The notes under the pieces: model-generated | Seen by the model: the letters and a program-made list of their open reading frames with translations, nothing else | What the model was told of the DNA's origin: nothing | Databases searched by the model: none | Program-made: the position numbers and the translations under genes | DNA from: a virus | Strand: one strand, 5' to 3' | Virus record (IMG/VR): IMGVR_UViG_3300032080_000001 | Location: 32,001 to 96,000 of that record | DNA: 64,000 nt | Part shown: positions 1 through 64,000 of the stretch, in pieces | How the letters are laid out: every line of letters starts with the position of its first letter | Position numbering within the stretch: position 1 is the stretch's first letter

Positions 1-1911
1 CAGGCCGTCGTCAGCCAGCTGGCGGATGGCGTGTCCGTGCTCGGCTCTGCGGGTCGGGTTACCCCGGCCGTCTCCGCGCTCGCCCGTATGGTGGACGTGG
101 CGGCGGGCGTGGCGTTCAACGGCGGCGTCGTCGTCCGCATCCCCGCGACGACCAACCTACAGGTCTTCGACAACGCCACCACGTCGGGCAGCGCGAGCAG
201 CCTCGTGTACGTCGAGTGGTGGGACGCCGAGGTGGACTACACCGGAGACGCGAACCTCAAGCCGACTGATACGGGCCTCGGCAACGGCCACGCGCGCCTC
301 AAGCGGACCGTCCAGGTGAAGGCCAACGTCGGCTCGACCGCGCTCCCGACCCCGGTGGCCGGGCACAACGTGTTCGCCCTGGCGACCGTTACTCACAACT
401 TCACCACCAACGGTACGGTGGTCCTGGCCTCCGACGTGGCGCAGAGCCCCTACGGCGTCACGCCGGGAGAGCTGGCGGGTTACGGCGCCGCGCGCACGCT
501 GCGGCTCGTCTCGAATGGCCCGGCCAACGGCGTGGCGCACGAGCGCGACACCCGCGCGACGTACACGTCGGGCAAGCTGCTGAGTCTTAAGAACGCCGGA
601 GTGGAGAAGGCGTTCCTGGACTTCGCGGGCGCCCTCACGCTGCTCGGCGGGCTGACGGCGACCACCGGCACGTTCAGCAGCAACGTCAGTATTACCGGCA
701 ACTTGACCATCTCCGGCACCGTGGACGGCGTGGACGTATCCGCGCACGCGCACGACGGGACGACGGTAGGCGGGCCGAAGGTTGCGCACGCTAACCTCAC
801 CGGGTTGGCGGTCGGGGATGACCATGCGCAGTACGTGCACATCAGCACCGCGCGCACCGTCAGCGCCGTGCACACGCTCAACCCGGCCGTAGCCGGGGCG
901 CCGTTTCTCCTGGGGGCCAACGCTCAGGGGCAGTTGGTGGTGGGGCTGAACGCAGACAAGCTGGATGGGTACGACGGGTCTCAGCTCGCCGCACTCGCGG
1001 AGGCCGAGACCGTCACCGGGTCGTGGACGTTCAATGCGAACGTGCTGGCCCCGGCGGGCGTCACCTTCGACGGGGTGGACCTGTCGGCCGTCAAGGACGG
1101 GAGCACCGGCATCGACCACGCGAAGCTGACCGGACTGACCGGGACCGACCACCACACGCAGTACGTGCACATCTCGACGGCCCGAACCATCGCGGCCGTG
1201 CACACGTTCAACCCGGCGGTTGCCGGGGCTCCCTTCCTCCTGGGCGCCAACGCGTCCGGGCAGCTGGTCACGGGGCTGAACGCCGAGAGGCTGGGCGGGC
1301 AAACGCTCGCCAACCTGGACGCGCGCTACCTGGCGCTCGCGGGAGGGACAGTCACGGGAGTGACCTCGTTCTCCGCGCAGACCAACGTGAAGGGCGACCT
1401 GTCCCTGTTCCTCACGGGGGACACGCAGGCGCGCCTCTACATTCGGTCGTCGGACGGCTCGCTCGCGTGGGGGCAGGGTGGCTCGACTACCCAGGACACG
1501 ACGCTCGCGCGCTCGGGAGCTTCCGCCCTGACGCTGACCGGGCATCTGTCGGTGACGGGTCGCCTGCGGTCGCCTGGCAACTTCTTGGACAGCGCGACGG
1601 CCAACGCTGCCATCTCGGCCACGGGCAGCATCCCGGTGGCGAACGTCGGCAAGCGGGCACTGGTGGTTCGCCTGAACGTTGACCCCGGCGCGTACAGCGG
1701 CAACTACGACGTGTACGTGTACGCGGACAACAACACCACGTCCACGTCCCTCGCGAAGTGGCAGGGGCAGACGGGCGTGCTTACGGACCCCATCCCGTGG
1801 CACTTCCGCAACGACCGGTCGGACGAGACGCTGTACGTCCAGGTGGTGAAGGCGACCACGGGGACCGCGCACACCTTCACGGTGACGCTGTCCGCCGAGC
1901 GGTTCGCGTAA
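1..1911 (+). CDS. Tail fibre / tail-associated protein (5'-truncated; frame is open from base 1)
   Basis: Gly/Thr/Ala-rich. Two ~80-aa internal repeats (DGVD.SA...H.QYVHISTART...LNA(D/E)(K/R)L(D/G)G) typical of phage fibres. Lies upstream of the lysis genes. Confidence 0.75.
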   Translation, partial: QAVVSQLADGVSVLGSAGRVTPAVSALARMVDVAAGVAFNGGVVVRIPATTNLQVFDNATTSGSASSLVYVEWWDAEVDYTGDANLKPTDTGLGNGHARLKRTVQVKANVGSTALPTPVAGHNVFALATVTHNFTTNGTVVLASDVAQSPYGVTPGELAGYGAARTLRLVSNGPANGVAHERDTRATYTSGKLLSLKNAGVEKAFLDFAGALTLLGGLTATTGTFSSNVSITGNLTISGTVDGVDVSAHAHDGTTVGGPKVAHANLTGLAVGDDHAQYVHISTARTVSAVHTLNPAVAGAPFLLGANAQGQLVVGLNADKLDGYDGSQLAALAEAETVTGSWTFNANVLAPAGVTFDGVDLSAVKDGSTGIDHAKLTGLTGTDHHTQYVHISTARTIAAVHTFNPAVAGAPFLLGANASGQLVTGLNAERLGGQTLANLDARYLALAGGTVTGVTSFSAQTNVKGDLSLFLTGDTQARLYIRSSDGSLAWGQGGSTTQDTTLARSGASALTLTGHLSVTGRLRSPGNFLDSATANAAISATGSIPVANVGKRALVVRLNVDPGAYSGNYDVYVYADNNTTSTSLAKWQGQTGVLTDPIPWHFRNDRSDETLYVQVVKATTGTAHTFTVTLSAERFA

Positions 1912-1945
1912 TCTTTCGTCCCTCGCTACCGGTAGAGTAACGGTA

Positions 1946-4900
1946 ATGCCCATCGTCAGTGGTGTCATCGTCATCGGCACGCCCTGGCTCCAGAGCCGGA
2001 CACGCGGCGTCGTCATCGCGGAAGTACTGTCGCGCTTTTATCCGCGCTACGCGCCGGTGCCTCCGGCCGGGCCGCCCGTTTCACCCTCGGCGGCTACGGC
2101 GGCCGAAGAGCAGGCTATCGACCTGGCGTGGTCGAACGGGGCGGCGCTTCCGAGCGTGACGGAGATTTGGGTCTCGAACGACGGGGTGGGCGGCTGGGCG
2201 CTACTCGCCACCGTGCCGCTCGCGCAGACCACGTACAAGCACTTCACCGGCGCGTTCAACGTCACCCGGTTCTACCGGTTCCGGCACGTCAACGTGACCG
2301 ACAACTCGGCGTACACGGCGGTCGTCTCGGCCACGTCGCAGGTGGACCTGCCGGGAGGGGCGCCGTCGAGCTTGGCCGCCACGGTGCCGACGACACGTCC
2401 GGCGGGGGAGACCACGGCCACCGTGAGCTGGGCCAACAGCGACGCCACGGCGGCGACGCGGATTTATCGGCGTCCGGTCGGCGGCACGTTCGCCCTCGTG
2501 AACACCGCCGCTCCGACCGCCGCGTCGTGGCTGGACAGCGGGCTTGTCCCGAACACGGCTTACGAGTGGCAGGCCGTTCACGAGAAGAGCGGCGTACTGT
2601 CCTCGCTCTCGAACATCGCCAGCGCCACAACGCTGGTGGACGGGCCCGACGCGGACCCCACCAGCCTGGTCGCGACGGGCGGGACCGGCGTGGCGGGGCA
2701 GGGCAAGAACAACCTCACCTGGACCAACGGTGACGCGACGGCGCTGACGTACATCTACGCGGCGACGGCTTCGGGGGGCACCCTCTCACTGGTTGGCACG
2801 GTCGGGACAGGGGTATCGTCCTTCACGCACGCGGTGGGCGCGTTCGCGGCGGTGCGGTACTACAAGGTACGCCACTTCAAGAACGGCGTCTACTCGGTCA
2901 ACTACTCGAACGAGTCGAGCGCCACGTCGGGGCAAGACATCCCCGATGCCGACCCGACCGGGCTGGCCGTGGTTGTGCCCGCGCGGCCGACCGGCGAGAC
3001 GCAGCTGGTGCTGAACTGGACCAACGGCGATGCTACGGCGCAGACCCGCATCTACCGGGGCGGCGCGCTGCTCACGACGGTGGCGGCCGGGGTGGTCACG
3101 TTCACGGACACGGGGCGCACGCCCAACACGGCGTACTCGTACCAGGTTGAGCACCTCAAAAACTCCGTGGCGAGCGGGCGCACGGCGGCGGTGAGCGGCA
3201 CGACCCTCGTGGACGGCCCTGACGCGCCGCCGACCAGCCTCACGGCCGGAAACCCCGGCGCGGGCCAGGTGAACTTGACCTGGACCAACGGCGACGCGAC
3301 GGCGGCCACGGAGGTGTACCGCACCGTCAACGGGGTCGATACCCTGGTCGCTACGGTTGCGGCGGGCGTGGCGGCGTACATCGACGCGCCCGGCGGTAAC
3401 ACGGTTGTCGCCTACAAGGTGCGACACATGAAGAACGCCGTCGTCTCGGCGTACTCGAACTCGGCCAGCCTGACGACGCTCGCCGCGCCGGGAGCGCCGA
3501 CACTCTCCAGCGTCACCGCGCAGCCGGGGCAGTTCACGCTCGCGTGGACGAACAGCGACCCGGCGGCCACCCCGGTGGTCTTCCGCTCTGCGGACGGCAG
3601 CACGTTCACCGAAGTGGCCGCCCTCGCGGCGGCGACGGCGGGGTACACCGACAACGGCGCCTACGCCGAGCTGACGGTGCGCTACTTCAAGGTGGCCGCG
3701 CGTAAGAACGGCTTCGACGTGTTCTCGGGCACCTTGAGCGCGACGACCCCGGACATCCCCAACGCTCCGCCGACTGCGCTGGCCGGGGCGAACAACGGGG
3801 CGGGCAACGTCACGCTCACCTGGACCAACGGCGACGCGACGGCGGCCACGGAGGTGCTGCGGGCGGGCACCGTCATCGCGACGGTGGCGCCGGGGACGGC
3901 GGTGTACGCGTACAACCAGGGCGCGAACGCCACCTACAGCTACACCGTGCGGCACGCGAAGAACGGGTACACCTCGGCGCAGTCGAACGCGGCCAGCATC
4001 ACGACGGGTAAGCAGCCCGCCGGGGCGCCGACGCTGACGGGCGTGACCGGGGGTGACGGGCGCTTCGACCTCGCCTGGACGAATGCGGACGTGTACTCGC
4101 AGGTCGAAGTGTACGGCGCATTCAATAGCGGGTCTTACTCGCTCTTGACGACGCTGGCTGCGGGCACGGCGAGTTACGCGCTCACCGGGCGGCCGAAGGA
4201 CCAGCAGGGGCAGTTCTACCTGCGGCACAAGAACGACGGGTACGCTTCCGCGAACTCGGCGTCCTTGACGGCCTACACGAACAACCCGCCGGTGGCCGCG
4301 TCCGGCCTCGTCGTGCAGAACGTGGCGTGGAACTACGGCGAAGCCCGGTGGACGGTAAACGACACCGGAGCCGACACCAGCATGGGGCTGTACTACCGCG
4401 TGCAGGGTGCGGGTCCGTGGTCGGCGGTGGCTTCGTGGGGTCTCGACAGCGCGGCCGTGGGCTCCGTGTTCAACGTGGCGCTCCCGGCACTCATGCCGCA
4501 GACCACTTACGAGGTGCTGGTTGAGCTGTACCGGCGAGACCGGGGCGGGCGGGACTGGTGGGTGGATTCGTCGGTCGTGGCGTTCACGACGCCCCAGCTT
4601 CCCGTGCCGTCCACGGTGTCGTCGTCGTACCTCGGGGCGGACAATAACGCGCGGGGAGGCGACTACGCGTTTTCCTGGACGCGGGGCGCGACAGGCGTCG
4701 TCACGGAGTGGGCCCTCACGCGCCCTTCGGACGGCGCGTGGCTCGCCAACGGCGAGTGGCCGCTCGACGCCACCGGCGGGGAGGCCGACGCGAACATCGG
4801 GCCCAACACGGCCATCACCGCGTGGGTTCGGCACCGCAAGGCATGGGGCGGCACGACGGTGTACTCGGCGTGGTTGTCGGTGTTCTCCGGCACTACGCCC

Positions 4901-5863
4901 GGCGACAACCTGAGTGGCGTGAGCGCGGGCGGCGGCACGGTCAACAACGTGCGGTTCCTGCGGAACAACGCGACGACCCTGTGGTTCCTGTGGGACGAGG
5001 CAGGCAACTCTCAGCCCGACAACAACGCCTACGACTGGGAGATTTACTACCCGAGCGGGGCGCTGCACTCCTCCGGGTACGAGGGGCGGACGGGCGCGAC
5101 GTGGTTCCACTTCGCCAGCGAGACGCAGACCGGTGTGTGGATGGGACGCGTCCGGTGGCGGGTGAACGGGTACGTCGGGCCGTGGCAGTCGGCCACGTTC
5201 AACAACGGCACGCCGGTGCCGACCCTACAGGTGTTCGATGTGTCCGCCTGTATGGGGGATGTGCCGCAGTACATGGCCCGCATCGTGTGGACGGCCACCG
5301 ACGTGGAGACGGAGGTGCAGCTCTACAACACGAGCACTGGCGCGTGGGGCACGCTGTACCCGCCGGAGCCCAAGGGCGCGAACGGGCTGTACCACGTCGG
5401 CGTCACGGAAGAGCCCACGCACATCCTCGCGGGGCCGGGCACCGTGACCTACCGCGCACGGCACCTTAAGAACGGGTCTTACTCGGCCTGGTCTGCGAGC
5501 GCCAGCGCGACTATCGGTACGCTGAACTGCAACGTTCCGCCGAGCGCTCCGCCCAGCGGGCTGACGGCGACGAACACCTCGGTGTGTTCGGGGACGACCC
5601 CGGTCTACCGGGCGGTGCTGAACTGGACCAACGGGGATACGACGGCGCAGACGCGGGTCTATCGAGGGTCCACGCTTGTCACCACGGCAGTGGCGGGCGG
5701 GGCGACGTACACGGTTAACAATGCGCCGACCGGCACCTACACCTACACCGTCCGGCACTACAAGAACGGCGTGGAGTCCACCGGGTCGAGCTACACACTG
5801 ACGGTAGGGGCGATGGACTGCTCCTCCACCGGCGGAGGTGGCGGGAGTTCGCAGTTCCAGTAA
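1946..5863 (+). CDS. Fibronectin type III repeat virion protein (1305 aa)
   Basis: About 10 or more repeats of the pattern PxxL...L(T/N)WTNGDATAxTxxYR...YxVRHxKNG, consistent with FN3/Ig-like domains. Located in the tail module. Confidence 0.8.
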   Translation: MPIVSGVIVIGTPWLQSRTRGVVIAEVLSRFYPRYAPVPPAGPPVSPSAATAAEEQAIDLAWSNGAALPSVTEIWVSNDGVGGWALLATVPLAQTTYKHFTGAFNVTRFYRFRHVNVTDNSAYTAVVSATSQVDLPGGAPSSLAATVPTTRPAGETTATVSWANSDATAATRIYRRPVGGTFALVNTAAPTAASWLDSGLVPNTAYEWQAVHEKSGVLSSLSNIASATTLVDGPDADPTSLVATGGTGVAGQGKNNLTWTNGDATALTYIYAATASGGTLSLVGTVGTGVSSFTHAVGAFAAVRYYKVRHFKNGVYSVNYSNESSATSGQDIPDADPTGLAVVVPARPTGETQLVLNWTNGDATAQTRIYRGGALLTTVAAGVVTFTDTGRTPNTAYSYQVEHLKNSVASGRTAAVSGTTLVDGPDAPPTSLTAGNPGAGQVNLTWTNGDATAATEVYRTVNGVDTLVATVAAGVAAYIDAPGGNTVVAYKVRHMKNAVVSAYSNSASLTTLAAPGAPTLSSVTAQPGQFTLAWTNSDPAATPVVFRSADGSTFTEVAALAAATAGYTDNGAYAELTVRYFKVAARKNGFDVFSGTLSATTPDIPNAPPTALAGANNGAGNVTLTWTNGDATAATEVLRAGTVIATVAPGTAVYAYNQGANATYSYTVRHAKNGYTSAQSNAASITTGKQPAGAPTLTGVTGGDGRFDLAWTNADVYSQVEVYGAFNSGSYSLLTTLAAGTASYALTGRPKDQQGQFYLRHKNDGYASANSASLTAYTNNPPVAASGLVVQNVAWNYGEARWTVNDTGADTSMGLYYRVQGAGPWSAVASWGLDSAAVGSVFNVALPALMPQTTYEVLVELYRRDRGGRDWWVDSSVVAFTTPQLPVPSTVSSSYLGADNNARGGDYAFSWTRGATGVVTEWALTRPSDGAWLANGEWPLDATGGEADANIGPNTAITAWVRHRKAWGGTTVYSAWLSVFSGTTPGDNLSGVSAGGGTVNNVRFLRNNATTLWFLWDEAGNSQPDNNAYDWEIYYPSGALHSSGYEGRTGATWFHFASETQTGVWMGRVRWRVNGYVGPWQSATFNNGTPVPTLQVFDVSACMGDVPQYMARIVWTATDVETEVQLYNTSTGAWGTLYPPEPKGANGLYHVGVTEEPTHILAGPGTVTYRARHLKNGSYSAWSASASATIGTLNCNVPPSAPPSGLTATNTSVCSGTTPVYRAVLNWTNGDTTAQTRVYRGSTLVTTAVAGGATYTVNNAPTGTYTYTVRHYKNGVESTGSSYTLTVGAMDCSSTGGGGGSSQFQ

Positions 5864-5872
5864 GCAGCACCG

Positions 5873-5906
5873 TGCGCCGCCCGACATCAGGGCGGCGCCC
5901 TTCTTC
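5873..5906 (+). terminator. Intrinsic terminator after the FN3 gene
   Basis: gcgccgccc-gacatca-gggcggcgc hairpin followed by ccttctt. Confidence 0.6.
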
Positions 5907-5933
5907 ATCACCAGCTACAGGTAAGTTACCGGT

Positions 5934-6518
5934 ATGCAGGATATTACGGCACTCAAGGCACTCATTCCGGCCCTGGCGGGCCTTCCGGCGCGCCCGAAGC
6001 GCGTCGTGCTTCACTGGACGGGCGGCGGTCCCACGGCCAACGACATCGACAAGGCGCACTACCACTTCATCGTCAACCGCGATGGCACGGTGGTGCGGGG
6101 AGCGCACACGGTCGCGCAGAACATGAAGCAGTTGTCCGCGCGCGACAGCTACGCCGGGCACACCGGCGGCTTCAACAGCTTCTCCATCGGCGTCTCGTTC
6201 GCGGGGATGGCGGACTCGGGGCCGGTGACGGCGAAGCACCCGAAGGGGGTGTTCGGGCCGTACCCACTGACCGAGGCGCAGGTGCGGGCGGGCCTCATCT
6301 TCGTGGCGCTACTCTGCAAGACCTACGGGCTCGACCCGAAGAACGTGAACCATGTCTTCACCCACTACGAGGCGTGGACGGTGCACAAGGTCAAGGGGCA
6401 GATGAACGACCAGAAGTTCGACATCACCATGCTCCAGTTCATGCCGTCGCTGGGCAAGGACCAGGTCGGGCCCTGGCTGCGGGAGAACGCCGCGCTGCAC
6501 CTCAAAGAGCTTGCGTAG
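5934..6518 (+). CDS. Endolysin, N-acetylmuramoyl-L-alanine amidase (Amidase_2 type)
   Basis: VVLHWTGG, HYHFIVNRDG, GHTGGFNSFSIGVS and FTH motifs. Confidence 0.85.
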   Translation: MQDITALKALIPALAGLPARPKRVVLHWTGGGPTANDIDKAHYHFIVNRDGTVVRGAHTVAQNMKQLSARDSYAGHTGGFNSFSIGVSFAGMADSGPVTAKHPKGVFGPYPLTEAQVRAGLIFVALLCKTYGLDPKNVNHVFTHYEAWTVHKVKGQMNDQKFDITMLQFMPSLGKDQVGPWLRENAALHLKELA

Positions 6519-6635
6519 GGCTTGCGCTACCGGTAGTATACCGGTAGATTTGAGGCGCTTTCTGTAGTGCGACCCCGGCCGGTGCGGGGGTCAGACGGCT
6601 CCGTGCTTTCTACCCCCGACTCGGCTAACTTTTCA

Positions 6636-7178
6636 ATGCTGTCGTTTCCTTTCTTCAAGCTCGGCTACTTCACGGACAACGTTCCGGCGAAGGCCAGTCT
6701 GGCAACCGGCGCTGTCTTCATCGAGCGCCTGTGTGCCTATTCTCCTGATGCGTGCGCCTTCCTCGGTGGCATCCACCAGTCCGTCAAGGCGCTCCTGCTG
6801 CTGATGGCCCTCGACCTGCTGACGGGGGTCATGGCCGCCCGTGCGGAGGGGCAGCGCATCCAGAGCCGCCGATTCGGCCTGGGCGCCCAGCGTAAGTTCG
6901 GGATGCTGCTGGTGATTTACGCGGCCCACCTGCTTGACGGCGTGTTCGGCACGGGGAGTGCCATTTTCGTCGGGGCGACGTGGTGGTACATCGCGACCGA
7001 GACCATCTCGTTCTACGAGAACGCGGACCGCATGGGCGTGCCGATGCCGCCGGGGTTGAAGCGGCTGATGGAGACCGTGCTCCAGAAGGCGAATGACACG
7101 CTCGGGGCGCTGACGCCTACCTCGGCCAAGCCTGCGTCTGAGGTGGTGAGACCGGCGGAGAACGCGCCGGACGCGTAA
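6636..7178 (+). CDS. Holin (phage holin family 4-like)
   Basis: LLLLMALDLLTG...SRRFGLG..RK and YIATETISFYENADRMGVPMP pattern, multiple TM segments, directly after the endolysin. Confidence 0.8.
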   Translation: MLSFPFFKLGYFTDNVPAKASLATGAVFIERLCAYSPDACAFLGGIHQSVKALLLLMALDLLTGVMAARAEGQRIQSRRFGLGAQRKFGMLLVIYAAHLLDGVFGTGSAIFVGATWWYIATETISFYENADRMGVPMPPGLKRLMETVLQKANDTLGALTPTSAKPASEVVRPAENAPDA

Positions 7179-7200
7179 GAGCCGCGTGACTTTAGTATGC

Positions 7201-7232
7201 AAGACCCCGCCTTCACCGGCGGGGTTTTCTTG
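7201..7232 (+). terminator. Intrinsic terminator ending the lysis cassette
   Basis: aagaccccgcc-ttcacc-ggcggggtttt followed by ctt. Confidence 0.8.
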
Positions 7233-7264
7233 TTAGTAAGAACGGCCGCACCGGTAAACTACCC

Positions 7265-7293
7265 TTGACAAAGCGGTGTGACCCTATTAGCTT
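7265..7293 (+). promoter_or_regulatory. Sigma70-type promoter (GACCCTAT class)
   Basis: TTGACA-N17-TAGCTT with GACCCTAT directly before the -10. Confidence 0.8.
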
Positions 7294-7340
7294 ACTCTCA
7301 CGTTGAAGGTACGGGCACTTACGACTGGTGGAGGACGCAC

Positions 7341-7532
7341 ATGAACGCACGGCACTTGGGCATCGCCCTTACTTTCGGTCACATTGCCGCCGACGTAGCG
7401 ATGGGTGGCGGGCACCTGGTGGTGGACGCGGCCCTCTGGCTGGCGCTTGCCCTCGGGTTCGGGAAGGTCGTGAGCACGTGGTGGGCGCGGCGCCACACCG
7501 CCGGGGCGTGCTGTGTTCACGGGCAGCACTGA
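7341..7532 (+). CDS. Small membrane protein
   Basis: GGAGG SD, hydrophobic segments, follows the promoter at 7265. Confidence 0.55.
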   Translation: MNARHLGIALTFGHIAADVAMGGGHLVVDAALWLALALGFGKVVSTWWARRHTAGACCVHGQH

Positions 7533-7712
7533 GCGCTTCCGTACCGATACGGCTTGCTTTTCTGGTAGGGTACTGTTAGCCTGTATGTAACGTACTCCGA
7601 ACATCCGGGCAATCTGCCGCTGTACCACGGTCTAAGATGTGCACTGTCAAGCTGATGGCACCGTAGCTGTACAACACAGCTACACGACGCGCAACGAACG
7701 ACGGAGGACACG

Positions 7713-7955
7713 ATGGCTCGCACAAACCTTGACGCAACTTCGGTTTACCACAACGCCGCGCAGGGCGAGGCGCTCAAGAAGGCGGCGGCGCTGGAGAACC
7801 GGAGCGTATCGAACTTCCTGCTGAACCTCGGCATCCAGAAGGCCGCCGAGATGGGCATTCCGGTCTTCAACGTGAGCGCGGTGGAGGAGCCGGAGACCCG
7901 GCCGCGCAAGCTGGCGGTCGGTGGCGGGGGCAAGAATCGGCGGTCTCGGCGTTAA
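7713..7955 (+). CDS. Ribbon-helix-helix DNA-binding protein (DUF1778-like)
   Basis: TSVY strand, then EALKKAAALENRSVSNFLL helix-helix; GGAGG SD. Confidence 0.7.
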   Translation: MARTNLDATSVYHNAAQGEALKKAAALENRSVSNFLLNLGIQKAAEMGIPVFNVSAVEEPETRPRKLAVGGGGKNRRSRR

Positions 7956-8007
7956 TCCGCTGCGGCGACCGCCGCGCACCTGATGGACTCTGACGGGAGA
8001 GGCACCT

Positions 8008-9249
8008 GTGGCGCAAGCTGCACTTTCGGTCGGGGTGTCCAACCGAGACACCCCGGCTGACGCCACGTACCAGGCGTTCTTTGGTACGCGGTCCGGGCCG
8101 TTCGTCCCGATGTTGTCAGGGCTGCTCCGCGCACTTGGAGCAGCTTCTCTTTCGGACGGCGCTACCGGTACACTACTGTTATTGTACAGTGAGTACGTCC
8201 CGATGTCGCTCCGGAACGGGCACCTCGGGGACGATGGCTGGGTGATGGTGTGGCCGTCAAAGGAGCGGCTGGCCGAGGAGACGGGGAGGCGGCGCTCGAC
8301 GGTGAAGGAGCACCTTGCGGCGCTCGAAGCCCTCGGGGCTATCCGCCGCTCCAGAGAGCGGGTGAACGGACGCACGGGGGTGCTGTGGGTGCGCCCCACC
8401 CCCGCCCTCCTCGCGCACCTGGAGGCGAGGCCGGAGGTGCAGGCCACCCTGCGTCAGCGATTCAAGAGGCGCTACGACCCGCAGGTGACGCCCATCGAGT
8501 CGAGGTTCTTCCTGGCCGAAAATTCGGCCAGCACCTGGCCGGAAAACCGGCCACAACGGAAGAGTACTACGACCGAAGAAGAAGTAAACAGCAACACGCC
8601 GCAGGGGCGCCGCGCAGAGGACCGGACGCCGCTGGCGGAAATGGCCTGGCCGGAGGGCTGGGACGAGGGGCGGTTCGCCCGCTGGTTCGAGTACACGCAT
8701 GACGAAACGGTAGCCGACGTGAAGAGCATCTACGCGAGAATGGCCGAACTGCGGCAGACGCAGGACGCGGCCGAGGACGAGAGCGCCGAGGCCCGCGAAA
8801 AGCGGTTGGCGAAGCCGAAGTCGCAGCGGATGAACGGGGGCAGGAAGCAGGCGCCCAAGGTCGCGCGCACCGACACAGCGTCCGCTCTGATGCGGGACTT
8901 TAAGGCGCTGGTCACGACGAACTTCCCCAACGCGTACAACCCGCCGAACGACGTGAAGGCGCTTTCGCAGATGCGCATGCTCCTCGACCGGTACGGCGAG
9001 GCCGAGGTCCGGCGGCTCATGGAGTTCGTCGCTGACCCGACAACGTGGGGGCGTATCAAGACCAAGTGGCCGAAAATCGAGCTGTTTCAGCCCACTCCTG
9101 GTTGGCTGCTGGCCTGGAGCGAGTCGCTACTCCAGTGGATGAAGAGCGGCGCCCCCGATGCGGGGCAGGCTACCGGTCCGAAGCGCAGCGGCGGAGCCGA
9201 GGTTTACGACCGCGCTACGACCGACGCGAAGGGTCGCTCGACGTTCTGA
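8008..9249 (+). CDS. Replication initiator with N-terminal winged HTH
   Basis: LSDGA..LLLLY...VWPSKERLAEETGRRRSTVKEHLAALEALGAI; precedes the loader and helicase genes. Confidence 0.7.
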   Translation: MAQAALSVGVSNRDTPADATYQAFFGTRSGPFVPMLSGLLRALGAASLSDGATGTLLLLYSEYVPMSLRNGHLGDDGWVMVWPSKERLAEETGRRRSTVKEHLAALEALGAIRRSRERVNGRTGVLWVRPTPALLAHLEARPEVQATLRQRFKRRYDPQVTPIESRFFLAENSASTWPENRPQRKSTTTEEEVNSNTPQGRRAEDRTPLAEMAWPEGWDEGRFARWFEYTHDETVADVKSIYARMAELRQTQDAAEDESAEAREKRLAKPKSQRMNGGRKQAPKVARTDTASALMRDFKALVTTNFPNAYNPPNDVKALSQMRMLLDRYGEAEVRRLMEFVADPTTWGRIKTKWPKIELFQPTPGWLLAWSESLLQWMKSGAPDAGQATGPKRSGGAEVYDRATTDAKGRSTF

Positions 9250-9293
9250 CCAGCTACCGGTGCTCTACACGCAGAGCACCGGCGCTTGACCCC

Positions 9294-9322
9294 TTGACAA
9301 AAGTAGCTGACCCTATTAAACT
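9294..9322 (+). promoter_or_regulatory. Sigma70-type promoter (GACCCTAT class); possibly leaderless transcript
   Basis: TTGACA-N17-TAAACT; the ligase ATG is at 9329, about 7 nt after the -10. Confidence 0.75.
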
Positions 9323-9328
9323 GTTCGT

Positions 9329-10888
9329 ATGACGCAGACGTTTCGAGAGGGGGACCAAGTGGCGGTCCAAGGTGCGCTGCCCCGCGAAGAGGCTAAAGTC
9401 GTTCGTGTGTTTGGTGACTTCGCAGATTTGCCGCCTACCCGTGCAATTGTGCAGTACGCGTCGGGGCGGCGCGGCGTGCGGTCCCTTAGTGAACTCAAGC
9501 CGCTACACCCAGTGACACCTGCCGAGGAGAACACACCCCGCGTGACTACCGTAGATAGCGAGAACGGACCTTTTAAGCTCGCCTTCCCGCAGATGAAGCC
9601 GGGCATGCGCGTGCAAGAGGTGAACCTGCACGGCCAGACGATGCACGGCCGCATTCTTGGGAAGATAAATGCGTCCAAGGAGTTGCTGGTCCTTTTCGAC
9701 GGCAACACGCAGCCTTTAACGGTGCCTGCGGGGGCGGTCTCCGTACTCCCGGCGGACCCGTTGGACCAGATTCACCCGATGCTGGCGAAGAACCTGGACG
9801 ACTACAAGAGCCTCTCTCTCGACCAGTTGCTCCAGGATGACTCGTGGGGCGCCGAGGAGAAGTACGACGGCGAACGGACCATCCTCGCGGTGAACCTGAC
9901 CGGCCAGTCCTTCCGCGCAACGACGCGCGTAGTCGGTAAGAATACTGGCACGCTCGGAGAGAACACGGCTCGTTTGCCGCATCTCAAAGGGCTATTCCCG
10001 GTGCCCGAGGAGGGCACTACGGTCTTCGATGGCGAGCTGATGCACGAGAACGGCTTTCAAGCTCTCCGGAGCATCATGGGGAGCGACCCTGCGCTCGCTG
10101 TCGAGAAGCAGCGCGACCTGGGCTTCGTCGGCGTGCGTCTGTTCGACATCCTCTGGTTTGGCGGCAACGACCTGCGGGGGATGGAGTTCAAACAGCGGCG
10201 GGTGGTGCTGGAGACATGGTTCCGGGAGTCGTGGACGTGGCTCCAGGCGAACTACCCGATGACGCACGCCCTGTTCGCGGAGCACGTGTCCCTTTCGCCA
10301 CTCAAGTGGACGGCGGACGAGAAGCAGCATCTCCTTGAAACGGTGCTCGACGCGGGAGGTGAGGGCATAATGCTCAAGCACGCCCGTGGGCGGTACACCG
10401 ATACGACGGTCTCCGGCCAGCGGTCGGCGGACCTGCTCAAGGTGAAGCCGTTCGCGGAGACCGATGTCATCGTGGTGGGTTTCGAGGAAGGGAAGGGGCA
10501 GTTCAACACCGACAAGTACGGCGCCATTCACGTCGCGCAGTGGGTACCGCGCGACCGGGTGACGGCGGAGATGGCGAAGAACGAGTACGTGGCAGCGAAC
10601 GGTTTCGGCCTGCACAACAACGTCAGCGCACTCTACGACGACGCTTCCCGGTCCGGCCTGTTCCGGACGCACATGCTGGTTTACATGGGCACCACCGGCG
10701 GCTTCACGCAGGAGCAGGAGCAGGCGTTCCGCGCGGCGCCGGGGGATTTCATCGGCAAGGCGATGGAGGTCTCCTACCAGGAGAACGGCCGCTGGCCGAA
10801 GACGGGGCGACTCCGCCACTCCCACTTCGTGCGGATGCGCGATGACAAGAGCACCGATGACTGCACGTATGAGCCGAACACTGCGTGA
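9329..10888 (+). CDS. ATP-dependent DNA ligase
   Basis: PMLA, EEKYDGER (motif I), FDGEL, LFDIL, GEGIMLK, LLKVKP, and C-terminal LRHSHFVRMRDDK. Confidence 0.92.
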   Translation: MTQTFREGDQVAVQGALPREEAKVVRVFGDFADLPPTRAIVQYASGRRGVRSLSELKPLHPVTPAEENTPRVTTVDSENGPFKLAFPQMKPGMRVQEVNLHGQTMHGRILGKINASKELLVLFDGNTQPLTVPAGAVSVLPADPLDQIHPMLAKNLDDYKSLSLDQLLQDDSWGAEEKYDGERTILAVNLTGQSFRATTRVVGKNTGTLGENTARLPHLKGLFPVPEEGTTVFDGELMHENGFQALRSIMGSDPALAVEKQRDLGFVGVRLFDILWFGGNDLRGMEFKQRRVVLETWFRESWTWLQANYPMTHALFAEHVSLSPLKWTADEKQHLLETVLDAGGEGIMLKHARGRYTDTTVSGQRSADLLKVKPFAETDVIVVGFEEGKGQFNTDKYGAIHVAQWVPRDRVTAEMAKNEYVAANGFGLHNNVSALYDDASRSGLFRTHMLVYMGTTGGFTQEQEQAFRAAPGDFIGKAMEVSYQENGRWPKTGRLRHSHFVRMRDDKSTDDCTYEPNTA

Positions 10889-11528
10889 CCTGACCCCGGC
10901 CGACCTCCAGCGGGCGAACATCCCCGAGAGGTACTGGAGCGCGACGTTCAAGGACGTACCGAAGGGGGCCGAGCACTGGGGCCCGGTGAAGACCTACCTG
11001 ACGGACCTGGAGTCCTTCCTCGACAACGGGGAGGGACTCTACCTCTGGTCCGTCGAGAACGGAACCGGCAAGACGGCGCTCGCGACGCTCATCCTGCGCC
11101 GCGCGCTGCGGCTGGGGTACACCGGCTACTACACGCGGTCCGAGGCGGCGAAGCGGGCGATGCAGGTGCCTGAGCGCGTGCTATTCGATGAGGCGACCAC
11201 GGTGGAGCAGCGTCTCCGCGCGGTGGACGTGCTGGTGTTGGACGACTTCGGCAAGGAGTACCGCTCGCAGAACGGCAGTATGTTCACCGAGAGCGCCATC
11301 GAGGACCTGGTGCGCGAACGCGTCCAGCGGCGCAAGGTGACGCTCTACACGGCGAACATTCCGCCGCGCAAGCTCGCGGATAACGGGCTGTTCACGGTGG
11401 ACCTCGCGGACGTACTTCGCGAGAGCGTGGGACACATCGAAGTGGTCGGCCCCGACCGGGGCGGGAAGTTGTGGCGCCGGGACGCCGCCACGGACCTCAT
11501 GGACCGCCTGTACGACGGGGATTCGTAA
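10869..11528 (+). CDS. DnaC/IstB-like helicase loader ATPase
   Basis: ANIPERYWSATF, Walker A NGTGKT, VLVLDDFGKE, TLYTAN. Confidence 0.85.
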   Translation: MSRTLRDLTPADLQRANIPERYWSATFKDVPKGAEHWGPVKTYLTDLESFLDNGEGLYLWSVENGTGKTALATLILRRALRLGYTGYYTRSEAAKRAMQVPERVLFDEATTVEQRLRAVDVLVLDDFGKEYRSQNGSMFTESAIEDLVRERVQRRKVTLYTANIPPRKLADNGLFTVDLADVLRESVGHIEVVGPDRGGKLWRRDAATDLMDRLYDGDS

Positions 11529-11532
11529 GAAC

Positions 11533-12813
11533 ATGGATTACGGCAAGTTGGCCATTGCGAGGGCGCTGACCGACCAGAGTGTCGGAGCGTTCCTCGACCG
11601 GGACGTGCGCCCGGATATGATGCCGACCCCGGAGGACGGGGCGGTGCTCAAGTTCATTCTCGACTTCTTCCGGCAGCACCAGGCGGTGCCCGCGCCCCGG
11701 ACGGTCGAGACGCAGTTCCCCGGCTACGCTCTCGGGTACGCGCCGGACCCCGCGACGGCGTACGTGGACGCCATCGTGAAGCAGCACGTCCGCGTGCGGG
11801 CGCAGGAGGAGATTCTTCACGACGTGAAGCTCTTCCAGCACGGAGACCCACTCCAGGTCGCAGCGGGACTCCAGACGAAGCTCGCGCGGCTCTCCTCTCT
11901 CACGGAGGGGAACCGGGTTAAGCTGTACAACGAGCACGCGAGCGGGCGCTTCGCGCGGTACTTGAACCGCAAGAATCGCGTGGGCCTGCTCGGTATTCCG
12001 ACCCCGTGGTCGTCGCTGGACGACCTGACGCAGGGGTGGCTTCCCGAGATGTACGTCGGCGTGGCGGCGCGGCCCAAGACAGGTAAGACGTTCTGGATGC
12101 TCCGTGTGGCGTTGGCCGCGTGGCAGGCGGGGTACAAGGTCCTGTTCGTCAACAAGGAGTTGCCGGACGAGATGATGGAGAACCGCTCCGACGCCATCGG
12201 GGCGAAGCTCCCGTATGAGAAGCTCCGCACCGGCGCCCTCACGATGTTCGAGGAGCAGCGGCTGGAGCAGTACCTCAAGGACCTTGAGGCGAACCCGCCG
12301 TCCGACTGGTGGTGGCTGCACGACGTGTCGAACGTCTCGGCCATCCGGGCGAAGGTGGAGGAGTACAAGCCGGACATCGTGTTCATCGACGGCGCGTACC
12401 TGCTCGAAGACGAGATGGGCGGCCGGACGGAACGTGAGCAGCAGAAGAACCTGTCGCGAAACATCAAGCGCCTCGCACAGAAGACGAAGCTGCCGGTCAT
12501 CATTTCCATCCAGTTGAACCGGGACGGAGACCAGAAGAAGAGCAAGACGCAGTTGACCATGTCGAACGTGTACGGCTCTGACGCCTTCGCGCAGGACGTG
12601 GACCTGCTCATCGGCCTGGAGCAGTCGGACGACCAGCGGATGAACCGACAGCTCCAGATTACTCCGCTTGCCGTCCGCGAGGCCGAGGGCAAGCCCATCA
12701 TCGTGGGCTGGGACTTCGACACGATGGAGTCGCCGGACTACGGCTATCCGTCGAGCGTGGCCGGGATGGCGAACGACAAGGATGACGACGACGTGTTGAC
12801 CTTCAAGGACTGA
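11533..12813 (+). CDS. dnaB: DnaB-like replicative helicase
   Basis: GIPTPWSSLDDLTQG, AARPKTGKT, VFIDGAY, QLNR, SDAFAQDVD. Confidence 0.9.
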   Translation: MDYGKLAIARALTDQSVGAFLDRDVRPDMMPTPEDGAVLKFILDFFRQHQAVPAPRTVETQFPGYALGYAPDPATAYVDAIVKQHVRVRAQEEILHDVKLFQHGDPLQVAAGLQTKLARLSSLTEGNRVKLYNEHASGRFARYLNRKNRVGLLGIPTPWSSLDDLTQGWLPEMYVGVAARPKTGKTFWMLRVALAAWQAGYKVLFVNKELPDEMMENRSDAIGAKLPYEKLRTGALTMFEEQRLEQYLKDLEANPPSDWWWLHDVSNVSAIRAKVEEYKPDIVFIDGAYLLEDEMGGRTEREQQKNLSRNIKRLAQKTKLPVIISIQLNRDGDQKKSKTQLTMSNVYGSDAFAQDVDLLIGLEQSDDQRMNRQLQITPLAVREAEGKPIIVGWDFDTMESPDYGYPSSVAGMANDKDDDDVLTFKD

Positions 12814-13006
12814 GGGTTAGATTCGTTTTATCAAGGCGCCGTGCAGAAAGGCTCCTGCCGTTGAGAGGCGGCGGGGCGGTCCTCCCCAGGTCCGCGAAGT
12901 GGCCTTACCCTGTACGGCGCTTTGCTGTACCCCTTGACAAATGTACATGACTCTATTAACTTACTGGCACGTTGCTGGTACGGTGTGCTTACGAACGGAG
13001 ACAAGC

Positions 13007-13237
13007 ATGTTGGTAGACGCTAAGGGATATCTCACCCGCGAAGGGTGGGAGGCTTTCGGGTTCGAGGCGCACGGGAAAGTGCCGGGCTTCTACTACCACC
13101 GCGAACTCGGCCTGGAGTTCGACATGAACGCCGCGCGGAGCCCCGCAGGCTTTGTGAAGTGGGTGTTCGTAATGGGCAAGGCCGAAGGGAGCCGGGAGAA
13201 GCTCCGTCAGATACAGCGCATGCTGGGGGTTCTATGA
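13007..13237 (+). CDS. Hypothetical protein
   Basis: Follows the promoter at 12934 (TTGACA-N17-TAACTT) and a GGAG SD; ATGA overlap with the primase gene. Confidence 0.6.
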   Translation: MLVDAKGYLTREGWEAFGFEAHGKVPGFYYHRELGLEFDMNAARSPAGFVKWVFVMGKAEGSREKLRQIQRMLGVL

Positions 13238-14331
13238 ACGCGGACAGCATCGTCTATGTACTGGAGGAGCTGGGCTCCCCGCGCGTGAAGAACCTCGGCA
13301 AGAACGTGCAGGCGTCCTGTCCGCTGGCTCCGTGGAACCACGGGTCGGGGAGTGACGCCTCCATGAAGCTCGGCGTGCTCGTCACGCAGGGGATGAGCCC
13401 GGCGAACTGCTTCTACCCCGGCTGCTTCCACGGCACGCTGCTGGAGTTGGTGGACGCCGTCGCGACGAAGAAAATCACAGACGGAGACTGGGAACTCGGC
13501 GGCGACGAGGTCTCTAACCTCAAGGCATTCGTAATGCTCGCGGAGGAGACCGACGAGGTGGACCTCTCCGGCGGTCGCGGCGCGGCCGTCGTGGAGCCCA
13601 TCCCACAGGACGTACTCGCCCTGGTCGGCGGCGGCTCCCCCTACTGGACGGAGCGGGGCGTCGGCCTGGTGACGGCGGACTTGTGGAAGCTCGGGGAGGG
13701 GAAGGGCCGTGCGTTCATCCCGCTCATCGACCGTCAGGGACAGGTCGTCGCCGTGAAGGGCCGCCTGCTGCCGGGCGAGGAGTACGACGAAATGCCCGGC
13801 ACGGGGAAGGCGCGCTCGGCCAAGTACCGGCTCTTCCCGGCGAGCTTCCCCTCCGGCGACTACCTTGTCGGGGAGCACCTGCTCACGAAGCCGGTGGACT
13901 TCCTGGTGGTTGTGGAGTCGGAGGCGGACGCCATCCTGCTGAACGAGTGGTTCCTCGACCCTGCGTTCCGTGACGCGTTCCCGTTCGGGCAGGCCACGGA
14001 CGGTGCGCTCGCGGTGTCCACGGCGGGCGGCGAGTTCACTGCGCGGCAGGTGCAGAAGATGGTCGAGGCCCTGACGGCGCAGGGTGAGGTCGCGGTCGGC
14101 ATGGACGCCGACCACGCTGGGCGACTCGCCACGCGGAAACTGGTGGACGCGCTGCGGAAGCGTGTACCCCGTGTGTCGGAAATCGAGTGGGAGCGGAAGG
14201 ACCCGTCCGATGACGACGACGGGAACGGCGGGAAGCTCTCCCGCGATGTGGTCAAGGCTGACGCGCGGCGGTCCATCGAGACGCGCATGGACTGGTTCCA
14301 GAAACGCATCACCGCCGCGCTCCGTACTTGA
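13234..14331 (+). CDS. DNA primase (Zn-binding plus TOPRIM)
   Basis: CPLAPWNH...NCFYPGC zinc domain; VVESEADAI and GMDADHAG TOPRIM motifs. Confidence 0.85.
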   Translation: MNADSIVYVLEELGSPRVKNLGKNVQASCPLAPWNHGSGSDASMKLGVLVTQGMSPANCFYPGCFHGTLLELVDAVATKKITDGDWELGGDEVSNLKAFVMLAEETDEVDLSGGRGAAVVEPIPQDVLALVGGGSPYWTERGVGLVTADLWKLGEGKGRAFIPLIDRQGQVVAVKGRLLPGEEYDEMPGTGKARSAKYRLFPASFPSGDYLVGEHLLTKPVDFLVVVESEADAILLNEWFLDPAFRDAFPFGQATDGALAVSTAGGEFTARQVQKMVEALTAQGEVAVGMDADHAGRLATRKLVDALRKRVPRVSEIEWERKDPSDDDDGNGGKLSRDVVKADARRSIETRMDWFQKRITAALRT

Positions 14332-14356
14332 CAAACCGGTAGCATACCGGTACATT
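14328..14356 (+). promoter_or_regulatory. Promoter with tandem ACCGGTA operator in the spacer
   Basis: TTGACA-aaccggtagcataccgg-TACATT. Confidence 0.8.
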
Positions 14357-14436
14357 CCCGGTGTCTGAGCAAAGGCCAGACATCGAGCAACCCAACAGAG
14401 TGACCGCTACGGCACTCACACAGGAGACAACACCGT

Positions 14437-15150
14437 ATGAGCTTCGTCATCCAGAGCGGCTTCGACCAGGTGGACCGCATCGGTCTCGAAATCGAGGCGC
14501 GCAAGGCGCAGCAGAGCAATGGCGGCCAGTACCGCTTCTTCATGAGGTCGGGCGAGGAGAAGAAGGTCATCTTCCTCACCTCGAACCCGCCGGTCATCAA
14601 GGAGCACAACATCAAGCTGAACGGCAAGTGGGGGAACACCTTCACCTGCCTCGCGCAGATGGGTCAGGCGTGCCCTCTGTGCGATTCCGGCGACCGGCCG
14701 AGTGATGTGGGCTTCTTCTCCATCATCGACCGCACGGAGTTCACGGACAAGAACGGCGTGAAGCGCGCCGACAGCGTGAAGGTCTTCCCCGCGAAGTACA
14801 AGGTGCTCGCGCAGTTGAAGAAGTTCGCGCTCAAGTACGAGAAGACCGGCGGGCTGGTCGGCCGCGAGTTCGAGGTGTCGCGCTCCAGCGACAAGGCGCC
14901 CTCGACGGGCGACACGTTCATCCCCGAAGGGGTGTTCGACACCGACGAGATGGTGGCGCTCATCAACAAGCAGCGCGCGAAGGTGAAGACGCAGGACGGC
15001 ACGCCGCTCAAGCCCATCGCCTCGCTGGCGGACGTGGTGCCCGACTGGCGCGAGTACCTGGCGCCGAAGGAGGCGTCGGCCATCCGCGCGCTGCTCGGCC
15101 AGAAGGCCGACGAGTCGGACGAGGACGACAACGTGAACTTCGACGACTGA
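14437..15150 (+). CDS. Single-stranded DNA-binding protein (gp32-like)
   Basis: H...FTC...CPLC zinc motif and acidic C-terminal tail (DESDEDDNVNFDD); lies between primase and polymerase. Confidence 0.8.
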   Translation: MSFVIQSGFDQVDRIGLEIEARKAQQSNGGQYRFFMRSGEEKKVIFLTSNPPVIKEHNIKLNGKWGNTFTCLAQMGQACPLCDSGDRPSDVGFFSIIDRTEFTDKNGVKRADSVKVFPAKYKVLAQLKKFALKYEKTGGLVGREFEVSRSSDKAPSTGDTFIPEGVFDTDEMVALINKQRAKVKTQDGTPLKPIASLADVVPDWREYLAPKEASAIRALLGQKADESDEDDNVNFDD

Positions 15151-15282
15151 GCCCCGAAGGCTCGGACAGGTGACGTAAGAACGGACGGGCGCGTGCGGCA
15201 CGCGCCCGCCTTCTTAGGCCCCTTGACAAGTGCTGGTGTAACGTACCCACTACGGGTACTACACCCTTACGAACGGTAAACG

Positions 15283-17883
15283 ATGCGCGTAGTGAGGACG
15301 CTTCCGGGGTGGAAGGACCTGCTGTACAAGCTCTGGAACAGCCGGGACAAGGATGGACTTCACGTCATCGGGTTCGACACCGAGACGCTGGACAGGGGAT
15401 TCCCTGACGTGCAAATCGTCGGCTTCTCGGCCGCGTGGTACGAGTGGAACCAGTTCGGCATCCTGGACAAGAATCGCGCGTACGTGCCGGTCGGCCACGC
15501 CACCGGCGAGTTGCAGATTACACTCGTGGAGGTGGTGCCGGGGCTTAAGGCGTTGCTGGAGGATGGTTCCGTCGAGGTCACGGGGCAGAACCTCAAGTAC
15601 GACGCGAAGGTGGTGCGCCTGCTCGGCATCGAACTTACCGAGAACGTGTTCGATACCCTTATCGCGTCGTGGCTGCTGAACACTAACGGTGTCGGCTCGA
15701 AGCTCCAGGTGTTGCTGGGGGAGGGGGAGCACGGGTTGAAGGCCCTGTCGAAGCACCTCCTCAAGAAGGAGATGACGGAGCTTACTGAGCTTGCGCCGAG
15801 GGAGAAGTATACGCGGGGCGGCGTCGAGTTCGAGACGCTGCGCGTGGACCTGGTCCCCATCGAAGACCAGTACGACCCGGTGAGCGGTGCGCTGGTGAAG
15901 AAGGGCATCGCGAACTACGCGGGTGACGACGCCGAGCGGGTGCTCGACCTGCGCGAACTCTTCAAGCCACAGTTGGACGAGGACCCGAGGACGCGGCGCG
16001 TGTACTACGCCATCCAGCGGGAGTTCATCTTCGTGCTGGTGGACATGGAGTCCTTCGGCGTCGAGCTGGACGAAGACCTGCTGGCCGACATGCGCGTGCG
16101 CATCGAGGCGGAGCTGGTCCTGGTGAAGGAGAGCATGTACCGCCAGCGCCGGGGCGAGGACTTCCCCGCTTTCGCGGACGCGGCCCTCGTCAAGAAGTTC
16201 GTGGAGCAGTGGGACGAGTACGAGGCGCGGTTCACGCTCGGAAAGGACCACCCCAACTACCCGAAGAAGGTGGTGGAGAAGGGTCCGCGCGGCAACAAGA
16301 CCACGTCGCTGGAGCCCGCGTCGAAGGCAACCGTTCGTAAGAACCTTATCGACGCGTTCGGTCTCCAGGGGCACCCGGTCGTGGACAAGGTCCGGGATGA
16401 CAAGTTGCGCCCCGAGGTGAAGATGTTCCCGCACCTCGCGCACAAAATCTTCAACCCCAGCTCGGTCAACGAGCTGAACAAGGTCCTGTTCCAGGAGCAG
16501 GGGTTGGCGCCCATCGGAGAGCGCGGCGCGAATGGCCTGTTCTCCACGAAGGCCGAGTACGTCGAGGTCTGGAAGAACTACGGCGACCCGCTGGCGAAGG
16601 AGCTGGACCGTCTCCGGGAAATCGACAAGCTGCGCGGCACGTACCTCGTCGGCATGGTGGCGCTGCTCTCGGCCGACCGGCGCCTGCGCGGGCGCATGAA
16701 CCAGGGCGGGACGCGGACCGGGCGGCTCTCGATGTCCGACCCGAACCTCCAGAACCAGCCGAACAATAAGGAGTTCCCCATCCGCCAGTCGTTCGTGGCG
16801 ATGGGGCTCACGGCTTCCGCCGTGACGATTCACGACTGGTACCTGGATGACAAGGGGAAGAAGACGAAGCCGAAGCACCTAACGGTGCAGGCGCTTGCCC
16901 CGGACGACCCGAAGCATCAGGCGTGGACCGCGCGCACTGGTGTCGTGCTCGACGGCGGCTACGAAATCCGGGAGAAGCAGGTCGTCCGCTGGTGGGGCAC
17001 GCGTCCCCCGTACGTGCTGTTCGTGGGCGACTACTCGCAGCTGGAAATCTGCCTGCTCGCGCACGAGTCCTCTGACGAGAAGCTGGTGACGGCCGTGAAG
17101 GAGGGGCAGGACATCCACGCGCTGACGGCGCAGGCGGTGTTCGACGCCATCCCGAAGACGATGTCTCTGGAGGACGTGAAGAAGAACTTCCCTGACCTGC
17201 GCAAGAAGGCGAAGCCCATCAACTTCGGCATCCTGTACGGGATGGGGCCGCAGAAGCTTGCGGGGACGCTCGGCATCTCGGTGGAGGAGGCGAAGGACAT
17301 CATCGAGAACCGCTACATGAGCTTCTACGTCGGCGTGGCGCGGTGGATTCAGAAGATGCACACCTTCGCCGTTGCGAACGGGTTCGTGACGACGGCAGTG
17401 GGGAGGAAGCGGCACCTGCCTGCCGCGCAGTTGCCGAGAGACGGTGAGACGTTGGGGTACAAGAACTCCATGCTCATCTCGAAGGCGAAGCGGCAGGCGC
17501 AGAATACTCCCATTCAGGGACTCGCGGCGGACCTGGTCGCGCTCGCGATGCGTGACCTCCGGCGGCGGTTCAAGAGCCTGGTGATTCAGGACCTCGCCTC
17601 GGAGATGCTGGTGGGAGCGAACGGCGAGCAGCCTACGCCGATGCCGGTGACGCTTCCTGGCCTGACGCACTGGGGCGCGGGGCCGGACGAGCTGTGGGGC
17701 AACTGGGTGCGCTCCCTCCTCCAGGTGCACGACGAGCTGGTGCAGGAGGCCCACCCCGCCGTCGCGAACTGGGTTGCGACGGAGTCGGTGGAGCTGATGG
17801 AGAACGCCGGGGGTATGTCGCTACGCGTCCCGATTCACGTGGACGCCGCCCTCGGTACCGATTGGTTCCTGACGAAGGAGTAA
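15283..17883 (+). CDS. polA: Family A DNA polymerase with 3'-5' exonuclease
   Basis: FDTET, GQNLKYD, YAGDDA exonuclease motifs; TRTGRLSMSDPNLQN, DYSQLE, KAKPINFGILYG, QVHDEL. Confidence 0.95.
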   Translation: MRVVRTLPGWKDLLYKLWNSRDKDGLHVIGFDTETLDRGFPDVQIVGFSAAWYEWNQFGILDKNRAYVPVGHATGELQITLVEVVPGLKALLEDGSVEVTGQNLKYDAKVVRLLGIELTENVFDTLIASWLLNTNGVGSKLQVLLGEGEHGLKALSKHLLKKEMTELTELAPREKYTRGGVEFETLRVDLVPIEDQYDPVSGALVKKGIANYAGDDAERVLDLRELFKPQLDEDPRTRRVYYAIQREFIFVLVDMESFGVELDEDLLADMRVRIEAELVLVKESMYRQRRGEDFPAFADAALVKKFVEQWDEYEARFTLGKDHPNYPKKVVEKGPRGNKTTSLEPASKATVRKNLIDAFGLQGHPVVDKVRDDKLRPEVKMFPHLAHKIFNPSSVNELNKVLFQEQGLAPIGERGANGLFSTKAEYVEVWKNYGDPLAKELDRLREIDKLRGTYLVGMVALLSADRRLRGRMNQGGTRTGRLSMSDPNLQNQPNNKEFPIRQSFVAMGLTASAVTIHDWYLDDKGKKTKPKHLTVQALAPDDPKHQAWTARTGVVLDGGYEIREKQVVRWWGTRPPYVLFVGDYSQLEICLLAHESSDEKLVTAVKEGQDIHALTAQAVFDAIPKTMSLEDVKKNFPDLRKKAKPINFGILYGMGPQKLAGTLGISVEEAKDIIENRYMSFYVGVARWIQKMHTFAVANGFVTTAVGRKRHLPAAQLPRDGETLGYKNSMLISKAKRQAQNTPIQGLAADLVALAMRDLRRRFKSLVIQDLASEMLVGANGEQPTPMPVTLPGLTHWGAGPDELWGNWVRSLLQVHDELVQEAHPAVANWVATESVELMENAGGMSLRVPIHVDAALGTDWFLTKE

Positions 17884-17887
17884 GACG

Positions 17888-18800
17888 ATGGTGAAGCGTA
17901 TGGATGGGGGTGCGGGGGAGACTGTGGTGCCGCGCATCCAGCCGGGCACCACGGTGACGTGGACTTCCCAAGGAGGAAGCCACCAGAAGGAGAAGACGGG
18001 GACTGTGCTGGGGTTCGTCCCGGCGTGGGTGAACGCTCGGTACCTCGCGAGCGCGGAGTTCGCCGCGCTGCCGCAGCACACGCCCCGGCGCCGGTTCGAC
18101 GGACTCACTTCGGCGGTGGACCGGTACATCGTGGAGGTGCCGCGTACCGGCGCCAAGGGGCAGGCGCTCCCCGCGTATTTCTACGCGCCGCTGGCGGACG
18201 TGCTGGAGCGGCAGAACAAGGACAAGGTCACTCTGGAGGTAGGGTGATGGCTTCCGCCTCTAAGACCGCGCGCGTGCGGGAGATGCTGAACCATCCCAAG
18301 CATCACCCGAGCGACCGGGACCGCGTCTCCGAAGAGTTGCGGGAGCGCACAGGCAGCGTGAACGACGGACGGCCCCTGGTGGTGTTCCTGTACATGCTGC
18401 TCCGTGACCACGTGCTGCCGGGCGACATCGAGAAGATGATGCGCGGCCTGTCGGACGCCGAGGCGCGGGGCATCCACGCCTTCGAGTTCACGAACGGCCA
18501 CCTGGCGCGCTACGCCCAGGACCTCGCGGACCGCCTGGAGGGCGAGTGACCGTCCACCCGTACGACCACGACTACTACGAAGGGCTCGCGCACAACAACC
18601 AGGGGTGCAACCGCCCGCCACCGGGCTGGTGGTGCTCCCGCGAGCCCGACCACGACGGACCGTGTGCGGCGCGGCCAGTGCCGCCCAAACCGAAGCCGCC
18701 GGGGCTGGTAGATGTGCGGGACTACGGTGCGCCGGTAGGCGGATTCCCGTGGCTGCTGCTCCTGGTCGCCGTCGCGGCGCTCATCCCTTCCTGTTCGTAA
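17888..18800 (+). CDS. Three translationally coupled hypothetical ORFs (17888-18247, 18247-18549, 18546-18800)
   Basis: Overlapping stop/start codons and genome-typical codon usage. Confidence 0.55.
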
Positions 18801-18807
18801 GAAGGCC

Positions 18808-19134
18808 ATGCGCAAGAAGACCTACAGCATCGACTACGACGACACCTTCACCTCGGACCCGGACGCGTTCACGGACATCGCGAACGTCCTCCGGAACCGG
18901 GGGCACGAAGTCATCATCACGTCGCAGCGGTGCGAGAAGTACGAGGCGGACATGCGGAAGGTCGTTGGCCAGACCCTTCCCATCGTGTTCGCGTCCGGGA
19001 TGAGTAAGGAGGCCGCCGCGCGTCTTCACGGCTACGCGGTGGACGTGTGGATGGATGACGTACCGTGGTCGGTGGACAACGCGCGGACGTATGGCGGCTG
19101 CGTCGGGGAAAGCTGGCCGACGAGGCACGTATGA
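18808..19134 (+). CDS. HAD-superfamily small phosphatase-like protein
   Basis: IDYDDTF (DxD), IITS, VWMDD motifs. Confidence 0.65.
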   Translation: MRKKTYSIDYDDTFTSDPDAFTDIANVLRNRGHEVIITSQRCEKYEADMRKVVGQTLPIVFASGMSKEAAARLHGYAVDVWMDDVPWSVDNARTYGGCVGESWPTRHV

Positions 19135-19441
19135 CGCTCGCAGACGCGGAAGGCACCGCTCTCAACATCGGGGCGGACGTGGCCTTCTACTTCGCGGACG
19201 CGGAGGTAAAGCGGGGAACGGTTGTCAGCCTGTCTCAGTCGGTGTGGGAGCATCGACACGGCCTGTTTACCGGGGACGCGTATATCGTACTTAAGCCGGG
19301 CGGGAAGAAGTACAAGCGGCGCGCGAGCACAGTCATCGTGCTTTCTCCCCAAGACGCCGGACGGCGAGTAGACGCGACAGGGGACCGGTAAGAATGTACC
19401 CCTTGACAAACAGCCGGTGAAACGTTACATTCGAGCTTGTC

Positions 19442-20869
19442 ATGGATGAACAGACTCTTATCGTAGACCGGCACCTTTGGGTGCATGAGAACCACCCGCT
19501 CGCGGCGAGTATCCGCAAGCGGATGGTTTTCGCGAATCCGGTTTACGAGAACGCCCAGCGGGCGGGGCGGCGTGTGCCGGACGGCGTGGAGAAGGAAATC
19601 GTCCTGTACGAGAAGGTCGGGGTGTACTACCGCTTCCCGCGTGCACTGGTCCACAAGCTACGCGACCGGTTTCCCGTAGTAGACCGGACGGTCGTGGGAG
19701 AGGCAGTGGACATGCCGGTGCTGGTGTCCCCGCGTGACTACCAGGTCGGCGTGCTCGACACCGTGGAGACGGCGCTCCGCGCCAACTACGGCACCGTGAT
19801 GCAGGCAGAAGCTGGGTGGGGCAAGACCATCGGGTCGCTCATTCTGGCGTCGAAGCTCGGGCGGAAGACACTCATCATGGTCCACAAGGAGTTCCTGATG
19901 ACCCAGTGGGTCGAGCGAATCCTGGGGACCGAGGCGGGTCGTAAGAAGCTCGGGGTCAAGGCGAAGCCGAAAGAGGTGCTCGGTCCCGCTCTCGGGTTGG
20001 ACCCCGATGAGGTGGGCATCGTGCAGCAGGACCGCGTCGAGTGGCGCGGAAAGAAAATCGTGGTGGCGATGGTGCAGAGTCTCGCGGCGCGCGAATACGA
20101 AGCAGAGTTCTACGAGAGCTTCGGGCTCATCATCACCGACGAGACGCACCGCGCGGCGGCCCCGACATTCCAAAAGGCTATCACGCTGTTCCCGGCGGCG
20201 AAGCGGCTGGGGGTGACGGCGACGCCGAAGAGGAAGGACGGGTTGGAGGACATCTTCTTCTACCACATTGGCTCCATCTCGGCGCGGGGCAAGGTCCCTC
20301 GGGTCACGCCGCGCATCCAGGTGGTGAAGATGCCGGTGGCGCCGACGCCGGAGGAAGAGAAGAAGATGAAGCGGTTCGGGAAGTGGGACAACGTGCGGGT
20401 CATCGACTACATCACAACCCACCCCTCCCGGAACGCGAAGCTGGTGCAGCTGCTTCTCCAGGCGGCGAGCAAGGGCCGCAAGATTCTGGTACTCTCCGAG
20501 CGGCGGGCGCACCTGGAACTGCTCAAAGAAGAGTTCGTGACGGCCGCGCAGGCGCAGGAGGCTCCGTATTCGACCGACTTCTACGTCGGCGGGATGGACC
20601 TCACGGCGCGGACGCGGGCCGAGCAGATGCAGGTTCTCTTCGCCACCTGGCAGATGGCGGAGGAGGGGCTGGACATCGCCAGCTTGGACACGCTGTTGAT
20701 GGCGACTCCGCGCACCGGCATCGAGCAGGCCGTAGGGCGCATCCAGCGCATCAAGGAAGGCAAGAAGACGCCGGTGGTCGTGGACCCGGTGGACAACCAT
20801 ATCCCGCCGCTCAAGAAGCGCTACGACAAGCGGGACGACGAATACCGTAAACTCGGGTGGGCAGCATGA
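19442..20869 (+). CDS. Superfamily 2 DNA helicase
   Basis: PRDYQ, AGWGKT, DETH, TATPKR, EGLDI, QAVGRIQR; promoter at 19403. Confidence 0.92.
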   Translation: MDEQTLIVDRHLWVHENHPLAASIRKRMVFANPVYENAQRAGRRVPDGVEKEIVLYEKVGVYYRFPRALVHKLRDRFPVVDRTVVGEAVDMPVLVSPRDYQVGVLDTVETALRANYGTVMQAEAGWGKTIGSLILASKLGRKTLIMVHKEFLMTQWVERILGTEAGRKKLGVKAKPKEVLGPALGLDPDEVGIVQQDRVEWRGKKIVVAMVQSLAAREYEAEFYESFGLIITDETHRAAAPTFQKAITLFPAAKRLGVTATPKRKDGLEDIFFYHIGSISARGKVPRVTPRIQVVKMPVAPTPEEEKKMKRFGKWDNVRVIDYITTHPSRNAKLVQLLLQAASKGRKILVLSERRAHLELLKEEFVTAAQAQEAPYSTDFYVGGMDLTARTRAEQMQVLFATWQMAEEGLDIASLDTLLMATPRTGIEQAVGRIQRIKEGKKTPVVVDPVDNHIPPLKKRYDKRDDEYRKLGWAA

Positions 20870-21513
20870 CCGCACCTGCCGTAAGTCTTAACCTGTACGA
20901 ACAGAGCGTTCTTCAAGACCTCGACCTGACAGCTTCCGAACTGGAGAGCCTACTCTCCCGGATGGACAAGGACGTGGTCGGGGAGTCGCTACCGATGAGT
21001 ACGGCGGCCATAGCGGACGCGTACCGTCACGCGCACTACGCGGAGAAGTACGCCAGCGAAGCGAAGGGCCGCATTCGAGTCGAATTGCTCGCCCGGCTGG
21101 GCGCAGGGAAAGAGGACGCGAAGGGCACGGTCGCCTTTCAAGGTTCTACGGCCCGCATCGAGGCTCGACCCCGTACGGCCGCAAAGATGGACGAGGCCGC
21201 GATGACGGCCCTGCTCCAGACGAGGGGGCTGTACGACGAGGCGACCGACGAGACCGTGGCGGTGAACGTGGCTGGGCTCCTCGACGCCATGAGGATGGTG
21301 ACGGACTTCCTCGATAGTAAGGGTCTGGACACGGCGGCGCGGATGCTGAACAACGCGCTCACCGCGAACCTGACCATCACGAAGACCGTCAACGAGAAGA
21401 AGGTGGAGAAGCTCGCTAAGGCGGGCAAGTTGGACCCTCAAGAGGCGGCGGCGTGCTACACGACGACCACCACCTATGCTCTGTACGATGTGACGCAAGG
21501 CTCAACCCCATGA
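20866..21513 (+). CDS. Hypothetical protein
   Basis: Coupled to the helicase gene by an ATGA overlap. Confidence 0.6.
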   Translation: MTAPAVSLNLYEQSVLQDLDLTASELESLLSRMDKDVVGESLPMSTAAIADAYRHAHYAEKYASEAKGRIRVELLARLGAGKEDAKGTVAFQGSTARIEARPRTAAKMDEAAMTALLQTRGLYDEATDETVAVNVAGLLDAMRMVTDFLDSKGLDTAARMLNNALTANLTITKTVNEKKVEKLAKAGKLDPQEAAACYTTTTTYALYDVTQGSTP

Positions 21514-22127
21514 CCCCCCTGACTATGACCCCACGAAAGCGCAAGAAGTCCGAGCGGGAGCTTGCGCGTAACATCGAGTACCAGAAGGAGTACTACGCCG
21601 CCAACCGCGACGAACTCCTCAAGAAGAAGAAGGAGCGGTACCAGGGTGACCCCGAGTACCGGCGCGGCATCAAGGTGCGGGCAAAGCGCAAGCGGTGGCT
21701 GGAGGAGAGGCCGGAACAGAAGGAGTTCCCGCCCTTCGGTATCCTGGCCGAGCTGGAGCCGAAGGGCTCCATCGAGGTGAAGGTGAAGGACCGCCACGAC
21801 GCCCGCCACGGTCAGACCGTCTCGGTGCCCGTCTTCTCGACCGGCGCGGTGGCCGAGCTGCTCGGCCGGGCGCCGGAGGTGCTTCGCCTCTGGTGGAAGC
21901 GCAAGCAGATTCCCGAGCCGTACCACCGGGGTTCGATGGTCCCGGAGAACATGGTGAAGGGGCGCAACCCGCGCCTGTTCACTCTGGACGAGATGCGGGC
22001 CATCGACAACGTGAAGGAGATGCTCAACCTCCCCAGCCGGGGGAGCAGCCACGCGCTGTTCTCGGACAGGCTGACGGAGGAGTTCGAGAAGATGGACCAG
22101 GGTCTCTACCAGGTCCCGAACGCGTAA
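21510..22127 (+). CDS. MerR-like HTH-containing protein
   Basis: FSTGAVAELLGRAPEVLRLWWKRKQIP...RLFTLDE; basic N-terminus. Confidence 0.55.
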   Translation: MTPLTMTPRKRKKSERELARNIEYQKEYYAANRDELLKKKKERYQGDPEYRRGIKVRAKRKRWLEERPEQKEFPPFGILAELEPKGSIEVKVKDRHDARHGQTVSVPVFSTGAVAELLGRAPEVLRLWWKRKQIPEPYHRGSMVPENMVKGRNPRLFTLDEMRAIDNVKEMLNLPSRGSSHALFSDRLTEEFEKMDQGLYQVPNA

Positions 22128-22257
22128 GCGTTCGTAAGAAGACGCACTCCGAGGGGTTCTTACGAGCCCCTCGGTCGCTTTCTGCCCCTTGACAAGTGCC
22201 GGTGCTACGCCTATACTCTACCGGTACACCCGACGAACCCGAACGACGAGAACCTAG

Positions 22258-22581
22258 ATGCCCCCCACTCCGCCCACCGCGCAGACCCCGAAGATTTGGG
22301 TCGAGCGGACCTTCCCGCAGGGCCAGGGCCAGACCTACGAGGAAACTCACCTCGAAGCCCGGACCTTCGCTTCCGTCCCGGCGCGCGTCACCGCCGAGGT
22401 CTCCCGCACCATCAACATGGGGAACTTCGAGTCCATCCGCATCGCGGTGGGCGTCGAGCTTCCGTGCTACCTCGAAGAGGTCGCGGCGGGGCTGCACGAG
22501 GCGTCCTACATCGCCTCGAATTTCCTGGAGGCCGAGAAGGACGCCATCTACCAGGCGCTACAGGGTCCCGGCGGCACCTGA
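22258..22581 (+). CDS. Hypothetical protein
   Basis: Follows the promoter at 22189 (TTGACA-N17-TATACT); contains TINMGNFESIRI, a pattern common in phage proteins. Confidence 0.65.
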   Translation: MPPTPPTAQTPKIWVERTFPQGQGQTYEETHLEARTFASVPARVTAEVSRTINMGNFESIRIAVGVELPCYLEEVAAGLHEASYIASNFLEAEKDAIYQALQGPGGT

Positions 22582-22615
22582 CCCTCCCGCGTCCATCCCA
22601 AGGAATGAGCGACAC

Positions 22616-23902
22616 ATGGCAAACGCAGTTCAGCAGAAGAAGAACCTCATGGCGGCGCTCGGCGCGGTCAACAAGGCGTACGGGGCGGGCACCATCGCGC
22701 TCGCCTCTCAGGTCGCCTTCGCGCACCTGACGCGCATCCCGACCGGCATCTTCTCCCTCGACATGGAAATCGGGGGCGGCCTGCCGAAGGGACGCTTCAC
22801 GATGGTCGTGGGCGAGGAGGCGACCGCGAAGACCACGCTCTTCCTCTTCATCGCGGCAAACTTCCAGCACACTTGCCGGAAGTGCCTCTCGCCGTTCCAG
22901 TGGTACACCGACGAGGAGGTAGACCCGGCGACGGGCGAAATCCTCAAGCAGGACATGGTCGTGACGGAGGCGTGCGCCTGCGGCGCGAACGAGCCGCACA
23001 CCGTCGCACTGTTCGACTCCGAGGGGCACTTCGACCCGATGTGGGCGGCGAGCCTCGGCGTGGACGTTCCCACGCTCATCGTCATCCAGCCGCAGCATGC
23101 GGAGCAGGGCGTGGACGTGGTCAACAAGCTCCTGCGGACCGGGGAGCTGGACCTCGTCGGCATCGACTCCGTGGCGATGATGACGCCCGGCGTCGAGGTG
23201 GAGGAGAGCGCCGAGAAGATGACGGTGGGCAGCATGGCCCGCATCTGGAACAAGGCTATGCGCACTTTCCAGGCGAGCCTCAACTCGCTCGGGATGAACA
23301 ACCCGAACAAGCCCGCCATCTACATGGTGAACCAGTTCCGTGAGAAGGTCGGCGTGATGTACGGCGACCCGACGACCTGGCCGGGCGGCAAGGGGCAGAA
23401 CTTCGCGTCGAGCATCATCATCTCGATGCGGCGCGGGAAGGCCATCGACCAGAACGGAAACGTCGGGGGCAAGGATGATACGAAGGTCGGGAGTGAGTTC
23501 TTCTTCAAGACCGAGAAGAACAAGGTCTTCCCGCCCCTCAAGAAGGGGTCGTTCAAGCTGTACAGCACCGACGTGCCCGCGCTCGGCGTGCGCAAGGGGT
23601 CGGTGAACAACTTCGAGCAGATGATGGGGTACGCGGTGAAGCTCGGCGTCATCAAGCAGAGCGGGGCGTGGTACGACCTGACTTCCACGTTCGGGGACGC
23701 GTTCAAGAACCCTCTCTCGAAGAACGGCACGTTCCAGGGCCTCGACTCGGTGGTCTCCTTCCTCCAGCAGGACAAGGCCAAGGTGAAGACGGTCAGCGAC
23801 CGCATCCTGGCCGAGGTGAAGATGCAGAATCGGGGTGCGCTGCCGTCGAGCGGAGACGAGCCCGAGGTGGTAGACCTGGTGCCGGACGAGGCGGCGGCTT
23901 AA
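22616..23902 (+). CDS. recA: RecA-family recombinase with Cys-rich insertion
   Basis: IPTGIFSLD...GGGLPKGR, IDSVA, NQFREKVGVMYGDP, KNKVFPP, QSGAWY. Confidence 0.92.
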   Translation: MANAVQQKKNLMAALGAVNKAYGAGTIALASQVAFAHLTRIPTGIFSLDMEIGGGLPKGRFTMVVGEEATAKTTLFLFIAANFQHTCRKCLSPFQWYTDEEVDPATGEILKQDMVVTEACACGANEPHTVALFDSEGHFDPMWAASLGVDVPTLIVIQPQHAEQGVDVVNKLLRTGELDLVGIDSVAMMTPGVEVEESAEKMTVGSMARIWNKAMRTFQASLNSLGMNNPNKPAIYMVNQFREKVGVMYGDPTTWPGGKGQNFASSIIISMRRGKAIDQNGNVGGKDDTKVGSEFFFKTEKNKVFPPLKKGSFKLYSTDVPALGVRKGSVNNFEQMMGYAVKLGVIKQSGAWYDLTSTFGDAFKNPLSKNGTFQGLDSVVSFLQQDKAKVKTVSDRILAEVKMQNRGALPSSGDEPEVVDLVPDEAAA

Positions 23903-24236
23903 CGGCCGCTCCTCCTTTCGTACGAACAGAGACGAGCAAAGGACGAGCAGTGGCGACGACGAACGAAATCCTGATGGCCGCGCTAGAGCGCGAGGTGAAA
24001 GCGGCCCAGGGCAAGCTGCGCACAGCGCTGGGCGAGGGGCTCAAGGAGTACAACGAGCGGTTTTCTTCCTACAACGGCCTTCCCGAGTACCAGCGCGCGC
24101 ACCAGGAGGAGCCGAAGCTGCGGAGCACGGTGGACACGTACATCGCCCGCCTTACTGAGGCGCGGGACTACTACGACCAGGTCATGGAGCAGTACCAGAC
24201 CGCGCGCCACGCGGTCGTACGCGAGAGGAGCACCGT

Positions 24237-25187
24237 ATGACTACGAAGGGCCCCGAGTACCAGGACCTGCCGCTCACGCGAGCTTCGGTGCCCGCCCTGG
24301 ATGACTTGCTCGGCAAGGCGGCTCACGTGGGACCCTACGGGTGGGTGCGCGCGCTCGACTACATGGGAAGTGACGCGGCCGTCGTGGAAGCAGCGCGGCA
24401 GTCGTACTACCAACTGGCGGGGAAGCGCCTGGCCGACGACCGGCACCTGCTGCGCTACCTGATGCGGCACTGGCACACGACGCCGTTCGAGATGGCCGTC
24501 ATCAAGTTCCACGTGCGCGCGCCGCTGTATGTGGTGCGGCAGTGGTTCCGGCACCGGACCGGCTCGTTCAACGAGTACAGCTTCCGGTACAGCGAGGCGC
24601 TGCCGTACATCGAGGAGACCGGGGAAGGAAACTTCCGCCTCCAGAGCACGGCGAACAAGCAGGGCTCGGGCGGCATCCTGGGAGAGCAAAAGAACGCGGA
24701 CCTTACAGAAGCCTCGGCATTCGAGGAGAGCCGGACGGCGTACGCGGAATTACTGGAGGCGGGGGTTGCGCGCGAGCAGGCCCGCAAGGTCCTCCCGATG
24801 GCGCAGTACACCGAGTTCGTGTGGAAGGTGGACCTCCACAACCTGCTCAACTTCCTGCGGCTGCGGCTGGACGAGCACGCGCAGGAGGAGATTCGTGAAT
24901 TCGCGGAAGCGGTCGCGGCCTTCGTTACGGCCTGGGTGCCGCACGCGTGGGAGGCGTTCGTGGACTACCGCCTGGAGTCGATGACCCTCACGCGGCTGGA
25001 CATCGAGGTGATGCAGCATCTCGCTTGGTCGGACGCAGAGAGCGCGATGCAGGCGGCCGAGAAGTTTGGCTGGCTCGTCACGCTTCCGGACGGGTCGTGG
25101 AAGACGGTGCGCGAGCGCAGCGAGTTCGAGGTGAAGATGAAGCGCCTCGGCGTAGGGGTCCCCTGGCTGGAGGGGAGCGCGGCATGA
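24237..25187 (+). CDS. thyX: Flavin-dependent thymidylate synthase
   Basis: AARQSY, HTTPFE, RHRTGSFNEYS (RHRx7S), REQARKVLP, HAQEEIRE. Confidence 0.95.
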   Translation: MTTKGPEYQDLPLTRASVPALDDLLGKAAHVGPYGWVRALDYMGSDAAVVEAARQSYYQLAGKRLADDRHLLRYLMRHWHTTPFEMAVIKFHVRAPLYVVRQWFRHRTGSFNEYSFRYSEALPYIEETGEGNFRLQSTANKQGSGGILGEQKNADLTEASAFEESRTAYAELLEAGVAREQARKVLPMAQYTEFVWKVDLHNLLNFLRLRLDEHAQEEIREFAEAVAAFVTAWVPHAWEAFVDYRLESMTLTRLDIEVMQHLAWSDAESAMQAAEKFGWLVTLPDGSWKTVRERSEFEVKMKRLGVGVPWLEGSAA

Positions 25188-25242
25188 GCACCCCGCGCGA
25201 GGCGGCGGCAGCGGTGTTCTACCTGGACTTCAACTACACGGG

Positions 25243-26435
25243 ATGATGAGCAACGGACTACGCATCGAGGTGCGCTACGGCAAGAACGAGCTGTGGCCGA
25301 GTGGCGCGCAGAAGGCCCGCGCACTGCGGGGCATTCAGGAGTTCGCGGAAGCCCTCGACCTGGGTGCCGTGACGATGGACGCGGACCAGGAGGAGCAGGA
25401 ATACCTCCTTCTCTTTACCGCAGGAGACCAGCCGGAGCACGCCTGATGAAGCGGCTCAAGAACGGCACCACCATTGAGGTGACGGAGCGGTCGGGGCAGG
25501 TGCGACAAATCGGTCACGTGCAGGGAGAAACGTTCGTGGCGTTCCGGCGGGACGAGGAGCGCCACCTCTTCCGGGGAGGCTCGGAGACCGCGCAGGACGC
25601 GAGGGAGAACGGCACGGCGGCGTGGGGCTTGGACCTGTCCGCGATGCGGCAGTTGCACGAGAACCACGGCATCCAGTACGTCGAAATCCCGACCGCGCGC
25701 GGCACGTACCGCGCGAAGATGGAGACGGTCATCGGTCCGAAGAGCTTCCAGAAGGAGTTCAGCGGACACCGAGTGCAAACGTTTCTGCCGCTGGGGTACT
25801 GGACGCTGACGCGCGGGGACGCGCGAAAGAAGAGCGCATGAACGAGGCGGTCGCGGACTACTGGTTCGAGAACTACATCGACAAGCACTGCACCCTCTGC
25901 GGCAACAGCGGCGTCATTGACACGACCGGCGTGACTACGGCCGCCGGGGTGCCGGTCGGTCGTAAGAACTACTGCGGTTGCCCGAACGGGCAGCAGAAGC
26001 GCGCACTCAAGGCCAGCATCGTATGAACGGCATCATCTACATCACGGCCGAGGAACACTCAGGGCACCCGCTCAACATCGAGCATACGCACACCAAGCCG
26101 CCGGTCATTCGGGAAGACGACGACACCGGAGCGGGCGGCATCGTCCTCCCACTCGCGGTGGCCCAGGAGGCGAAGGTGACGTGCGTCGTCTGCGGCGTGC
26201 GCCTCATCGAAGGTGAGGACTACGTGGTCCAGGAAGACGAGGTGGAGCCGTGGCGAACCTGAACATTACGGCGCGCGGGCACCATAATCACCGGCTGTAC
26301 CTCTCGCTGCCGACTACCCTGGCGCCCGTAGCCGTGACCGGAACGGTACACTGGGACGTATGGTGTGCCACTTGCGGGGTGTTCTTGCCCGAGACGGAGT
26401 ACGACGCGGAGGTGGCGCGTGCCCCTCGGGAGTAG
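25243..26435 (+). CDS. Cluster of small hypothetical ORFs (25243-25446, 25446-25841, 25838-26026, 26023-26262, 26250-26435)
   Basis: Tightly coupled; several carry CxxC motifs. Confidence 0.55.
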
Positions 26436-26844
26436 GCGGGAGCCGCGCTTCCTGGGCGAGGACCCGAACGAGCGGCGCAAGAAAGGCTTCACCCGACACG
26501 AGAAGAAGCTCGCCAAGGACCTCGGGGGCGTCACGACGGTCGGGTCCGGCAACAAGGGTATGAAGGGCGACGTACACGGCGGCGACCGGGACGCAGGGCA
26601 GCGCATCATGGCTGAGGCCAAGAGCACCCAGGCCCGCCAGATCGCGCTCAAGCTGGACTGGCTGGAGAAGTTGGTCAACGAGGCGTTCGACGCGAGAATG
26701 GAGCCCGCGCTGTTCCTGCGGTTCGACAGCCTGGGCTCGTCCAACTATCAGGACTGGGCGGTCATCCCGAAGAACCGCTACCTGGAGTTGCTCGAACAGG
26801 AGGCCAGCCAGCGCCGCGCCTCCGGCTCTTCGCACGAACCCTAG
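26419..26844 (+). CDS. PD-(D/E)XK Holliday junction resolvase-like protein
   Basis: HEKKLAK..GG....GSG...KGD...EAKST; GGAGGT SD before the GTG at 26419. Confidence 0.7.
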   Translation: MPLGSRREPRFLGEDPNERRKKGFTRHEKKLAKDLGGVTTVGSGNKGMKGDVHGGDRDAGQRIMAEAKSTQARQIALKLDWLEKLVNEAFDARMEPALFLRFDSLGSSNYQDWAVIPKNRYLELLEQEASQRRASGSSHEP

Positions 26845-26922
26845 TACCGGTAGAGTACCGGCTCCGCCATGCGGGGTTGACAACTCTCCTTGATGCGATT
26901 ACATTCCACTACGAGTAAGACG

Positions 26923-27516
26923 ATGTACTACTTGAAGCCGGGCGACGTTACCGTGCTCGGAATCTCCGGGCAGATGGGGAACGGCAAGAGCACGTTGACG
27001 CAGGTGGCGGTCGAGGAGTACGGGTTCGTCCCGCAGTCTCTCGCGCGCCACTTCAAGGTGGACGCCGTCGCGAAGGACGGCCGTAACCCCGCAAGCATCT
27101 TCGGTCCGCACAAGGACCCGGAGGACCGGGACGTGTTGCAGAAGCGCGGGACGGAGGAGGGGCGGATGGTCTACGGCGAGGACGTGTGGCTGCGGCACGC
27201 CGAGGCGCATATGTTCGACCTGGCCGAGCACGGGGTGAAGCTCATCGTCGTGCCCGACGTGCGGTTTCCGAACGAGGTGCGGTGGGTGCAGAGCCTCGGA
27301 GGGAAGGTCTACCGCGTGTTCGGTCGCAAGCCCGAGATGACTGAGGGGCACGAGAGCGAGACCGCCCTGAACGGCTGGAGCTGGCAGAGCCCGGACGGCG
27401 GACGCGGCTTCGACAGCATGCTGGCGAACAGCACCACGCTGGAGGACTTGCAGCGGCAGATGCGGGCGTGCCTGGAGACGGACTACAACCTTCGGAGACT
27501 ACTGAGGACGGCCTAA
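26923..27516 (+). CDS. Deoxynucleoside monophosphate kinase
   Basis: GISGQMGNGKST, RDVLQKRGTE, VPDVRFPNE, HESE. Confidence 0.88.
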   Translation: MYYLKPGDVTVLGISGQMGNGKSTLTQVAVEEYGFVPQSLARHFKVDAVAKDGRNPASIFGPHKDPEDRDVLQKRGTEEGRMVYGEDVWLRHAEAHMFDLAEHGVKLIVVPDVRFPNEVRWVQSLGGKVYRVFGRKPEMTEGHESETALNGWSWQSPDGGRGFDSMLANSTTLEDLQRQMRACLETDYNLRRLLRTA

Positions 27517-27822
27517 CGATGCTCACATCGACGCCTGAGCGGGTAGCTATAGGGCTACGCGACTACATCGCCTGGGAGAGCCGCGCGGTCGCGGACGTGG
27601 AGGTGCGGACGCGGCTCGGACGCCGGTGTGAGGTGCTCATTTCCATGAAGGCGAGCGAGGCGTTGCCCTCCCCCAAGCACCTGGAGCGGGACCTGACGGA
27701 CATGCTCCCCGAGGGGTACACCCTGACGATGAACTGGAAGGCGGATGAACCCGACCGACGAAAGAAGCACCCTGCCAAGCGGAATGCCCGTAAGCGACCG
27801 CCGCCTCGAAAGGGCCGCCGCC

Positions 27823-28362
27823 GTGAGTGAGCGCGCCCGTTTCGCGCACCCCGCGCACGTCGCCCGCTGGCACCGGCTGCACGCGGACGCCGAGCTTCCG
27901 GCGCGCGGCACCCCGCACGCCGCCGGGTACGACCTCAAGGCGTACCTACTCGGCTCGCCGGTGCAGATGACGCAGGGTCCCGAGCTGTTCACGCGGCATG
28001 CGGACACGGAGGCGGAGACGCCGTTCATCGCGCTGATGCCGGGGCAGCGTGCTGTCATCCCCACCGGTCTGCGCGTAGCGCTGCCCGAGAGCGTGGTGAT
28101 GGACGTGCGCCCGCGCAGCGGCACGAGCCTGCGGAAGGGGCTGGAAATCGTGAACGCCCCCGGCACGATTGACGAGGACTACCGGGGCGAGGTGGGCATC
28201 ATCGTGAAGAACGCAACCTCCGCGATGCTGTTTATCGAGCACGGCGAGCGCATCGCCCAGGTGGTCTTCCTCCGGGTCGAACACCCGTTCTTCGAGGACG
28301 CCGACGCGCTGGACGAGACCGAGCGCGGAAACGGCGCCTTCGGCTCTACCGGAGTGAAGTGA
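27823..28362 (+). CDS. dut: Trimeric dUTPase
   Basis: AAGYDL, RPRSG, PGTIDEDYRGE, RIAQ, RGNGAFGSTG. Confidence 0.95.
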   Translation: MSERARFAHPAHVARWHRLHADAELPARGTPHAAGYDLKAYLLGSPVQMTQGPELFTRHADTEAETPFIALMPGQRAVIPTGLRVALPESVVMDVRPRSGTSLRKGLEIVNAPGTIDEDYRGEVGIIVKNATSAMLFIEHGERIAQVVFLRVEHPFFEDADALDETERGNGAFGSTGVK

Positions 28363-28615
28363 TGACCATGACGACTACGAATCTGCTGCTCCTCCTCCTC
28401 GCCGCCTACCTCTGGTTTCAGGGCGGCCTCGGCTGGGCGGCGTGGCACGAACTCAAGGGAGGGCTCAAGCTGACCCTCCTCGGCAAGTCCATCATCGTGG
28501 CGGCGAGCCCCATCTTCACGGCCATCTCCTTCGGGGCGATGGCGCTGGAGGGGTTCAATGTCAACGTCCTCCAGCCCTGGCGGGACTGGCGGAACCGTAG
28601 AAAGGGCATAGGCGC

Positions 28616-29512
28616 GTGAGCGCATTCCTCAAGGCCATCGCCAAGAACAACGCCAAGAAGCGCACCGGCTACGCGGTCCCGCTCATCGAAGAGCACTTAC
28701 TACTCACCGACTTGAGCGAGGACCGCCGCGACAAGATGTTCCACCCGTCTTCCCTGGCGGGTGGCTTTTGTCCACGCGAGTGGTCGCTCTATAACTATCA
28801 CCCCGAGGGGTACACCATCCGCGAGGGTTCGGTAGACCCGCGCCTCGGCCGCATCTTCGGGAATGGCCACGACGTGCACGCCCGCATCCAGTCGTACCTC
28901 GGCGCCCACCTGTGGGGGCTGTGGGTCCGCCGGGTCGATTGGGACAAGCAGAATGACCGCCCGGTGCTGGAGACCCACAAGGGGTTCCGGCCGAGCGGCA
29001 ACGGATGGACCTATGCCGAGGTGAAGCTGCGGCACGAGCCGCACCGCATCCTCGGGAGCACGGACGGGCTGCTGCACATCGACGGCGAGAAGTGGGGCCT
29101 CGAAATCAAGAGCATCAACCCGGACGGCTACCGCTGGCTCCAGGACAAGCCGAGGGTGGTTCATACGAATCAGGTGCTCATTTACGAGCACGCGCTGGAG
29201 TGGGAGCGCACGGCCTCCGGCAAGAAGCACCGGGACGCATTCGACGCATTGCCCCTACGCGGCTTTATCGTCCTGTATGAGAACAAGGGCACGCAGGAGT
29301 TGAAGGAGTACGTCGTGCCCTTCGACGCGCAGCAGGTCGAGGCGTTCATGCAGAGCCGCTTGCTGCTGATGGATGAGGCACTGGAGTTCGAGCGGTCCGG
29401 GGAGCACCCGGCGTGCACGTGCGACGTGGGGAAGGAGTCGCCGCTGTGCAAGGCGTTCCCCGACCCGAACCGCTTCGCCAACTTGTTCAACAAGCTCGTC
29501 GCCTCGCCTTGA
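28616..29512 (+). CDS. Cas4-like / PD-(D/E)XK exonuclease
   Basis: HPSS...CPR, GHDVH, GSTDG, EIKS, QVLIY, and a C-terminal Cys cluster. Confidence 0.75.
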   Translation: MSAFLKAIAKNNAKKRTGYAVPLIEEHLLLTDLSEDRRDKMFHPSSLAGGFCPREWSLYNYHPEGYTIREGSVDPRLGRIFGNGHDVHARIQSYLGAHLWGLWVRRVDWDKQNDRPVLETHKGFRPSGNGWTYAEVKLRHEPHRILGSTDGLLHIDGEKWGLEIKSINPDGYRWLQDKPRVVHTNQVLIYEHALEWERTASGKKHRDAFDALPLRGFIVLYENKGTQELKEYVVPFDAQQVEAFMQSRLLLMDEALEFERSGEHPACTCDVGKESPLCKAFPDPNRFANLFNKLVASP

Positions 29513-29588
29513 CAAAACGGCGTGACCCTATTATCTTGGGTGACGCTTCTTCTTAAAGCCACGCTAACGGTACACTGACGGTACGCTG

Positions 29589-30026
29589 ATGATTCGAGTC
29601 TACCTGGCGGGCGGTCTCAAGACGGACTGGCAGCAGAACGTCATCGACGCTTTCGCGGATGACCGCGAGGTCGAGTTCCTGGACCCACGAGAAGTGAGTC
29701 CGGACGGGGGAGGGATGCTGTTCCTCGCCGCGCAGGTAGAGCGGGAGTGGCTCGACCGCGCGGACATCGTATTTGGTTACGTCGAGGTGGCGAATACGGT
29801 CCCCATCGGACTTGCCGCCGAGTTTGGGTACATCGCCGGAAAGCGGCGCGCGATGACCGGCTCTGCGCCCACGCTCATCCTGGTGAACCAGCTTGAGACG
29901 AGGGGCATGGAGTGGGTTGCCTTCTTCGTGCAGCCCGACCAGTACACTACGTCGCTCGGCCGAGGGCTGGACTTGCTGCGGCACGCTGTCGAGGCGCACC
30001 GGCCCCATCAGCGAAAGGCGGCGTGA
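29589..30026 (+). CDS. Nucleoside 2'-deoxyribosyltransferase-like protein
   Basis: VYLAGG..DWQ, FLDPR, EREWLDRADIV, AEFG; promoter at 29509. Confidence 0.75.
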   Translation: MIRVYLAGGLKTDWQQNVIDAFADDREVEFLDPREVSPDGGGMLFLAAQVEREWLDRADIVFGYVEVANTVPIGLAAEFGYIAGKRRAMTGSAPTLILVNQLETRGMEWVAFFVQPDQYTTSLGRGLDLLRHAVEAHRPHQRKAA

Positions 30027-30027
30027 T

Positions 30028-30603
30028 ATGGCGCGCCTCCTGGTGTCTGGAAGTCGCCACATCGTCAACCCCGAGGCGGTGTCAACCATCCTCGACACGG
30101 TTGTCGAGCTGATGGGATTCCCCCTCGATACGGTGGGCTATTTCGACACACTGTGGGGGGTGTCCCTCGCGGCAGGTGAGTGGGTACAGGCAAGGGGCCA
30201 CCCCGAGAGGGTGTTCTACTCCGTTACTGAGGCCGTGAAATGGGTAGCGGCGGACCCGGAGAGTGCTCTGGTCTACATCTACGACGACCCGAGTGACACG
30301 GGGGTGATGGACGAAGCGCGGCGTAGAGGCGTGGCGGTACTGGAATACTTCGTAGACCGGGAAGCCACTAGCCCGCCAGAGGCGGCTCCGGACCCGAACG
30401 TCGAGGCGGCCCTCGTTCGGGAGATACAGGCGCACCTCGACGCGGAGATACTGCGCGAACAGGACTACTGGGCAGCTACGAAGAAAACTGCTGCGGTAGA
30501 TACGCTCTTCGAGCAGGCGTTCGCCAAGTGGGGCGCAGTCCGTCCCGAGGATGCCTTCAACCGGTTCGCTAAGAACCCACTTGACGGGTGGGAGTTCAAA
30601 TGA
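30028..30603 (+). CDS. Hypothetical protein, possibly a degenerate SLOG fold
   Basis: N-terminal LLVSGSRH resembles the SLOG IIxGSR start. Confidence 0.4.
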   Translation: MARLLVSGSRHIVNPEAVSTILDTVVELMGFPLDTVGYFDTLWGVSLAAGEWVQARGHPERVFYSVTEAVKWVAADPESALVYIYDDPSDTGVMDEARRRGVAVLEYFVDREATSPPEAAPDPNVEAALVREIQAHLDAEILREQDYWAATKKTAAVDTLFEQAFAKWGAVRPEDAFNRFAKNPLDGWEFK

Positions 30604-31217
30604 CGCTGAACGACAACTGGCTCGGCTTCGGGCGATGGAACGAGGAGTTTGCTGCCACCGCCGCGCAGGTGGACACGGCGGGGCTGTACGGGCCCCTGCG
30701 GGGCGTCACGGAAATCGAGTTCGGCCGCCTGCGGCGTGCTCTGCGCTGTACGGTGACGCCCTTCGACGGCGGTTACCACGTCTACGACCCGAAGGGTCGG
30801 GAAGGGGTACCCGAGGACGCGCTTCCGGGGGAGTTCGTGAACCTGGACGACGGCGCCGCCACCACGCGCTGTTACTGCGAGGACTTCCTCCTGCCGGGTG
30901 GCGCGCGTGGTGAGGGCGACGAGGCCCGGTCCGGCGAGGAGAGCGGCCGACCGTGTAAACACATCCTAGCAGCGTGCCTTGCTCACCCCGAGCATCGCAA
31001 GCAGCTGGAGCCCTTCGTACGAACGATGGAGCACCAGGACCGCGTCGCGGCAGCGGCTAAGAAGACCGTCACCGGCGAGGAGGCCGAGGCGGTGGCCCTG
31101 GCCGAGGAGGAAGGTGTGGGCCGCCTGCATGCACAGGTGGCTCTTACGGAAGCGAAGGGCGACGTGGACGCGGCGCGTAACCTCCTCCGTCAACGGGCGA
31201 AATGGATGCTACGATGA
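30600..31217 (+). CDS. SWIM zinc-finger protein with C-terminal EF-Ts-like UBA domain
   Basis: CYCEDF...PCKHILA (SWIM); EEGVGRLHAQVALTEAKGDVDAARNLLRQR. Confidence 0.65.
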   Translation: MTLNDNWLGFGRWNEEFAATAAQVDTAGLYGPLRGVTEIEFGRLRRALRCTVTPFDGGYHVYDPKGREGVPEDALPGEFVNLDDGAATTRCYCEDFLLPGGARGEGDEARSGEESGRPCKHILAACLAHPEHRKQLEPFVRTMEHQDRVAAAAKKTVTGEEAEAVALAEEEGVGRLHAQVALTEAKGDVDAARNLLRQRAKWMLR

Positions 31218-31697
31218 ACAAAGAGCGACCGACTCTCACTGGGGCCCTGCTGTACAGTGTGGAGGCAGTGCCCGGCATGACCGCGAGCCAGTGGGCCTCG
31301 CGTCTGGACGAAGACCCCGCCACCGTCTCCAGCCTTCTCCTTCGGCTGTACCGACGAGGGGCGGTGGAACGACGCTGTTGCGGACCGCGCGGCGGCTTCA
31401 CCTACCATCCGGGTGCGGAGTGAGAAAAGTGATGACTGAGTACTTCCTCGCTGCGTACGAGGGCATTCGTGCGCTGCGGAGTGGCTGGAAGCTGCGGGAC
31501 TTGCGCGGCACGCTGCGCGGCCCGATTCGAGATTTCAAAGGCAACGTGCTGTCGTGGTGCCACTTCTGTAACCAGGGCATATACGAGGGCGAGGGCATCT
31601 ATGCCCCGCCAGAGAAGCTGGGGTGGGACGGCCCGTACGTGGCGGTCGAAGTCTGCCCTCGCTGCCTGCGGGGGCCCACCGACGACAACGAGAACAC

Positions 31698-32300
31698 ATG
31701 AACGAAATCGAGCGTAAGTACTTGGCGTCCTACCAGCTCGCGTTTTTCAACGGCGAGATGGAGAAGGACCTGACCGTGAAGCAGGGGTACATTGTGGCCC
31801 TGTCGTTCATGGAGTGGCGCCTCCGCGCGACAGACTACCACATCCCCGCCAAGGGGCTGCGGTTCCACACGGCGTTCAAGTTCGGCAACGGCTTCGTGCG
31901 CAAGGAGTACGAGTGGGAGATTCCGGGATGGGCCTGGAAGACGCTCTCGGTGCTCGTGTCGAACTGGCTGTCGAAGACGCGGTACTCGCGCGGTGGCTGG
32001 GATGTGGACATCTTCCACGGACCCCTGGCGGGGCTCATCCTCGCGGAGGCCGAGGTGGCGACCGCCGACGCGGAGTTCCCGCCGGTACCGGTAGGGCTGA
32101 ACCTGCTGCGCGAGGTGACGGAAGAGCGTACCTTCGCCAACAAGAATCTGTCACGGCTCGACAAGACCAAGGCGCGGGCTCTCGTGTCGGGGGTGAAGTC
32201 GATGCGGCTGATGGAGGCGTTCACCTCCGGGCGGGGTTTCAGCAAGACCGCCCTGGTGTACAAGGTCGCGACGGGGGAGGACCTGGTCGAAGTCGCCTAG
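31698..32300 (+). CDS. CYTH domain protein
   Basis: MNEIERKYL (ExExK), KQGY, RKEYEWEI, KTRY, WDVDIF, LAEAE. Confidence 0.85.
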   Translation: MNEIERKYLASYQLAFFNGEMEKDLTVKQGYIVALSFMEWRLRATDYHIPAKGLRFHTAFKFGNGFVRKEYEWEIPGWAWKTLSVLVSNWLSKTRYSRGGWDVDIFHGPLAGLILAEAEVATADAEFPPVPVGLNLLREVTEERTFANKNLSRLDKTKARALVSGVKSMRLMEAFTSGRGFSKTALVYKVATGEDLVEVA

Positions 32301-32370
32301 CGGTGTACTTGCGCGTACCGGTACTGTACTGTTAGATTACCGGAACAACAGCGCACACCCGAAGGCAGTA

Positions 32371-32754
32371 ATGGCGACAAACTACGTGCGGGGGCGGGCC
32401 AAGGAGTACGAGGTCAAGTCCACGCTTGAGGCGATGGGCTACACGTGCACCCGGTCCGCCTCCTCGCAGGGGCTTTGGGACGTGTCGTGTGTCCGTGCAG
32501 ACGGCACGCGGCTCGTCCAGTCGAAGCTGACCAGCACCGGTGATTTCTCGGAGGACGCGAACTGCGCCCTGCTCCGCGACCTGCCCGTAGCGCACAACAC
32601 CACTAAGGAGTTGTGGCTCTATGTGAAGGGTCAAGGGCTGGTCGAGATTCGCGACCTCCGCGAGCCGAAGCCTGACGCACGAACGCCGGAAGGAAAGGCG
32701 CAGCGGGAGAGAGCACGCGAGCGGGCCATCCAGGTCCGCCGTATTATCAAGTAG
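32371..32754 (+). CDS. Hjc-like Holliday junction resolvase
   Basis: YVRGRAKEYEV...GY...RSASSQG.WD...LVQSK. Confidence 0.75.
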   Translation: MATNYVRGRAKEYEVKSTLEAMGYTCTRSASSQGLWDVSCVRADGTRLVQSKLTSTGDFSEDANCALLRDLPVAHNTTKELWLYVKGQGLVEIRDLREPKPDARTPEGKAQRERARERAIQVRRIIK

Positions 32755-32773
32755 CCGTTCAACGACCGGACCA

Positions 32774-33091
32774 ATGTACCAGACCTCCGACAACCTGGCG
32801 CGCTACGGCGCGACGGTGGCCGAGACGCCGCTCAAGGTGGGTCGCGACACCAACCCCGGCTCGCTCGCCAAGAGCATCGTGATGACACTCCAGGAGCGTT
32901 CCAGCGGCACTCTGCGCGTGCGGGCGATGGGCCCCGAGCCCGTGAACCAGATGGTGAAGGGACTCATCATCGCGCAGTCGCAGCTCGCGGCCCAGGCGAA
33001 GGGCATGAGCTACGTGTTCGGGTTCGACACGAAGCGCGAGGGGACCGAAGACATCACGGTCATCCAGGCCGTCGTGACCCTGCACGTGTGA
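32774..33091 (+). CDS. spoVS: SpoVS-family protein
   Basis: LKVGRDTNPGSLAKSI...VRAMGPEPVNQMVKGLIIA matches the SpoVS pattern LKVSxxSNPxSVAGA...IGAGALNQAVKAxAIA. Confidence 0.8.
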   Translation: MYQTSDNLARYGATVAETPLKVGRDTNPGSLAKSIVMTLQERSSGTLRVRAMGPEPVNQMVKGLIIAQSQLAAQAKGMSYVFGFDTKREGTEDITVIQAVVTLHV

Positions 33092-33262
33092 TGGGCAACG
33101 ACATCATCTACTTCGGGGAAGACCCCGGCGAGGACGGGGTTCGCATCACGGTGCCGGTACCCGGTACGCTGCCTGCCCCCGACGCGGACTGACCTGCACA
33201 AATACCGGTAGACGCTACGCTCTCTCCGACGCCCTTGGGACTCCGGTTCCAGGGGCGTTCGT

Positions 33263-34147
33263 ATGAACCACCAAACTCCCAGTACCATGAGCACCGACAA
33301 GTACGGCTTCCGCGAGAGCGCCTCCGGCGTCTGGATTCCCACGGGGTCCCTCATGTTCCCCATCGAGCGGCTCATCACTGCCTCGTGGAATCCGAACGAA
33401 CAGAGCGACAAGGTCTTCAAGGGCCTCGTGCAGAGCATCCAAGACGACGGCTTCCTGGAGCCCGTGCAGGTCGCGCCTATCACCGCCGCGATGCGGGCCA
33501 CCTACCTGAACGAGAGCCACGACAACGGAGAGTACTGGCTCATCGTCGGCGGCGCACACCGCAAGGACGCGGCGGTGATGCTCGGCATGGCCGAGGTGCC
33601 CGTCATCGTGAAGGTGGACTGGGACGAGGACATGGTGAAGCTGCGTAACATGCGGCTCAACATGCTCAAGGGTCGCATCCGCCCTGAGAAGTTCGTGAAG
33701 CTCTTCGAGGAGATGAAGGGCAAGGGCTATCAGGAGGAGGCTCTCAAGGCGCAGATGGGGCTGGTGGAGGAGAAGGCGTTCAAGCACCTCATCAAGGGCG
33801 TGAAGGAGAACCTGCCGAAGTCGTTGGCCGACCAGGTGGACGACGAGGAGGTGAAGAACACCGACGACCTCGCCCGCGTGCTGAACGAGCTGTTCTCCAA
33901 GCACGGGGACACCCTCCCCTTCGGCTACATGGTCTTCGATTTTTCGGGTAAGACCAACTACTGGATTCCGATGACCAGGGAGACGAAGACGGCGATGGAC
34001 CTTGCGTCCTCACAATGCTTCGTAGAGAAACTGGATTTCAACAGCGTTCTTACGAAGCTTCTCCAGGACAAGAGCGCCGTGCAGAAGGCGTTCGATGCAG
34101 CGAAGGCCGAAGCCGACGTAGAAATGGATGCAGTCTTCGGTGACTGA
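33263..34147 (+). CDS. ParB/Srx N-terminal domain protein
   Basis: WNPN...LVQSIQDDGFLEPV...IVGGAHR...EVPV. Confidence 0.8.
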   Translation: MNHQTPSTMSTDKYGFRESASGVWIPTGSLMFPIERLITASWNPNEQSDKVFKGLVQSIQDDGFLEPVQVAPITAAMRATYLNESHDNGEYWLIVGGAHRKDAAVMLGMAEVPVIVKVDWDEDMVKLRNMRLNMLKGRIRPEKFVKLFEEMKGKGYQEEALKAQMGLVEEKAFKHLIKGVKENLPKSLADQVDDEEVKNTDDLARVLNELFSKHGDTLPFGYMVFDFSGKTNYWIPMTRETKTAMDLASSQCFVEKLDFNSVLTKLLQDKSAVQKAFDAAKAEADVEMDAVFGD

Positions 34148-34619
34148 GAAAACCTGTGCGCGGTGCGGGGTGTCGAAGTCAACGGGCGAGTTCCACCAGG
34201 CGAAGTGGTCCGTAGACGGCCACCGGCCTGAGTGCAAGGAGTGCCGCCGCGAGGAAGGGAAGCGCAGGTATGCGGAGAAGCGAGAGCACATCCTGACGAA
34301 GGCGGCCGAGTGGCGCGCAGCGAACCCTGAACGGGTGCGTACGCATGCTCGTAGGAAGAACCAGCACCTCCGTACGTCCGTCATAGAGGGCTATGGGGGT
34401 GCGTGTGCTTGTTGCGGCGAGGACGAGCCGAAATTTCTGTCTATCGACCACATCTGTGGAGGCGGTACTCAGGAGAGGAAAACAGTACCGAGTACAACGC
34501 TTTACCGGCGGCTCATTAAGGAGGGTTTCCCGAGGGACCGGTACCAGCTCCTCTGCCACAACTGCAACATGGCGAAGGGCTTCTACGGTGCCTGCCCGCA
34601 CCAGTTGAAGGCTGCGTGA
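34140..34619 (+). CDS. HNH endonuclease
   Basis: KTCARC...CKEC zinc finger; CACCGE, LSIDHI, LLCHNCN. Confidence 0.85.
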   Translation: MTEKTCARCGVSKSTGEFHQAKWSVDGHRPECKECRREEGKRRYAEKREHILTKAAEWRAANPERVRTHARRKNQHLRTSVIEGYGGACACCGEDEPKFLSIDHICGGGTQERKTVPSTTLYRRLIKEGFPRDRYQLLCHNCNMAKGFYGACPHQLKAA

Positions 34620-34735
34620 TTCGTACGAAAGGCGCTCGCTTCGGCGGGCGCCTTCTTCATACCCCTTGACAAAACTCTCTGACCTGATTATACTACGCAC
34701 AAGCAGAAGATGACCGACAACGAAAGGGAACTACG

Positions 34736-37700
34736 ATGGTTCTCGGAGTGCAAGAGCTGCGCGACTTGGGCGTGGACCTGACCTACGTCTCGGTCTTCAC
34801 GCTTCCCAGCGTGATTTCCCCGCTCGGGTCGCCGGTTGCCGCGACCGTCGTTAGCCTGCCGAATAACGCGCACGACGCGCGGGATTTCGCGCAGCGCTAT
34901 TTCGATTCGCGACGCGGCCGTGTGGGTGTGCTGGACCGCGCTACGGAGGACGACCCTGACCACGCGTACATGCGCGTCTTCGAGTGGGCGGTGGCCTCGT
35001 GACGCGAGACAAGCTCATCGAGCAGGCACTTACCGGCGCGGTCGTGAACACAGACGACGGACTGGCGCTAAGCCTAGACGCGGAAGAGGGTCTGTGGGTT
35101 GGCCGGGCTCAGGAAGAGCAAGTGAGCGTCGGGCTGGAGAACACGCGGCTGTTGGCGGATACCCTCGTGCGAGCCGGTTACGCCTCACCTACCGAAGACC
35201 TGGACAAGGCGCTACAGGCCGCTGCCGACCTCGCGGGTTTTATCGACCACTCTCCTCCGTGGGAGCGGGCGCGAGAAGTACTCTGCTCCTTGGCGAAGAA
35301 GCACGGGGTGGCCATCGACTACCCCTGCACCTGACGGCGGCACGAAGTTCGCGGCGCGCCCTCCCCCGGTCGCGGCGACGGTGAACCGGAAGCGAAAGGC
35401 AAGACGATGAGCACGACGGTATGGGATTGCCCGTTGACGCTCGAACCCGCGCAGGAAGTCGAACTTCCCGAGGGTGCCACTCCCCTGACCGTGCTGGCGC
35501 ACAACAGCGGGGTGAGCGAGCGACCCGTCTGCCTCTTCGCCCTAGCGGACCCTGGCCGCCCGATACAGCGGCGCCGCGTGGTCATCTTCGACGGCGGCCA
35601 GTCCCGTGTAAACGTGCGGCCGGAGGATTACGTCGGCACCGTCGTGCTCGGGGCAGAGCACCAGTACGTCGCGCACGTCTTCCTGCCTCCCGCAGGCGTG
35701 GGGAGGGACTGATGTTCGTGGTGACGAAGGAGGAGCTGCGAGAGTTCTACGGCTACGCCGCGTGGTGCCTCGGGCGCACCAGCGTGTTCTCTCCTCACGC
35801 GTTGGACGAGTGGAATTGTCTCGATGCCGAGGTGAAGGAAGAGTGGCGCTTGCGCGGGGAAGACCGCGCGTGGTGGACCAGCCAGCGAAAGGCACACTGA
35901 TGCATACTGCGGTGGAACTGCCGACGACTGAGCCGCAAATCGTGTGGCTGTGTCGTGTCGAACACGCCTATGACCCTTCTTCTATCGAAGGCATAGTCGC
36001 GAACGGGGAAGTGGCGCGGACCTGGCTAGAGGGGCAGCGCTCGTCGGACGAAGACTCGTGGCTGCGATACAGCTTGAACGTGGGTGACATACACGAGTAC
36101 GCCAGCGGAGGTTTCTACTATATCCGGCCTGATGGCGGAACTGTTAGCGCTGTGCCCCTCCGCGTTGCGGTCACGACCTGTGACATGGAGAGTGTGTAGA
36201 GATGGCGACGAGCAAAGACTACGAGCGGATGGAGACGCTCAAGGCGTATACCCGCACCCACGGGCTCGCGGCAGGTATCGACAAGGCCGTGCGTGACGCG
36301 GAGAAAATCGAGCACCTGACCAAGTGCGAGTCCCGCGCGCGCATTCTGCGGCAGGGCGGGTACGGCACGCTCGCCGTGGCGTTCGAGAACCGCGCGCTCT
36401 TCCTCAAGGCGAACGGGGTGCTGGTATGATGCATCCCGCCGATTGTCCCTGGTGCGAAGGAGAGGGTCTCCCTCGTCCGAACAACGCCGCGTGGATTTGC
36501 CCGGTATGCGGTGCCTACTACCCTGCGGTGATAGCATGAGCCACTACAGCCAAGGGACCCACGCGGACAGCACCACGCACCGCATCATCTACCTCGACGG
36601 GCGGCCGGTGGCGATGGCGTACAACGCCGGTGACGACCGCGAAGTAGTGGAGGCCATGCTCCAGGAGCCGGTCTCCCTCGGGCTGCTGTTGCGTACCTTA
36701 TGGTCCGCTGAGCGCTCGTTGGCTGAGGCGGTGATTGATGAGCGGGTGCCGTCCTATCTCCAAGACGCCGTGCGTGAGGTGCTGGGGGAGGCCCCGTGAC
36801 CAACGACGCGACCCTGGAGCGTATTGCGGTGCTTGCTCGGGAGGCGCAGGAGAGCAACGACAGCTCCAATGCGTTCGACGCGCTACGCGACATCCTGGAG
36901 GTAATTGAGAGCCGACCGCAACCGGCGGTGAGAGATGCGGCTCCGCTGGCTCGCATTCGGGAGCGCTTGCAACACGTAGAAGGTCTATTGGCTGTGGACC
37001 GCCCGCTATATACGGCCTCCATGTTCATGGCGCGTGAGTGCGGCGACCCCACCGCCGACAAGCATCGCGCAGGCGCCTACCTGACGCTCAAGTCGATTCA
37101 GCGCAGACTGGAGGCGTACGAAGAGAATGTCGAGGCAGCAGTAAGTCTGTTTGCCGAAGCTGCTTCGGGCTTCGTGTTTGACTCCTCCTGGATTCAGCCT
37201 GTAAGGAGAACCGAACAGGAGCGGCGCTTGGCGTTCAACGAAGGAAAGCTTTTGCTGTTGGGCGACGCAACGAGTACCGCCGAACAGGCGGAGCCGACGC
37301 GGGCGCTCGGCCTCATACGAAAGGATGACAAGGCATGAAGCTTTACAAGCTGCGACACAAGCCCACAGGCTTGTATTACAAGCCCTCGAAGCACCGCAGC
37401 AAGAGCAACCTATCGGCGCAGGGAAAGGTGTACCATACACGCCCCTCGTTCGGGTGGCTCTCAGGACTCTACCGGCCAATGACAGACGCGGAACGGGCAG
37501 CGGCCGACGCACGGCCTTGGGGGCAGAAACTCCCCCTGGATTTCGACAAAGTGGTGCAGTTCAAATTCATCGAGGACGAGTGGGAAATTGTGGAATTGGA
37601 GGTCGCGTGACAGCACGGGAAGAGCACCTCCGGGTCAGGGAAGAGCTGCGTGAAGCACGCAATCGCGCAGGCGACGAATTCCGCACCTGGAGCCAGTGTT

Positions 37701-38049
37701 CCGCGTGTGTGAACGGCAAGACTTACTGCCCCAGGCATCGGGAGACACTCGCTCGCCTGCAAGGGGCCCAGGCCGCTCTGCGGCTGCACATTCGGCGGTC
37801 CCTCGGAGCGCGGCCGTGAACTTGCGCAACATGTGCGGGCTCTTCTGGCACCACCGGTACGGAGAGCCCGTGCCCGGAAACCTATACGAGAAGGACGGCA
37901 AGCCGCTGTTCGACTACGTGCGTCGTTGCAAGTGCGGAGCCGAGAAGATAGAGGTGTCCGAAGTCGAGGGAAAGCACCACCCCAACATGGTGTTTCAGTA
38001 CGGTGACGTGTACGCTACCACTAGTGGATGGCCCCTTAACAAACGTTGA
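34736..38049 (+). CDS. Operon of about 13 small hypothetical ORFs
   Basis: Starts after the promoter at 34666 (TTGACA-N17-TATACT). Overlapping ORFs include 34736-35002, 35407-35712, 36202-36429, 36796-37338 and 37335-37610. Confidence 0.55.
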
Positions 38050-38167
38050 TGACCCCTTTCCTGTGGCTTCGGCTACCGGTACATTACGGGCAGGTTAACG
38101 GCCCCGCAACTCACCCCTGCGGGGCCGTCGTGTCCGGCCACACCTAGTTCTGGAAGACCCACGCAAG

Positions 38168-40516
38168 ATGTCTGACCTCTCTACTTATCGCCCGCTCGAC
38201 CCCGGCATGGGCGAAGCCGTCTTCGGCCGCACGTACATGCGATTCGACAAGCACGGCGTCGCGGAAGACTGGGGTAACGCCTCGGACCGCACAAGCTACG
38301 GCAACGTCTCCCTGGTGGACCCCGAGCCCGAGACGAACATCGAGTACCACCAGATGCGCCAGGCCATGCGCCGGGGCGTGCTGGCGATGAGTGGCCGCCA
38401 TCTCCAGCAGGGCGATGCCCTCCAGAAGACCCGGCCGATGGAGGTCTTCACCAACTGCTCGACGGCCCCGTGGTCGTGGGGGAAGTTCTACCTGCTCCTG
38501 AACGGTTCCGGCGTCGGACGCTTCTACGCGGACGGGTTGACGCCGGTAGACTGGCGCCAGATGCCGGACGTGGCCCTCGTCATCGGCTCGGTGCCGCAGA
38601 CGTACAAGGGCACGCACCTCAAGTCCGGCCACCTGCACCCCGAGGCCAAGAAGGCGTGGGCCGCCGGATTCCAGAACCGTGACGCATTTCTGCGCGACCT
38701 CAACACCCGGGGGCGGAAGCACTTCCTCTTCCCGGTGCCGGACTCCCGCGAGGGGTGGGCGCAGGCGGTCGAGATGCTGGAGTCGATGGCGTACGCCGGG
38801 TCGTATAGGAACACCCTCGTCATTCTGGACTTCTCCGAGGTACGCCCCGAGGGTGCCCCCATCGGCGGAATGCAGGACCGTCCCGCCAGTGGACCGCTCC
38901 CGCTCATGGAAGCGCTGCGCGACCTGGCGGCGCTCAAGCACGGAGACATGCGTCCGTGGAAGCAGGCGATGCACGTGGACCACTACCTCGCCCGTACCGT
39001 GCAGGTCGGCGGCGCCCGTCGTGCGGCTCGCATCGCGGTGAAGCCGTGGACGGACCCGGTCGAGGACGTGCTGGAGTTCATCCACGTCAAGCAGAACGAC
39101 AGCCAGGCGGGCGGCGACGGCCTGTGGTCGAGCAACAATTCGGTGGGCGTGGATGCGGAGTTCTGGCGTCTTGTCGGAGCGGCGCAGGCGAAGTTCATCA
39201 ACGTCTACGGTGTTTCAGCAGCCACGACGCTCACGCGTGAGGAAACGAAGGCGTGGCGTATCTTCGAGGCGGCGAGTCGCGCCGCGTACGAGCACGGCAA
39301 CGGGGAGCCCGGCTGGCTCAACCTCGACAAGCTGGCGCAGAACGACGAGGGTATGGAGGTCTACGACGACGGCATCTTCGCGCAGTCCGACCGCTACACG
39401 CCGATGCCCCTCACGAAGGCGCTGTCGGCGGCGCTGGTCGCGGCCGTGAAGGCGCTGCCGTACAAGTACATCGTGAACCCGTGCGGCGAGATTTCGCTCT
39501 TTGCCCTCGGCGGGTTCTGCGTCATCGCGGACGTGGTGCCGTTCCACGCCGATACGCTGGACGAGGCTCGGCAGGCGTTCGTGCTGGCGGCCAGGGCGCT
39601 GATGCGGGTGAACACGATGGAGAGCATGTACTCGAAGGAGGTCCATCGTACGAACCGCATCGGGGTGGGATTCACGGGCATCTTCGAGTTCGCCTGGAAG
39701 TTCTTCGGCCTGACCTTCCAGGACCTCATCGCGGACTACGACCTGCTGATGCGTCCGTGGAACCCGACCGACCACTGGAAGGTGATGCGGTCGCAACTCT
39801 TCTGGCGCTGGATGTGGGAGACCTCGCAAGTCGTCATCGAAGCGACGAAGAAGTACGCGTCCGAACTCGGCGTGGCCGTGCCGCACACGGTGCTGACGGT
39901 GAAGCCAAGTGGCACCATCTCGAAGCTGTGGGGCGTTACCGAGGGCGCGCATCCGTCCGCCTTCCGCGAGTACCTGCGGTGGACGCAGTTCAACAAGGCG
40001 TCGCAGTCGGACCTCGTCGCGGAGTACGAGGCGAAGGGCTACCCAGTCGTGTGGGACATCGTGAACGCGCAGGGCGTGAACGTATACCCGAGCGTGGCCA
40101 TCGTGGGCTTCCCGACGCGCCCGCTGATTCGCACTCTCGGCATCCCCGAGGAGCGGTTTACCACGGCCAGCGACGTGACGTTCGCGGACCACTTCAAGTG
40201 GGTCTCGCTCATCGAGCGATTCTGGCTCGGAGCAGAGAAGGGCAACCAGGTCTCGTACACCGCGAAGTTCGACAAGCGCGTCACGTCGTACGAGGAGTAC
40301 ACGCGGGCCATCCAGACCTGGATGCCGAAGGTGAAGGCCATCTCGGTGCTCGCCACGAGCGATTACGCCGAGACGGTGGCGACGTTCGGCTACAGCCCCG
40401 AGCAGCCCATCACGGCCGAGGAGTACGAGGAGTACATGGCGGTCATCACGCAAATGGCGGAGACGTTGACCGACGACGACCTCCGCTGCCTGGGCGGGGC
40501 CTGCCCCATCATTTGA
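38168..40516 (+). CDS. nrdJ: Class II (B12-dependent) ribonucleotide reductase
   Basis: FTNC, GSGVG, GGARRAA, NNSV, GEPG, NPCGEI, RIGVGFTG, TVKPSGT, and C-terminal CLGGACPI. Confidence 0.9.
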   Translation: MSDLSTYRPLDPGMGEAVFGRTYMRFDKHGVAEDWGNASDRTSYGNVSLVDPEPETNIEYHQMRQAMRRGVLAMSGRHLQQGDALQKTRPMEVFTNCSTAPWSWGKFYLLLNGSGVGRFYADGLTPVDWRQMPDVALVIGSVPQTYKGTHLKSGHLHPEAKKAWAAGFQNRDAFLRDLNTRGRKHFLFPVPDSREGWAQAVEMLESMAYAGSYRNTLVILDFSEVRPEGAPIGGMQDRPASGPLPLMEALRDLAALKHGDMRPWKQAMHVDHYLARTVQVGGARRAARIAVKPWTDPVEDVLEFIHVKQNDSQAGGDGLWSSNNSVGVDAEFWRLVGAAQAKFINVYGVSAATTLTREETKAWRIFEAASRAAYEHGNGEPGWLNLDKLAQNDEGMEVYDDGIFAQSDRYTPMPLTKALSAALVAAVKALPYKYIVNPCGEISLFALGGFCVIADVVPFHADTLDEARQAFVLAARALMRVNTMESMYSKEVHRTNRIGVGFTGIFEFAWKFFGLTFQDLIADYDLLMRPWNPTDHWKVMRSQLFWRWMWETSQVVIEATKKYASELGVAVPHTVLTVKPSGTISKLWGVTEGAHPSAFREYLRWTQFNKASQSDLVAEYEAKGYPVVWDIVNAQGVNVYPSVAIVGFPTRPLIRTLGIPEERFTTASDVTFADHFKWVSLIERFWLGAEKGNQVSYTAKFDKRVTSYEEYTRAIQTWMPKVKAISVLATSDYAETVATFGYSPEQPITAEEYEEYMAVITQMAETLTDDDLRCLGGACPII

Positions 40517-40586
40517 CCAAGGCTACCAGTACTGTACCGGGAGCCCGGTAGGCGGGCTCCCCACTACTCGACGAGGATTCTTACGA

Positions 40587-40865
40587 ATGAGCAAGAAGCT
40601 GCTGTTCTTCCATCAGGCTAACTGCCCGCCCTGCGAAGAGGCCAAGCCCAAGATTGCGGCACTCCTGCTGCGTGGGCTCGCTGTCCACTACATCGACCTG
40701 ACGCCCGGAGAGCAACAGCACCCGCAGGCGGCGGAGCTGGTCCAACGCTACCGGGTGAAGTTCACCCCGACCGCCGTGGTCGTGGACGCCGACACCGGCG
40801 AGCGGCGCGGCTCGCAGTTCGGCAAGCTCATCAACACCGAGACCCTGGTATCGTTGCTCTCATAA
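40587..40865 (+). CDS. Thioredoxin
   Basis: CPPC active site, YRVKFTPT; directly after the RNR gene. Confidence 0.85.
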   Translation: MSKKLLFFHQANCPPCEEAKPKIAALLLRGLAVHYIDLTPGEQQHPQAAELVQRYRVKFTPTAVVVDADTGERRGSQFGKLINTETLVSLLS

Positions 40866-40960
40866 GAATGGCCCGCTTCGGCGGGCCTTCTTCGTATGCC
40901 CTTGACAAAACGTGTTGTAACGATTACTTTACTCGCACTTCACCCGCACCAGAAAGACAC

Positions 40961-43104
40961 ATGGACGACTACGTGACGCCTCGGAAGGGGCAAGTATGGA
41001 AGCACCGGCACCTCGGCCGGGAAATGGAGGTTCTCTCTTCGGATGGGGAGAACGTCCGTATCCTGGCGGTGCAGGGCAGGGAACGGTCCATCCCGGTTGG
41101 GATGCACGCCACCCAGCTGAACTCGCACTACGAGTACGTGCGGGACGTACCCGTGACCCAGGACTCGAAGCCGGAATGCGGCGGATGCCGTCAACCTCCG
41201 TGCGCGAAGGGACACAAAAGCGCCGCATCCCCGCTCAAGGGACACAAAGGAGGGGAGCTTCTACCGCCAGGGGTGAACCCTTTCCCTCTGGAGGTTGGGC
41301 CTCTGTCTGCTGAGGAGGGTGTGTGACCGAGGACAACAGCAAGAAAGCGTTGGCCCGTCTGTCCGCTACCGGACGTAAGTGCGACCACTGCGGCACGCAC
41401 ATCGGGCGGTGGACAGACAAGTGCCACTACGACCCGGTCTTCGACCGCGCGTACTGCTCCACCAACGGCTGCGCGGTAAAGTTCAGCCGCTCCCCGTTCT
41501 GCGCGGGCTGTGGATGTCAGGTGAATCCCTTCGAGACGAAGGGTGTTACACGGTTGCCGGGCGCCGGAGGGGAGATTACCTACTGCGCTGCCTGCTCCGT
41601 GGATGACTCGCTGGACGAAGAGCCGCCTACCGTGCCCGCCAAGAAGGCGAAGCGTTCGAGGGGGACGGACGGTATCGTCATCCCGGCGCCGCTGGTGGTC
41701 CTGAGCAGCGAGCCGCCGACCGAGTCGGAGATGCGAGACGCCGAAGCAGGGCCGTACCGAGTGGTGGAAACGCGACCGGGGTGGTACCAGGTGAGGTTCC
41801 GCAACCAGGTGCGGTCCACCGGCCCGGACAAGAACCGCCTGACGAAGCTCTGCGCGAGATTCAACGCGCAGTAGGGTCCTCTCCTTCGCGGAGGGGAGTT
41901 GACAAACATCCGAGTGTGCCGTTACTGTCCTTGCACTCTACCGGTGACGCTGCGGCGTGAGGAACCAGCGGTAGAGACGGGTTGTACCGGTTTACAGACG
42001 ACTCACCCATGTTGACTTTGAAGGGAGCAACACACTCCATGCAGGCCAATAACGCCGAAGTGATGGACCTGCTCGACGCCCGACATGCGTTCGAGTTCTA
42101 CGTGGGCGGCAAGCGAGTAGACGGGCCTAACGGCTTACTCGGGTCGCTGGCCGCGATGAAGGAAATCCTGCACGGCAACCCGGACGGGGCCGTCGAGGGG
42201 GAGTTCACCGTGAAGGTTCGTGCTCGCATGGACGAGAGCCCCGAGGGCTACCCGGTTCTTCGCATCGTGAGCGAGGACCTGGTGAGCTTCTGCCCGGACA
42301 ACACGACGAAGGAGCGGAAGCTCATCGTCGTCCAGGGTAACCCGATGGCCGACCGGCGCAACGCACCGCGCGCGGAGGACGCGGCCGAGCAGCCGAAGAG
42401 CGTGCGCAACCGTTCCACCCACCTGCGCGCGCTGCCCAGCGCCGCAAGCCTCGCCACCTCGGCGGCGGCAGTGCTGGCCTCCGTTGCCGAAACGCTGACG
42501 CCCGTCCTCGGCTGAGTAAGAACGTGCGCCCCTAACGGGGCGCCTTCTTCTGACCCTTGACAAGCGCACATGAAACGTTTAAGTTAGTCTCACGTTGTTC
42601 TTACGGAACCCGGACGCAGTGTGTGGTAATGAAGACGACCATCGAGGCGGTGTACCGCTTGGGCCAACACGGATGGGACTTCCGGCACACCGCTACGGGT
42701 TGGGAGGTCTTCGTGCGCTGGTTCGAGGGCATGGACGCCGAGGTCCTCGGGCGTGGCGACAACCTGGTCGATGCAGTCAAGGCCGCCGAAGCAAGAACCT
42801 GTAACCAGAAGCACGTACTATGAGAACCGTGTGGCTTGCACAAGAGAACGCGGACCTTACGGAGGGCCGGGGGCCGATGGTCACGAAGGGTGCGTTTTTT
42901 TGCAAGGAGGACGCGGAGCGCGCGGCAGCGAACCTCAAGAGAGTGTATGGCTTCGGCCACGGTGAGGTTGCGCGCGAGCCCTTGGAGGTGTGGAACTCAT
43001 TCGAGGAGTGGCAGCAACATAACGACAACGCTGTCCGCAGCCGGGCGCTCGCCAAGCTTACCCCCGAGGAGCGTGAGGCGCTTGGGTTTGCGGGGGCCGA
43101 ATGA
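40961..43104 (+). CDS. Small hypothetical ORFs (40961-41326, 41323-41874, 42009-42515, 42629-42823, 42820-43104)
   Basis: Each group follows a TTGACA promoter (40902, 41899, 42557); 41323-41874 is Cys-rich. Confidence 0.5.
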
Positions 43105-43517
43105 CGGTGAAGCTCTACGTGGACGGCGGAAACCTGGGCGCCAATCCCAGCCCGCTGGGCGTGTACTGGAGCGTGGGGCGTGAGCACGCGGACGGCTCCG
43201 TCGAGCTGCTGACGGAGCGCCAGGAGAGCGCGAGCTACACGTCTAACAACCACGCGGAATACCTGGCTCTCATCGACGCCCTGCGGCATGCGACGACGCT
43301 CTCCGGCCAGGAAGCCATCGAACGGGTGGTTATCCACTCTGACTCGCAGCTCATCGTGAACCAGTTCAACGGGAAGTGGACCATCAACGACCCGCTGCTT
43401 CGAGAGCTGTGCACGGCCGCCCATCGCGGCGCCGAGTTCCTTATCACTGGGCTGGGCGTGGACGTGGAGGTGACGTGGGTGCGTCGCGCGGAGAACGTGA
43501 AGCGGCTCGGACACTGA
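43101..43517 (+). CDS. RNase HI-like protein
   Basis: LYVDGG..GANP, SNNHAEY.AL, HSDSQLIVNQ, WVRRAEN. Confidence 0.85.
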   Translation: MTVKLYVDGGNLGANPSPLGVYWSVGREHADGSVELLTERQESASYTSNNHAEYLALIDALRHATTLSGQEAIERVVIHSDSQLIVNQFNGKWTINDPLLRELCTAAHRGAEFLITGLGVDVEVTWVRRAENVKRLGH

Positions 43518-44808
43518 CCATGACCATCGAAGACCAGGTCTACCGTGCCGCCGTGGAAATGGAGGTGCGCACGTTGCGGAAGGGCGCGGCTCGTCACGTT
43601 TGGCTGAGCGAGTTGGACTACGCCCGCGCCCAGCGTGAGGCCGATGCCGAGCATCGTATCCTGAACGTGCACCACATCTACCACGCAGGGAGGTATATCC
43701 CGGAGGGTTTTGCGGCGCTGATGGACGCGACCTTGAACGTCACGACTATCCTGCGCCTAGAGAGCTAAGCCGATGAAGACAAAAACATACGCGGTGTCGG
43801 TGGTGCTGACGCGGATGAACACCGCGAGTATCAGCATCCACAACTTCCTCGGGGTCCGCACGGTGGCCAGCGGCCCGGATGCCGAAGACGCTGCTCGGGG
43901 AAGCGTGGTACAAGAGGCGTTGCAGGCCAATCCCGGTTTCGCGGTACACTTGATTCTCGCGCATGAGGTAGGCTGATGGGTACTGACGAACCGTGGAGCC
44001 CGGAGCGGGAGCGAGCGATGCGTGCCCGTACTCTTGAAGTCAAGGCGTACACGGGCTACGGCATCCCGTACGAGCATCTCAGGGGTTTGCCCGGCATCAA
44101 GGTGCAGCGGTTGGTGCCCGCCAAGCACAACGCTGGAATGTGCTCCTGCACCTGTCACGACGAGCCAGGCACCACGCACTTCATGGCGTGCTGCACGCGG
44201 ACGTACGAGCAGCGCATCCCGAAGCTGCTGCGCCCTACAGACTCGGAGTTCCTGGCGCTCTGGCAGGCTTCTTACGAACGCTTCTTGGCCGCTGAAACCA
44301 ACGAGGACCGCGACCGCGAGATTTACAACGGCCGCCTCCTGGTCCAGAAGCGCCTGCGGCGAGAAGACTGGAACCGCGTGCCGAACCCCGCGACCCTCGT
44401 ACGAAAGGACTGAGATGCACCCGAGCCACAAGACCCGCTTCTCCGACGCTTCCCGCTTCGACTACGTCTGCGTCTACTGCGGCGCGACCGACGAGACCGG
44501 GAACGGGTGGGGAGAGCTGGCGAAGCCATGCCCCAAGGCACCGCCTCCGGCCGCCGAGCCGTGAGGCTGCGGGCCATCCTCTGCGCCCTGTGGTTCGGCA
44601 TCATACCGTGGTGGGTCTACGAGGAAGAGCGGCACTACCCGGAGCCGTACCTGGAGCACCTTTGGCTGAACCTCGTCTACGCGGCGCACTGGGCACTCGG
44701 CCGACAAACGCTTGGAGATGTACGCTTCGAGCTTGAGAACAACTAGCAGCCGAGGCTCGTACGCTGGGCGCCGAGGAACGGGAACGGTAAAGTAAACATA
44801 GTCTGCCC

Positions 44809-44837
44809 TTGACATACCGGTACCACGCTGTTATACT
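44809..44837 (+). promoter_or_regulatory. Strong promoter of the ncRNA island, with TACCGGTA in the spacer
   Basis: TTGACA-taccggtaccacgctgt-TATACT. Confidence 0.85.
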
Positions 44838-44843
44838 AGTGGC

Positions 44844-45500
44844 ACGACGACGGACGACTAACGCGACGCCACGCAGCGCGCTTCCCGCCCGACAGGCCAG
44901 GCCCTAGAGCCAGTGGCGACACAGGGAATGCGGACGCGCAGCAAGACGAGACGCAGAAGTCCTGAGACGAACAACGGGGCCGCGAATGAACGCCTCGCAC
45001 ATTGCGGTGCAACTCAGGGCTGGTGAAGGATACGGCGTTAAGCAGTAGCCAGCCTCCTTCGATGGGGATACGCCGTTCGTCCCGCAGTGTGGGCTCCATG
45101 CAGTTGGCGCAGCGCGCCGAGGCTGATTGACAACCGACGTTCTGTGACGAAGGTACACGGCCGCGACCACCGCGAGTCGGCCCCACGTTGACCCGGCAAC
45201 CCCGGAGAGTGGGTTGTGGAGGAAGCAAGTCTCCTTACGAGCGCCAGAAGAGAGACCGACTCCCGTGTACCACGCCGTGCCGAGGCCGCGCAATCTCTTC
45301 CTCGGCGTAACACCCCGCTCTTTCGTGTTGACCCGTTGGTAGGCCACGGCCGAAAACGACGAGCGAAGGATGCGGTTTAGTCGGAGGAGATATCCCGCCT
45401 GTATAGCACACGCGAGAAGACTCCTTGTTAAGACAGCCGCGCGGGGCGGCACGTGAGGAAAAGGGCTCACCCCTCCCTGGAGGGGGACACGCCGTCACCT
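44844..45500 (+). ncRNA. Candidate large structured ncRNA (~650 nt)
   Basis: No + strand ORF. Nested helices: cctgag/ctcagg, acggcgt/acgccgt, ggtacacgg/ccgtgtacc, gagtcgg/ccgactc, gccgagg/cctcggc. Confidence 0.55.
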
Positions 45501-45513
45501 CACCCCGCACTCT

Positions 45514-45578
45514 GCTCCTCTGGTGTAAGCAGCACCCCGTGTTCAGCGGCAGTCGAGGTTCAAGTCCTCGGAGGAGCA
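45514..45578 (+). ncRNA. tRNA-like RNA with truncated anticodon arm
   Basis: Acceptor GCTCCTC/GAGGAGC+A, D arm gtgt/gcac, T arm cgagg-ttcaagt-cctcg; anticodon arm only ~13 nt. Confidence 0.65.
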
Positions 45579-45688
45579 TATCCGACTCCGGCACACGACG
45601 GAGAAAGCCCACGGAGCCTTGACTGGCCGAGAGACCTGCCGGTGGGATAAAGGATTCAGGCTGACAGCCGGGAAAGACCGGCACCTAC

Positions 45689-46084
45689 GGGCTCGCCAGG
45701 CTTCGACAGGTGCAGACGCAGGTGGAGGGTATGCGTGCAAGGGGCGTCTTCCGGTCTCTTTGAACACACGGAAGAAACTTCAAATGCCACTCGTAACGAC
45801 GTGGTTGCCGTGAACGCGATTCCCGCGTACGCCCAGGCGTAAAACCCTGCGGTAGGCACCGGCCAAACCGACTCCGATAGGGGCGGCCGTACTGCATCGG
45901 AGGACACCGGGAAAGACTGGGGTGGACGGCCTGTGCACCTAAAACACGGCAGGGAAGGGGGTCAGACCTCCAGCGGGCCGCGTACGCCCGACCGCCCAAC
46001 GAATGGGTCACACTACGCTACGCACGCTGAATAGTCCGAAACAGGCTTTGTGCTTGGACGCGGGTTCGATTCCCGCCGAGTCCA
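45689..46084 (+). ncRNA. ssrA: tmRNA
   Basis: Acceptor stem GGGCTCG/CGAGTCC-A with a G3-U wobble, 5' ttcgac, T arm gcggg-ttcgatt-cccgc, tag ORF 45786-45842 (ATRNDVVAVNAIPAYAQA*). Confidence 0.92.
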
Positions 46085-46088
46085 CTAA

Positions 46089-46228
46089 GAGGAGTCAGGT
46101 CCGATACTGGTAGGTGGGACGGGACGCGCACCGCCACCGGAGGGAGGTGAGAACCGCTGATGACCCTGTGCACGGGTAGGCGGCAACTTGCCCCGAGGAA
46201 ATATCCGGTAGCCCACCCCTGGCTCCTC
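46089..46228 (+). ncRNA. Candidate ~140-nt structured RNA
   Basis: Termini pair (gaggagtcagg/cctggctcctc) with further internal helices; starts 5 nt after the tmRNA. Confidence 0.5.
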
Positions 46229-46295
46229 CTGTTAGGCCGTACCGAACCGCAGCGGTTTCTGCGGGAGCTTCACCACCTCAAAGAAAGGAACCGCA

Positions 46296-46427
46296 ATGGA
46301 CCCGCTCATGGAGAATCCGTACCCGACCACCGGCGACCCGACCGAGTACCCCGTGCTGCCGCCGCTGGAGGACGACCCCAACGGCCCCGCGCAGACTCCG
46401 GGCGCGCTGTTCCCTCTGCCGGGCTGA
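46296..46427 (+). CDS. 43-aa Pro/acidic peptide (absent from the ORF track)
   Basis: AAGGA SD; MDPLMENPYPTTGDPTEYPVLPPLEDDPNGPAQTPGALFPLPG. Confidence 0.5.
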   Translation: MDPLMENPYPTTGDPTEYPVLPPLEDDPNGPAQTPGALFPLPG

Positions 46428-46449
46428 CCGACGCCCTCAAGGAGTGGGG

Positions 46450-46629
46450 ATGAGTATTTTCAGCGCACCTGCGGTCTCCATCACGGAGACCGACAACACC
46501 GAACGTCCTCCGCTGCCCGGCGAGTCGAGCACGCTGCTGATTCCCGGCAGTGCGGAGCAGGGCGGGGGCGGCATCGGGGACCCGAGCGGTGGGGGAGACC
46601 CGCCTCCCCCGGTGGAGCTGGGAGACTGA
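46450..46629 (+). CDS. Small Pro/Gly-rich peptide
   Basis: AAGGAG SD before the ATG at 46450. Confidence 0.5.
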   Translation: MSIFSAPAVSITETDNTERPPLPGESSTLLIPGSAEQGGGGIGDPSGGGDPPPPVELGD

Positions 46630-46703
46630 CCTGGAACCCGGCCCGCAGCGGGTAGAAGTCTCTGCGGGACTGCAATCAACCACTTCACTCGAAAGGCACG
46701 ACC

Positions 46704-47117
46704 ATGCTGTTCGGAAGCGCACAACAGGAGGAGCAGTTCAAGGAGAACCACTTCTTCGGACTGCATGACACCTGTGGCGGGGGTTACACTTCGCCCGCAG
46801 GTTGGGCGGAGGACGCGGCGTGGCACTGCGTCGGGGAATACGCGGCCATCGAGTACGAGAACGGGAAGCGTGTCGGTCTGCTCCTTCCGTACGCGAGCTA
46901 CAGCAATCCGCGCAACTACGTCGAGAGCGCCTGGGCGAGGGACGCTATCTTGCGCGTGCGTACCTCGATGACCGGGGACAGCGCCGCGCACTTCGACACC
47001 AGCATCCCGACGAAGGGCATCAGCGACATCCAGTGGTTCTTCGCGTACGCGACTGACGAGAACTTCGCGGGGCCGCAGTACCAGAAGGACCCGCCCGCCC
47101 CGCAGCGGGTGCAGTAA
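46704..47117 (+). CDS. Hypothetical protein
   Basis: GAAAGG SD and typical codon usage. Confidence 0.6.
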   Translation: MLFGSAQQEEQFKENHFFGLHDTCGGGYTSPAGWAEDAAWHCVGEYAAIEYENGKRVGLLLPYASYSNPRNYVESAWARDAILRVRTSMTGDSAAHFDTSIPTKGISDIQWFFAYATDENFAGPQYQKDPPAPQRVQ

Positions 47118-47271
47118 TTCTGCGGGTGGTGGAGAAGACGACCGTAACCGGTTGTCCCCAAACGAGGCTCGGGCGTGACGCCTCTGCGAAGCACGCCCCG
47201 TGGGCAATAGTCGGCTGGCAAGTTACCGGTGCTCTGCGCCAACCCACGTAAAACAAGTGACGTAACCGGGT

Positions 47272-47371
47272 GGGACGATGGTGGCCGGGTGAAGTAGGTA
47301 GCCCGGTGGACGGCAAGGCCGTCCGGTGCACCGCTCAAGGTGCTTCCGGGGTTCGAGTCCCCTCAGTCCCT
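47272..47371 (+). ncRNA. Multi-arm tRNA-like RNA
   Basis: gggac/gtccc closing stem, three hairpins, and T arm gggg-ttcgagt-cccc; no canonical anticodon loop. Confidence 0.5.
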
Positions 47372-47595
47372 TACCCACTCCACGCAACGCAGGAAAGCCG
47401 TAGCGCCCGCGATAGAGGCAGGCGCCGCTTTGGGGCGAAAGCCTGGCGAGTACGTGATAAGAAGTGGGTTTGTAAAGAAGGGCCGGTAGCCGTAGCGTGG
47501 ACACGGCTGCGTGGTAGGCTCCACGGGTCGCGCAAGCGACCGCCTGACTTTTGAATGAGGGCCGGAAGTACCTGTTGTGGCAGGGAAACCGTTGC

Positions 47596-47668
47596 GCCGC
47601 GTTAGCTCAGTTGGTAGAGCAGGGGACTCTTAATCCCAAGGTCGGAGGTTCGAACCCTCCACGCGGCA
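47596..47668 (+). tRNA. tRNA-Lys(CTT)
   Basis: Canonical cloverleaf, anticodon loop ctCTTaa, no encoded CCA. Confidence 0.95.
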
Positions 47669-48030
47669 TTAAGCGAAGTAGGGCGGGGATGAACGCGGCC
47701 GATAACAACGGTGCCGCCGACCTGTCGATTGCAACGGCCAGCCTGAGAGCGTACGGCTCAGGGGATACCCTACTTCGTGATTCTGGAGCGAGGTGGCGTG
47801 GGGCGGAGTCACAGCTTCGCCTTAAAGCGGAAGGAGAAGTCCCACCTTCCCGCCTCGTAGAAGGTGCCCCGTTGACTGTGCTGGACGGCCCGGCTTGCCG
47901 GGGACGGTGTCCAGACTTGAAAAGCACTCACGCCACGCGGCGAGGACGGGTAAGCGCGCGTGGAGGTTTACCGGTTCCTGCCAGTAGGCGAATACCGGCT
48001 CCCTCCCCTCCTTCGCGAAAGGCGAATCGT

Positions 48031-48273
48031 ATGGCTCGCACGACCAAGATGCTCCTGCTGGCGGTGCTGGCGGCCGTGGTCTCGATGACCGCGTACGCGT
48101 GCAGCACTCCCGCCGCGCCCGAGACCCCTGCCAGCATTCGTCACGGCAGCGGCGTGCTCGTGGGCGGCAACCGCACCGACAGCACCGCCGCCACGAACGG
48201 CACCAACAGCACGCCCGTCACCGCGACGGACACCACCGGCCGGACCGGGGGCACGACGCTCGGCGGCAACTGA
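48031..48273 (+). CDS. Small secreted lipoprotein-like peptide
   Basis: Signal peptide ending in AYA|C; two GxxxxGGN repeats. Confidence 0.65.
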   Translation: MARTTKMLLLAVLAAVVSMTAYACSTPAAPETPASIRHGSGVLVGGNRTDSTAATNGTNSTPVTATDTTGRTGGTTLGGN

Positions 48274-48393
48274 CGCTCTACGCCGGGCGGTTCTTACGGG
48301 CCGCCCGGTCGTGTCTTCCTGTATTGACAAACCGCTGTGACCCGATTAGCTTAAGTCACGGTGCACGACGGCAACGACAACTCAGGAGGCAGT

Positions 48394-48618
48394 ATGGAGC
48401 GCACCCCGGTAAACAGCAGCAACATCGCGTCGGTGGGGTACACCCGTAACCCGGATACCGTGGGGATGGGAACCCTGGAAGTCGAGTTCAAGAACGGCGC
48501 GGTCTACCAGTACGACGACGTGCCGTGGGAGACGCACGACGCCCTGCTGCGGGCGGAGTCGGCGGGGAGCGTCTTCTCGCACTCCGTTCGGGGCGTGTTC
48601 ACGGGGAGGCGCGTGTGA
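48394..48618 (+). CDS. KTSC domain protein
   Basis: MERTPVNSSNIASVGY...LEVEFKNGAVYQYDDVP...AESAGS; promoter at 48324. Confidence 0.9.
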   Translation: MERTPVNSSNIASVGYTRNPDTVGMGTLEVEFKNGAVYQYDDVPWETHDALLRAESAGSVFSHSVRGVFTGRRV

Positions 48619-48901
48619 CCACTGTCTCCATTCGTTTCTTCGGCGTGCCCGAAGACCGGTACGAGCGCTCGCCCTACCACGACGACGTGGTGCGCATCCA
48701 GCGAGTGCTGCGCGAACGGGGGTGGGACGCGACGTACCAGCAGGCAGAGGGAGCCTGGGACGCTTACTCGGACGACGTAGAGGCAATCTGGATGGACCTG
48801 CCCAAGACCGACGACTGCCTCTACGAGCGCGTGAGGGGATACATCGAGGCGGTTGACTAGCCGCCTCTCATTCGTAAGAACTACCAACCGGACTAGAAGC
48901 C

Positions 48902-49261
48902 ATGCCTCCGTACAGCCAGTTCAACGGCGTCCACGAGTTCGCCTTCGAGGACAACGCAACCCTGTCCAACGCCGTGGACATGGGGGGCTCGCGCCTCATG
49001 GCGATGCGCGTGCCACCCGCGTGGGAAGGCACGACCGTGACCTTCCTGGCCGCCGTCGAGCCGGACGGCGACTTCTTCTCCGTCTACGACGACGAGGGCG
49101 CGGAGGTCAAGGTGACGGTGGCCCCGGACCGCATCGTGGGTGTGGACAAGGTCGCCGGGAAGCTGGCCGCTCTCCGCTACCTCAAGCTGCGCTCGGGTAC
49201 GCAGGCGGCGCCACAGCCGCAGTCGAGCGCGCGCGCCTTCACCGTGATGACGAAGCGATGA
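48902..49261 (+). CDS. Beta-rich hypothetical protein (possibly virion-associated)
   Basis: LSNAVD...PPAWEGT.VTF...YLKLRSGT; coupled to the next gene. Confidence 0.55.
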   Translation: MPPYSQFNGVHEFAFEDNATLSNAVDMGGSRLMAMRVPPAWEGTTVTFLAAVEPDGDFFSVYDDEGAEVKVTVAPDRIVGVDKVAGKLAALRYLKLRSGTQAAPQPQSSARAFTVMTKR

Positions 49262-50049
49262 GCCACCGCATCCTGCTGCTCGGCGTCGGCGGGGACCCGA
49301 GCCACCAGCACGAGCCCGCCGAGGGGCCGTTCTCGTTCCTGAGCGTGGCGAACGCCGCGTTCGTGTACGACGGGCGCATGCTCTCGGGCGCGGACGGGTC
49401 CAACCTCTCGTCCTTCGCGGACGGGTCTACCTCGGGCCTCTCGGTGACGCAGAGCGACCCGCTCAAGCGGCCCATCCTCCGGACAGGCGCCAACGGCCTA
49501 GGCGGGCACCCGATTCTGCACTTCGACGGCGCGCAGACCCTATCGCGGCCCAACACGCCCGCTACGGCGCTGTCGCTCTCGGACCAGATGACGTTCTACG
49601 CGCTGGTGCGCCTGACGAGCTACGAGTTCATGCCGCTCGGGTGGGAGCAGTACCCGGACGAGGACGGCACCAAGTACGGGCGCATCCGCCCGGTCGCCTC
49701 CGGCGGCACGCTGTACTTCCAGCACGGTGGGGACCCGACGCTGTTCGTCAGCGCCTCGGGCATCGCGGGAGACGCGCCCAACGACCTGCTGAACAACTGG
49801 CGGTGGGTGGAGTACTGGCGCAACGGCTCCGTGGCCGAGCTTCGAGTGGGCGGGGCGCTGGTCGCCTCCGGAGCGATGCCGAACCCGCTCACGCAGGACC
49901 GCTCGGGGGAGTTCTTCCTGGGCGCGGGGCCGTCCGGAAGCCTGCCCCTCTCCGGGGACGTGGCGGCTGTGGTCGGCTACAAGCGAGCGCTCAACGCCAG
50001 CGAGCGGGATTACCTCGCGCTGGGCGTCGAATCGGCTTGGGCGCTGTAG
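49258..50049 (+). CDS. LamG/concanavalin-like domain protein
   Basis: TQSDPLKRP...NGLGGHPILHFDG...LSGDVAAVVGYKRALNASE pattern. Confidence 0.65.
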   Translation: MSHRILLLGVGGDPSHQHEPAEGPFSFLSVANAAFVYDGRMLSGADGSNLSSFADGSTSGLSVTQSDPLKRPILRTGANGLGGHPILHFDGAQTLSRPNTPATALSLSDQMTFYALVRLTSYEFMPLGWEQYPDEDGTKYGRIRPVASGGTLYFQHGGDPTLFVSASGIAGDAPNDLLNNWRWVEYWRNGSVAELRVGGALVASGAMPNPLTQDRSGEFFLGAGPSGSLPLSGDVAAVVGYKRALNASERDYLALGVESAWAL

Positions 50050-50094
50050 AACGCAACATCCGGCCGTGCGTCCTTCGGGGCGTGCGGCCGTCTT

Positions 50095-50178
50095 GCCCCC
50101 GTGCTGGAATTGGTAGACGGACCGGACTCAAAATCCGGGGGCCGAAAGGCTGTGTGGGTTCGAGTCCCACTGGGGGTA
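50095..50178 (+). tRNA. tRNA-Leu(CAA)
   Basis: Cloverleaf with variable arm gcc-gaaa-ggc and anticodon loop ctCAAaa. Confidence 0.95.
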
Positions 50179-50803
50179 CTTCTCATTCCGGAGGACCGGT
50201 GCAGGTCTTGTTCGTGAGGGTCAGCGAAAAGCTTCACGACACCGTGAACGTGAAGCTGTTTGAAGAAGGTTTAAGCGGCACGCACCTGGGCACGCTGCAT
50301 CTTCGTAAGAAGACGTGGGCGGAGTTGGAAGAAATCCTCCGCCGAGGTCTTCTCGCCCAAGGCAAACTCCTCGTCGTGCAGCAAAGCAACAGGCCCGCTC
50401 GCGCGGCGTAACCCCTTGACAAAACAGCACGACCCTATTACGTTTGGGTCCTCAGCACGTGGGACTCTCGTACGAAGTGCCGGAACTACCGGTACAGTAC
50501 CAACAGCGCACGAAGACCGATGACGAAGAATTTCCGCTCCAAGTTCTCGGCCGCCACCGGCACCGCGCTCATCGACGGCACCATCGCCCAGTTCCGCAAG
50601 ATGCGGGAGAGTCTGGAGAGCGGTATCGAGCACCTGACGAACGCGCGCAACGCGAACGACAACGAGGTCGAGACCAGCCGCCAACGGCACGCGGCCTTCG
50701 CGCACGCCAAGGCGCAGGAGAACGGCGTGCTCGACGCGAAGATGGAGGAGGCCCGGCATGTGCTGGCCGCCCTGCCGGGCGCGCCGCGTGAGAAGGAGGT
50801 GGT

Positions 50804-51712
50804 GTGATGCCCGAGGTGCGCTCGTACTCCAGCATCTACAACATCGACCACCGCGTCGCGGCCGACATCTTCGACGGACCGGTCGCCGTGCAGGAGAAGG
50901 TGGACGGCTCGCAGTTCTCGTTCGGCGTGTACGACGGCGAGGTCGCCGTGCGCTCGAAGGGGCAGCAAATCATCCTCGACGCGCCGCCGAAGATGTTCAA
51001 GAAGGCCGTGGACACGGTGCTCCGGCTGGCCCCGCGCCTGGTGCCCGGCTGGACGTACCGAGGCGAGTACCTGGAGAAGCCGAAGCACAACGCGCTGGCG
51101 TACAGCCGGGTCCCCAAGGACCACATCATCCTGTACGACATCGACCGGGGCCACCAGGACTACCTGTCCCCCGAGGAGACGTTCGCGGAGGGCGTTCGCC
51201 TGGGGCTGGAAGTGGTGCCGCTGCTGTACTACGGCGTGCTCGCCGGTCCCGCCGAGGCGCGGGCGCTGCTCCCCGAGGAGAGCATCCTGGGCGGCGTGAA
51301 GCCCGAGGGCGTGGTCGTGAAGAACTACGCCAAGCTGGACCCGGAGAAGAAGACGCTGATGGTCAAGTTCGTGACCGAGGCGTTCCGCGAGGTCCACAAG
51401 AAGGCGTGGGGCGAGAGCAACCCCGGCCAGAAGGACATCATCCAGCGCCTCATCGAGACGTACAAGGTCGAGGCCCGGTGGGAGAAGGCCGTGCAGCACC
51501 TTCGCGACGCCGACGTGCTAACCGGCACGGTGAAGGACATCGGCGCGCTGATAAAGGAGGTGCCGAGGGACGTGCGGAAGGAGGAAGAGGACGCCATCAA
51601 GGACGCACTCTTCGCCTACGCGTGGCCGCACATCCTGCGCGGCATCACGTCCGGCCTGCCGCAGTGGTACAAGGCACGGCTGGAGGCCGAGGCGATGGAG
51701 GCCGCCGCATGA
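50804..51712 (+). CDS. RNA ligase (Rnl2-like nucleotidyltransferase)
   Basis: QEKVDGSQ (motif I), RGEY, LYDI, VVPLLY, PEGVVVK, MVK. Confidence 0.8.
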   Translation: MMPEVRSYSSIYNIDHRVAADIFDGPVAVQEKVDGSQFSFGVYDGEVAVRSKGQQIILDAPPKMFKKAVDTVLRLAPRLVPGWTYRGEYLEKPKHNALAYSRVPKDHIILYDIDRGHQDYLSPEETFAEGVRLGLEVVPLLYYGVLAGPAEARALLPEESILGGVKPEGVVVKNYAKLDPEKKTLMVKFVTEAFREVHKKAWGESNPGQKDIIQRLIETYKVEARWEKAVQHLRDADVLTGTVKDIGALIKEVPRDVRKEEEDAIKDALFAYAWPHILRGITSGLPQWYKARLEAEAMEAAA

Positions 51713-52973
51713 ACTGGCTACGCAAGCTGCTACAGCGGCGCCTGTATCTCCGCATCGTGTTCAAGAGCGGACACGTCGAGACGGTGCGGGTGACGCGGTA
51801 CGAGGTGACGCACAACCTGTCCCGACTCACGTGGACGGACCCTCCGGAGCCGTACAGACCACGCGCGCTGAGCGGGCTACGAATGGACCACGTGAGCGCC
51901 GTGCTCTCTGAGTGGCGCTTCTTCTGACGAACAAAGGGAGGGCGTGACCCGCCCTCCCTGCAAAACGAAAGACAACAGATGTCATTCAAACCGTACGTCA
52001 AGCAGCCCGAACGCAAGACCTCCCGGAGCCACCGTATCCTGGACCGACTGCTCGCGGCGCTCATCTACGTCGCGGCCGGGCTGCTGGTCTTCCTGTGGGT
52101 GGTGGTCGTCACGGTGTGGAACGCACTGGTCAGCGCCCTGCCGTGGGTCATCGCGGTTCTCGCCATCGTGTGGGTGCTGCACTTCTGGCTCGGGGTGCTC
52201 TGATGCCCCGGCTCTACGTGCCGAGCATCGGGGACCAGCTTCGCCTGACGAAGGACTGGACCTTCCGGCTGCACTACGAGTACCGCAACAGCAAGCTCCT
52301 GGCGGCCATCGGGGCAAAAGTCCACGGCTACGGGTCTCCGGCGTACACGCGCCCGAACGGAGAGCCGCTGTTCACCGGCTACTACAACGAGGGCCCGGAC
52401 CTTCCGCACGAGACAATGACACTCCCGGCGGGGACCGTCCTCAAGGTGGACCGCATCTACATCAAGAAGGGCAGCGGGGACTTCGACTCGATGACCTTCT
52501 ACGTGAAGAAGGAGAGCGGCGCCGCGCTGGACAAGAAGTTCTACGGCGCCCGCTTTTGGGTGAAGCTCGCGGACGCCAACACCATCGAGTTCGAGGAGGT
52601 GGCAGAGTGACGGCACCCGACTTGTTCGGTGGCGAGAAGCCCATCGAAGCCCCGTTGCTGGAGCACAAACTTCGCGACTTGCTCGTGAAGCACCGCTACG
52701 ACAGCCTGTCGCGGCCCGGTACGCAACGTAAGCTGATGCCACACCATATCGACGCCCTGGTGAAGGACCTGCTTCCGTTCATCGACAGCGAGACGCAGGT
52801 TGCGTGGGAGGCCGGGGTAGATGCGGCGGGCGGCATCGACTGATGACTCTGCGGTCCCACGCACGGGGCTTGCGCCAAGCGACACGTAAGAGGGACAAAT
52901 ACCCTTGACAAAACGCCCTGACCCCATTAGGTTCAGGGCGTTCTTGCTAACGACGCCTGACGAATGGAACACG

Positions 52974-54314
52974 ATGACGAGTAACATCTTCGGTACGCAC
53001 GATGCCAACACCCTCGCGCAGTTCGAGGACGTGCAGAGCCGCGCGCTGCGCGCTGCACTCATGTCGGACGGGCACCTCGGCTACGTCATGCCTATCGGCG
53101 GTGTGGCGGCGTACGACAATAAGGTGAGCGTGGTGGGGGTCGGGATGGATATCGCGTGCGGGAACGCTGCCATTCGTACCAACCTGACGCTGGAGGGGCT
53201 CACCGGCATCACCGCCGAGGAAGCGAGGAGCAACCCGCACCGTGTGGCGGCGAACCGCGTGCTGAACGAGCTGGCCGACACCATCCAAAGCACCATTTCG
53301 TTCGGCATCGGTCGTAAGAACCAGAACGACGACGCCCCCGTGGACCATCCGTTGTTCCTGGACCCGCGCTGGTACGCGGTACCGAACACCGGGAGCTTCC
53401 GCCAGGACCTCATCGAGAAGGCGCGGCGCCAGCTCGGCACGGTCGGCTCGGGCAACCACTACGTGGACGTATTCTACGACGAGCAGGGCCGCATTTGGGT
53501 AGGCGTGCACTTCGGCTCGCGAGGGCTCGGTCACACCATCGCCACGAACTTCATCGCCATCTCGCAGGGCGGAACGTGGGGAGACCGGGCGAAGGAAGTG
53601 GAGGTACTGCTGGACCTCGACACGCCGATGGGGCACGACTACTGGAGCCTGATGAACCTCGCGGGGGCGTATGCCTACATTGGCCGCGAGTGGGTGGCGC
53701 GCAAGGTGGTGGAGCTGCTGGGCGGCGCCGAGCTGGAGCTGGTGCACAACCACCACAACTTCGCCTGGAAGGAGTTTCACGCCCTGCGGGAACCGCCCAA
53801 CGGAACACAATTCCACGGTGGCACCTCCTCGGTGCGTGAGGTGGTCGTGGTCCGCAAGGGTGCGACTCCCGCCTTCCCTGGCCAGAAGGGCTTCGTCGGC
53901 GGCAGCATGGGCGACGACTCGGTCATCCTCCGGGGCGCCGACTCGGAGGAGCCCATGACCCCGTGGGAGGAAGAGGCGAACGACGCGGTGTGGGCCGCGC
54001 AGGAGGCCGCGCTCTTCTCCACCGTTCACGGTGCGGGCCGCGTGATGAGCCGCACGGCCGCCGCCGGGAAGCGCGACCGCAAGACCGGGCAGGTGAAGGT
54101 ACCCGGCGCCATCTCTCCGGAGATGATGAAGACGTGGCTCGCCAAGAAGGGTGTCATCCTGCGCGGTGGTGGGCTAGACGAGGCACCGCAGGCGTACCGT
54201 CGCCTGCACGAGGTGCTGCCACAGCAGCGCGGCACGGTGGAAGTGTTGCACACGCTGTCGCCGCTGGTCGTGGTCATGGCCGGAGCCAACGAATTCGACC
54301 CGTACAAAGACTGA
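52974..54314 (+). CDS. rtcB: RtcB RNA ligase
   Basis: DGHLGYVMPIGGV, DIACG, GTVGSGNHY, HFGSRG, HNHHN, RKGATPA, STVHGAGR, DEAPQAYR; promoter at 52905. Confidence 0.95.
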   Translation: MTSNIFGTHDANTLAQFEDVQSRALRAALMSDGHLGYVMPIGGVAAYDNKVSVVGVGMDIACGNAAIRTNLTLEGLTGITAEEARSNPHRVAANRVLNELADTIQSTISFGIGRKNQNDDAPVDHPLFLDPRWYAVPNTGSFRQDLIEKARRQLGTVGSGNHYVDVFYDEQGRIWVGVHFGSRGLGHTIATNFIAISQGGTWGDRAKEVEVLLDLDTPMGHDYWSLMNLAGAYAYIGREWVARKVVELLGGAELELVHNHHNFAWKEFHALREPPNGTQFHGGTSSVREVVVVRKGATPAFPGQKGFVGGSMGDDSVILRGADSEEPMTPWEEEANDAVWAAQEAALFSTVHGAGRVMSRTAAAGKRDRKTGQVKVPGAISPEMMKTWLAKKGVILRGGGLDEAPQAYRRLHEVLPQQRGTVEVLHTLSPLVVVMAGANEFDPYKD

Positions 54315-55047
54315 GCGATGCCCTACAACGGACCGGTGCAGTACCCGATGTGGCAGGGCCCCACCTTCCCCTGCCGCCGGTGCGGACGACCGAGTTACCG
54401 CCTGCACGGAGACGACGAGCTATGCCTCACGTGCGCTGGTGGAGACCGTACCGGGTTCTTCTGGTGGGACCTGAGTGCGGAAGAGAAGACCGGGGTGACG
54501 GCTGAGCTGAACAAGCGCGCGGGATGCGCTGTGCCGGAAGCACTGGTCGTCCGCCTTCTCAACCAGCACCGCGACGTGCTGGAGAAGCTGAATCGCGTTG
54601 GGGCCGACACAGCGACGATGGATGAGGTGTGCGACATGGTGGCGCTACACCTCGTCGGCCAGGAATGGCCCACGTTCGGACAGAGCGCGGGAGAGGCTTT
54701 CTTCGAGGCACTACACCGCGCGCTCGACTGTACTCCCGAGCGTGACCGCTACGGCAGCGAGTTCTAACGAAAGGTCAAGACGATGCGCAAGGCCATCACT
54801 GTCTCCAGTCCCATCACGGTCGGGGTGGATGAGTCAAAGTTCACGCCGGAGTTCATGGAGGCGTTCCGTAAGAACTTCTTCGACTTCGACACCGTGCAGG
54901 ACCACATGGAGTACCTCGCCACGCTGTACGTGGAAAACGGCGGAAACTTCGCCGGGTGGATTGAGGGATACGGTGACCCGAACGACTTCGGCATCACGTT
55001 CGAGGAGTGGGGCCCCAACGTAACCGAAGTCGAGGACGCCTAAACTC

Positions 55048-55494
55048 GTGGCGCGGGTCATCATCGCGGGCTCGCGGAGCTTCACCGACATTCGTTACGT
55101 GAAACTGGCGGTGAAGCTTACGCTGGAGCGGCATCCGGGTCTCAGCATCACCGAGGTGGTGTCCGGCAAGGCGCGAGGGGCGGACACTCTCGGGGAGTGG
55201 TGGGCAAAGAAGAACAGCATCCCGGTGAAGGAGATGCCTGCTCCGTGGGACGACCTCACCCGACCGGGTGCGAAGATTCGTACGAATGCGTGGGGCAAGA
55301 AATACAACGCCAACGCGGGCTTCGAGCGCAACCGTGACATGGCAAAGTACGCCGCCGACGACCCGTACGGACAGGGCGGCCTCATCGCCCTTTGGGACGG
55401 CGAGTCGAACGGCACGCTCGACATGATTGAGCACGCCAAGGCGTACAACCTGTGGGTCGAGATGTTCACCAAACGCTTAAAGGCACCGGAATGA
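55048..55494 (+). CDS. SLOG-family protein (YspA/DUF2493-like)
   Basis: IIAGSRSF, VVSGKARGADTLGE.WA, AGFERN.DM, WDGESNGT.DMI. Confidence 0.85.
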   Translation: MARVIIAGSRSFTDIRYVKLAVKLTLERHPGLSITEVVSGKARGADTLGEWWAKKNSIPVKEMPAPWDDLTRPGAKIRTNAWGKKYNANAGFERNRDMAKYAADDPYGQGGLIALWDGESNGTLDMIEHAKAYNLWVEMFTKRLKAPE

Positions 55495-56027
55495 CAAAAT
55501 TGGAACGCGCGCGCCAGTTCGCGCAAGAGAAGCACGCCAGACAGACGTACAACGAGCGCCCGTATGTCCATCACCTCGATGGGGTGGTCATGGTACTGCT
55601 GCGGTTCGGTCGCTGTGCCGAGAACGTCACCGTTCCGGCGATGCTGCACGACGTGCTGGAAGACACAGACACTACGCGGGAAGAGCTGGTCGAGGTGTTC
55701 GATACGCAGACCGCCGACACGGTAAACTACGTTACCGACCAGCCGGGTAAGAACCGGGCAGAGCGGCACCGCCTCACGTACGAGCGCCTGGCGAAGGGCG
55801 ACGAGGGGCTGTACGTGGAGTTCATCAAGCGGGACGCTCGCACGGTTAAGCTGGCGGACCGCATCGCCAACGTAGAGACCAGTCTCGCCGCCGAGGGGAA
55901 GAGCTTCTTCGGCATGTACCGCAAGGAGTACCCCTTCTTCCGCGCCATGCTGCATGTGCCGGGCGAGAACGAGGAGATGTGGGCGCACCTCGATGCGCTG
56001 ATGGCCTCGGACTGGAAGGTGAGCTGA
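55491..56027 (+). CDS. HD-domain (p)ppGpp hydrolase-like protein (small alarmone hydrolase / Mesh1-like)
   Basis: FAQEKHARQ...PYVHHL, LHDVLEDT, VKLADRIAN. Confidence 0.85.
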   Translation: MTKLERARQFAQEKHARQTYNERPYVHHLDGVVMVLLRFGRCAENVTVPAMLHDVLEDTDTTREELVEVFDTQTADTVNYVTDQPGKNRAERHRLTYERLAKGDEGLYVEFIKRDARTVKLADRIANVETSLAAEGKSFFGMYRKEYPFFRAMLHVPGENEEMWAHLDALMASDWKVS

Positions 56028-56311
56028 TGGACGTGCAAGCGACGATGGACCGCGCCTACGCTATCTGCGAAGCGAAGGGATGGAGACGGGACTGGGTAGA
56101 GGGCGGGGTGGCGCTCCACCTCGAAGCCAGCGAGTTCATCGAATCCCTGCGCGGCAAAGGAGGGGACCCCGCCGACGAGGCAGGCGACGTGCTGTTTGTC
56201 ATCCTGTCGATGATGAAGGGGAACGGTATCACGCTCGACGCCGCGATGGCCGCCACCAATCGGAAGATGTCCGCCATCGAAGCGGGTACCTACAAGAACG
56301 GGGTGCACTGA
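56027..56311 (+). CDS. MazG-like NTP pyrophosphohydrolase
   Basis: LEASEFIE...DEAGDVLF (ExxE...ExxD). Confidence 0.75.
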   Translation: MDVQATMDRAYAICEAKGWRRDWVEGGVALHLEASEFIESLRGKGGDPADEAGDVLFVILSMMKGNGITLDAAMAATNRKMSAIEAGTYKNGVH

Positions 56312-56705
56312 TGCTTCCGTACATCTGGTACGCGACGAAGTATGCGCTGTTCTCCGTGTTCACGACCGGTGTGGCCGGGGCGGCTACATGGTTCGTCGGG
56401 GTGACGCCCACCCCCGCCGCGTTCGCCGCAGTCTCGGTGCTCAACTTCGTCGTGCTGGTGACAGTGAATCCTCTCAACTGGGATGACGCGTCATGAAATT
56501 CTTACGAATCGCGTGGCGCTGGTTCACCGGCCGCTGCACACGCTGCGGCGCGCCGATGGAGACCGCCTACTCCGGCTGCACGGGCGCGTGGTTCCGCTGC
56601 ACCAATTCCGCGTGCAGCGTGCCCCCTTGACAAAACCGTAGGACGCGTTTAAGTTCTGTCGTCTGTCTGACGACTACTCCCGAGTCACCTGTTGAAAGGA
56701 AGCTG

Positions 56706-57452
56706 ATGAAGAGCAACATCCGGTCGTTCTGCGAGTTCAAGGACGCCATCCTGGAGCACGTGCGCGACCACGTCCCCTCCCGCACCATCGAGTTCGTGCC
56801 CGTCGCGGACGAGCGCGGCAACAGCCTGTTCGGCACGACCGTGGACGGAGTGCTGGTGGACTCGGCCACGGCCAACTACGCGGAGGGCTTCCGGCGCGCG
56901 GTGCAGATGAGCATGGCGCGCGGCGCGCCGGGGCTGGACGTGGTTCACGTGGCCGCTGAGCAGTTCGCACACCACACCGTGGACCGCATCTTCCACACGT
57001 ACCCGTTCCTCCAGAGCGAGGTACAGGAGTACAACGACGACCTGGACAACCAGTACGCGGACCTCTCGGACGGCATGGCGAGCGCGATGTTCGACGCGCT
57101 GAACGCCAACCGCCGCAAGGGCGCGACGTGGGACACGGACAACGTGCACGGGCTGCTGGCCCACCTGTCGGAGGAGGTCAACGAGTTGGCCGAACTCGCC
57201 GGGACTTACGCCGACCTGTACGGCGACCCCATCGACGTGCTGCTGGACGAGCGGGTTCGCGACCGCATCCAGCGTGAGGCGGCCGACGTGGCGAACATGG
57301 CGGCGATGGTGGCCTCGCGCTTCGGCGCGCTGCCGGTGCCTGCACCGGAAGAGGCGGAGAACCTGGACTTCGCGGGGCCCATCGACGTGGACTTCGACGC
57401 CTACAGTCGCACGGAGCAGTACCTGAGCGGCTTCCGCAGCACCGGGTTCTAA
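56706..57452 (+). CDS. Protein with a MazG-like all-alpha domain
   Basis: NRRKGATW...EEVNEL...EAADVANMAAM; promoter at 56627. Confidence 0.55.
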   Translation: MKSNIRSFCEFKDAILEHVRDHVPSRTIEFVPVADERGNSLFGTTVDGVLVDSATANYAEGFRRAVQMSMARGAPGLDVVHVAAEQFAHHTVDRIFHTYPFLQSEVQEYNDDLDNQYADLSDGMASAMFDALNANRRKGATWDTDNVHGLLAHLSEEVNELAELAGTYADLYGDPIDVLLDERVRDRIQREAADVANMAAMVASRFGALPVPAPEEAENLDFAGPIDVDFDAYSRTEQYLSGFRSTGF

Positions 57453-57601
57453 TCGCCCCCGAGACGCGTCGAGGGCCGTCCGAAACACCGGGCGGCCTCT
57501 CGTGCGCAGCGGGTTGACATGAAGGCGTCGTACCGGTAGTTTACCGGTGTGGCAGGGCGCCCACTCTACCATCTTCATCCCTTTGCAAAGGAAACCACAG
57601 C

Positions 57602-57835
57602 ATGGCGAACAAGAGCCCCGTTTCGGCCGCCGTCGCGGCGGAGAAGCGCAAGGAGGGTCCGACCACGGCCATCAATACCGTGCGGCGCGACTCGACCAAG
57701 AGCGACCACGTCCCCGGCGACCAGACCTTCCATCGTCCGCAGGGCACGCCCACCGACTTCCGCAACAACCTGGACGTGGCCGTGGACCAGCAGGTCCCGA
57801 CCGGCCAGCCCGCCTACCCGGCGCCCGAGGCGTAA
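57602..57835 (+). CDS. Small monocistronic protein
   Basis: Own promoter (57514, carrying a TACCGGTA operator), AAGGA SD, terminator at ~57855-57890. Confidence 0.6.
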   Translation: MANKSPVSAAVAAEKRKEGPTTAINTVRRDSTKSDHVPGDQTFHRPQGTPTDFRNNLDVAVDQQVPTGQPAYPAPEA

Positions 57836-57966
57836 GTCCGGCGCGGTTCGTACGAAGACCCGGCACTCATTCGAGAGCCGGGTCTTTCTGTTGCCCCTTG
57901 ACAAAACAACGTGCCCCGTATATGTTAGTCGCGTTCGCCTGACGACTCACCAGCGAAGGAACAGCA

Positions 57967-60543
57967 ATGCCCCCGCCCACGCCCGCGAAGCTCGGAACCC
58001 TGACGTTCCTGTGCCCCACACACGGGCCAGTGCCTCTGCGGCGCAGCGACGTACACTTTTATGCCAACCTCAACCACGGCGTGACTGCGTCCTTCGACTG
58101 CGACTGCGGAAATAAACACCGCGTGGTGCTGATGGAAGAAAGCGGAGAGCAGGTCGGAGGCATGGGATGAACTTCGACCTGATTCGGCCGTGCGCCAATT
58201 GCCCCTTCCGTAACGACAAGCCGGGCTACCTGCGGCGCGAGCGCGTGGAAGAGCTGGAGGAGGGGATGGAACGGGGCACCTTCGCCTGCCACAAGACGGT
58301 GGACTACGACCGGTGGGACGAGGAGAGCGGAGAGGACGGCGAGCCCGCCGACTACACCCACGACGGAACCGAGCAGCACTGTGCGGGTGCGCTCATCCTC
58401 ATGGAGAAGGAAGGCCGCCCGTCCCAGCTCATGCGCATCGGAGAGCGCATCGGCTTCTACAACCCGGAGAAGCTGGACATGAACTCCCCTGTCTACGCCT
58501 CCTGGGCGGAGATGGCAGACGCGATGCAGGAGTAGGAGCACCACCCAACCCAACCCAACGAAAGGCCGCACGCCCGTGATTTCGACCACGAAGAAGACCC
58601 TGCGCGAGATGGAGCCCGGCGACCGCGTCCTTCTCCAGAAGCCCGGCGAACACGCCCTGTTCCGCACGGTGGCAGTGTACCCGGAGACCGATGGCGAGGG
58701 GTACCCGTTCGTACGAATGAAGGAGGCGCCGGAACTGCGCCTGTATCTCGACCTGCGCCGCCAGTACACCGTCGCCTGCCCGCCGCAGGTCTGACCGCTC
58801 CCGGCGGGGTGCTCCTCGGCACCCCGCCATTCTTATGCCCCTTGACAAATTCGTACGACCCGATTAGATTCGGGACCGTTCTGGAGACGACTCACCGACG
58901 AAAGGTAAGACGATGGCAAAGTATCGCATCGGGAACGCGGTGCGCGGAGAGTTCTACTTCGACGCACCTGACGACGAGACCGCGTGGACCATCGGGGCGG
59001 CCCTATTCGACAACGCATACCCGACCGTCTCCGGCCACGGCCGAATGGTGATGTTGGAGGCGGTTCGGCCGGTGAAGCAGGATTTCACACCGGGGAAGAA
59101 GGACACCGGGAGAAAGGGGTAACGGCGCCATGAAGCTCATATTCTACCACTCGGGGGACGAGGAGACACTCCACATCGTGCTGGAGTCCGGGGACGGCCG
59201 CGACACCGACGTTATCCGCACCGACTACGACCTTGTCGGTTGGAGCGGTTTGGCAGCGGTGCGAGAGACCGCCGAGACGCTCGCGCGTGCCGCCGGGTGG
59301 TCCGTCGAGCACAGCTACGGCGACGAGGACGACTACGAGGACGAAGAGGCCCCGTGCGCCTGATAACAGCGGAGGGCGAAGCGCGCGAGATGGGCTTTCG
59401 CTTTCGCCTTGGGCGACTTGGGTACGGGTCATACCGCACCGAGGTCAACGGGGCCGTGTTACGTGGCGGGCCCTTCGCGGGGTTCCTCGCCGTGTGCCAT
59501 ACCCGCGAGCGCTGGCGCTACCTCGGCCTCGGGTTCTGGTGGCGAGACTACCTACGCGCGAGGTGCAAATGAGCGACGGCTGGATGCTGTACGAAAACGT
59601 GCGCTTCCCGCACTGGCGCATGAAGGCCCGCCTTGCGACAGCCGAAGAGTTAGCCGCGAGCGAGGTTCCTTTCGCGGAGGCATACGTCGCATGCAACGGC
59701 TACGACTTCCACCGGAGTGACGTGTTCAAGAAGTACTGGCGACCCGTGACGGAGGAGACCGTATGAAGGGGGAGTTCATCCGCCAGTACGTGGCGGCGTT
59801 TCTCGCCGGTCTAGCGGTGGAGGAATTCAACCAGAACCGCTCGCACCGGGCGAACGAGACCCGGTATCAGACGCCGGATGCAGTCTTCCTGGCCGAGGAG
59901 GCGTGGAAGACGCTGGAGCAGGAGGCGCCCCAGTACACCACGGAGAACGCATGAGCGGCCAGTCCACCGAGAATCCGCTGGACGCCTTCTCGCGGGAGAT
60001 GACCGGCAAGCCGCTGGCCGACCTCACGCGCGAAGAGAGGCAGGCTCTCCAGCGTCATCCAGCGTGGCTCGGCATCGCGTACGGCATGGGGCAGCAGCGC
60101 ATGAACGACCTGCTCCTGTTGGACTACAGCAGCGACCACCTGCCGCCGGGAGACAACACCCCCGAGCAAAAGGAGATGATTGGCCGAGTCACCGAGATGT
60201 TCCGACAGTTTCACGCGGCGTACCCGGAGTTCAAGGCACTGTTCCCGCAGAGCCCCGCGCCCGTGCAAGAGCGCCACAACCACGGCCTCCAGAACGCGTG
60301 GGTCCGGGCGGCTGAACTTCGTATGAAGGAGAAGGACCACGAATGATGCTTCCGCTGCCGGTGGACCAGATGCACCCGCTCACGCGCGAAGAGGTCATCG
60401 CACGCGTTGAGGCGACGGGAGTAGCCGCGCCGCAGGTGCGCAGTGTGGTGCGCGCTCTCGCGGACGAGCGACTGGTCAACTTCTTCGGCATCCACGGGTC
60501 TGATACCGTCATCGCGGTGTACTACCCTGACCAGCCTAACTGA
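57967..60543 (+). CDS. Clusters of small hypothetical ORFs
   Basis: Follow the promoters at 57898 and 58842; coupled ORFs, e.g. 58167-58535 (Cys-rich CANCPF...FACHKT...HCAGA). Confidence 0.55.
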
Positions 60544-60981
60544 CGACTTCGTACGACCCGCCGGGTTGACAGAATCGTACTGTACCGGTATATTACCGGC
60601 GTTGTGCGACTTCATGGGACGCGCCCGCTTCATCTTAAGCGTCCCCTACTTCGTACCGTGGATAACGGTACTGTACATACAGGACACCGGTCCGCTTCAT
60701 ACGGGCGGACCGGCTCCGATCACGTTGCGCGAGACATGCTGACGCCGACTGGAGTGCCTCTAGTCCTGAACCCCGCTGTACCGCGCGGCATGTCGTTCCA
60801 GCTTAACGGAAGCCTCGTCCTGAATCCCAAGGACGTTTACGATTTCGGCACGGTGTACATCGCCCCCGGCCTCTTGCAGCCGGAGGCATTGACAAATGCC
60901 GGTGACCCTATTAGCTTAACGGACGTAGCTGACTCGGCCACTTCACCCGAGCCAACTTCGACACCTGGGGAGACGACGCGC

Positions 60982-62499
60982 ATGGCGAAGCAGAACGTAA
61001 TGAAGGTTCCGAACCCGAGGACGGGTCAGGACGAGCCGCAGTTCATCGACGTGGAGTTCCACGGTGTCGTCGTCCCCCTGCTGGAAGTGCGGCGCGCCCT
61101 GCGCGGGGACAAGAAGCTGCGTCAGGAAGACATCGCCGCGCTGACCGCCAACTACACGCCGGACAAGCGCGCCCTGCACCAGACCTCGGTCAGCAACTAT
61201 TTCCTCGGCAAGGTCCCGATGCACGACGCCGTAGTGTCGTTGCTGGAGGCGACCTTCACGCCCGCCGAGGCGCAGTCGATGGCGACGAAGAGCCCGCTGA
61301 TGAGCGCGCCCGTCCCCACGCCGCAGGTCTCGGGCCTCACCACAGCGGACCTCGTGGACCCCAAGACGGCGGGCGTCCTGACGACCGCGATGCTGGAGCA
61401 GGCGGAGCAGGAGCGACAGAAGGCCCTACAGACCGGTCGCGTAAACACCGCGTCGCCCACGTTCCAGAACATCCCGGTACCGCGCACGGCGGGCGCCCCG
61501 GCCTTCGCGCAGACGCTATCCGCCGTGGGAGGGGGAGCGCCACTCTCGCCGGACGCCACGGTGGTGCCGCAGGCGCCGACCACGCAGACGCACACCGTCG
61601 CGGTCAAGGCGCTCCAGCCTTTCCCGATGGATAAGGCGCACGAGCTGGCGGCGGGCGTGCGCACGGCCGAGCGGAAGGGTGACGTGACGACCACGTTCTC
61701 GCTGCGCAAGCTGGTGGCGTGGGGTCGCGCGTACTACCTGCTCCAGCAGGAGGGCTACGACCCGAAGGAGGCGCTGTCCGGGGCGTTCCACCTCGCCGCC
61801 GAGGGCAAGACCTACGGCGAGGACCGCACGTTCCTCAAGAACCTGTTTCAGGCCAAGTTCGGCTTCGAGAGCAAGCCGCCGCGCGAGAACTCTCGCGTGG
61901 CGCTGTCCGAGGGGCGCCACCCGATGTCCTACCTCATCGAGCCGCTGGTGCGTGAGGGCATGCACGTCTGGCTGCACGGACCGACCGGGGCGGGGAAGAC
62001 GCACTCGGTGTTCGACATCGCCGCGCGCCTCAACCGCAAGGTGGTCCGCTTTCAGGGCAAGGGGGACGCGACCACGGACGACTTTGTGGGTGGCTTCGGG
62101 CTCAAGAGCGAGAACGGCGCGTCGGTGACGGAGTTCCAGTACGGCCCGCTTCCGAAGGCGATGATGGAGGGGTCCCTGCTGAACATTGACGAAATCACGA
62201 CCCTCCCGGCCGAGGTGCTCTTCGAGTTGCAGGCGGTGCTGGAGGGCAAGCCGCTGGTTCTTACGAAGAACCGGGGTGAGGAGATTCTCCCTGCCCCCGG
62301 CTTCGCGGTGGTGGCGGCCGACAACACGCTCGGCCTCGGGGAGGCCCCGGCCTACGTCGGGACCAACGTGATGAACGAGGCGTTCCGCGACCGCTTCTTC
62401 TTCATCGAGTACGGCTACATGCCTGACGCGATGGAGAAGCGGGCCCTGAAAAGCGAACTGGAGGCGTTCTTCAACCCGCGCGGGTGGGCGGTGGCCTGA
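60982..62499 (+). CDS. MoxR/CbbQ/CobS-type AAA+ ATPase with N-terminal HTH-like region
   Basis: GPTGAGKT, FQYGPL, NIDEI, AADNT.G, YVGTNVMNEAFRDRF. Confidence 0.88.
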   Translation: MAKQNVMKVPNPRTGQDEPQFIDVEFHGVVVPLLEVRRALRGDKKLRQEDIAALTANYTPDKRALHQTSVSNYFLGKVPMHDAVVSLLEATFTPAEAQSMATKSPLMSAPVPTPQVSGLTTADLVDPKTAGVLTTAMLEQAEQERQKALQTGRVNTASPTFQNIPVPRTAGAPAFAQTLSAVGGGAPLSPDATVVPQAPTTQTHTVAVKALQPFPMDKAHELAAGVRTAERKGDVTTTFSLRKLVAWGRAYYLLQQEGYDPKEALSGAFHLAAEGKTYGEDRTFLKNLFQAKFGFESKPPRENSRVALSEGRHPMSYLIEPLVREGMHVWLHGPTGAGKTHSVFDIAARLNRKVVRFQGKGDATTDDFVGGFGLKSENGASVTEFQYGPLPKAMMEGSLLNIDEITTLPAEVLFELQAVLEGKPLVLTKNRGEEILPAPGFAVVAADNTLGLGEAPAYVGTNVMNEAFRDRFFFIEYGYMPDAMEKRALKSELEAFFNPRGWAVA

Positions 62500-63443
62500 T
62501 GGCGCTACGCGAGTGGACGAACACCACGCTGGTGTGGGGAGCGGTGGACCAGCCGCTCCTCCACCCGCACGGTCCGACCACCGTCGAGTGGCTGCGCTGG
62601 TTGCAGGCGCGGCGGCCGGACATCGTGCTGGAGTACCCCAACGGCGAACTTCACGGCAACGACTGACGAAAGGTTGACGATGCGCCCCACCCACACCGTC
62701 TCCGTTGGAGACCTGCAAGACTTCTCCTTCGAGACGACGCTGGCAAGCGGGCACAGCAAGCGAGGACGCAAGCATCTGGTTGCCCGCACCGTCTTCCACG
62801 ACGAAGGCTATGCCGTGACGGTGTTCGTGGTAAAAGTCGGAACGGAGGACGAGGGCGCCAGCACGCACCTGCAAGACGCGGTGGACATGTACAACGACCT
62901 CTGACGAAAGGCCGACGATGCAGGACGGATTCTACTGGTACACACAGCGCGGTAAAGACCGCACAGTCGTGAGAGTCGAAACCTCGACCGACCCCACGGA
63001 GGACGCGGGGCCGTGGGTGTACTTCCCCGGAGAAGACGGAGAGACACACATCGAGGAGCTGTGCGGGTCGTTCACCGGCCCCCTCCAGCCGCCCACCTGA
63101 CGAGAGGACGCTGATGGAACGCTTCGCCAAGATTGTGGAGACGGGGGACGCACAGGTTCTCTTCTTCATCGAGCACGACGCCGACAGTGACCGCACCCAG
63201 CTTCACCAGATGACCGTGGTGGACGGCGCGCAGGCGGACATGGCAATCGGCTTCGGAGGGGAGAACCAGTTCGAGCACGCGGTGGACATGCTGCGCAAGG
63301 CCGACGAAGAATACGCCTCCGACGTGGTGCGTGAGATTCGTAGAGTGCTCGCTTAACGCGAGGGTCAGTCCTTGACAAACGGGACTGACCCTATTAGCTT
63401 CTACCTCGTTCGCACGACGACTCGCAACCGGGAACCGATCAAC

Positions 63444-64000
63444 ATGCAGAGAGCAGGGCGCCACTCCGGCAAGGGCGTATTCGCGGCCACCGCGCTGGCG
63501 AAGGTGATGTCCGGCGACATGGGCGAGTTGAAGCTCGCCATCGGGAAGCCGGGCTACAACCCGCACACGAACACCCTGTACCTTCCGGGCATCCCCGGCG
63601 ACGACCTTCCCGAGGACGCGCTCAAGCTGCTGCGGGCGTATCTCCAACACGAAGCCGCCGAGCGCGGGCGCTCGACGTGGGACCCCCGCGACCCCCGTTG
63701 GTTCAACAAGGACCCGAGCAAGCGGAAGCCGGGGCTCAAGAAGCTGGTCAACGCCATCAACGACGCGCGTATCGACCTCTCGTACGAGCACGACTTCCCC
63801 GGCGCGTACCTAAACATCCGGTGGGCCGTGCAGCGGGACATTGACGAGCTGCTGGTGAAGAACGCGGCGGAGCCGCTCAAGCCGAGCGTCAACCTCGTCG
63901 CCACCCTCTCGCGCTACGTGGGGGAAGGTCTCCTCACCGTGGACGACCTGTACCGAGAGTTCCCCCAACTGAGGAAGCACCTCGACAAGGTGCAGCACCT
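63444..64000 (+). CDS. CobT-like / vWA partner protein, N-terminal part (runs off the window)
   Basis: TLYLP...LRAYLQHEAAE...LVNAINDARID...FPGA pattern of CobT-type N-terminal domains; promoter at 63372. Confidence 0.7.
   Translation, partial: MQRAGRHSGKGVFAATALAKVMSGDMGELKLAIGKPGYNPHTNTLYLPGIPGDDLPEDALKLLRAYLQHEAAERGRSTWDPRDPRWFNKDPSKRKPGLKKLVNAINDARIDLSYEHDFPGAYLNIRWAVQRDIDELLVKNAAEPLKPSVNLVATLSRYVGEGLLTVDDLYREFPQLRKHLDKVQH

Follow-up and report, generated by a model that had tools for sequence, protein, structure and literature searches.

The palindrome TTCKTAMGAA is selected at the DNA level across the whole of a 124-kb phage genome, where it is most likely a putative dyad-symmetric site for a homodimeric, sequence-specific DNA-binding protein that is itself most likely encoded by the phage. 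The window analysed here is a 64,000-nucleotide stretch, bases 32001-96000 of the record of a virus; this record is 123,873 bp long, and its ends overlap by 127 bp. The virus is a soil phage, and the only sequencing run that contains its DNA is a soil metagenome. Positions refer to the window unless given as genome positions. An initial annotation of the window listed 17 exact copies of the motif, and all 17 were recovered where it had placed them, as compared to a mean of 0.05 and a largest value of 1 in 100 dinucleotide shuffles. The whole record contains 31 exact copies and, as a control, 0 copies of the reversed pattern. Counted on both strands, the motif occurs 62 times against a Markov expectation of 0.27 (order 1) to 2.64 (order 4), and exact copies average 0.05 (order 1) or 0.5 (order 3) per simulated genome, so shuffles, Markov models and simulations all bear out the proposal that this AT-rich 10-mer is improbable by chance. 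One-mismatch copies number 21 in the window and 38 in the genome, where 4.4 (order 1) or 10.3 (order 3) are expected. All ten of those named in the initial annotation exist, although in three of them the first base is the mismatched one, so that their actual starts (19938, 44396 and 53311) precede the listed ones by one base. The exact and one-mismatch copies of the whole genome are hereafter referred to as the 69 sites.

TTCKTAMGAA consists of two abutting 5-bp half-sites with the core TCKTAMGA, and its flanks contain no information and no conserved bases. On the plus strand of the whole genome the exact copies take the form TTCGTACGAA 11 times, TTCGTAAGAA 9 times, TTCTTACGAA 8 times and TTCTTAAGAA 3 times; the two asymmetric forms are thus nearly equal in number (9 versus 8), and the two half-sites of the palindrome vary independently. 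A crude gene caller places 167 of 169 genes in the genome on the plus strand; as its calls cover 80% of the genome, some sites classed as intergenic may fall within uncalled small genes. It is hardly credible that the motif works at the RNA level or is a promoter or terminator element in its own right. Several copies do adjoin hairpins, ribosome-binding sites or start codons, but the asymmetric forms would give different RNAs and yet are almost equally frequent in a genome transcribed from one strand, a spacerless 10-mer palindrome should be incapable of forming a stable hairpin, and the three Rfam matches in the window are all to tRNA or tmRNA, with none covering a site.

Fifteen of the 31 exact sites lie within genes (167 called CDS), late structural genes included. 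After synonymous codons were shuffled, intragenic copies had a mean of 0.29 and a maximum of 3, and 0 of 1000 shuffles reached 15, so the enrichment holds under the codon-preserving comparison that the initial annotation had recommended. The encoded peptides permit TTCKTAMGAA at only 35 CDS positions, and the motif is present at 15 of these 35. As had been noted, the intragenic sites are built from uncommon codons such as CTT and CGT: CGT makes up 9.8% and CGA 6.0% of arginine codons, CTT 6.2% of leucine codons and GTA 6.6% of valine codons. At the 2 of 15 intragenic sites that were compared with homologues, the residues that permit the site differ from those of the homologues. In the family A DNA polymerase gene, the exact site at 16334-16343 encodes V-R-K-N via GTT CGT AAG AAC, a position at which homologues have xRK(Q/K/A/E/S) or xRT(Q/R), and the V-L-T-K residues encoded at 34047-34056, an exact copy that had been correctly placed inside a ParB-like gene, are not conserved among 14 homologues of the protein. 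Further exact copies are located in the genes for a SWIM zinc-finger protein (31014-31023, a palindrome, F-V-R-T), a SLOG (YAcAr) protein (55277-55286, a palindrome, I-R-T-N) and a MoxR-type AAA+ ATPase (62258-62267, V-L-T-K), as well as in the open reading frames at 44018-44413 (44269-44278, A-S-Y-E) and 58576-58794 (58708-58717, a palindrome 133 bp 5' of a promoter motif at 58841). The gene at 60982, initially taken for a helix-turn-helix gene, encodes by Pfam a MoxR-type AAA+ ATPase. The presence of both orientations in a one-strand genome, the independence of the half-sites and the enrichment over the codon-preserving null together indicate recognition at the DNA level by something symmetric, in agreement with what the initial annotation had deduced.

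Two further explanations accept DNA-level recognition and assign it to other machinery. If the motif were recognised by a protein of the host, for example a nucleoid protein or global regulator exploited or mimicked by the phage, the absence of the motif from all six related phages searched would fit adaptation to one host, and the phage-encoded binders remain candidates; we regard this as improbable, there being no obvious need to write a host operator into 15 coding positions with rare codons. More improbable still is a target of sequence-specific modification (by a methyltransferase or base hypermodification) or of a nicking or cutting system. Type II enzymes typically recognise short palindromes without a gap, and the phage encodes an HNH/endonuclease VII-like open reading frame and nucleotide-metabolism proteins (ThyX, a dNMP kinase, a dUTPase/dCTP-deaminase-like protein and two nucleoside 2-deoxyribosyltransferase-like proteins). 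ParB-like proteins of phages, one of which is present here, are also described as able to activate thymine dioxygenases (PMC13229309). Against this, searches for three DNA methyltransferase families returned none at E <= 0.1 and a search for Tet_JBP none at E <= 1, restriction or modification targets would normally be avoided or neutral rather than several-hundred-fold enriched, and the fixed position that some copies occupy in promoter spacers would be left unexplained.

The relationship of the sites to promoters favors a role in transcription. Across the whole genome, sigma-70-like promoters of the form TTGACA-N16-18-TAnnnT number 47 on the plus strand and 1 on the minus strand. Of the 69 sites, 20 fall between -160 and +70 relative to a -35 element, as compared to an average of 6.1 and at most 14 in 2000 random placements; for sites outside called CDS the figure is 18 of 38 versus 10.2 expected (P = 0.005). 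Counted from the first T of TTGACA, three sites begin exactly 8 nt later, at genome positions 8475 (exact), 90850 and 103093 (both one-mismatch), and a fourth promoter has a two-mismatch copy at the same place in its spacer. The one of these three that falls within the window, the one-mismatch copy TTCGTACGAc (58850-58859, at genome position 90850), occupies the spacer of the promoter at 58842 (TTGACAAATTCGTACGACCCGATTAG) in register +8 from the -35, matching two promoters outside the window. Three other sites, +41 to +52 relative to the -35, come immediately after the inferred start. The part of the genome that is rich in promoters is also richer in sites, with 24 exact copies in the 84.7 kb beyond genome position 39.2 kb and 7 in the first 39.2 kb, and an exact site is found 44 nt before the tyrosine integrase gene. 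The remaining 49 of the 69 sites are not near any promoter.

Many of the sites between genes adjoin the ends of transcription units or the starts of genes. The order stop codon, site, hairpin, promoter is seen three times. The exact site at 22131-22140 lies 4 nt past the stop of the P0122 gene (21510-22127), which we take from its sequence to encode a MerR/excisionase-like helix-turn-helix protein, and is followed by a hairpin, with the one-mismatch copy TTCTTACGAg (22157-22166) in its loop, and then by a promoter (22189-22217). The palindrome at 34620-34629 begins 1 nt past the stop of an endonuclease VII/HNH-like open reading frame (34128-34619) and precedes a terminator-like hairpin (34637-34650) and a promoter (34666-34694), and the palindrome at 57847-57856, 12 nt past a stop, is followed by a hairpin and a promoter motif at 57897. 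Two exact copies directly follow a hairpin, namely the palindrome at 23917-23926 (15 nt past the RecA stop and 24 nt before the next start) and the copy at 48871-48880 (11 nt past a stop and 22 nt before the start at 48902). The exact copy at 11522-11531 (TTCGTAAGAA) contributes with its TAA the stop codon of an IstB/DnaC-like loader gene (10869-11528) and ends 2 nt before the ATG of a DnaB-like helicase gene (11533); that at 18794-18803 is 5 nt 5' of the ATG at 18808; and the last A of that at 40578-40587, 62 nt past the ribonucleotide reductase stop, is the A of the ATG at 40587. Exact copies also lie 113 bp 5' of a promoter motif at 50415, in a non-coding stretch (50302-50311), and 127 bp 5' of a promoter motif at 56626, 3 nt past a stop (56499-56508).

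The best reading of these data, to which we assign a probability of roughly 0.4, is that the TTCKTAMGAA array comprises putative sites of an operator and roadblock array for a phage-encoded dimer. As judged from their positions, sites that overlie a promoter in its spacer or just past its start would allow the bound protein to act as a repressor, those between a stop codon and a terminator-promoter pair may mark or tighten the end of the transcription unit, and the copies within genes could serve as extra roadblock or nucleation sites. A single protein bound at all of these sites would dampen or mark the whole genome, perhaps in a lysogenic or early phase. The repressor and roadblock role raised in the initial annotation thus gains some support from the 7 of 69 sites that overlap a core promoter or its first transcribed bases and from the three between a stop and a terminator-promoter pair. 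As only 7 of the 47 promoters are covered in this way, the protein cannot be their general repressor.

Two phage proteins are inferred candidates for the binder, and the small footprint of the motif, with its abutting 5-bp half-sites and no conserved flanks, better fits a ribbon-helix-helix dimer of the P0123 type than a ParB-type helix-turn-helix dimer. A ribbon-helix-helix dimer reads about 8-10 bp, as in the 8-bp MetJ box, whereas ParB-type sites span 13-16 bp. A point against this fit is that repressors of the ribbon-helix-helix type generally require at least two neighbouring boxes, and only two close pairs of sites were seen, 26 and 16 bp apart. P0123 (7713-7955, plus strand) is an 80-residue protein that passes the Pfam TacA1 model of the ribbon-helix-helix family (21.4 bits, cut-off 21). 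It is predicted to form a homodimer with an ipSAE of 0.52 versus 0.00 for the best control, reaching a mark that 21 of 30 solved pairs attain and none of 23 single chains does; given the many solved dimers in this family, the pass may only reflect likeness to them. In the modeled dimer, runs share at least 89% of contacts, the pLDDT is at least 72, and residues 9-11 pair across the dyad. From the promoter at genome position 39264 to the P0123 gene there is no site of two or fewer mismatches, the sole such site being upstream of the promoter, and there is thus no sign that P0123 regulates itself. Also to be counted among the candidate binders are P0122, an 82-residue protein at genome positions 106448-106696 that we take for a winged helix, and a RepC-like protein at 8203-9249.

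The second candidate, P0121 (33263-34147, plus strand), underlies a different and rather unlikely explanation, in which the motif is a parS- or OB-like loading site from which this ParB/KorB/Noc-like protein, loaded as an NTP-dependent clamp, slides and coats the genome; such coating could serve KorB-like long-range silencing, membrane or partition functions, or marking of phage DNA. The gene at 33263, announced as a ParB-domain gene, does encode a ParB/KorB/Noc-like N-domain: it superimposes on Noc (7ng0) with a VIA Z of 12.2 and an rmsd of 2.2 A over 95 residues, and residues 27-167 of the model match KorB (8qa9_B) with a Z of 11.8 and an rmsd of 4.2 A over 125 residues. KorB is also the best Foldseek match (E = 1.3e-7), the family profile aligns to Noc through the helix-turn-helix region (E = 3e-7), and the GGxHR and NPN motifs show no variation across 15 homologues. 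KorB itself has 12 dispersed operators in three distance classes, and here the sites are genome-wide, with a spacing slightly more even than chance. The gene has a near-site about 20 nt 5', an exact site within it and an exact site 470 bp 3'. The near-site TTCGTAtGAA (33258-33267), 47 bp past a TACCGGTA motif at 33203, had been described as overlapping the gene start, and it does contain the ATG at 33263; an alignment of the 15 homologues suggests that translation in fact begins with the Met at 33287, and the near-site would then be upstream of the gene. However, the three sites in 1.4 kb around the gene are no denser than other local clusters, Pfam ParB_N scores below its cut-off (21.5 versus 26.3 bits), and the helical region past residue 137 has a pLDDT of 56-75, so the DNA-binding domain is only putative. 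A search for a ParA-type AAA_31 ATPase found none, and the 10-bp site is shorter than those of the ParB family. Among 55 related terminase loci of at least 12 kb, strong palindromes occur in 18 of 34 with a P0121-family gene and 8 of 21 without (Fisher P = 0.41). Three relatives have a gene of the family and no array (G009 and G012, both 100% complete, and G008, 92%), and conversely the record of G020 (100% complete) holds no P0121 homologue while its terminase locus L243 carries five GCAATnnATTGC in 21.6 kb. The family gene stands beside a small-terminase-like gene in 18 of 22 other loci and beside a conserved family of ~485 residues in 20 of 22; two members of the latter have weak glycosyltransferase matches and one has no match. 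ParB-like proteins of phages are described as able instead to be enzyme activators devoid of DNA-binding domains (PMC13229309). The failure to find a ParA-type ATPase, the short abutting half-sites and the missing association in relatives speak against the ParB-like binding first proposed for the motif, and P0121 remains a candidate binder.

The sites far from promoters, and the half of the exact ones that lie in genes, would also suit a function outside transcription, whether in replication, recombination, packaging or the organisation of the genome, in which a dimeric protein bound every few kb initiates, pauses, pairs or compacts DNA, a role of the kind proposed for the dyad repeats of Cluster O mycobacteriophages (PMC4351075). 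We consider this doubtful as well. Sites are present in every module, tail and head genes included; the initial report of no exact copy in the structural region 1-7200 is correct for the window and does not extend to the module, which continues upstream, as genome positions 1-32,000 contain 7 exact copies, a lower density that is not zero. Phage gene products in keeping with such a function are a RepC-like winged-helix protein, RecA, an endonuclease VII-like nuclease and a small-terminase-like protein that has a putative helix-turn-helix at its N-terminus. Related-terminase phages carry strikingly regular arrays of 12-14-bp quasi-palindromes (CV about 0.5; P < 0.001 in G011 and G014, P = 0.001 in G003), with 28 of 47 copies intragenic in G011, but these arrays track a clade with a different head module and may be an unrelated phenomenon. 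Regularity in the studied genome is marginal (CV 0.72, P = 0.04 for exact sites; P = 0.10 with near-sites), and the promoter enrichment and the fixed register in three spacers would need a separate explanation.

The operator and roadblock array proposed here resembles several known systems in part. Like the operators of MetJ, Arc and CopG, TTCKTAMGAA is a short gap-free palindrome of 8-10 bp that suits one beta-ribbon dimer, and an 80-residue ribbon-helix-helix protein predicted to dimerise is encoded in the window; in those systems the regulated promoter has a single box or a small cluster of them, whereas here dozens of single boxes are dispersed through coding DNA. The KorB-OB (plasmid RK2), ParB-parS and Noc-NBS systems differ in that their sites span 13-16 bp rather than 10 bp and in the ParA that was not found here, as well as in the putative status of the P0121 DNA-binding domain and the failure of protein and arrays to co-occur among relatives. 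They likewise comprise palindromes dispersed over a mobile element at, near and far from promoters (for KorB, PMC11790492), and a ParB-fold protein with KorB and Noc as best structural matches is present here too. The stoperators and operators of Cluster A mycobacteriophages (L5 gp71 type) also place one repressor-type site more than 20 times in promoters and far from them, a block of initiation and elongation is proposed for them as it is here, and the phages are temperate, the studied phage also having an integrase. As described, however, stoperators are asymmetric 13-mers read by a monomer in short intergenic spaces and in one orientation relative to transcription (PMC9283540); TTCKTAMGAA is symmetric, randomly oriented and intragenic in 15 of 31 exact copies, so the stoperator membership that had been suggested fails.

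The closest known case is the unexplained 17-bp dyad-symmetric repeat of the Cluster O mycobacteriophages, 5'-TGTTCGGNNNCCGAACA, of which Corndog has 34 copies (PMC4351075). According to that account, 14 of the repeats are intergenic, 10 are near 5' gene ends, 10 are mid-gene or 3', and only 4 are near promoters; its authors predicted a putative dimeric binder, judged a transcriptional role unlikely because most sites are far from promoters, and thought a genome-stability role for the ParB-like domain protein that is present unlikely (PMC4351075). The repeat has 7-bp arms and a 3-bp spacer in place of two abutting 5-bp half-sites, and the Cluster O phages are described as being without integrase, whereas the phage studied here has one and is of another lineage, being a myovirus whose head module is T4-like. 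In this phage, promoters lie close to 20 of the 69 sites, three of which share one spacer register. In both cases, more than 30 copies of one dyad-symmetric word are distributed between intergenic and intragenic DNA, and neither word has been found in other phages, which for TTCKTAMGAA means the six relatives searched.

The initial annotation had placed 17 exact copies of TTCKTAMGAA (forms of which include TTCGTAAGAA, TTCTTACGAA, TTCGTACGAA and TTCTTAAGAA) in the window, and all 17 were recovered where it had put them, with 0.05 expected. The whole genome contains 31 exact copies and none of a reversed-pattern control, and the both-strand count of 62 compares with at most 2.6 expected under Markov models up to order 4. 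One-mismatch copies (near sites) add 38 more, against 4.4 or 10.3 expected; in these, the mismatch falls on the first base in 12 cases and on the last base in 6, and because mismatches lie mainly at the outermost bases, the core of the motif is TCKTAMGA. Conservation is confined to the 10 bp, the flanks being without information. The half-site combinations occur in 11, 9, 8 and 3 copies, which fits half-sites that vary independently, and the asymmetric forms are found on the + strand as nine TTCGTAAGAA and eight TTCTTACGAA in a genome with 167 of its 169 called genes on that strand. The distribution of the motif is real and strongly non-random.

As the initial annotation had suggested, a synonymous codon shuffle was run in which the proteins and the per-gene codon usage of the 167 called genes were held fixed. 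The genome carries 15 intragenic sites, whereas the shuffles averaged 0.29 and peaked at 3, so that 0 of 1000 reached the observed value. As had been proposed, the intragenic sites are built from uncommon codons, those used accounting for 5-10% of their families. Residues were compared with homologues at two of the 15 intragenic sites, an anecdotal sample: the PolA site encodes VRKN where homologues mostly have xRKQ or xRKK, and the site in the ParB-like protein encodes VLTK where homologues have VFAK or VFKG. The proposal of DNA-level recognition was borne out. Because the word is symmetric and strand-indifferent in a genome transcribed from one strand, and is enriched beyond the codon null, it is very probably a protein-binding site read from the DNA. 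The quantitative, codon-aware proof of selection is new here, and the enrichment shows that a phage can lay a second, DNA-level message over its protein code, as 15 of the 35 positions across the called proteins that could encode the motif carry it. Among the matches listed by a literature search on the motif strings there were only primers or unrelated sequences, and none mentions the strings in such a sense.

The exact sites are divided between called genes (15/31) and junctions or intergenic positions (16/31); non-coding DNA makes up at most 20% of the genome, yet holds or adjoins the latter 16. Nine exact sites lie within 15 nt 3' of a stop codon, in two the TAA within the word is itself the stop, and at one site the final A is the first base of an ATG. 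The phage also has a very uniform sigma-70-like promoter, cccCTTGACAAa-N9-TGACCCtATTAnnTT, with copies in the window at 7264, 9293, 12933, 22188, 34665, 40901, 42556, 50415, 52904, 56626, 57897, 58841 and 63371 and others genome-wide. Many copies come after a hairpin, an arrangement resembling the promoter-stem-loop cassettes of T4-type phages. The spacer of the promoter also holds a conserved TGACCCtATTA block, possibly another operator or else an element specific to a sigma factor. The pattern TTGACA-N16-18-TAnnnT is found 47 times on the + strand and once on the - strand, and CTTGACAA 39 times and once, respectively. The motif itself was rejected as a sigma-70 promoter element or intrinsic terminator, as its orientations are equal whereas those of the true promoter are not.

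Sites and promoters are clearly linked. Of the 69 sites, exact and near together, 20 fall between -160 and +70 of a -35 element, where random placement gives 6.1 (maximum 14 in 2000 trials), and the association persists for non-coding sites alone (18/38 versus 10.2 expected, P = 0.005). In three promoters (at genome 8467, 90842 and 103085) the site fills the spacer, always starting 8 nt from the first T of TTGACA (genome 8475, 90850 [window 58850] and 103093), and a copy with two mismatches occupies this position in a fourth. Three other sites lie 41-52 nt 3' of the -35, a little beyond the probable transcription start (window 12986, 42598 and 50467). At window 22131, 34620 and 57847 the elements follow in the order stop codon, site, hairpin and promoter; a scanning tool confirmed the first two promoters (at 22189 and 34666), as well as a terminator-like hairpin at 34637-34650. 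Where sites fall on promoters, their positions are those of classical operators, which supports repressor-like action at about seven promoters, possibly with action at transcription-unit ends as well; one binder cannot be a general switch of all 47. This link to a subset of promoters, with its fixed register in the spacer, is new here. The late structural region is sparser (7/31 exact sites in the first 39.2 kb), and on the circular map the sites are spaced only slightly more evenly than expected at random (CV 0.72, P = 0.04).

The leading mechanism, to which we give a probability of roughly 0.4, is that the sites would form an array of operators and roadblocks. As most sites are far from any promoter (49/69 have none nearby), we infer the role of the intragenic copies. 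These same promoter-distant sites would suit the alternative that the motif serves a DNA transaction other than transcription, which we consider improbable given the operator-like placements. Minor rivals are less likely still.

Strong promoters stand back-to-back only at genome 112101/112133 (positions 2101-2140 of L092, a part of this phage outside the window), and this pair could be a genetic switch. The one unambiguous minus-strand gene (94 aa, genome 111732-112016) is under the control of its leftward promoter, and a one-mismatch copy of the motif is found within that gene. The gene has no family match, and its product was dropped as a lead because it belongs to no recognisable DNA-binding family.

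The initial annotation had also pointed to the ParB-like protein encoded nearby, P0121 (window 33263-34147, likely true start 33287), as a candidate binder. The protein matches PHROG 26387 ('ParB-like partition nuclease', E = 1.3e-56), while Pfam ParB_N is sub-threshold (21.5 versus 26.3 bits), and NPN and GGxHR are invariant across 15 sequences, P0121 and its 14 homologues. Its model (pLDDT 78.6) gave VIA Z scores of 11.5-12.2 against Noc, ParB and KorB over the N-domain (model residues 27-137), indicating that P0121 is a genuine ParB-fold protein with an N-terminal NTP-binding fold and a GxxR motif. The KorB and Noc alignments of the model extend to residue 167, where pLDDT is 56-75, and the Noc profile alignment crosses the helix-turn-helix region, where its posterior support is low; a helix-turn-helix may follow the N-domain, though this is uncertain. 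Cluster density offers no lead, as the sites around the ParB-like gene are no denser than those at genome 86762-87277 or 89847-90850.

If the motif copies were ParB-type loading sites for P0121, for which its predicted Noc/ParB/KorB-like N-domain speaks, several observations would be awkward to accommodate. A search of the complete record with the PF13614 (AAA_31) model, the one ParA model used, returned no ParA-type ATPase at E <= 0.1. Sites of the ParB family (parS, OB, NBS) are palindromes of ~13-16 bp, whereas the motif is only 10 bp. The gene and palindrome arrays are, moreover, not associated across phages. This was assessed by scanning for enriched degenerate palindromes in contigs that encode the ParB-like family and contigs with a related large terminase, the arrays found in relatives being of words other than TTCKTAMGAA: of the 55 terminase loci that span 12 kb or more, 18/34 with a ParB-like gene and 8/21 without one have arrays (P = 0.41). 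Individual genomes agree, as G009, G012 (both 100% complete) and G008 (92%) have the gene and no array, G010 has only seven copies of GCCCGGGC, and G020 (100% complete) has no ParB-like homologue, yet an array at its terminase locus. BLAST clustering of 15 genomes found the ParB-like family alone to be common to all near-complete ones, four with and four without arrays, most of which had been chosen for this gene. The families best associated with arrays among the 55 loci are head genes, which reflects phylogeny, not function. The ParB link is thus weakened, and loading of this type seems unlikely; attractive as the guess was, a ParB-like gene nearby and arrays of this sort do not go together when related phages are compared.

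Some phage ParB-like proteins activate thymine dioxygenases, many of which escape the PF12851 model, according to the available text of the source (PMC13229309). That model gave no Tet/JBP dioxygenase match at E <= 1 in this phage (G000) or in G003, G011, G014, G015 and G016, and the ParB-dependent 5mYOX pathway was set aside, no Tet/JBP gene being detectable here or in these five relatives. In other loci, the ParB-like gene adjoins a small-terminase-like gene in 18/22 cases and a conserved ~485-aa family in 20/22, and two of three members tested of this family have weak glycosyltransferase matches. The usual module (loci L109, L110 and L113-L127) runs from one or two copies of the ~485-aa family through the ParB-like gene and a 190-260-aa protein resembling small terminase to the large terminase, with an epimerase sometimes near the ~485-aa genes. 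In this phage the module is split (genome 514-1182 and 3167-5212), and the ParB-like gene is 62 kb from the terminase, between SpoVS-like and endonuclease VII-like genes. The SpoVS-like protein (window 32774-33091, Pfam E = 4.8e-9) is encoded just 5' of it.

A second candidate binder is P0123, an 80-aa ribbon-helix-helix protein (window 7713-7955, + strand) that narrowly passes the Pfam TacA1 cut-off (21.4 versus 21 bits). Its homodimer model reached an ipSAE of 0.52 against 0.00 for the best control, a mark attained by 21/30 solved pairs and 0/23 single chains, with pLDDT of at least 72 and contact agreement of at least 89%. P0123 is therefore predicted to be an intertwined ribbon-helix-helix dimer, a pass that may only mirror likeness to solved dimers. 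From general structural knowledge, this putative binder fits the footprint better than P0121. It has only two homologues among 5.8 billion proteins and none in viral contigs, a rarity that would fit a lineage-specific motif; no sign of autoregulation was seen at its gene. The product of window 21510-22127, P0122, is covered at residues 23-62 by a PHROG 'transcriptional regulator' family and reads from its sequence as a putative excisionase or MerR-like helix-turn-helix protein; two sites lie directly 3' of its stop codon. Two other candidates complete the short list, itself new here: the RepC-like protein (window 8203-9249) and an 82-aa protein encoded 3' of an operator-like promoter (genome 106448-106696), which by eye looks like a winged helix. 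Pfam gave no match for the small proteins 3' of operator-bearing promoters, the 82-aa protein included.

The record of 123,873 bp, of which the window is bases 32001-96000, has ends that overlap by 127 bp and a G+C content of 65%, and calls from a crude gene caller cover 80% of it. The phage encodes a large terminase, a T4-like head and a contractile tail (gp20-like portal, gp21-like protease, gp23-like capsid protein, sheath and baseplate protein), a replication module (RepC-like winged-helix protein, ATP-dependent ligase, DnaC-like loader, DnaB, Toprim primase, PolA, SNF2-type helicase and RecA) and nucleotide genes (ThyX, dNMP kinase, dUTPase and class II ribonucleotide reductase), as well as RNA-repair genes, two tRNAs and one tmRNA. 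The tmRNA (window 45689-46087, Rfam 58.9 bits, ARAGORN tag peptide ATRNDVVAVNAIPAYAQA) is accompanied by tRNA-Lys(CTT) and tRNA-Leu(CAA) (47596-47668 and 50095-50179), and nearby RtcB (52974-54314) and RNA ligase (50807-51712) are likely a tRNA-repair set. A MoxR-type AAA+ ATPase (window 60982-62499), whose N-terminal region of 320 residues matched no recognised family, and a CobT-like VWA protein (window 63372-65624) ~0.9 kb 3' of it, with several small ORFs between, are a phage MoxR-VWA pair. A tyrosine integrase lies outside the window at the far end of the record (genome 122533-123504, L092 12533-13504) and scores 45-47 bits with Pfam (46.8 against a cut-off of 27.1); ahead of it come a 132-aa ORF, which matches HTH_17 (excisionase-like) weakly, and an exact site, TTCTTAAGAA, at genome 122480, 44 nt before the gene. 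Given the integrase, this myovirus, T4-like in its head module, is possibly a temperate phage or one that relies on a resolvase of the Xer/Cre kind.

DNA of this phage was found in one public run only, a soil metagenome that is possibly the record's own source. Megablast and tblastn gave no match in the phage collection, viral contigs scanned with PolA and P0123 singly yielded nothing, and a metagenome scan returned 80 loci, mostly cellular Pol I and none close. The closest relative by protein searches is a 106.7-kb contig matched through P0002 (PolA, 63% identity) and P0125 (ParB-like, 65%). TTCKTAMGAA is absent from six relatives, G001 (PolA 53%) and G002-G006, nor was it flagged in G007-G016 by de novo palindrome scans. 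Another palindrome, TACCGGTA, is also dispersed, with 38 copies genome-wide, most often in the longer form TACCGGTAnnnTACnnnTA with a period of 11 bp and mostly between structural-module genes (window 1927, 5927, 6528/6539, 8163, 14345, 22219, 26845, 32086, 32316, 33203, 38074, 44815, 50487, 57531 and 60583). Relatives without TTCKTAMGAA retain it (G001 has 17 copies, and locus L166 has 8 of GTACCGGTAC), and it probably serves as a promoter of middle or late genes, or as the target of the activator of such a promoter.

Palindrome arrays of other words are present in further uncultured phages whose large terminase is related; these arrays may be a parallel phenomenon and not the same as TTCKTAMGAA. 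There are 47 copies of GCAATYRATTGC in G011 (93 kb, control count 0), 32 of GAAATYRATTTC in G014 (92 kb), 24 of GCAAnCGnTTGC in G003 (50 kb; 29 with copies at most one mismatch from the 10-mer CAAGCGCTTG) and 12 of GCAAKCGMTTGC in G016 (27 kb), with related words in ~25 more terminase loci (among L184-L243). These evenly spaced 12-14-bp quasi-palindromes have the form GCA-N6-TGC (G011, G014, G015, G003, G016 and G013) and occur once per 2-3 kb, with many copies in genes; further array words are CAATCGATTG, GCAGGnnCCTGC and GCAnACGTnTGC. The palindrome centre in G011 is always CA or TG and never CG, and 28 of its 47 copies are intragenic. Array-bearing genomes are likewise transcribed from one strand, and the spacing (CV ~0.5) is far more even than chance (P < 0.001 for G011 and G014, 0.001 for G003 and 0.03 for G016). 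The arrays follow a clade with a different head module. A literature search for intragenic palindromes scattered at regular intervals over phage genomes found nothing relevant. Should the broader reading be true, the arrays would indicate that phages commonly organise or mark their genomes in a manner that has yet to be studied.

That broader reading is a 'self-marking' code, in which a putative phage protein reads a word spread over the phage genome and rare elsewhere; the arrays of other phages would be further instances, built on different words. Selection acting on codons, and even on amino acids, would maintain the word, and the protein could use it to tell phage from host DNA and to act on the phage DNA throughout, be it by silencing, shielding, compacting, recombining or packaging. 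We consider this speculative proposal unlikely; if true, it would describe a widespread, undescribed layer of phage genome organisation, of which the GCAATYRATTGC and GAAATYRATTTC arrays are examples.

Among known systems, the stoperators of Cluster A mycobacteriophages, to which the initial annotation had likened the motif, are asymmetric 13-bp sites bound by a monomer, as the available text describes (PMC9283540). In contrast, the motif is a 10-bp palindrome or near-palindrome with freely combining half-sites (11, 9, 8 and 3 copies). Stoperators keep a single orientation relative to transcription and are confined to promoters and short intergenic spaces, whereas here both orientations occur (9 versus 8) and 15 of 31 exact sites are in called genes. 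Stoperator phages are temperate and have an immunity repressor; in this phage, a tyrosine integrase is present. Every testable defining feature thus differs, and symmetry, random orientation and intragenic copies rule stoperators out, while the repressor-like placement at about seven promoters stands. For how such a system might work, the best analogue would be KorB-OB. To our knowledge, genome-wide words of this type are known in only a few phages, and the dyad repeat of Cluster O mycobacteriophages has been without explanation since 2015. That repeat is 17 bp long and has 34 copies in Corndog (14 intergenic, 10 near gene 5' ends and 10 within genes, with 4 near promoters); in the available text, its authors consider a transcriptional role unlikely and do not identify the binder (PMC4351075). 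Like it, the motif is a dyad-symmetric word in more than 30 copies (31 exact and 38 near) that occupies both coding and intergenic DNA and is usually distant from promoters (15/31 exact sites intragenic, 49/69 not near promoters). The present case goes beyond Cluster O in its clearer promoter links and its codon-level proof of selection, and the motif is best filed, as a variant, with the 'dispersed dyad repeat' kind known from those phages.

Follow-up and report, generated by a model that had tools for sequence, protein, structure and literature searches.

A long non-coding stretch upstream of the tmRNA gene of a high-GC soil phage, read as a possible operon leader in front of a tRNA-like element

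The window analysed here is a stretch of 64,000 nt. It covers bases 32001-96000 of an IMG/VR virus record that is 123,873 bp long and has direct terminal repeats and a G+C content of 65%. The record is a lytic-looking, high-GC phage from soil without close known relatives. All genes inspected lay on the plus strand, including those for a family A DNA polymerase, a helicase, a RecA-like protein, an ATP-dependent DNA ligase, an RNA ligase and RtcB. ARAGORN found three RNA genes in the whole genome, a tmRNA and two tRNAs, all of them inside the window, and Rfam agreed at the gathering score. The features of the region were the following (positions are those of the window unless stated otherwise).

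44809-44837, plus strand: sigma-70-type promoter (TTGACA, 17-nt spacer, TG, TATACT; 11 of 12 consensus matches)
44815-44822, no strand assigned: TACCGGTA palindrome within the spacer of the promoter, immediately following the -35 hexamer
44845-45512, plus strand: putative untranslated leader, approximately 668 nt, corresponding to the candidate RNA of the first-pass annotation
45152-45271, plus strand: local hairpin domain, closed by a 9-bp and a 7-bp helix (120 nt)
45443-45513, plus strand: GC-rich hairpin immediately preceding the tRNA-like element (z −3.18, −36.2 kcal/mol)
45513-45579, plus strand: tRNA-like cloverleaf (67 nt), immediately after the end coordinate of the candidate RNA
45580-45688, plus strand: spacer of 109 nt, from the cloverleaf to the tmRNA gene
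45689-46087, plus strand: tmRNA gene (ARAGORN, with 46085 as the end of its call; RF00023 at 58.9 bits against a cut-off of 47, full-length, model positions 1-374)
46296-46427: ORF of 43 aa with a ribosome-binding site and codon periodicity
46704-47117: ORF of 137 aa with a ribosome-binding site and codon periodicity, in no Pfam family
47596-47668, plus strand: tRNA-Lys(CTT) (ARAGORN, Rfam)
48032 (start): lipoprotein-like ORF
50095-50179: tRNA-Leu(CAA) (ARAGORN, Rfam)

An RNA-repair style gene set was present just downstream of the RNA genes (50804-51712, 52905-54314 and 55452-56027), with an RNA ligase (PF09414), RtcB (52905-54314) and an HD-domain protein as its members.

The promoter at 44809-44837 was the sole sigma-70-like site detected by a motif scan of 43500-51000, in which shuffled sequences averaged 0.7 sites. 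Judged from the motif, transcription would start near 44844. On the plus strand, no terminator-like site was found by motif scan from this promoter to 49051, and the next plus-strand promoter of the phage's stereotyped family was located at 48324. No promoter of the tmRNA gene's own was found, and a scan of the spacer 45580-45688 was likewise negative. In the motif scans, the stretch thus had the layout of an operon leader, with a promoter upstream, same-strand RNA genes downstream and no terminator between them. Since the scan gave no terminator-like site, a transcript would run through the leader to the downstream RNA genes. By this reasoning from promoter and terminator scans, the proposal of the first-pass annotation that the stretch heads the tmRNA/tRNA cluster is supported.

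The TACCGGTA palindrome occurred in 38 copies in the genome, none of them inside the leader, and its position in the promoter suggests that it may be a candidate operator or repressor site of a phage regulator. Some other promoters carried a copy that overlapped their spacer or -10 element (genome positions 142, 46328, 89514, 92566 and 123718). Genome-wide, approximately 50 stereotyped promoters were recognised (TTGACAA-N7-TGACCCnATTA-N3-T, with a GTATA variant in the right-hand part of the genome), for example at window positions 7265, 9294, 12934, 29509, 48324, 50416, 52905 and 63372. All but one were on the plus strand, and most were at most 60 nt from a start codon preceded by GAAAGG. In IMG/VR, the consensus of these promoters gave 15 single matches, which is in the order of chance by a rough, uncomputed estimate.

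Between the promoter and the tmRNA gene lay approximately 670-850 non-coding bases. The longest run without codon periodicity in the whole 123,873-bp genome spanned 44741-46270, and the second-longest (47051-47890) surrounded tRNA-Lys. The three-phase GC spread was at most 0.20 across 44775-46175, compared to 0.3-0.7 in the flanking genes. Plus-strand ORFs of at least 40 aa inside the stretch measured 40-65 aa and had TTG or GTG starts. Among the ORFs of at least 10 aa in 44838-45688, only two were preceded by a Shine–Dalgarno (SD)-like motif; both started with TTG or GTG, and their GC3 was 0.54-0.71 against approximately 0.9 in real genes. The seven longest ORFs of both strands had no Pfam match at E ≤ 1. 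Lacking periodicity, convincing SD-led ORFs and Pfam matches, the stretch right after the promoter was confirmed to be free of ORFs, as had been noted at first pass. Small proteins missed by the ORF lists would not be out of place in the island, as ORFs with good ribosome-binding sites are found further down (e.g., 46296-46427), but the two SD-preceded ORFs with their TTG/GTG starts and low GC3, and the absence of periodicity, make it barely credible that the stretch encodes any.

Two other origins were tried and rejected: a recent pseudogene, because there was no codon periodicity, and a template of a DGR or another internal duplicate, because a search of the genome gave the self match only. 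We also considered that the stretch might act as DNA, i.e., as a replication origin, packaging site or protein-binding region. It is non-coding and has the TACCGGTA palindrome at its promoter, but the palindrome is missing from the leader itself, and a repeat search yielded only short two-copy matches, without repeats, iterons or an AT-rich tract. The GC content of the stretch (0.63-0.64) was similar to that elsewhere in the genome, and no turn was seen in the cumulative skew. A role at the DNA level is therefore very improbable.

RNA families in the region were searched with cmscan, using all 4227 families of Rfam 15 and a limit of E ≤ 10, once for 44000-51000 and once for 44830-45700 alone (871 nt). 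The cloverleaf at 45513-45579 had an acceptor stem of 8 bp and a perfect T arm (CGAGG-TTCAAGT-CCTCG). The D-like arm and the anticodon-like arm were both shortened, each with a loop of 5 nt, and CCA was not encoded. Its fold, the best seen at the locus, was stable (z −3.79, with none of 200 shuffles as stable). ARAGORN called it at a relaxed threshold only, not by default, and the tRNA model RF00005 did not match it at E ≤ 10. Neither the 7-nt anticodon loop of a canonical tRNA nor detection by the tRNA model was observed, and only the acceptor and T arms were canonical. The mascRNA-menRNA model (RF01684) matched the element with 24.3 bits (E = 0.021 in the 871-nt scan; gathering score 42.5), in an alignment that spans the acceptor and T arms only. 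On the plus strand of the genome, perfect TTCRA T arms occurred just four times, in this element, the tmRNA and the two tRNAs; T-arm-like hairpins numbered five in the genome and none in 44844-45500. The element is probably an RNase P processing signal or a decayed tRNA.

The tmRNA gene had a G3:U70 pair and both halves of the tRNA domain, and did not encode CCA (ARAGORN). Its tag, ATRNDVVAVNAIPAYAQA, was unusual with 18 residues, and ARAGORN reported 'tag not identified'. The assignment was based on the full-length match above the cut-off, the tRNA-like domain and the tag reading frame. Twelve nucleotides at the tmRNA 5' end (45690-45701) were perfectly complementary to 47441-47452, a non-coding site upstream of tRNA-Lys; by a rough estimate that was not computed, chance alone would give approximately one match of this kind per 3.7 kb.

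Downstream of the tmRNA gene, the "RNA island" was partly coding, with the ORFs of 43 and 137 aa and the lipoprotein-like ORF. The 137-aa protein matched only itself among 5.8 billion proteins. Among 1.84 billion representatives it had seven distant homologues with 28-43% identity, and a search of IMG/VR with their alignment found nothing. Two of the seven were encoded on JGI contigs reaching 145 and 151 kb, which probably belong to large phages, and the family may accordingly travel with such RNA islands. Non-coding stretches flanked tRNA-Lys on both sides (47118-47595 and 47669-48031). A near-T-arm (GGGG-TTCGAGT-CCCC) was located near 47347-47363, and 47281-47371 was called as tRNA-Leu-like by ARAGORN, only at its loosest threshold. 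These stretches may hold further decayed tRNAs or tRNA-like elements.

With roughly even confidence, we interpret the stretch as an untranslated 5' leader or spacer, without a proven fold, at the head of a mixed RNA-gene operon. Transcription would be driven by the strong sigma-70-type promoter at 44809-44837, perhaps under operator control via TACCGGTA, and begin near 44844. The predicted transcript would pass through the leader (to 45512), the cloverleaf (45513-45579), the 109-nt spacer and the tmRNA (45689-46087), and then continue through the small ORFs, the 137-aa ORF and tRNA-Lys up to the promoter at 48324. Cleavage by the host RNase P is predicted at two 5' ends, that of the tRNA-like element and that of the tmRNA, and would set the leader free as a by-product RNA, approximately 670 nt long. 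Of this model, the promoter motif, the lack of coding signal, the RNA genes and the tRNA-like fold were observed, while the transcription start, co-transcription and cleavage are predictions. The leader may represent a spacer whose sequence was once that of RNA genes and has since drifted. In bacteria, the precursors of tRNA, tmRNA and rRNA operons contain leaders and spacers which are removed by RNase P and other RNases. The phage locus resembles such operons in having a promoter, untranslated RNA and then same-strand RNA genes, the 5' ends of which would be formed by RNase P, with no terminator-like site between.

It differs from them in length, with 845 nt before the tmRNA, compared to approximately 200 nt for the only other standard tmRNA gene inspected, on a 131-kb IMG/VR contig with 64% G+C (L187). 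That gene, at 8527-8982 of the contig (117.9 bits), was missed by ARAGORN, and its last 28 nt were identical to those of the phage tmRNA. It followed a strongly coding gene at a distance of approximately 200 nt, without a long leader, and could be the ssrA of a host at the edge of a prophage. Its short distance argues against a plain leader in the phage. So do the leaders behind the other listed promoters of the phage, which were tens of nucleotides long and mostly reached a start codon within 60 bases. Phage genomes are usually compact, so that 670-850 non-coding bases behind a strong promoter hint at a function.

At first pass, the leader had been described as an ornate RNA with long-range nested helices. 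The cited complementary segments that were checked were indeed found at their places (ggtacacgg, 45152-60, with ccgtgtacc, 45263-71; gagtcgg, 45174-80, with ccgactc, 45256-62; cctgag, 44961-66, with ctcagg, 45013-18), and the minimum free energy (MFE) fold used the 9-bp (45152-60/45263-71) and 7-bp (45174-80/45256-62) pairs. Their frequency, however, was that of chance. Inverted exact k-mer pairs at most 400 nt apart numbered 66 for k = 6, 19 for k = 7, 3 for k = 8 and 1 for k = 9, against 60.3, 15.3, 4.3 and 1.1 as the means of 300 dinucleotide shuffles. The MFE z-score of 44844-45500 was −0.07 on the plus and −0.82 on the minus strand. For 44845-45512 it was +0.27, and the ensemble diversity was worse than in 90% of 40 shuffles.

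Local structure was likewise ordinary. The domain at 45152-45271 reached z −3.02 when cut at the closing helix (1 of 200 shuffles as stable), with boundaries picked after the helix had been seen; by RNALfold its z was −2.21, which is not exceptional for the genome. The best local structure overlapping the candidate was the GC-rich hairpin at 45443-45513; no U run followed it and the terminator scan made no call there. Positions under local structures of z ≤ −3 made up 8.8% of the candidate, compared to an average of 24% in 657-nt windows on the plus strand, and in 72% of the genome's 657-nt windows the mean local z was at least as low as that of the candidate. Duplex energies were indistinguishable from those of shuffles for the pairs leader–tmRNA, leader–trailer, spacer–trailer, leader–tRNA-Lys and leader–tRNA-like element (TLS). 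With no folding statistic standing out, an ornate long-range fold of the leader was not supported.

Sliding 120-nt z-scores gave no signal on either strand, the tmRNA included. The tmRNA was also without a thermodynamic signal as a whole (z −0.65, sliding windows no lower than −1.4). Since the phage's own tmRNA fails the folding tests, they have little power in this GC-rich genome. They leave room for a real fold, which is a further point against reading the stretch as a plain leader.

The sequence, random-looking by every folding measure, would suit decay: a former tRNA or RNA-gene array, or genes since lost, would have left a functionless spacer, with the tRNA-like element as the last recognisable pseudogene. 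We regard this as possible, though rather unlikely. The element has intact acceptor and T arms next to degenerate D and anticodon arms, as expected from decay, and more tRNA-like candidates were proposed elsewhere in the island, such as 47281-47371, if only at ARAGORN's loosest setting. Within 44844-45500, however, neither a further T-arm-like hairpin nor a match to the tRNA model at E ≤ 10 was found, there was no residual codon periodicity, and such useless DNA tends to be lost from phages.

The Rfam search also bears on the suggestion, made at first pass, that the leader resembles large phage RNAs without matching them. No family matched 44844-45500 at E ≤ 10 except as noise. The sole match from a ribozyme clan, RNase MRP on the minus strand, was rejected as noise (13.4 bits against a 50-bit cut-off). 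The absence of cmscan matches at this threshold indicates that the stretch is not GOLLD, ROOL, OLE, RNase P RNA or an intron, and the first-pass failure to recognise GOLLD, ROOL, RNase P or group I/II intron signatures was thereby borne out with covariance models.

No relative carrying the island was found among the phage records, IMG/VR, metagenome and genome contigs retrieved. By blastn against 50,697 phage records, the region 44700-46200 gave no matches but two of 40 nt, both to the tmRNA 3' end. When this 3' end served as the query, three unrelated IMG/VR contigs and no genome contig were returned. Among 301 Gemmatimonadota genomes queried with leader plus tmRNA, 55 matched, nearly all within the final 35 nt of the tmRNA; two short matches to leader sequence (28-29 nt) were taken as chance. 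Two of five further genomes matched, at the tmRNA 3' end only.

Searches via protein genes gave a similar result. Single-protein scans of IMG/VR found no relative. The DNA polymerase was less than 60% identical to anything in the 50,697 GenBank phage records, with the matches listed at 26-34%, and only eight polymerases among 5.8 billion proteins were 40-63% identical to it. Better relatives were located in Logan or JGI contigs, those of the polymerase on contigs of 40-107 kb. One relative in IMG/VR was a 31.5-kb fragment with 53% polymerase identity, rated 17% complete, which contained no tmRNA and no match to the island. A metagenome scan with generic polymerase patterns recovered only relatives of at most 36% identity. 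Homologues of the RNA ligase led to 80 loci in IMG/VR, all of them without a tmRNA, and to 41 in genomes, one of which (L192) had tmRNA calls. No locus of either set had more than three proteins in common with the phage, or DNA similarity to the island beyond tRNA. The RNA ligase had thousands of homologues, the best 120 listed being 53-65% identical, and they were spread over many unrelated viral contigs and MAGs.

The stretch was present in a single sequencing run, of DNA and probably from the source sample; no RNA run containing it was listed. The contigs of this run gave the same contig, with no variant over the leader.

In a further explanation, the leader functions as a large structured RNA and represents a new class like GOLLD and ROOL, with its 3' end formed by RNase P at the tRNA-like element. 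Its size of approximately 670 nt, the strong promoter and the tmRNA and tRNA neighbours fit such an RNA, as does its place in the longest non-coding run of a dense genome. The compact tRNA-like element lies exactly at the 3' side, with its weak mascRNA match of 24.3 bits, and the negative folding tests were equally negative for the phage tmRNA. On the other side stand the MFE z-scores of −0.07 and +0.27, an ensemble diversity worse than in 90% of shuffles, helices at chance frequency and the 72% of windows with a mean local z as low. In addition, no homologue was found in phage GenBank records, the 80 IMG/VR loci, the 301 Gemmatimonadota genomes or the fragmentary relative. With ordinary folding statistics, chance helices and no homologue, the new RNA class proposed at first pass was not upheld, and we consider this explanation improbable. 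In its boldest form, the approximately 670 nt would be a stable large RNA of a new class, restricted to one small clade among uncultured soil phages. Its 3' end would be made by RNase P at the mascRNA-like element, as a phage counterpart to MALAT1/mascRNA, and it would be co-expressed with the tmRNA; we think this a long shot. As it would be co-expressed with the phage tmRNA, such an RNA might perhaps act on host translation or ribosome rescue.

Several known systems offer parallels. According to passages in PMC5737381, GOLLD and ROOL often occur near tRNAs and in prophages. The leader shares with both, and with OLE, a length of several hundred nucleotides, the lack of coding capacity, the presence in a phage and the position beside tRNA-type genes. 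In contrast to them, it has no Rfam match (E ≤ 10), no demonstrated multistem fold and no family of homologues, and its genome is that of a high-GC soil phage.

In MALAT1/mascRNA and NEAT1/menRNA, a long non-coding RNA receives its 3' end from RNase P at a tRNA-like element. The phage locus similarly has a long non-coding stretch followed by a cloverleaf with mascRNA-like acceptor and T arms, but the phage element is below the gathering score (24.3 against 42.5 bits) and its cleavage is a prediction. The mascRNA system is eukaryotic and nuclear, and the likeness is therefore an analogy, not homology. The bacterial Y-RNA-like YrlA contains a tRNA-like domain, has Ro60/Rsr as its partner and is often encoded near rtcB. 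As in YrlA, the phage has a tRNA-like module without a working anticodon arm, and RtcB is encoded in the genome (52905-54314). Unlike in YrlA, there was no TROVE/Ro60 gene in the phage, no such Rfam match, and no long closing Y-RNA stem was seen.

As it stands, the stretch is best taken as an unusually long leader of an RNA-gene operon, which is a known kind of element. If the leader is only a spacer, the locus is ordinary, a phage operon of RNA genes whose untranslated head is unusually long. If it is kept in related phages, a large RNA from a high-GC genome, linked to a tmRNA and terminating at a tRNA-like processing signal, would be a new context, and would offer a testable connection between a large phage RNA and ribosome rescue. 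To our knowledge, GOLLD and ROOL, which are large phage RNAs encoded next to tRNA-type genes, have yet to be assigned a function.

The tetranucleotide GATC was absent from the island (44838-48323) and occurred only 30 times in the 123,873 bp. The most stable local hairpins on the plus strand were at window position 10993-11063 and at genome positions 104472-104584 (past the window's end), 730-856 and 30649-30720. Their RNALfold z-scores of −6.4 to −7.6 were far beyond anything in the candidate region, and the four may be terminators or regulatory hairpins.
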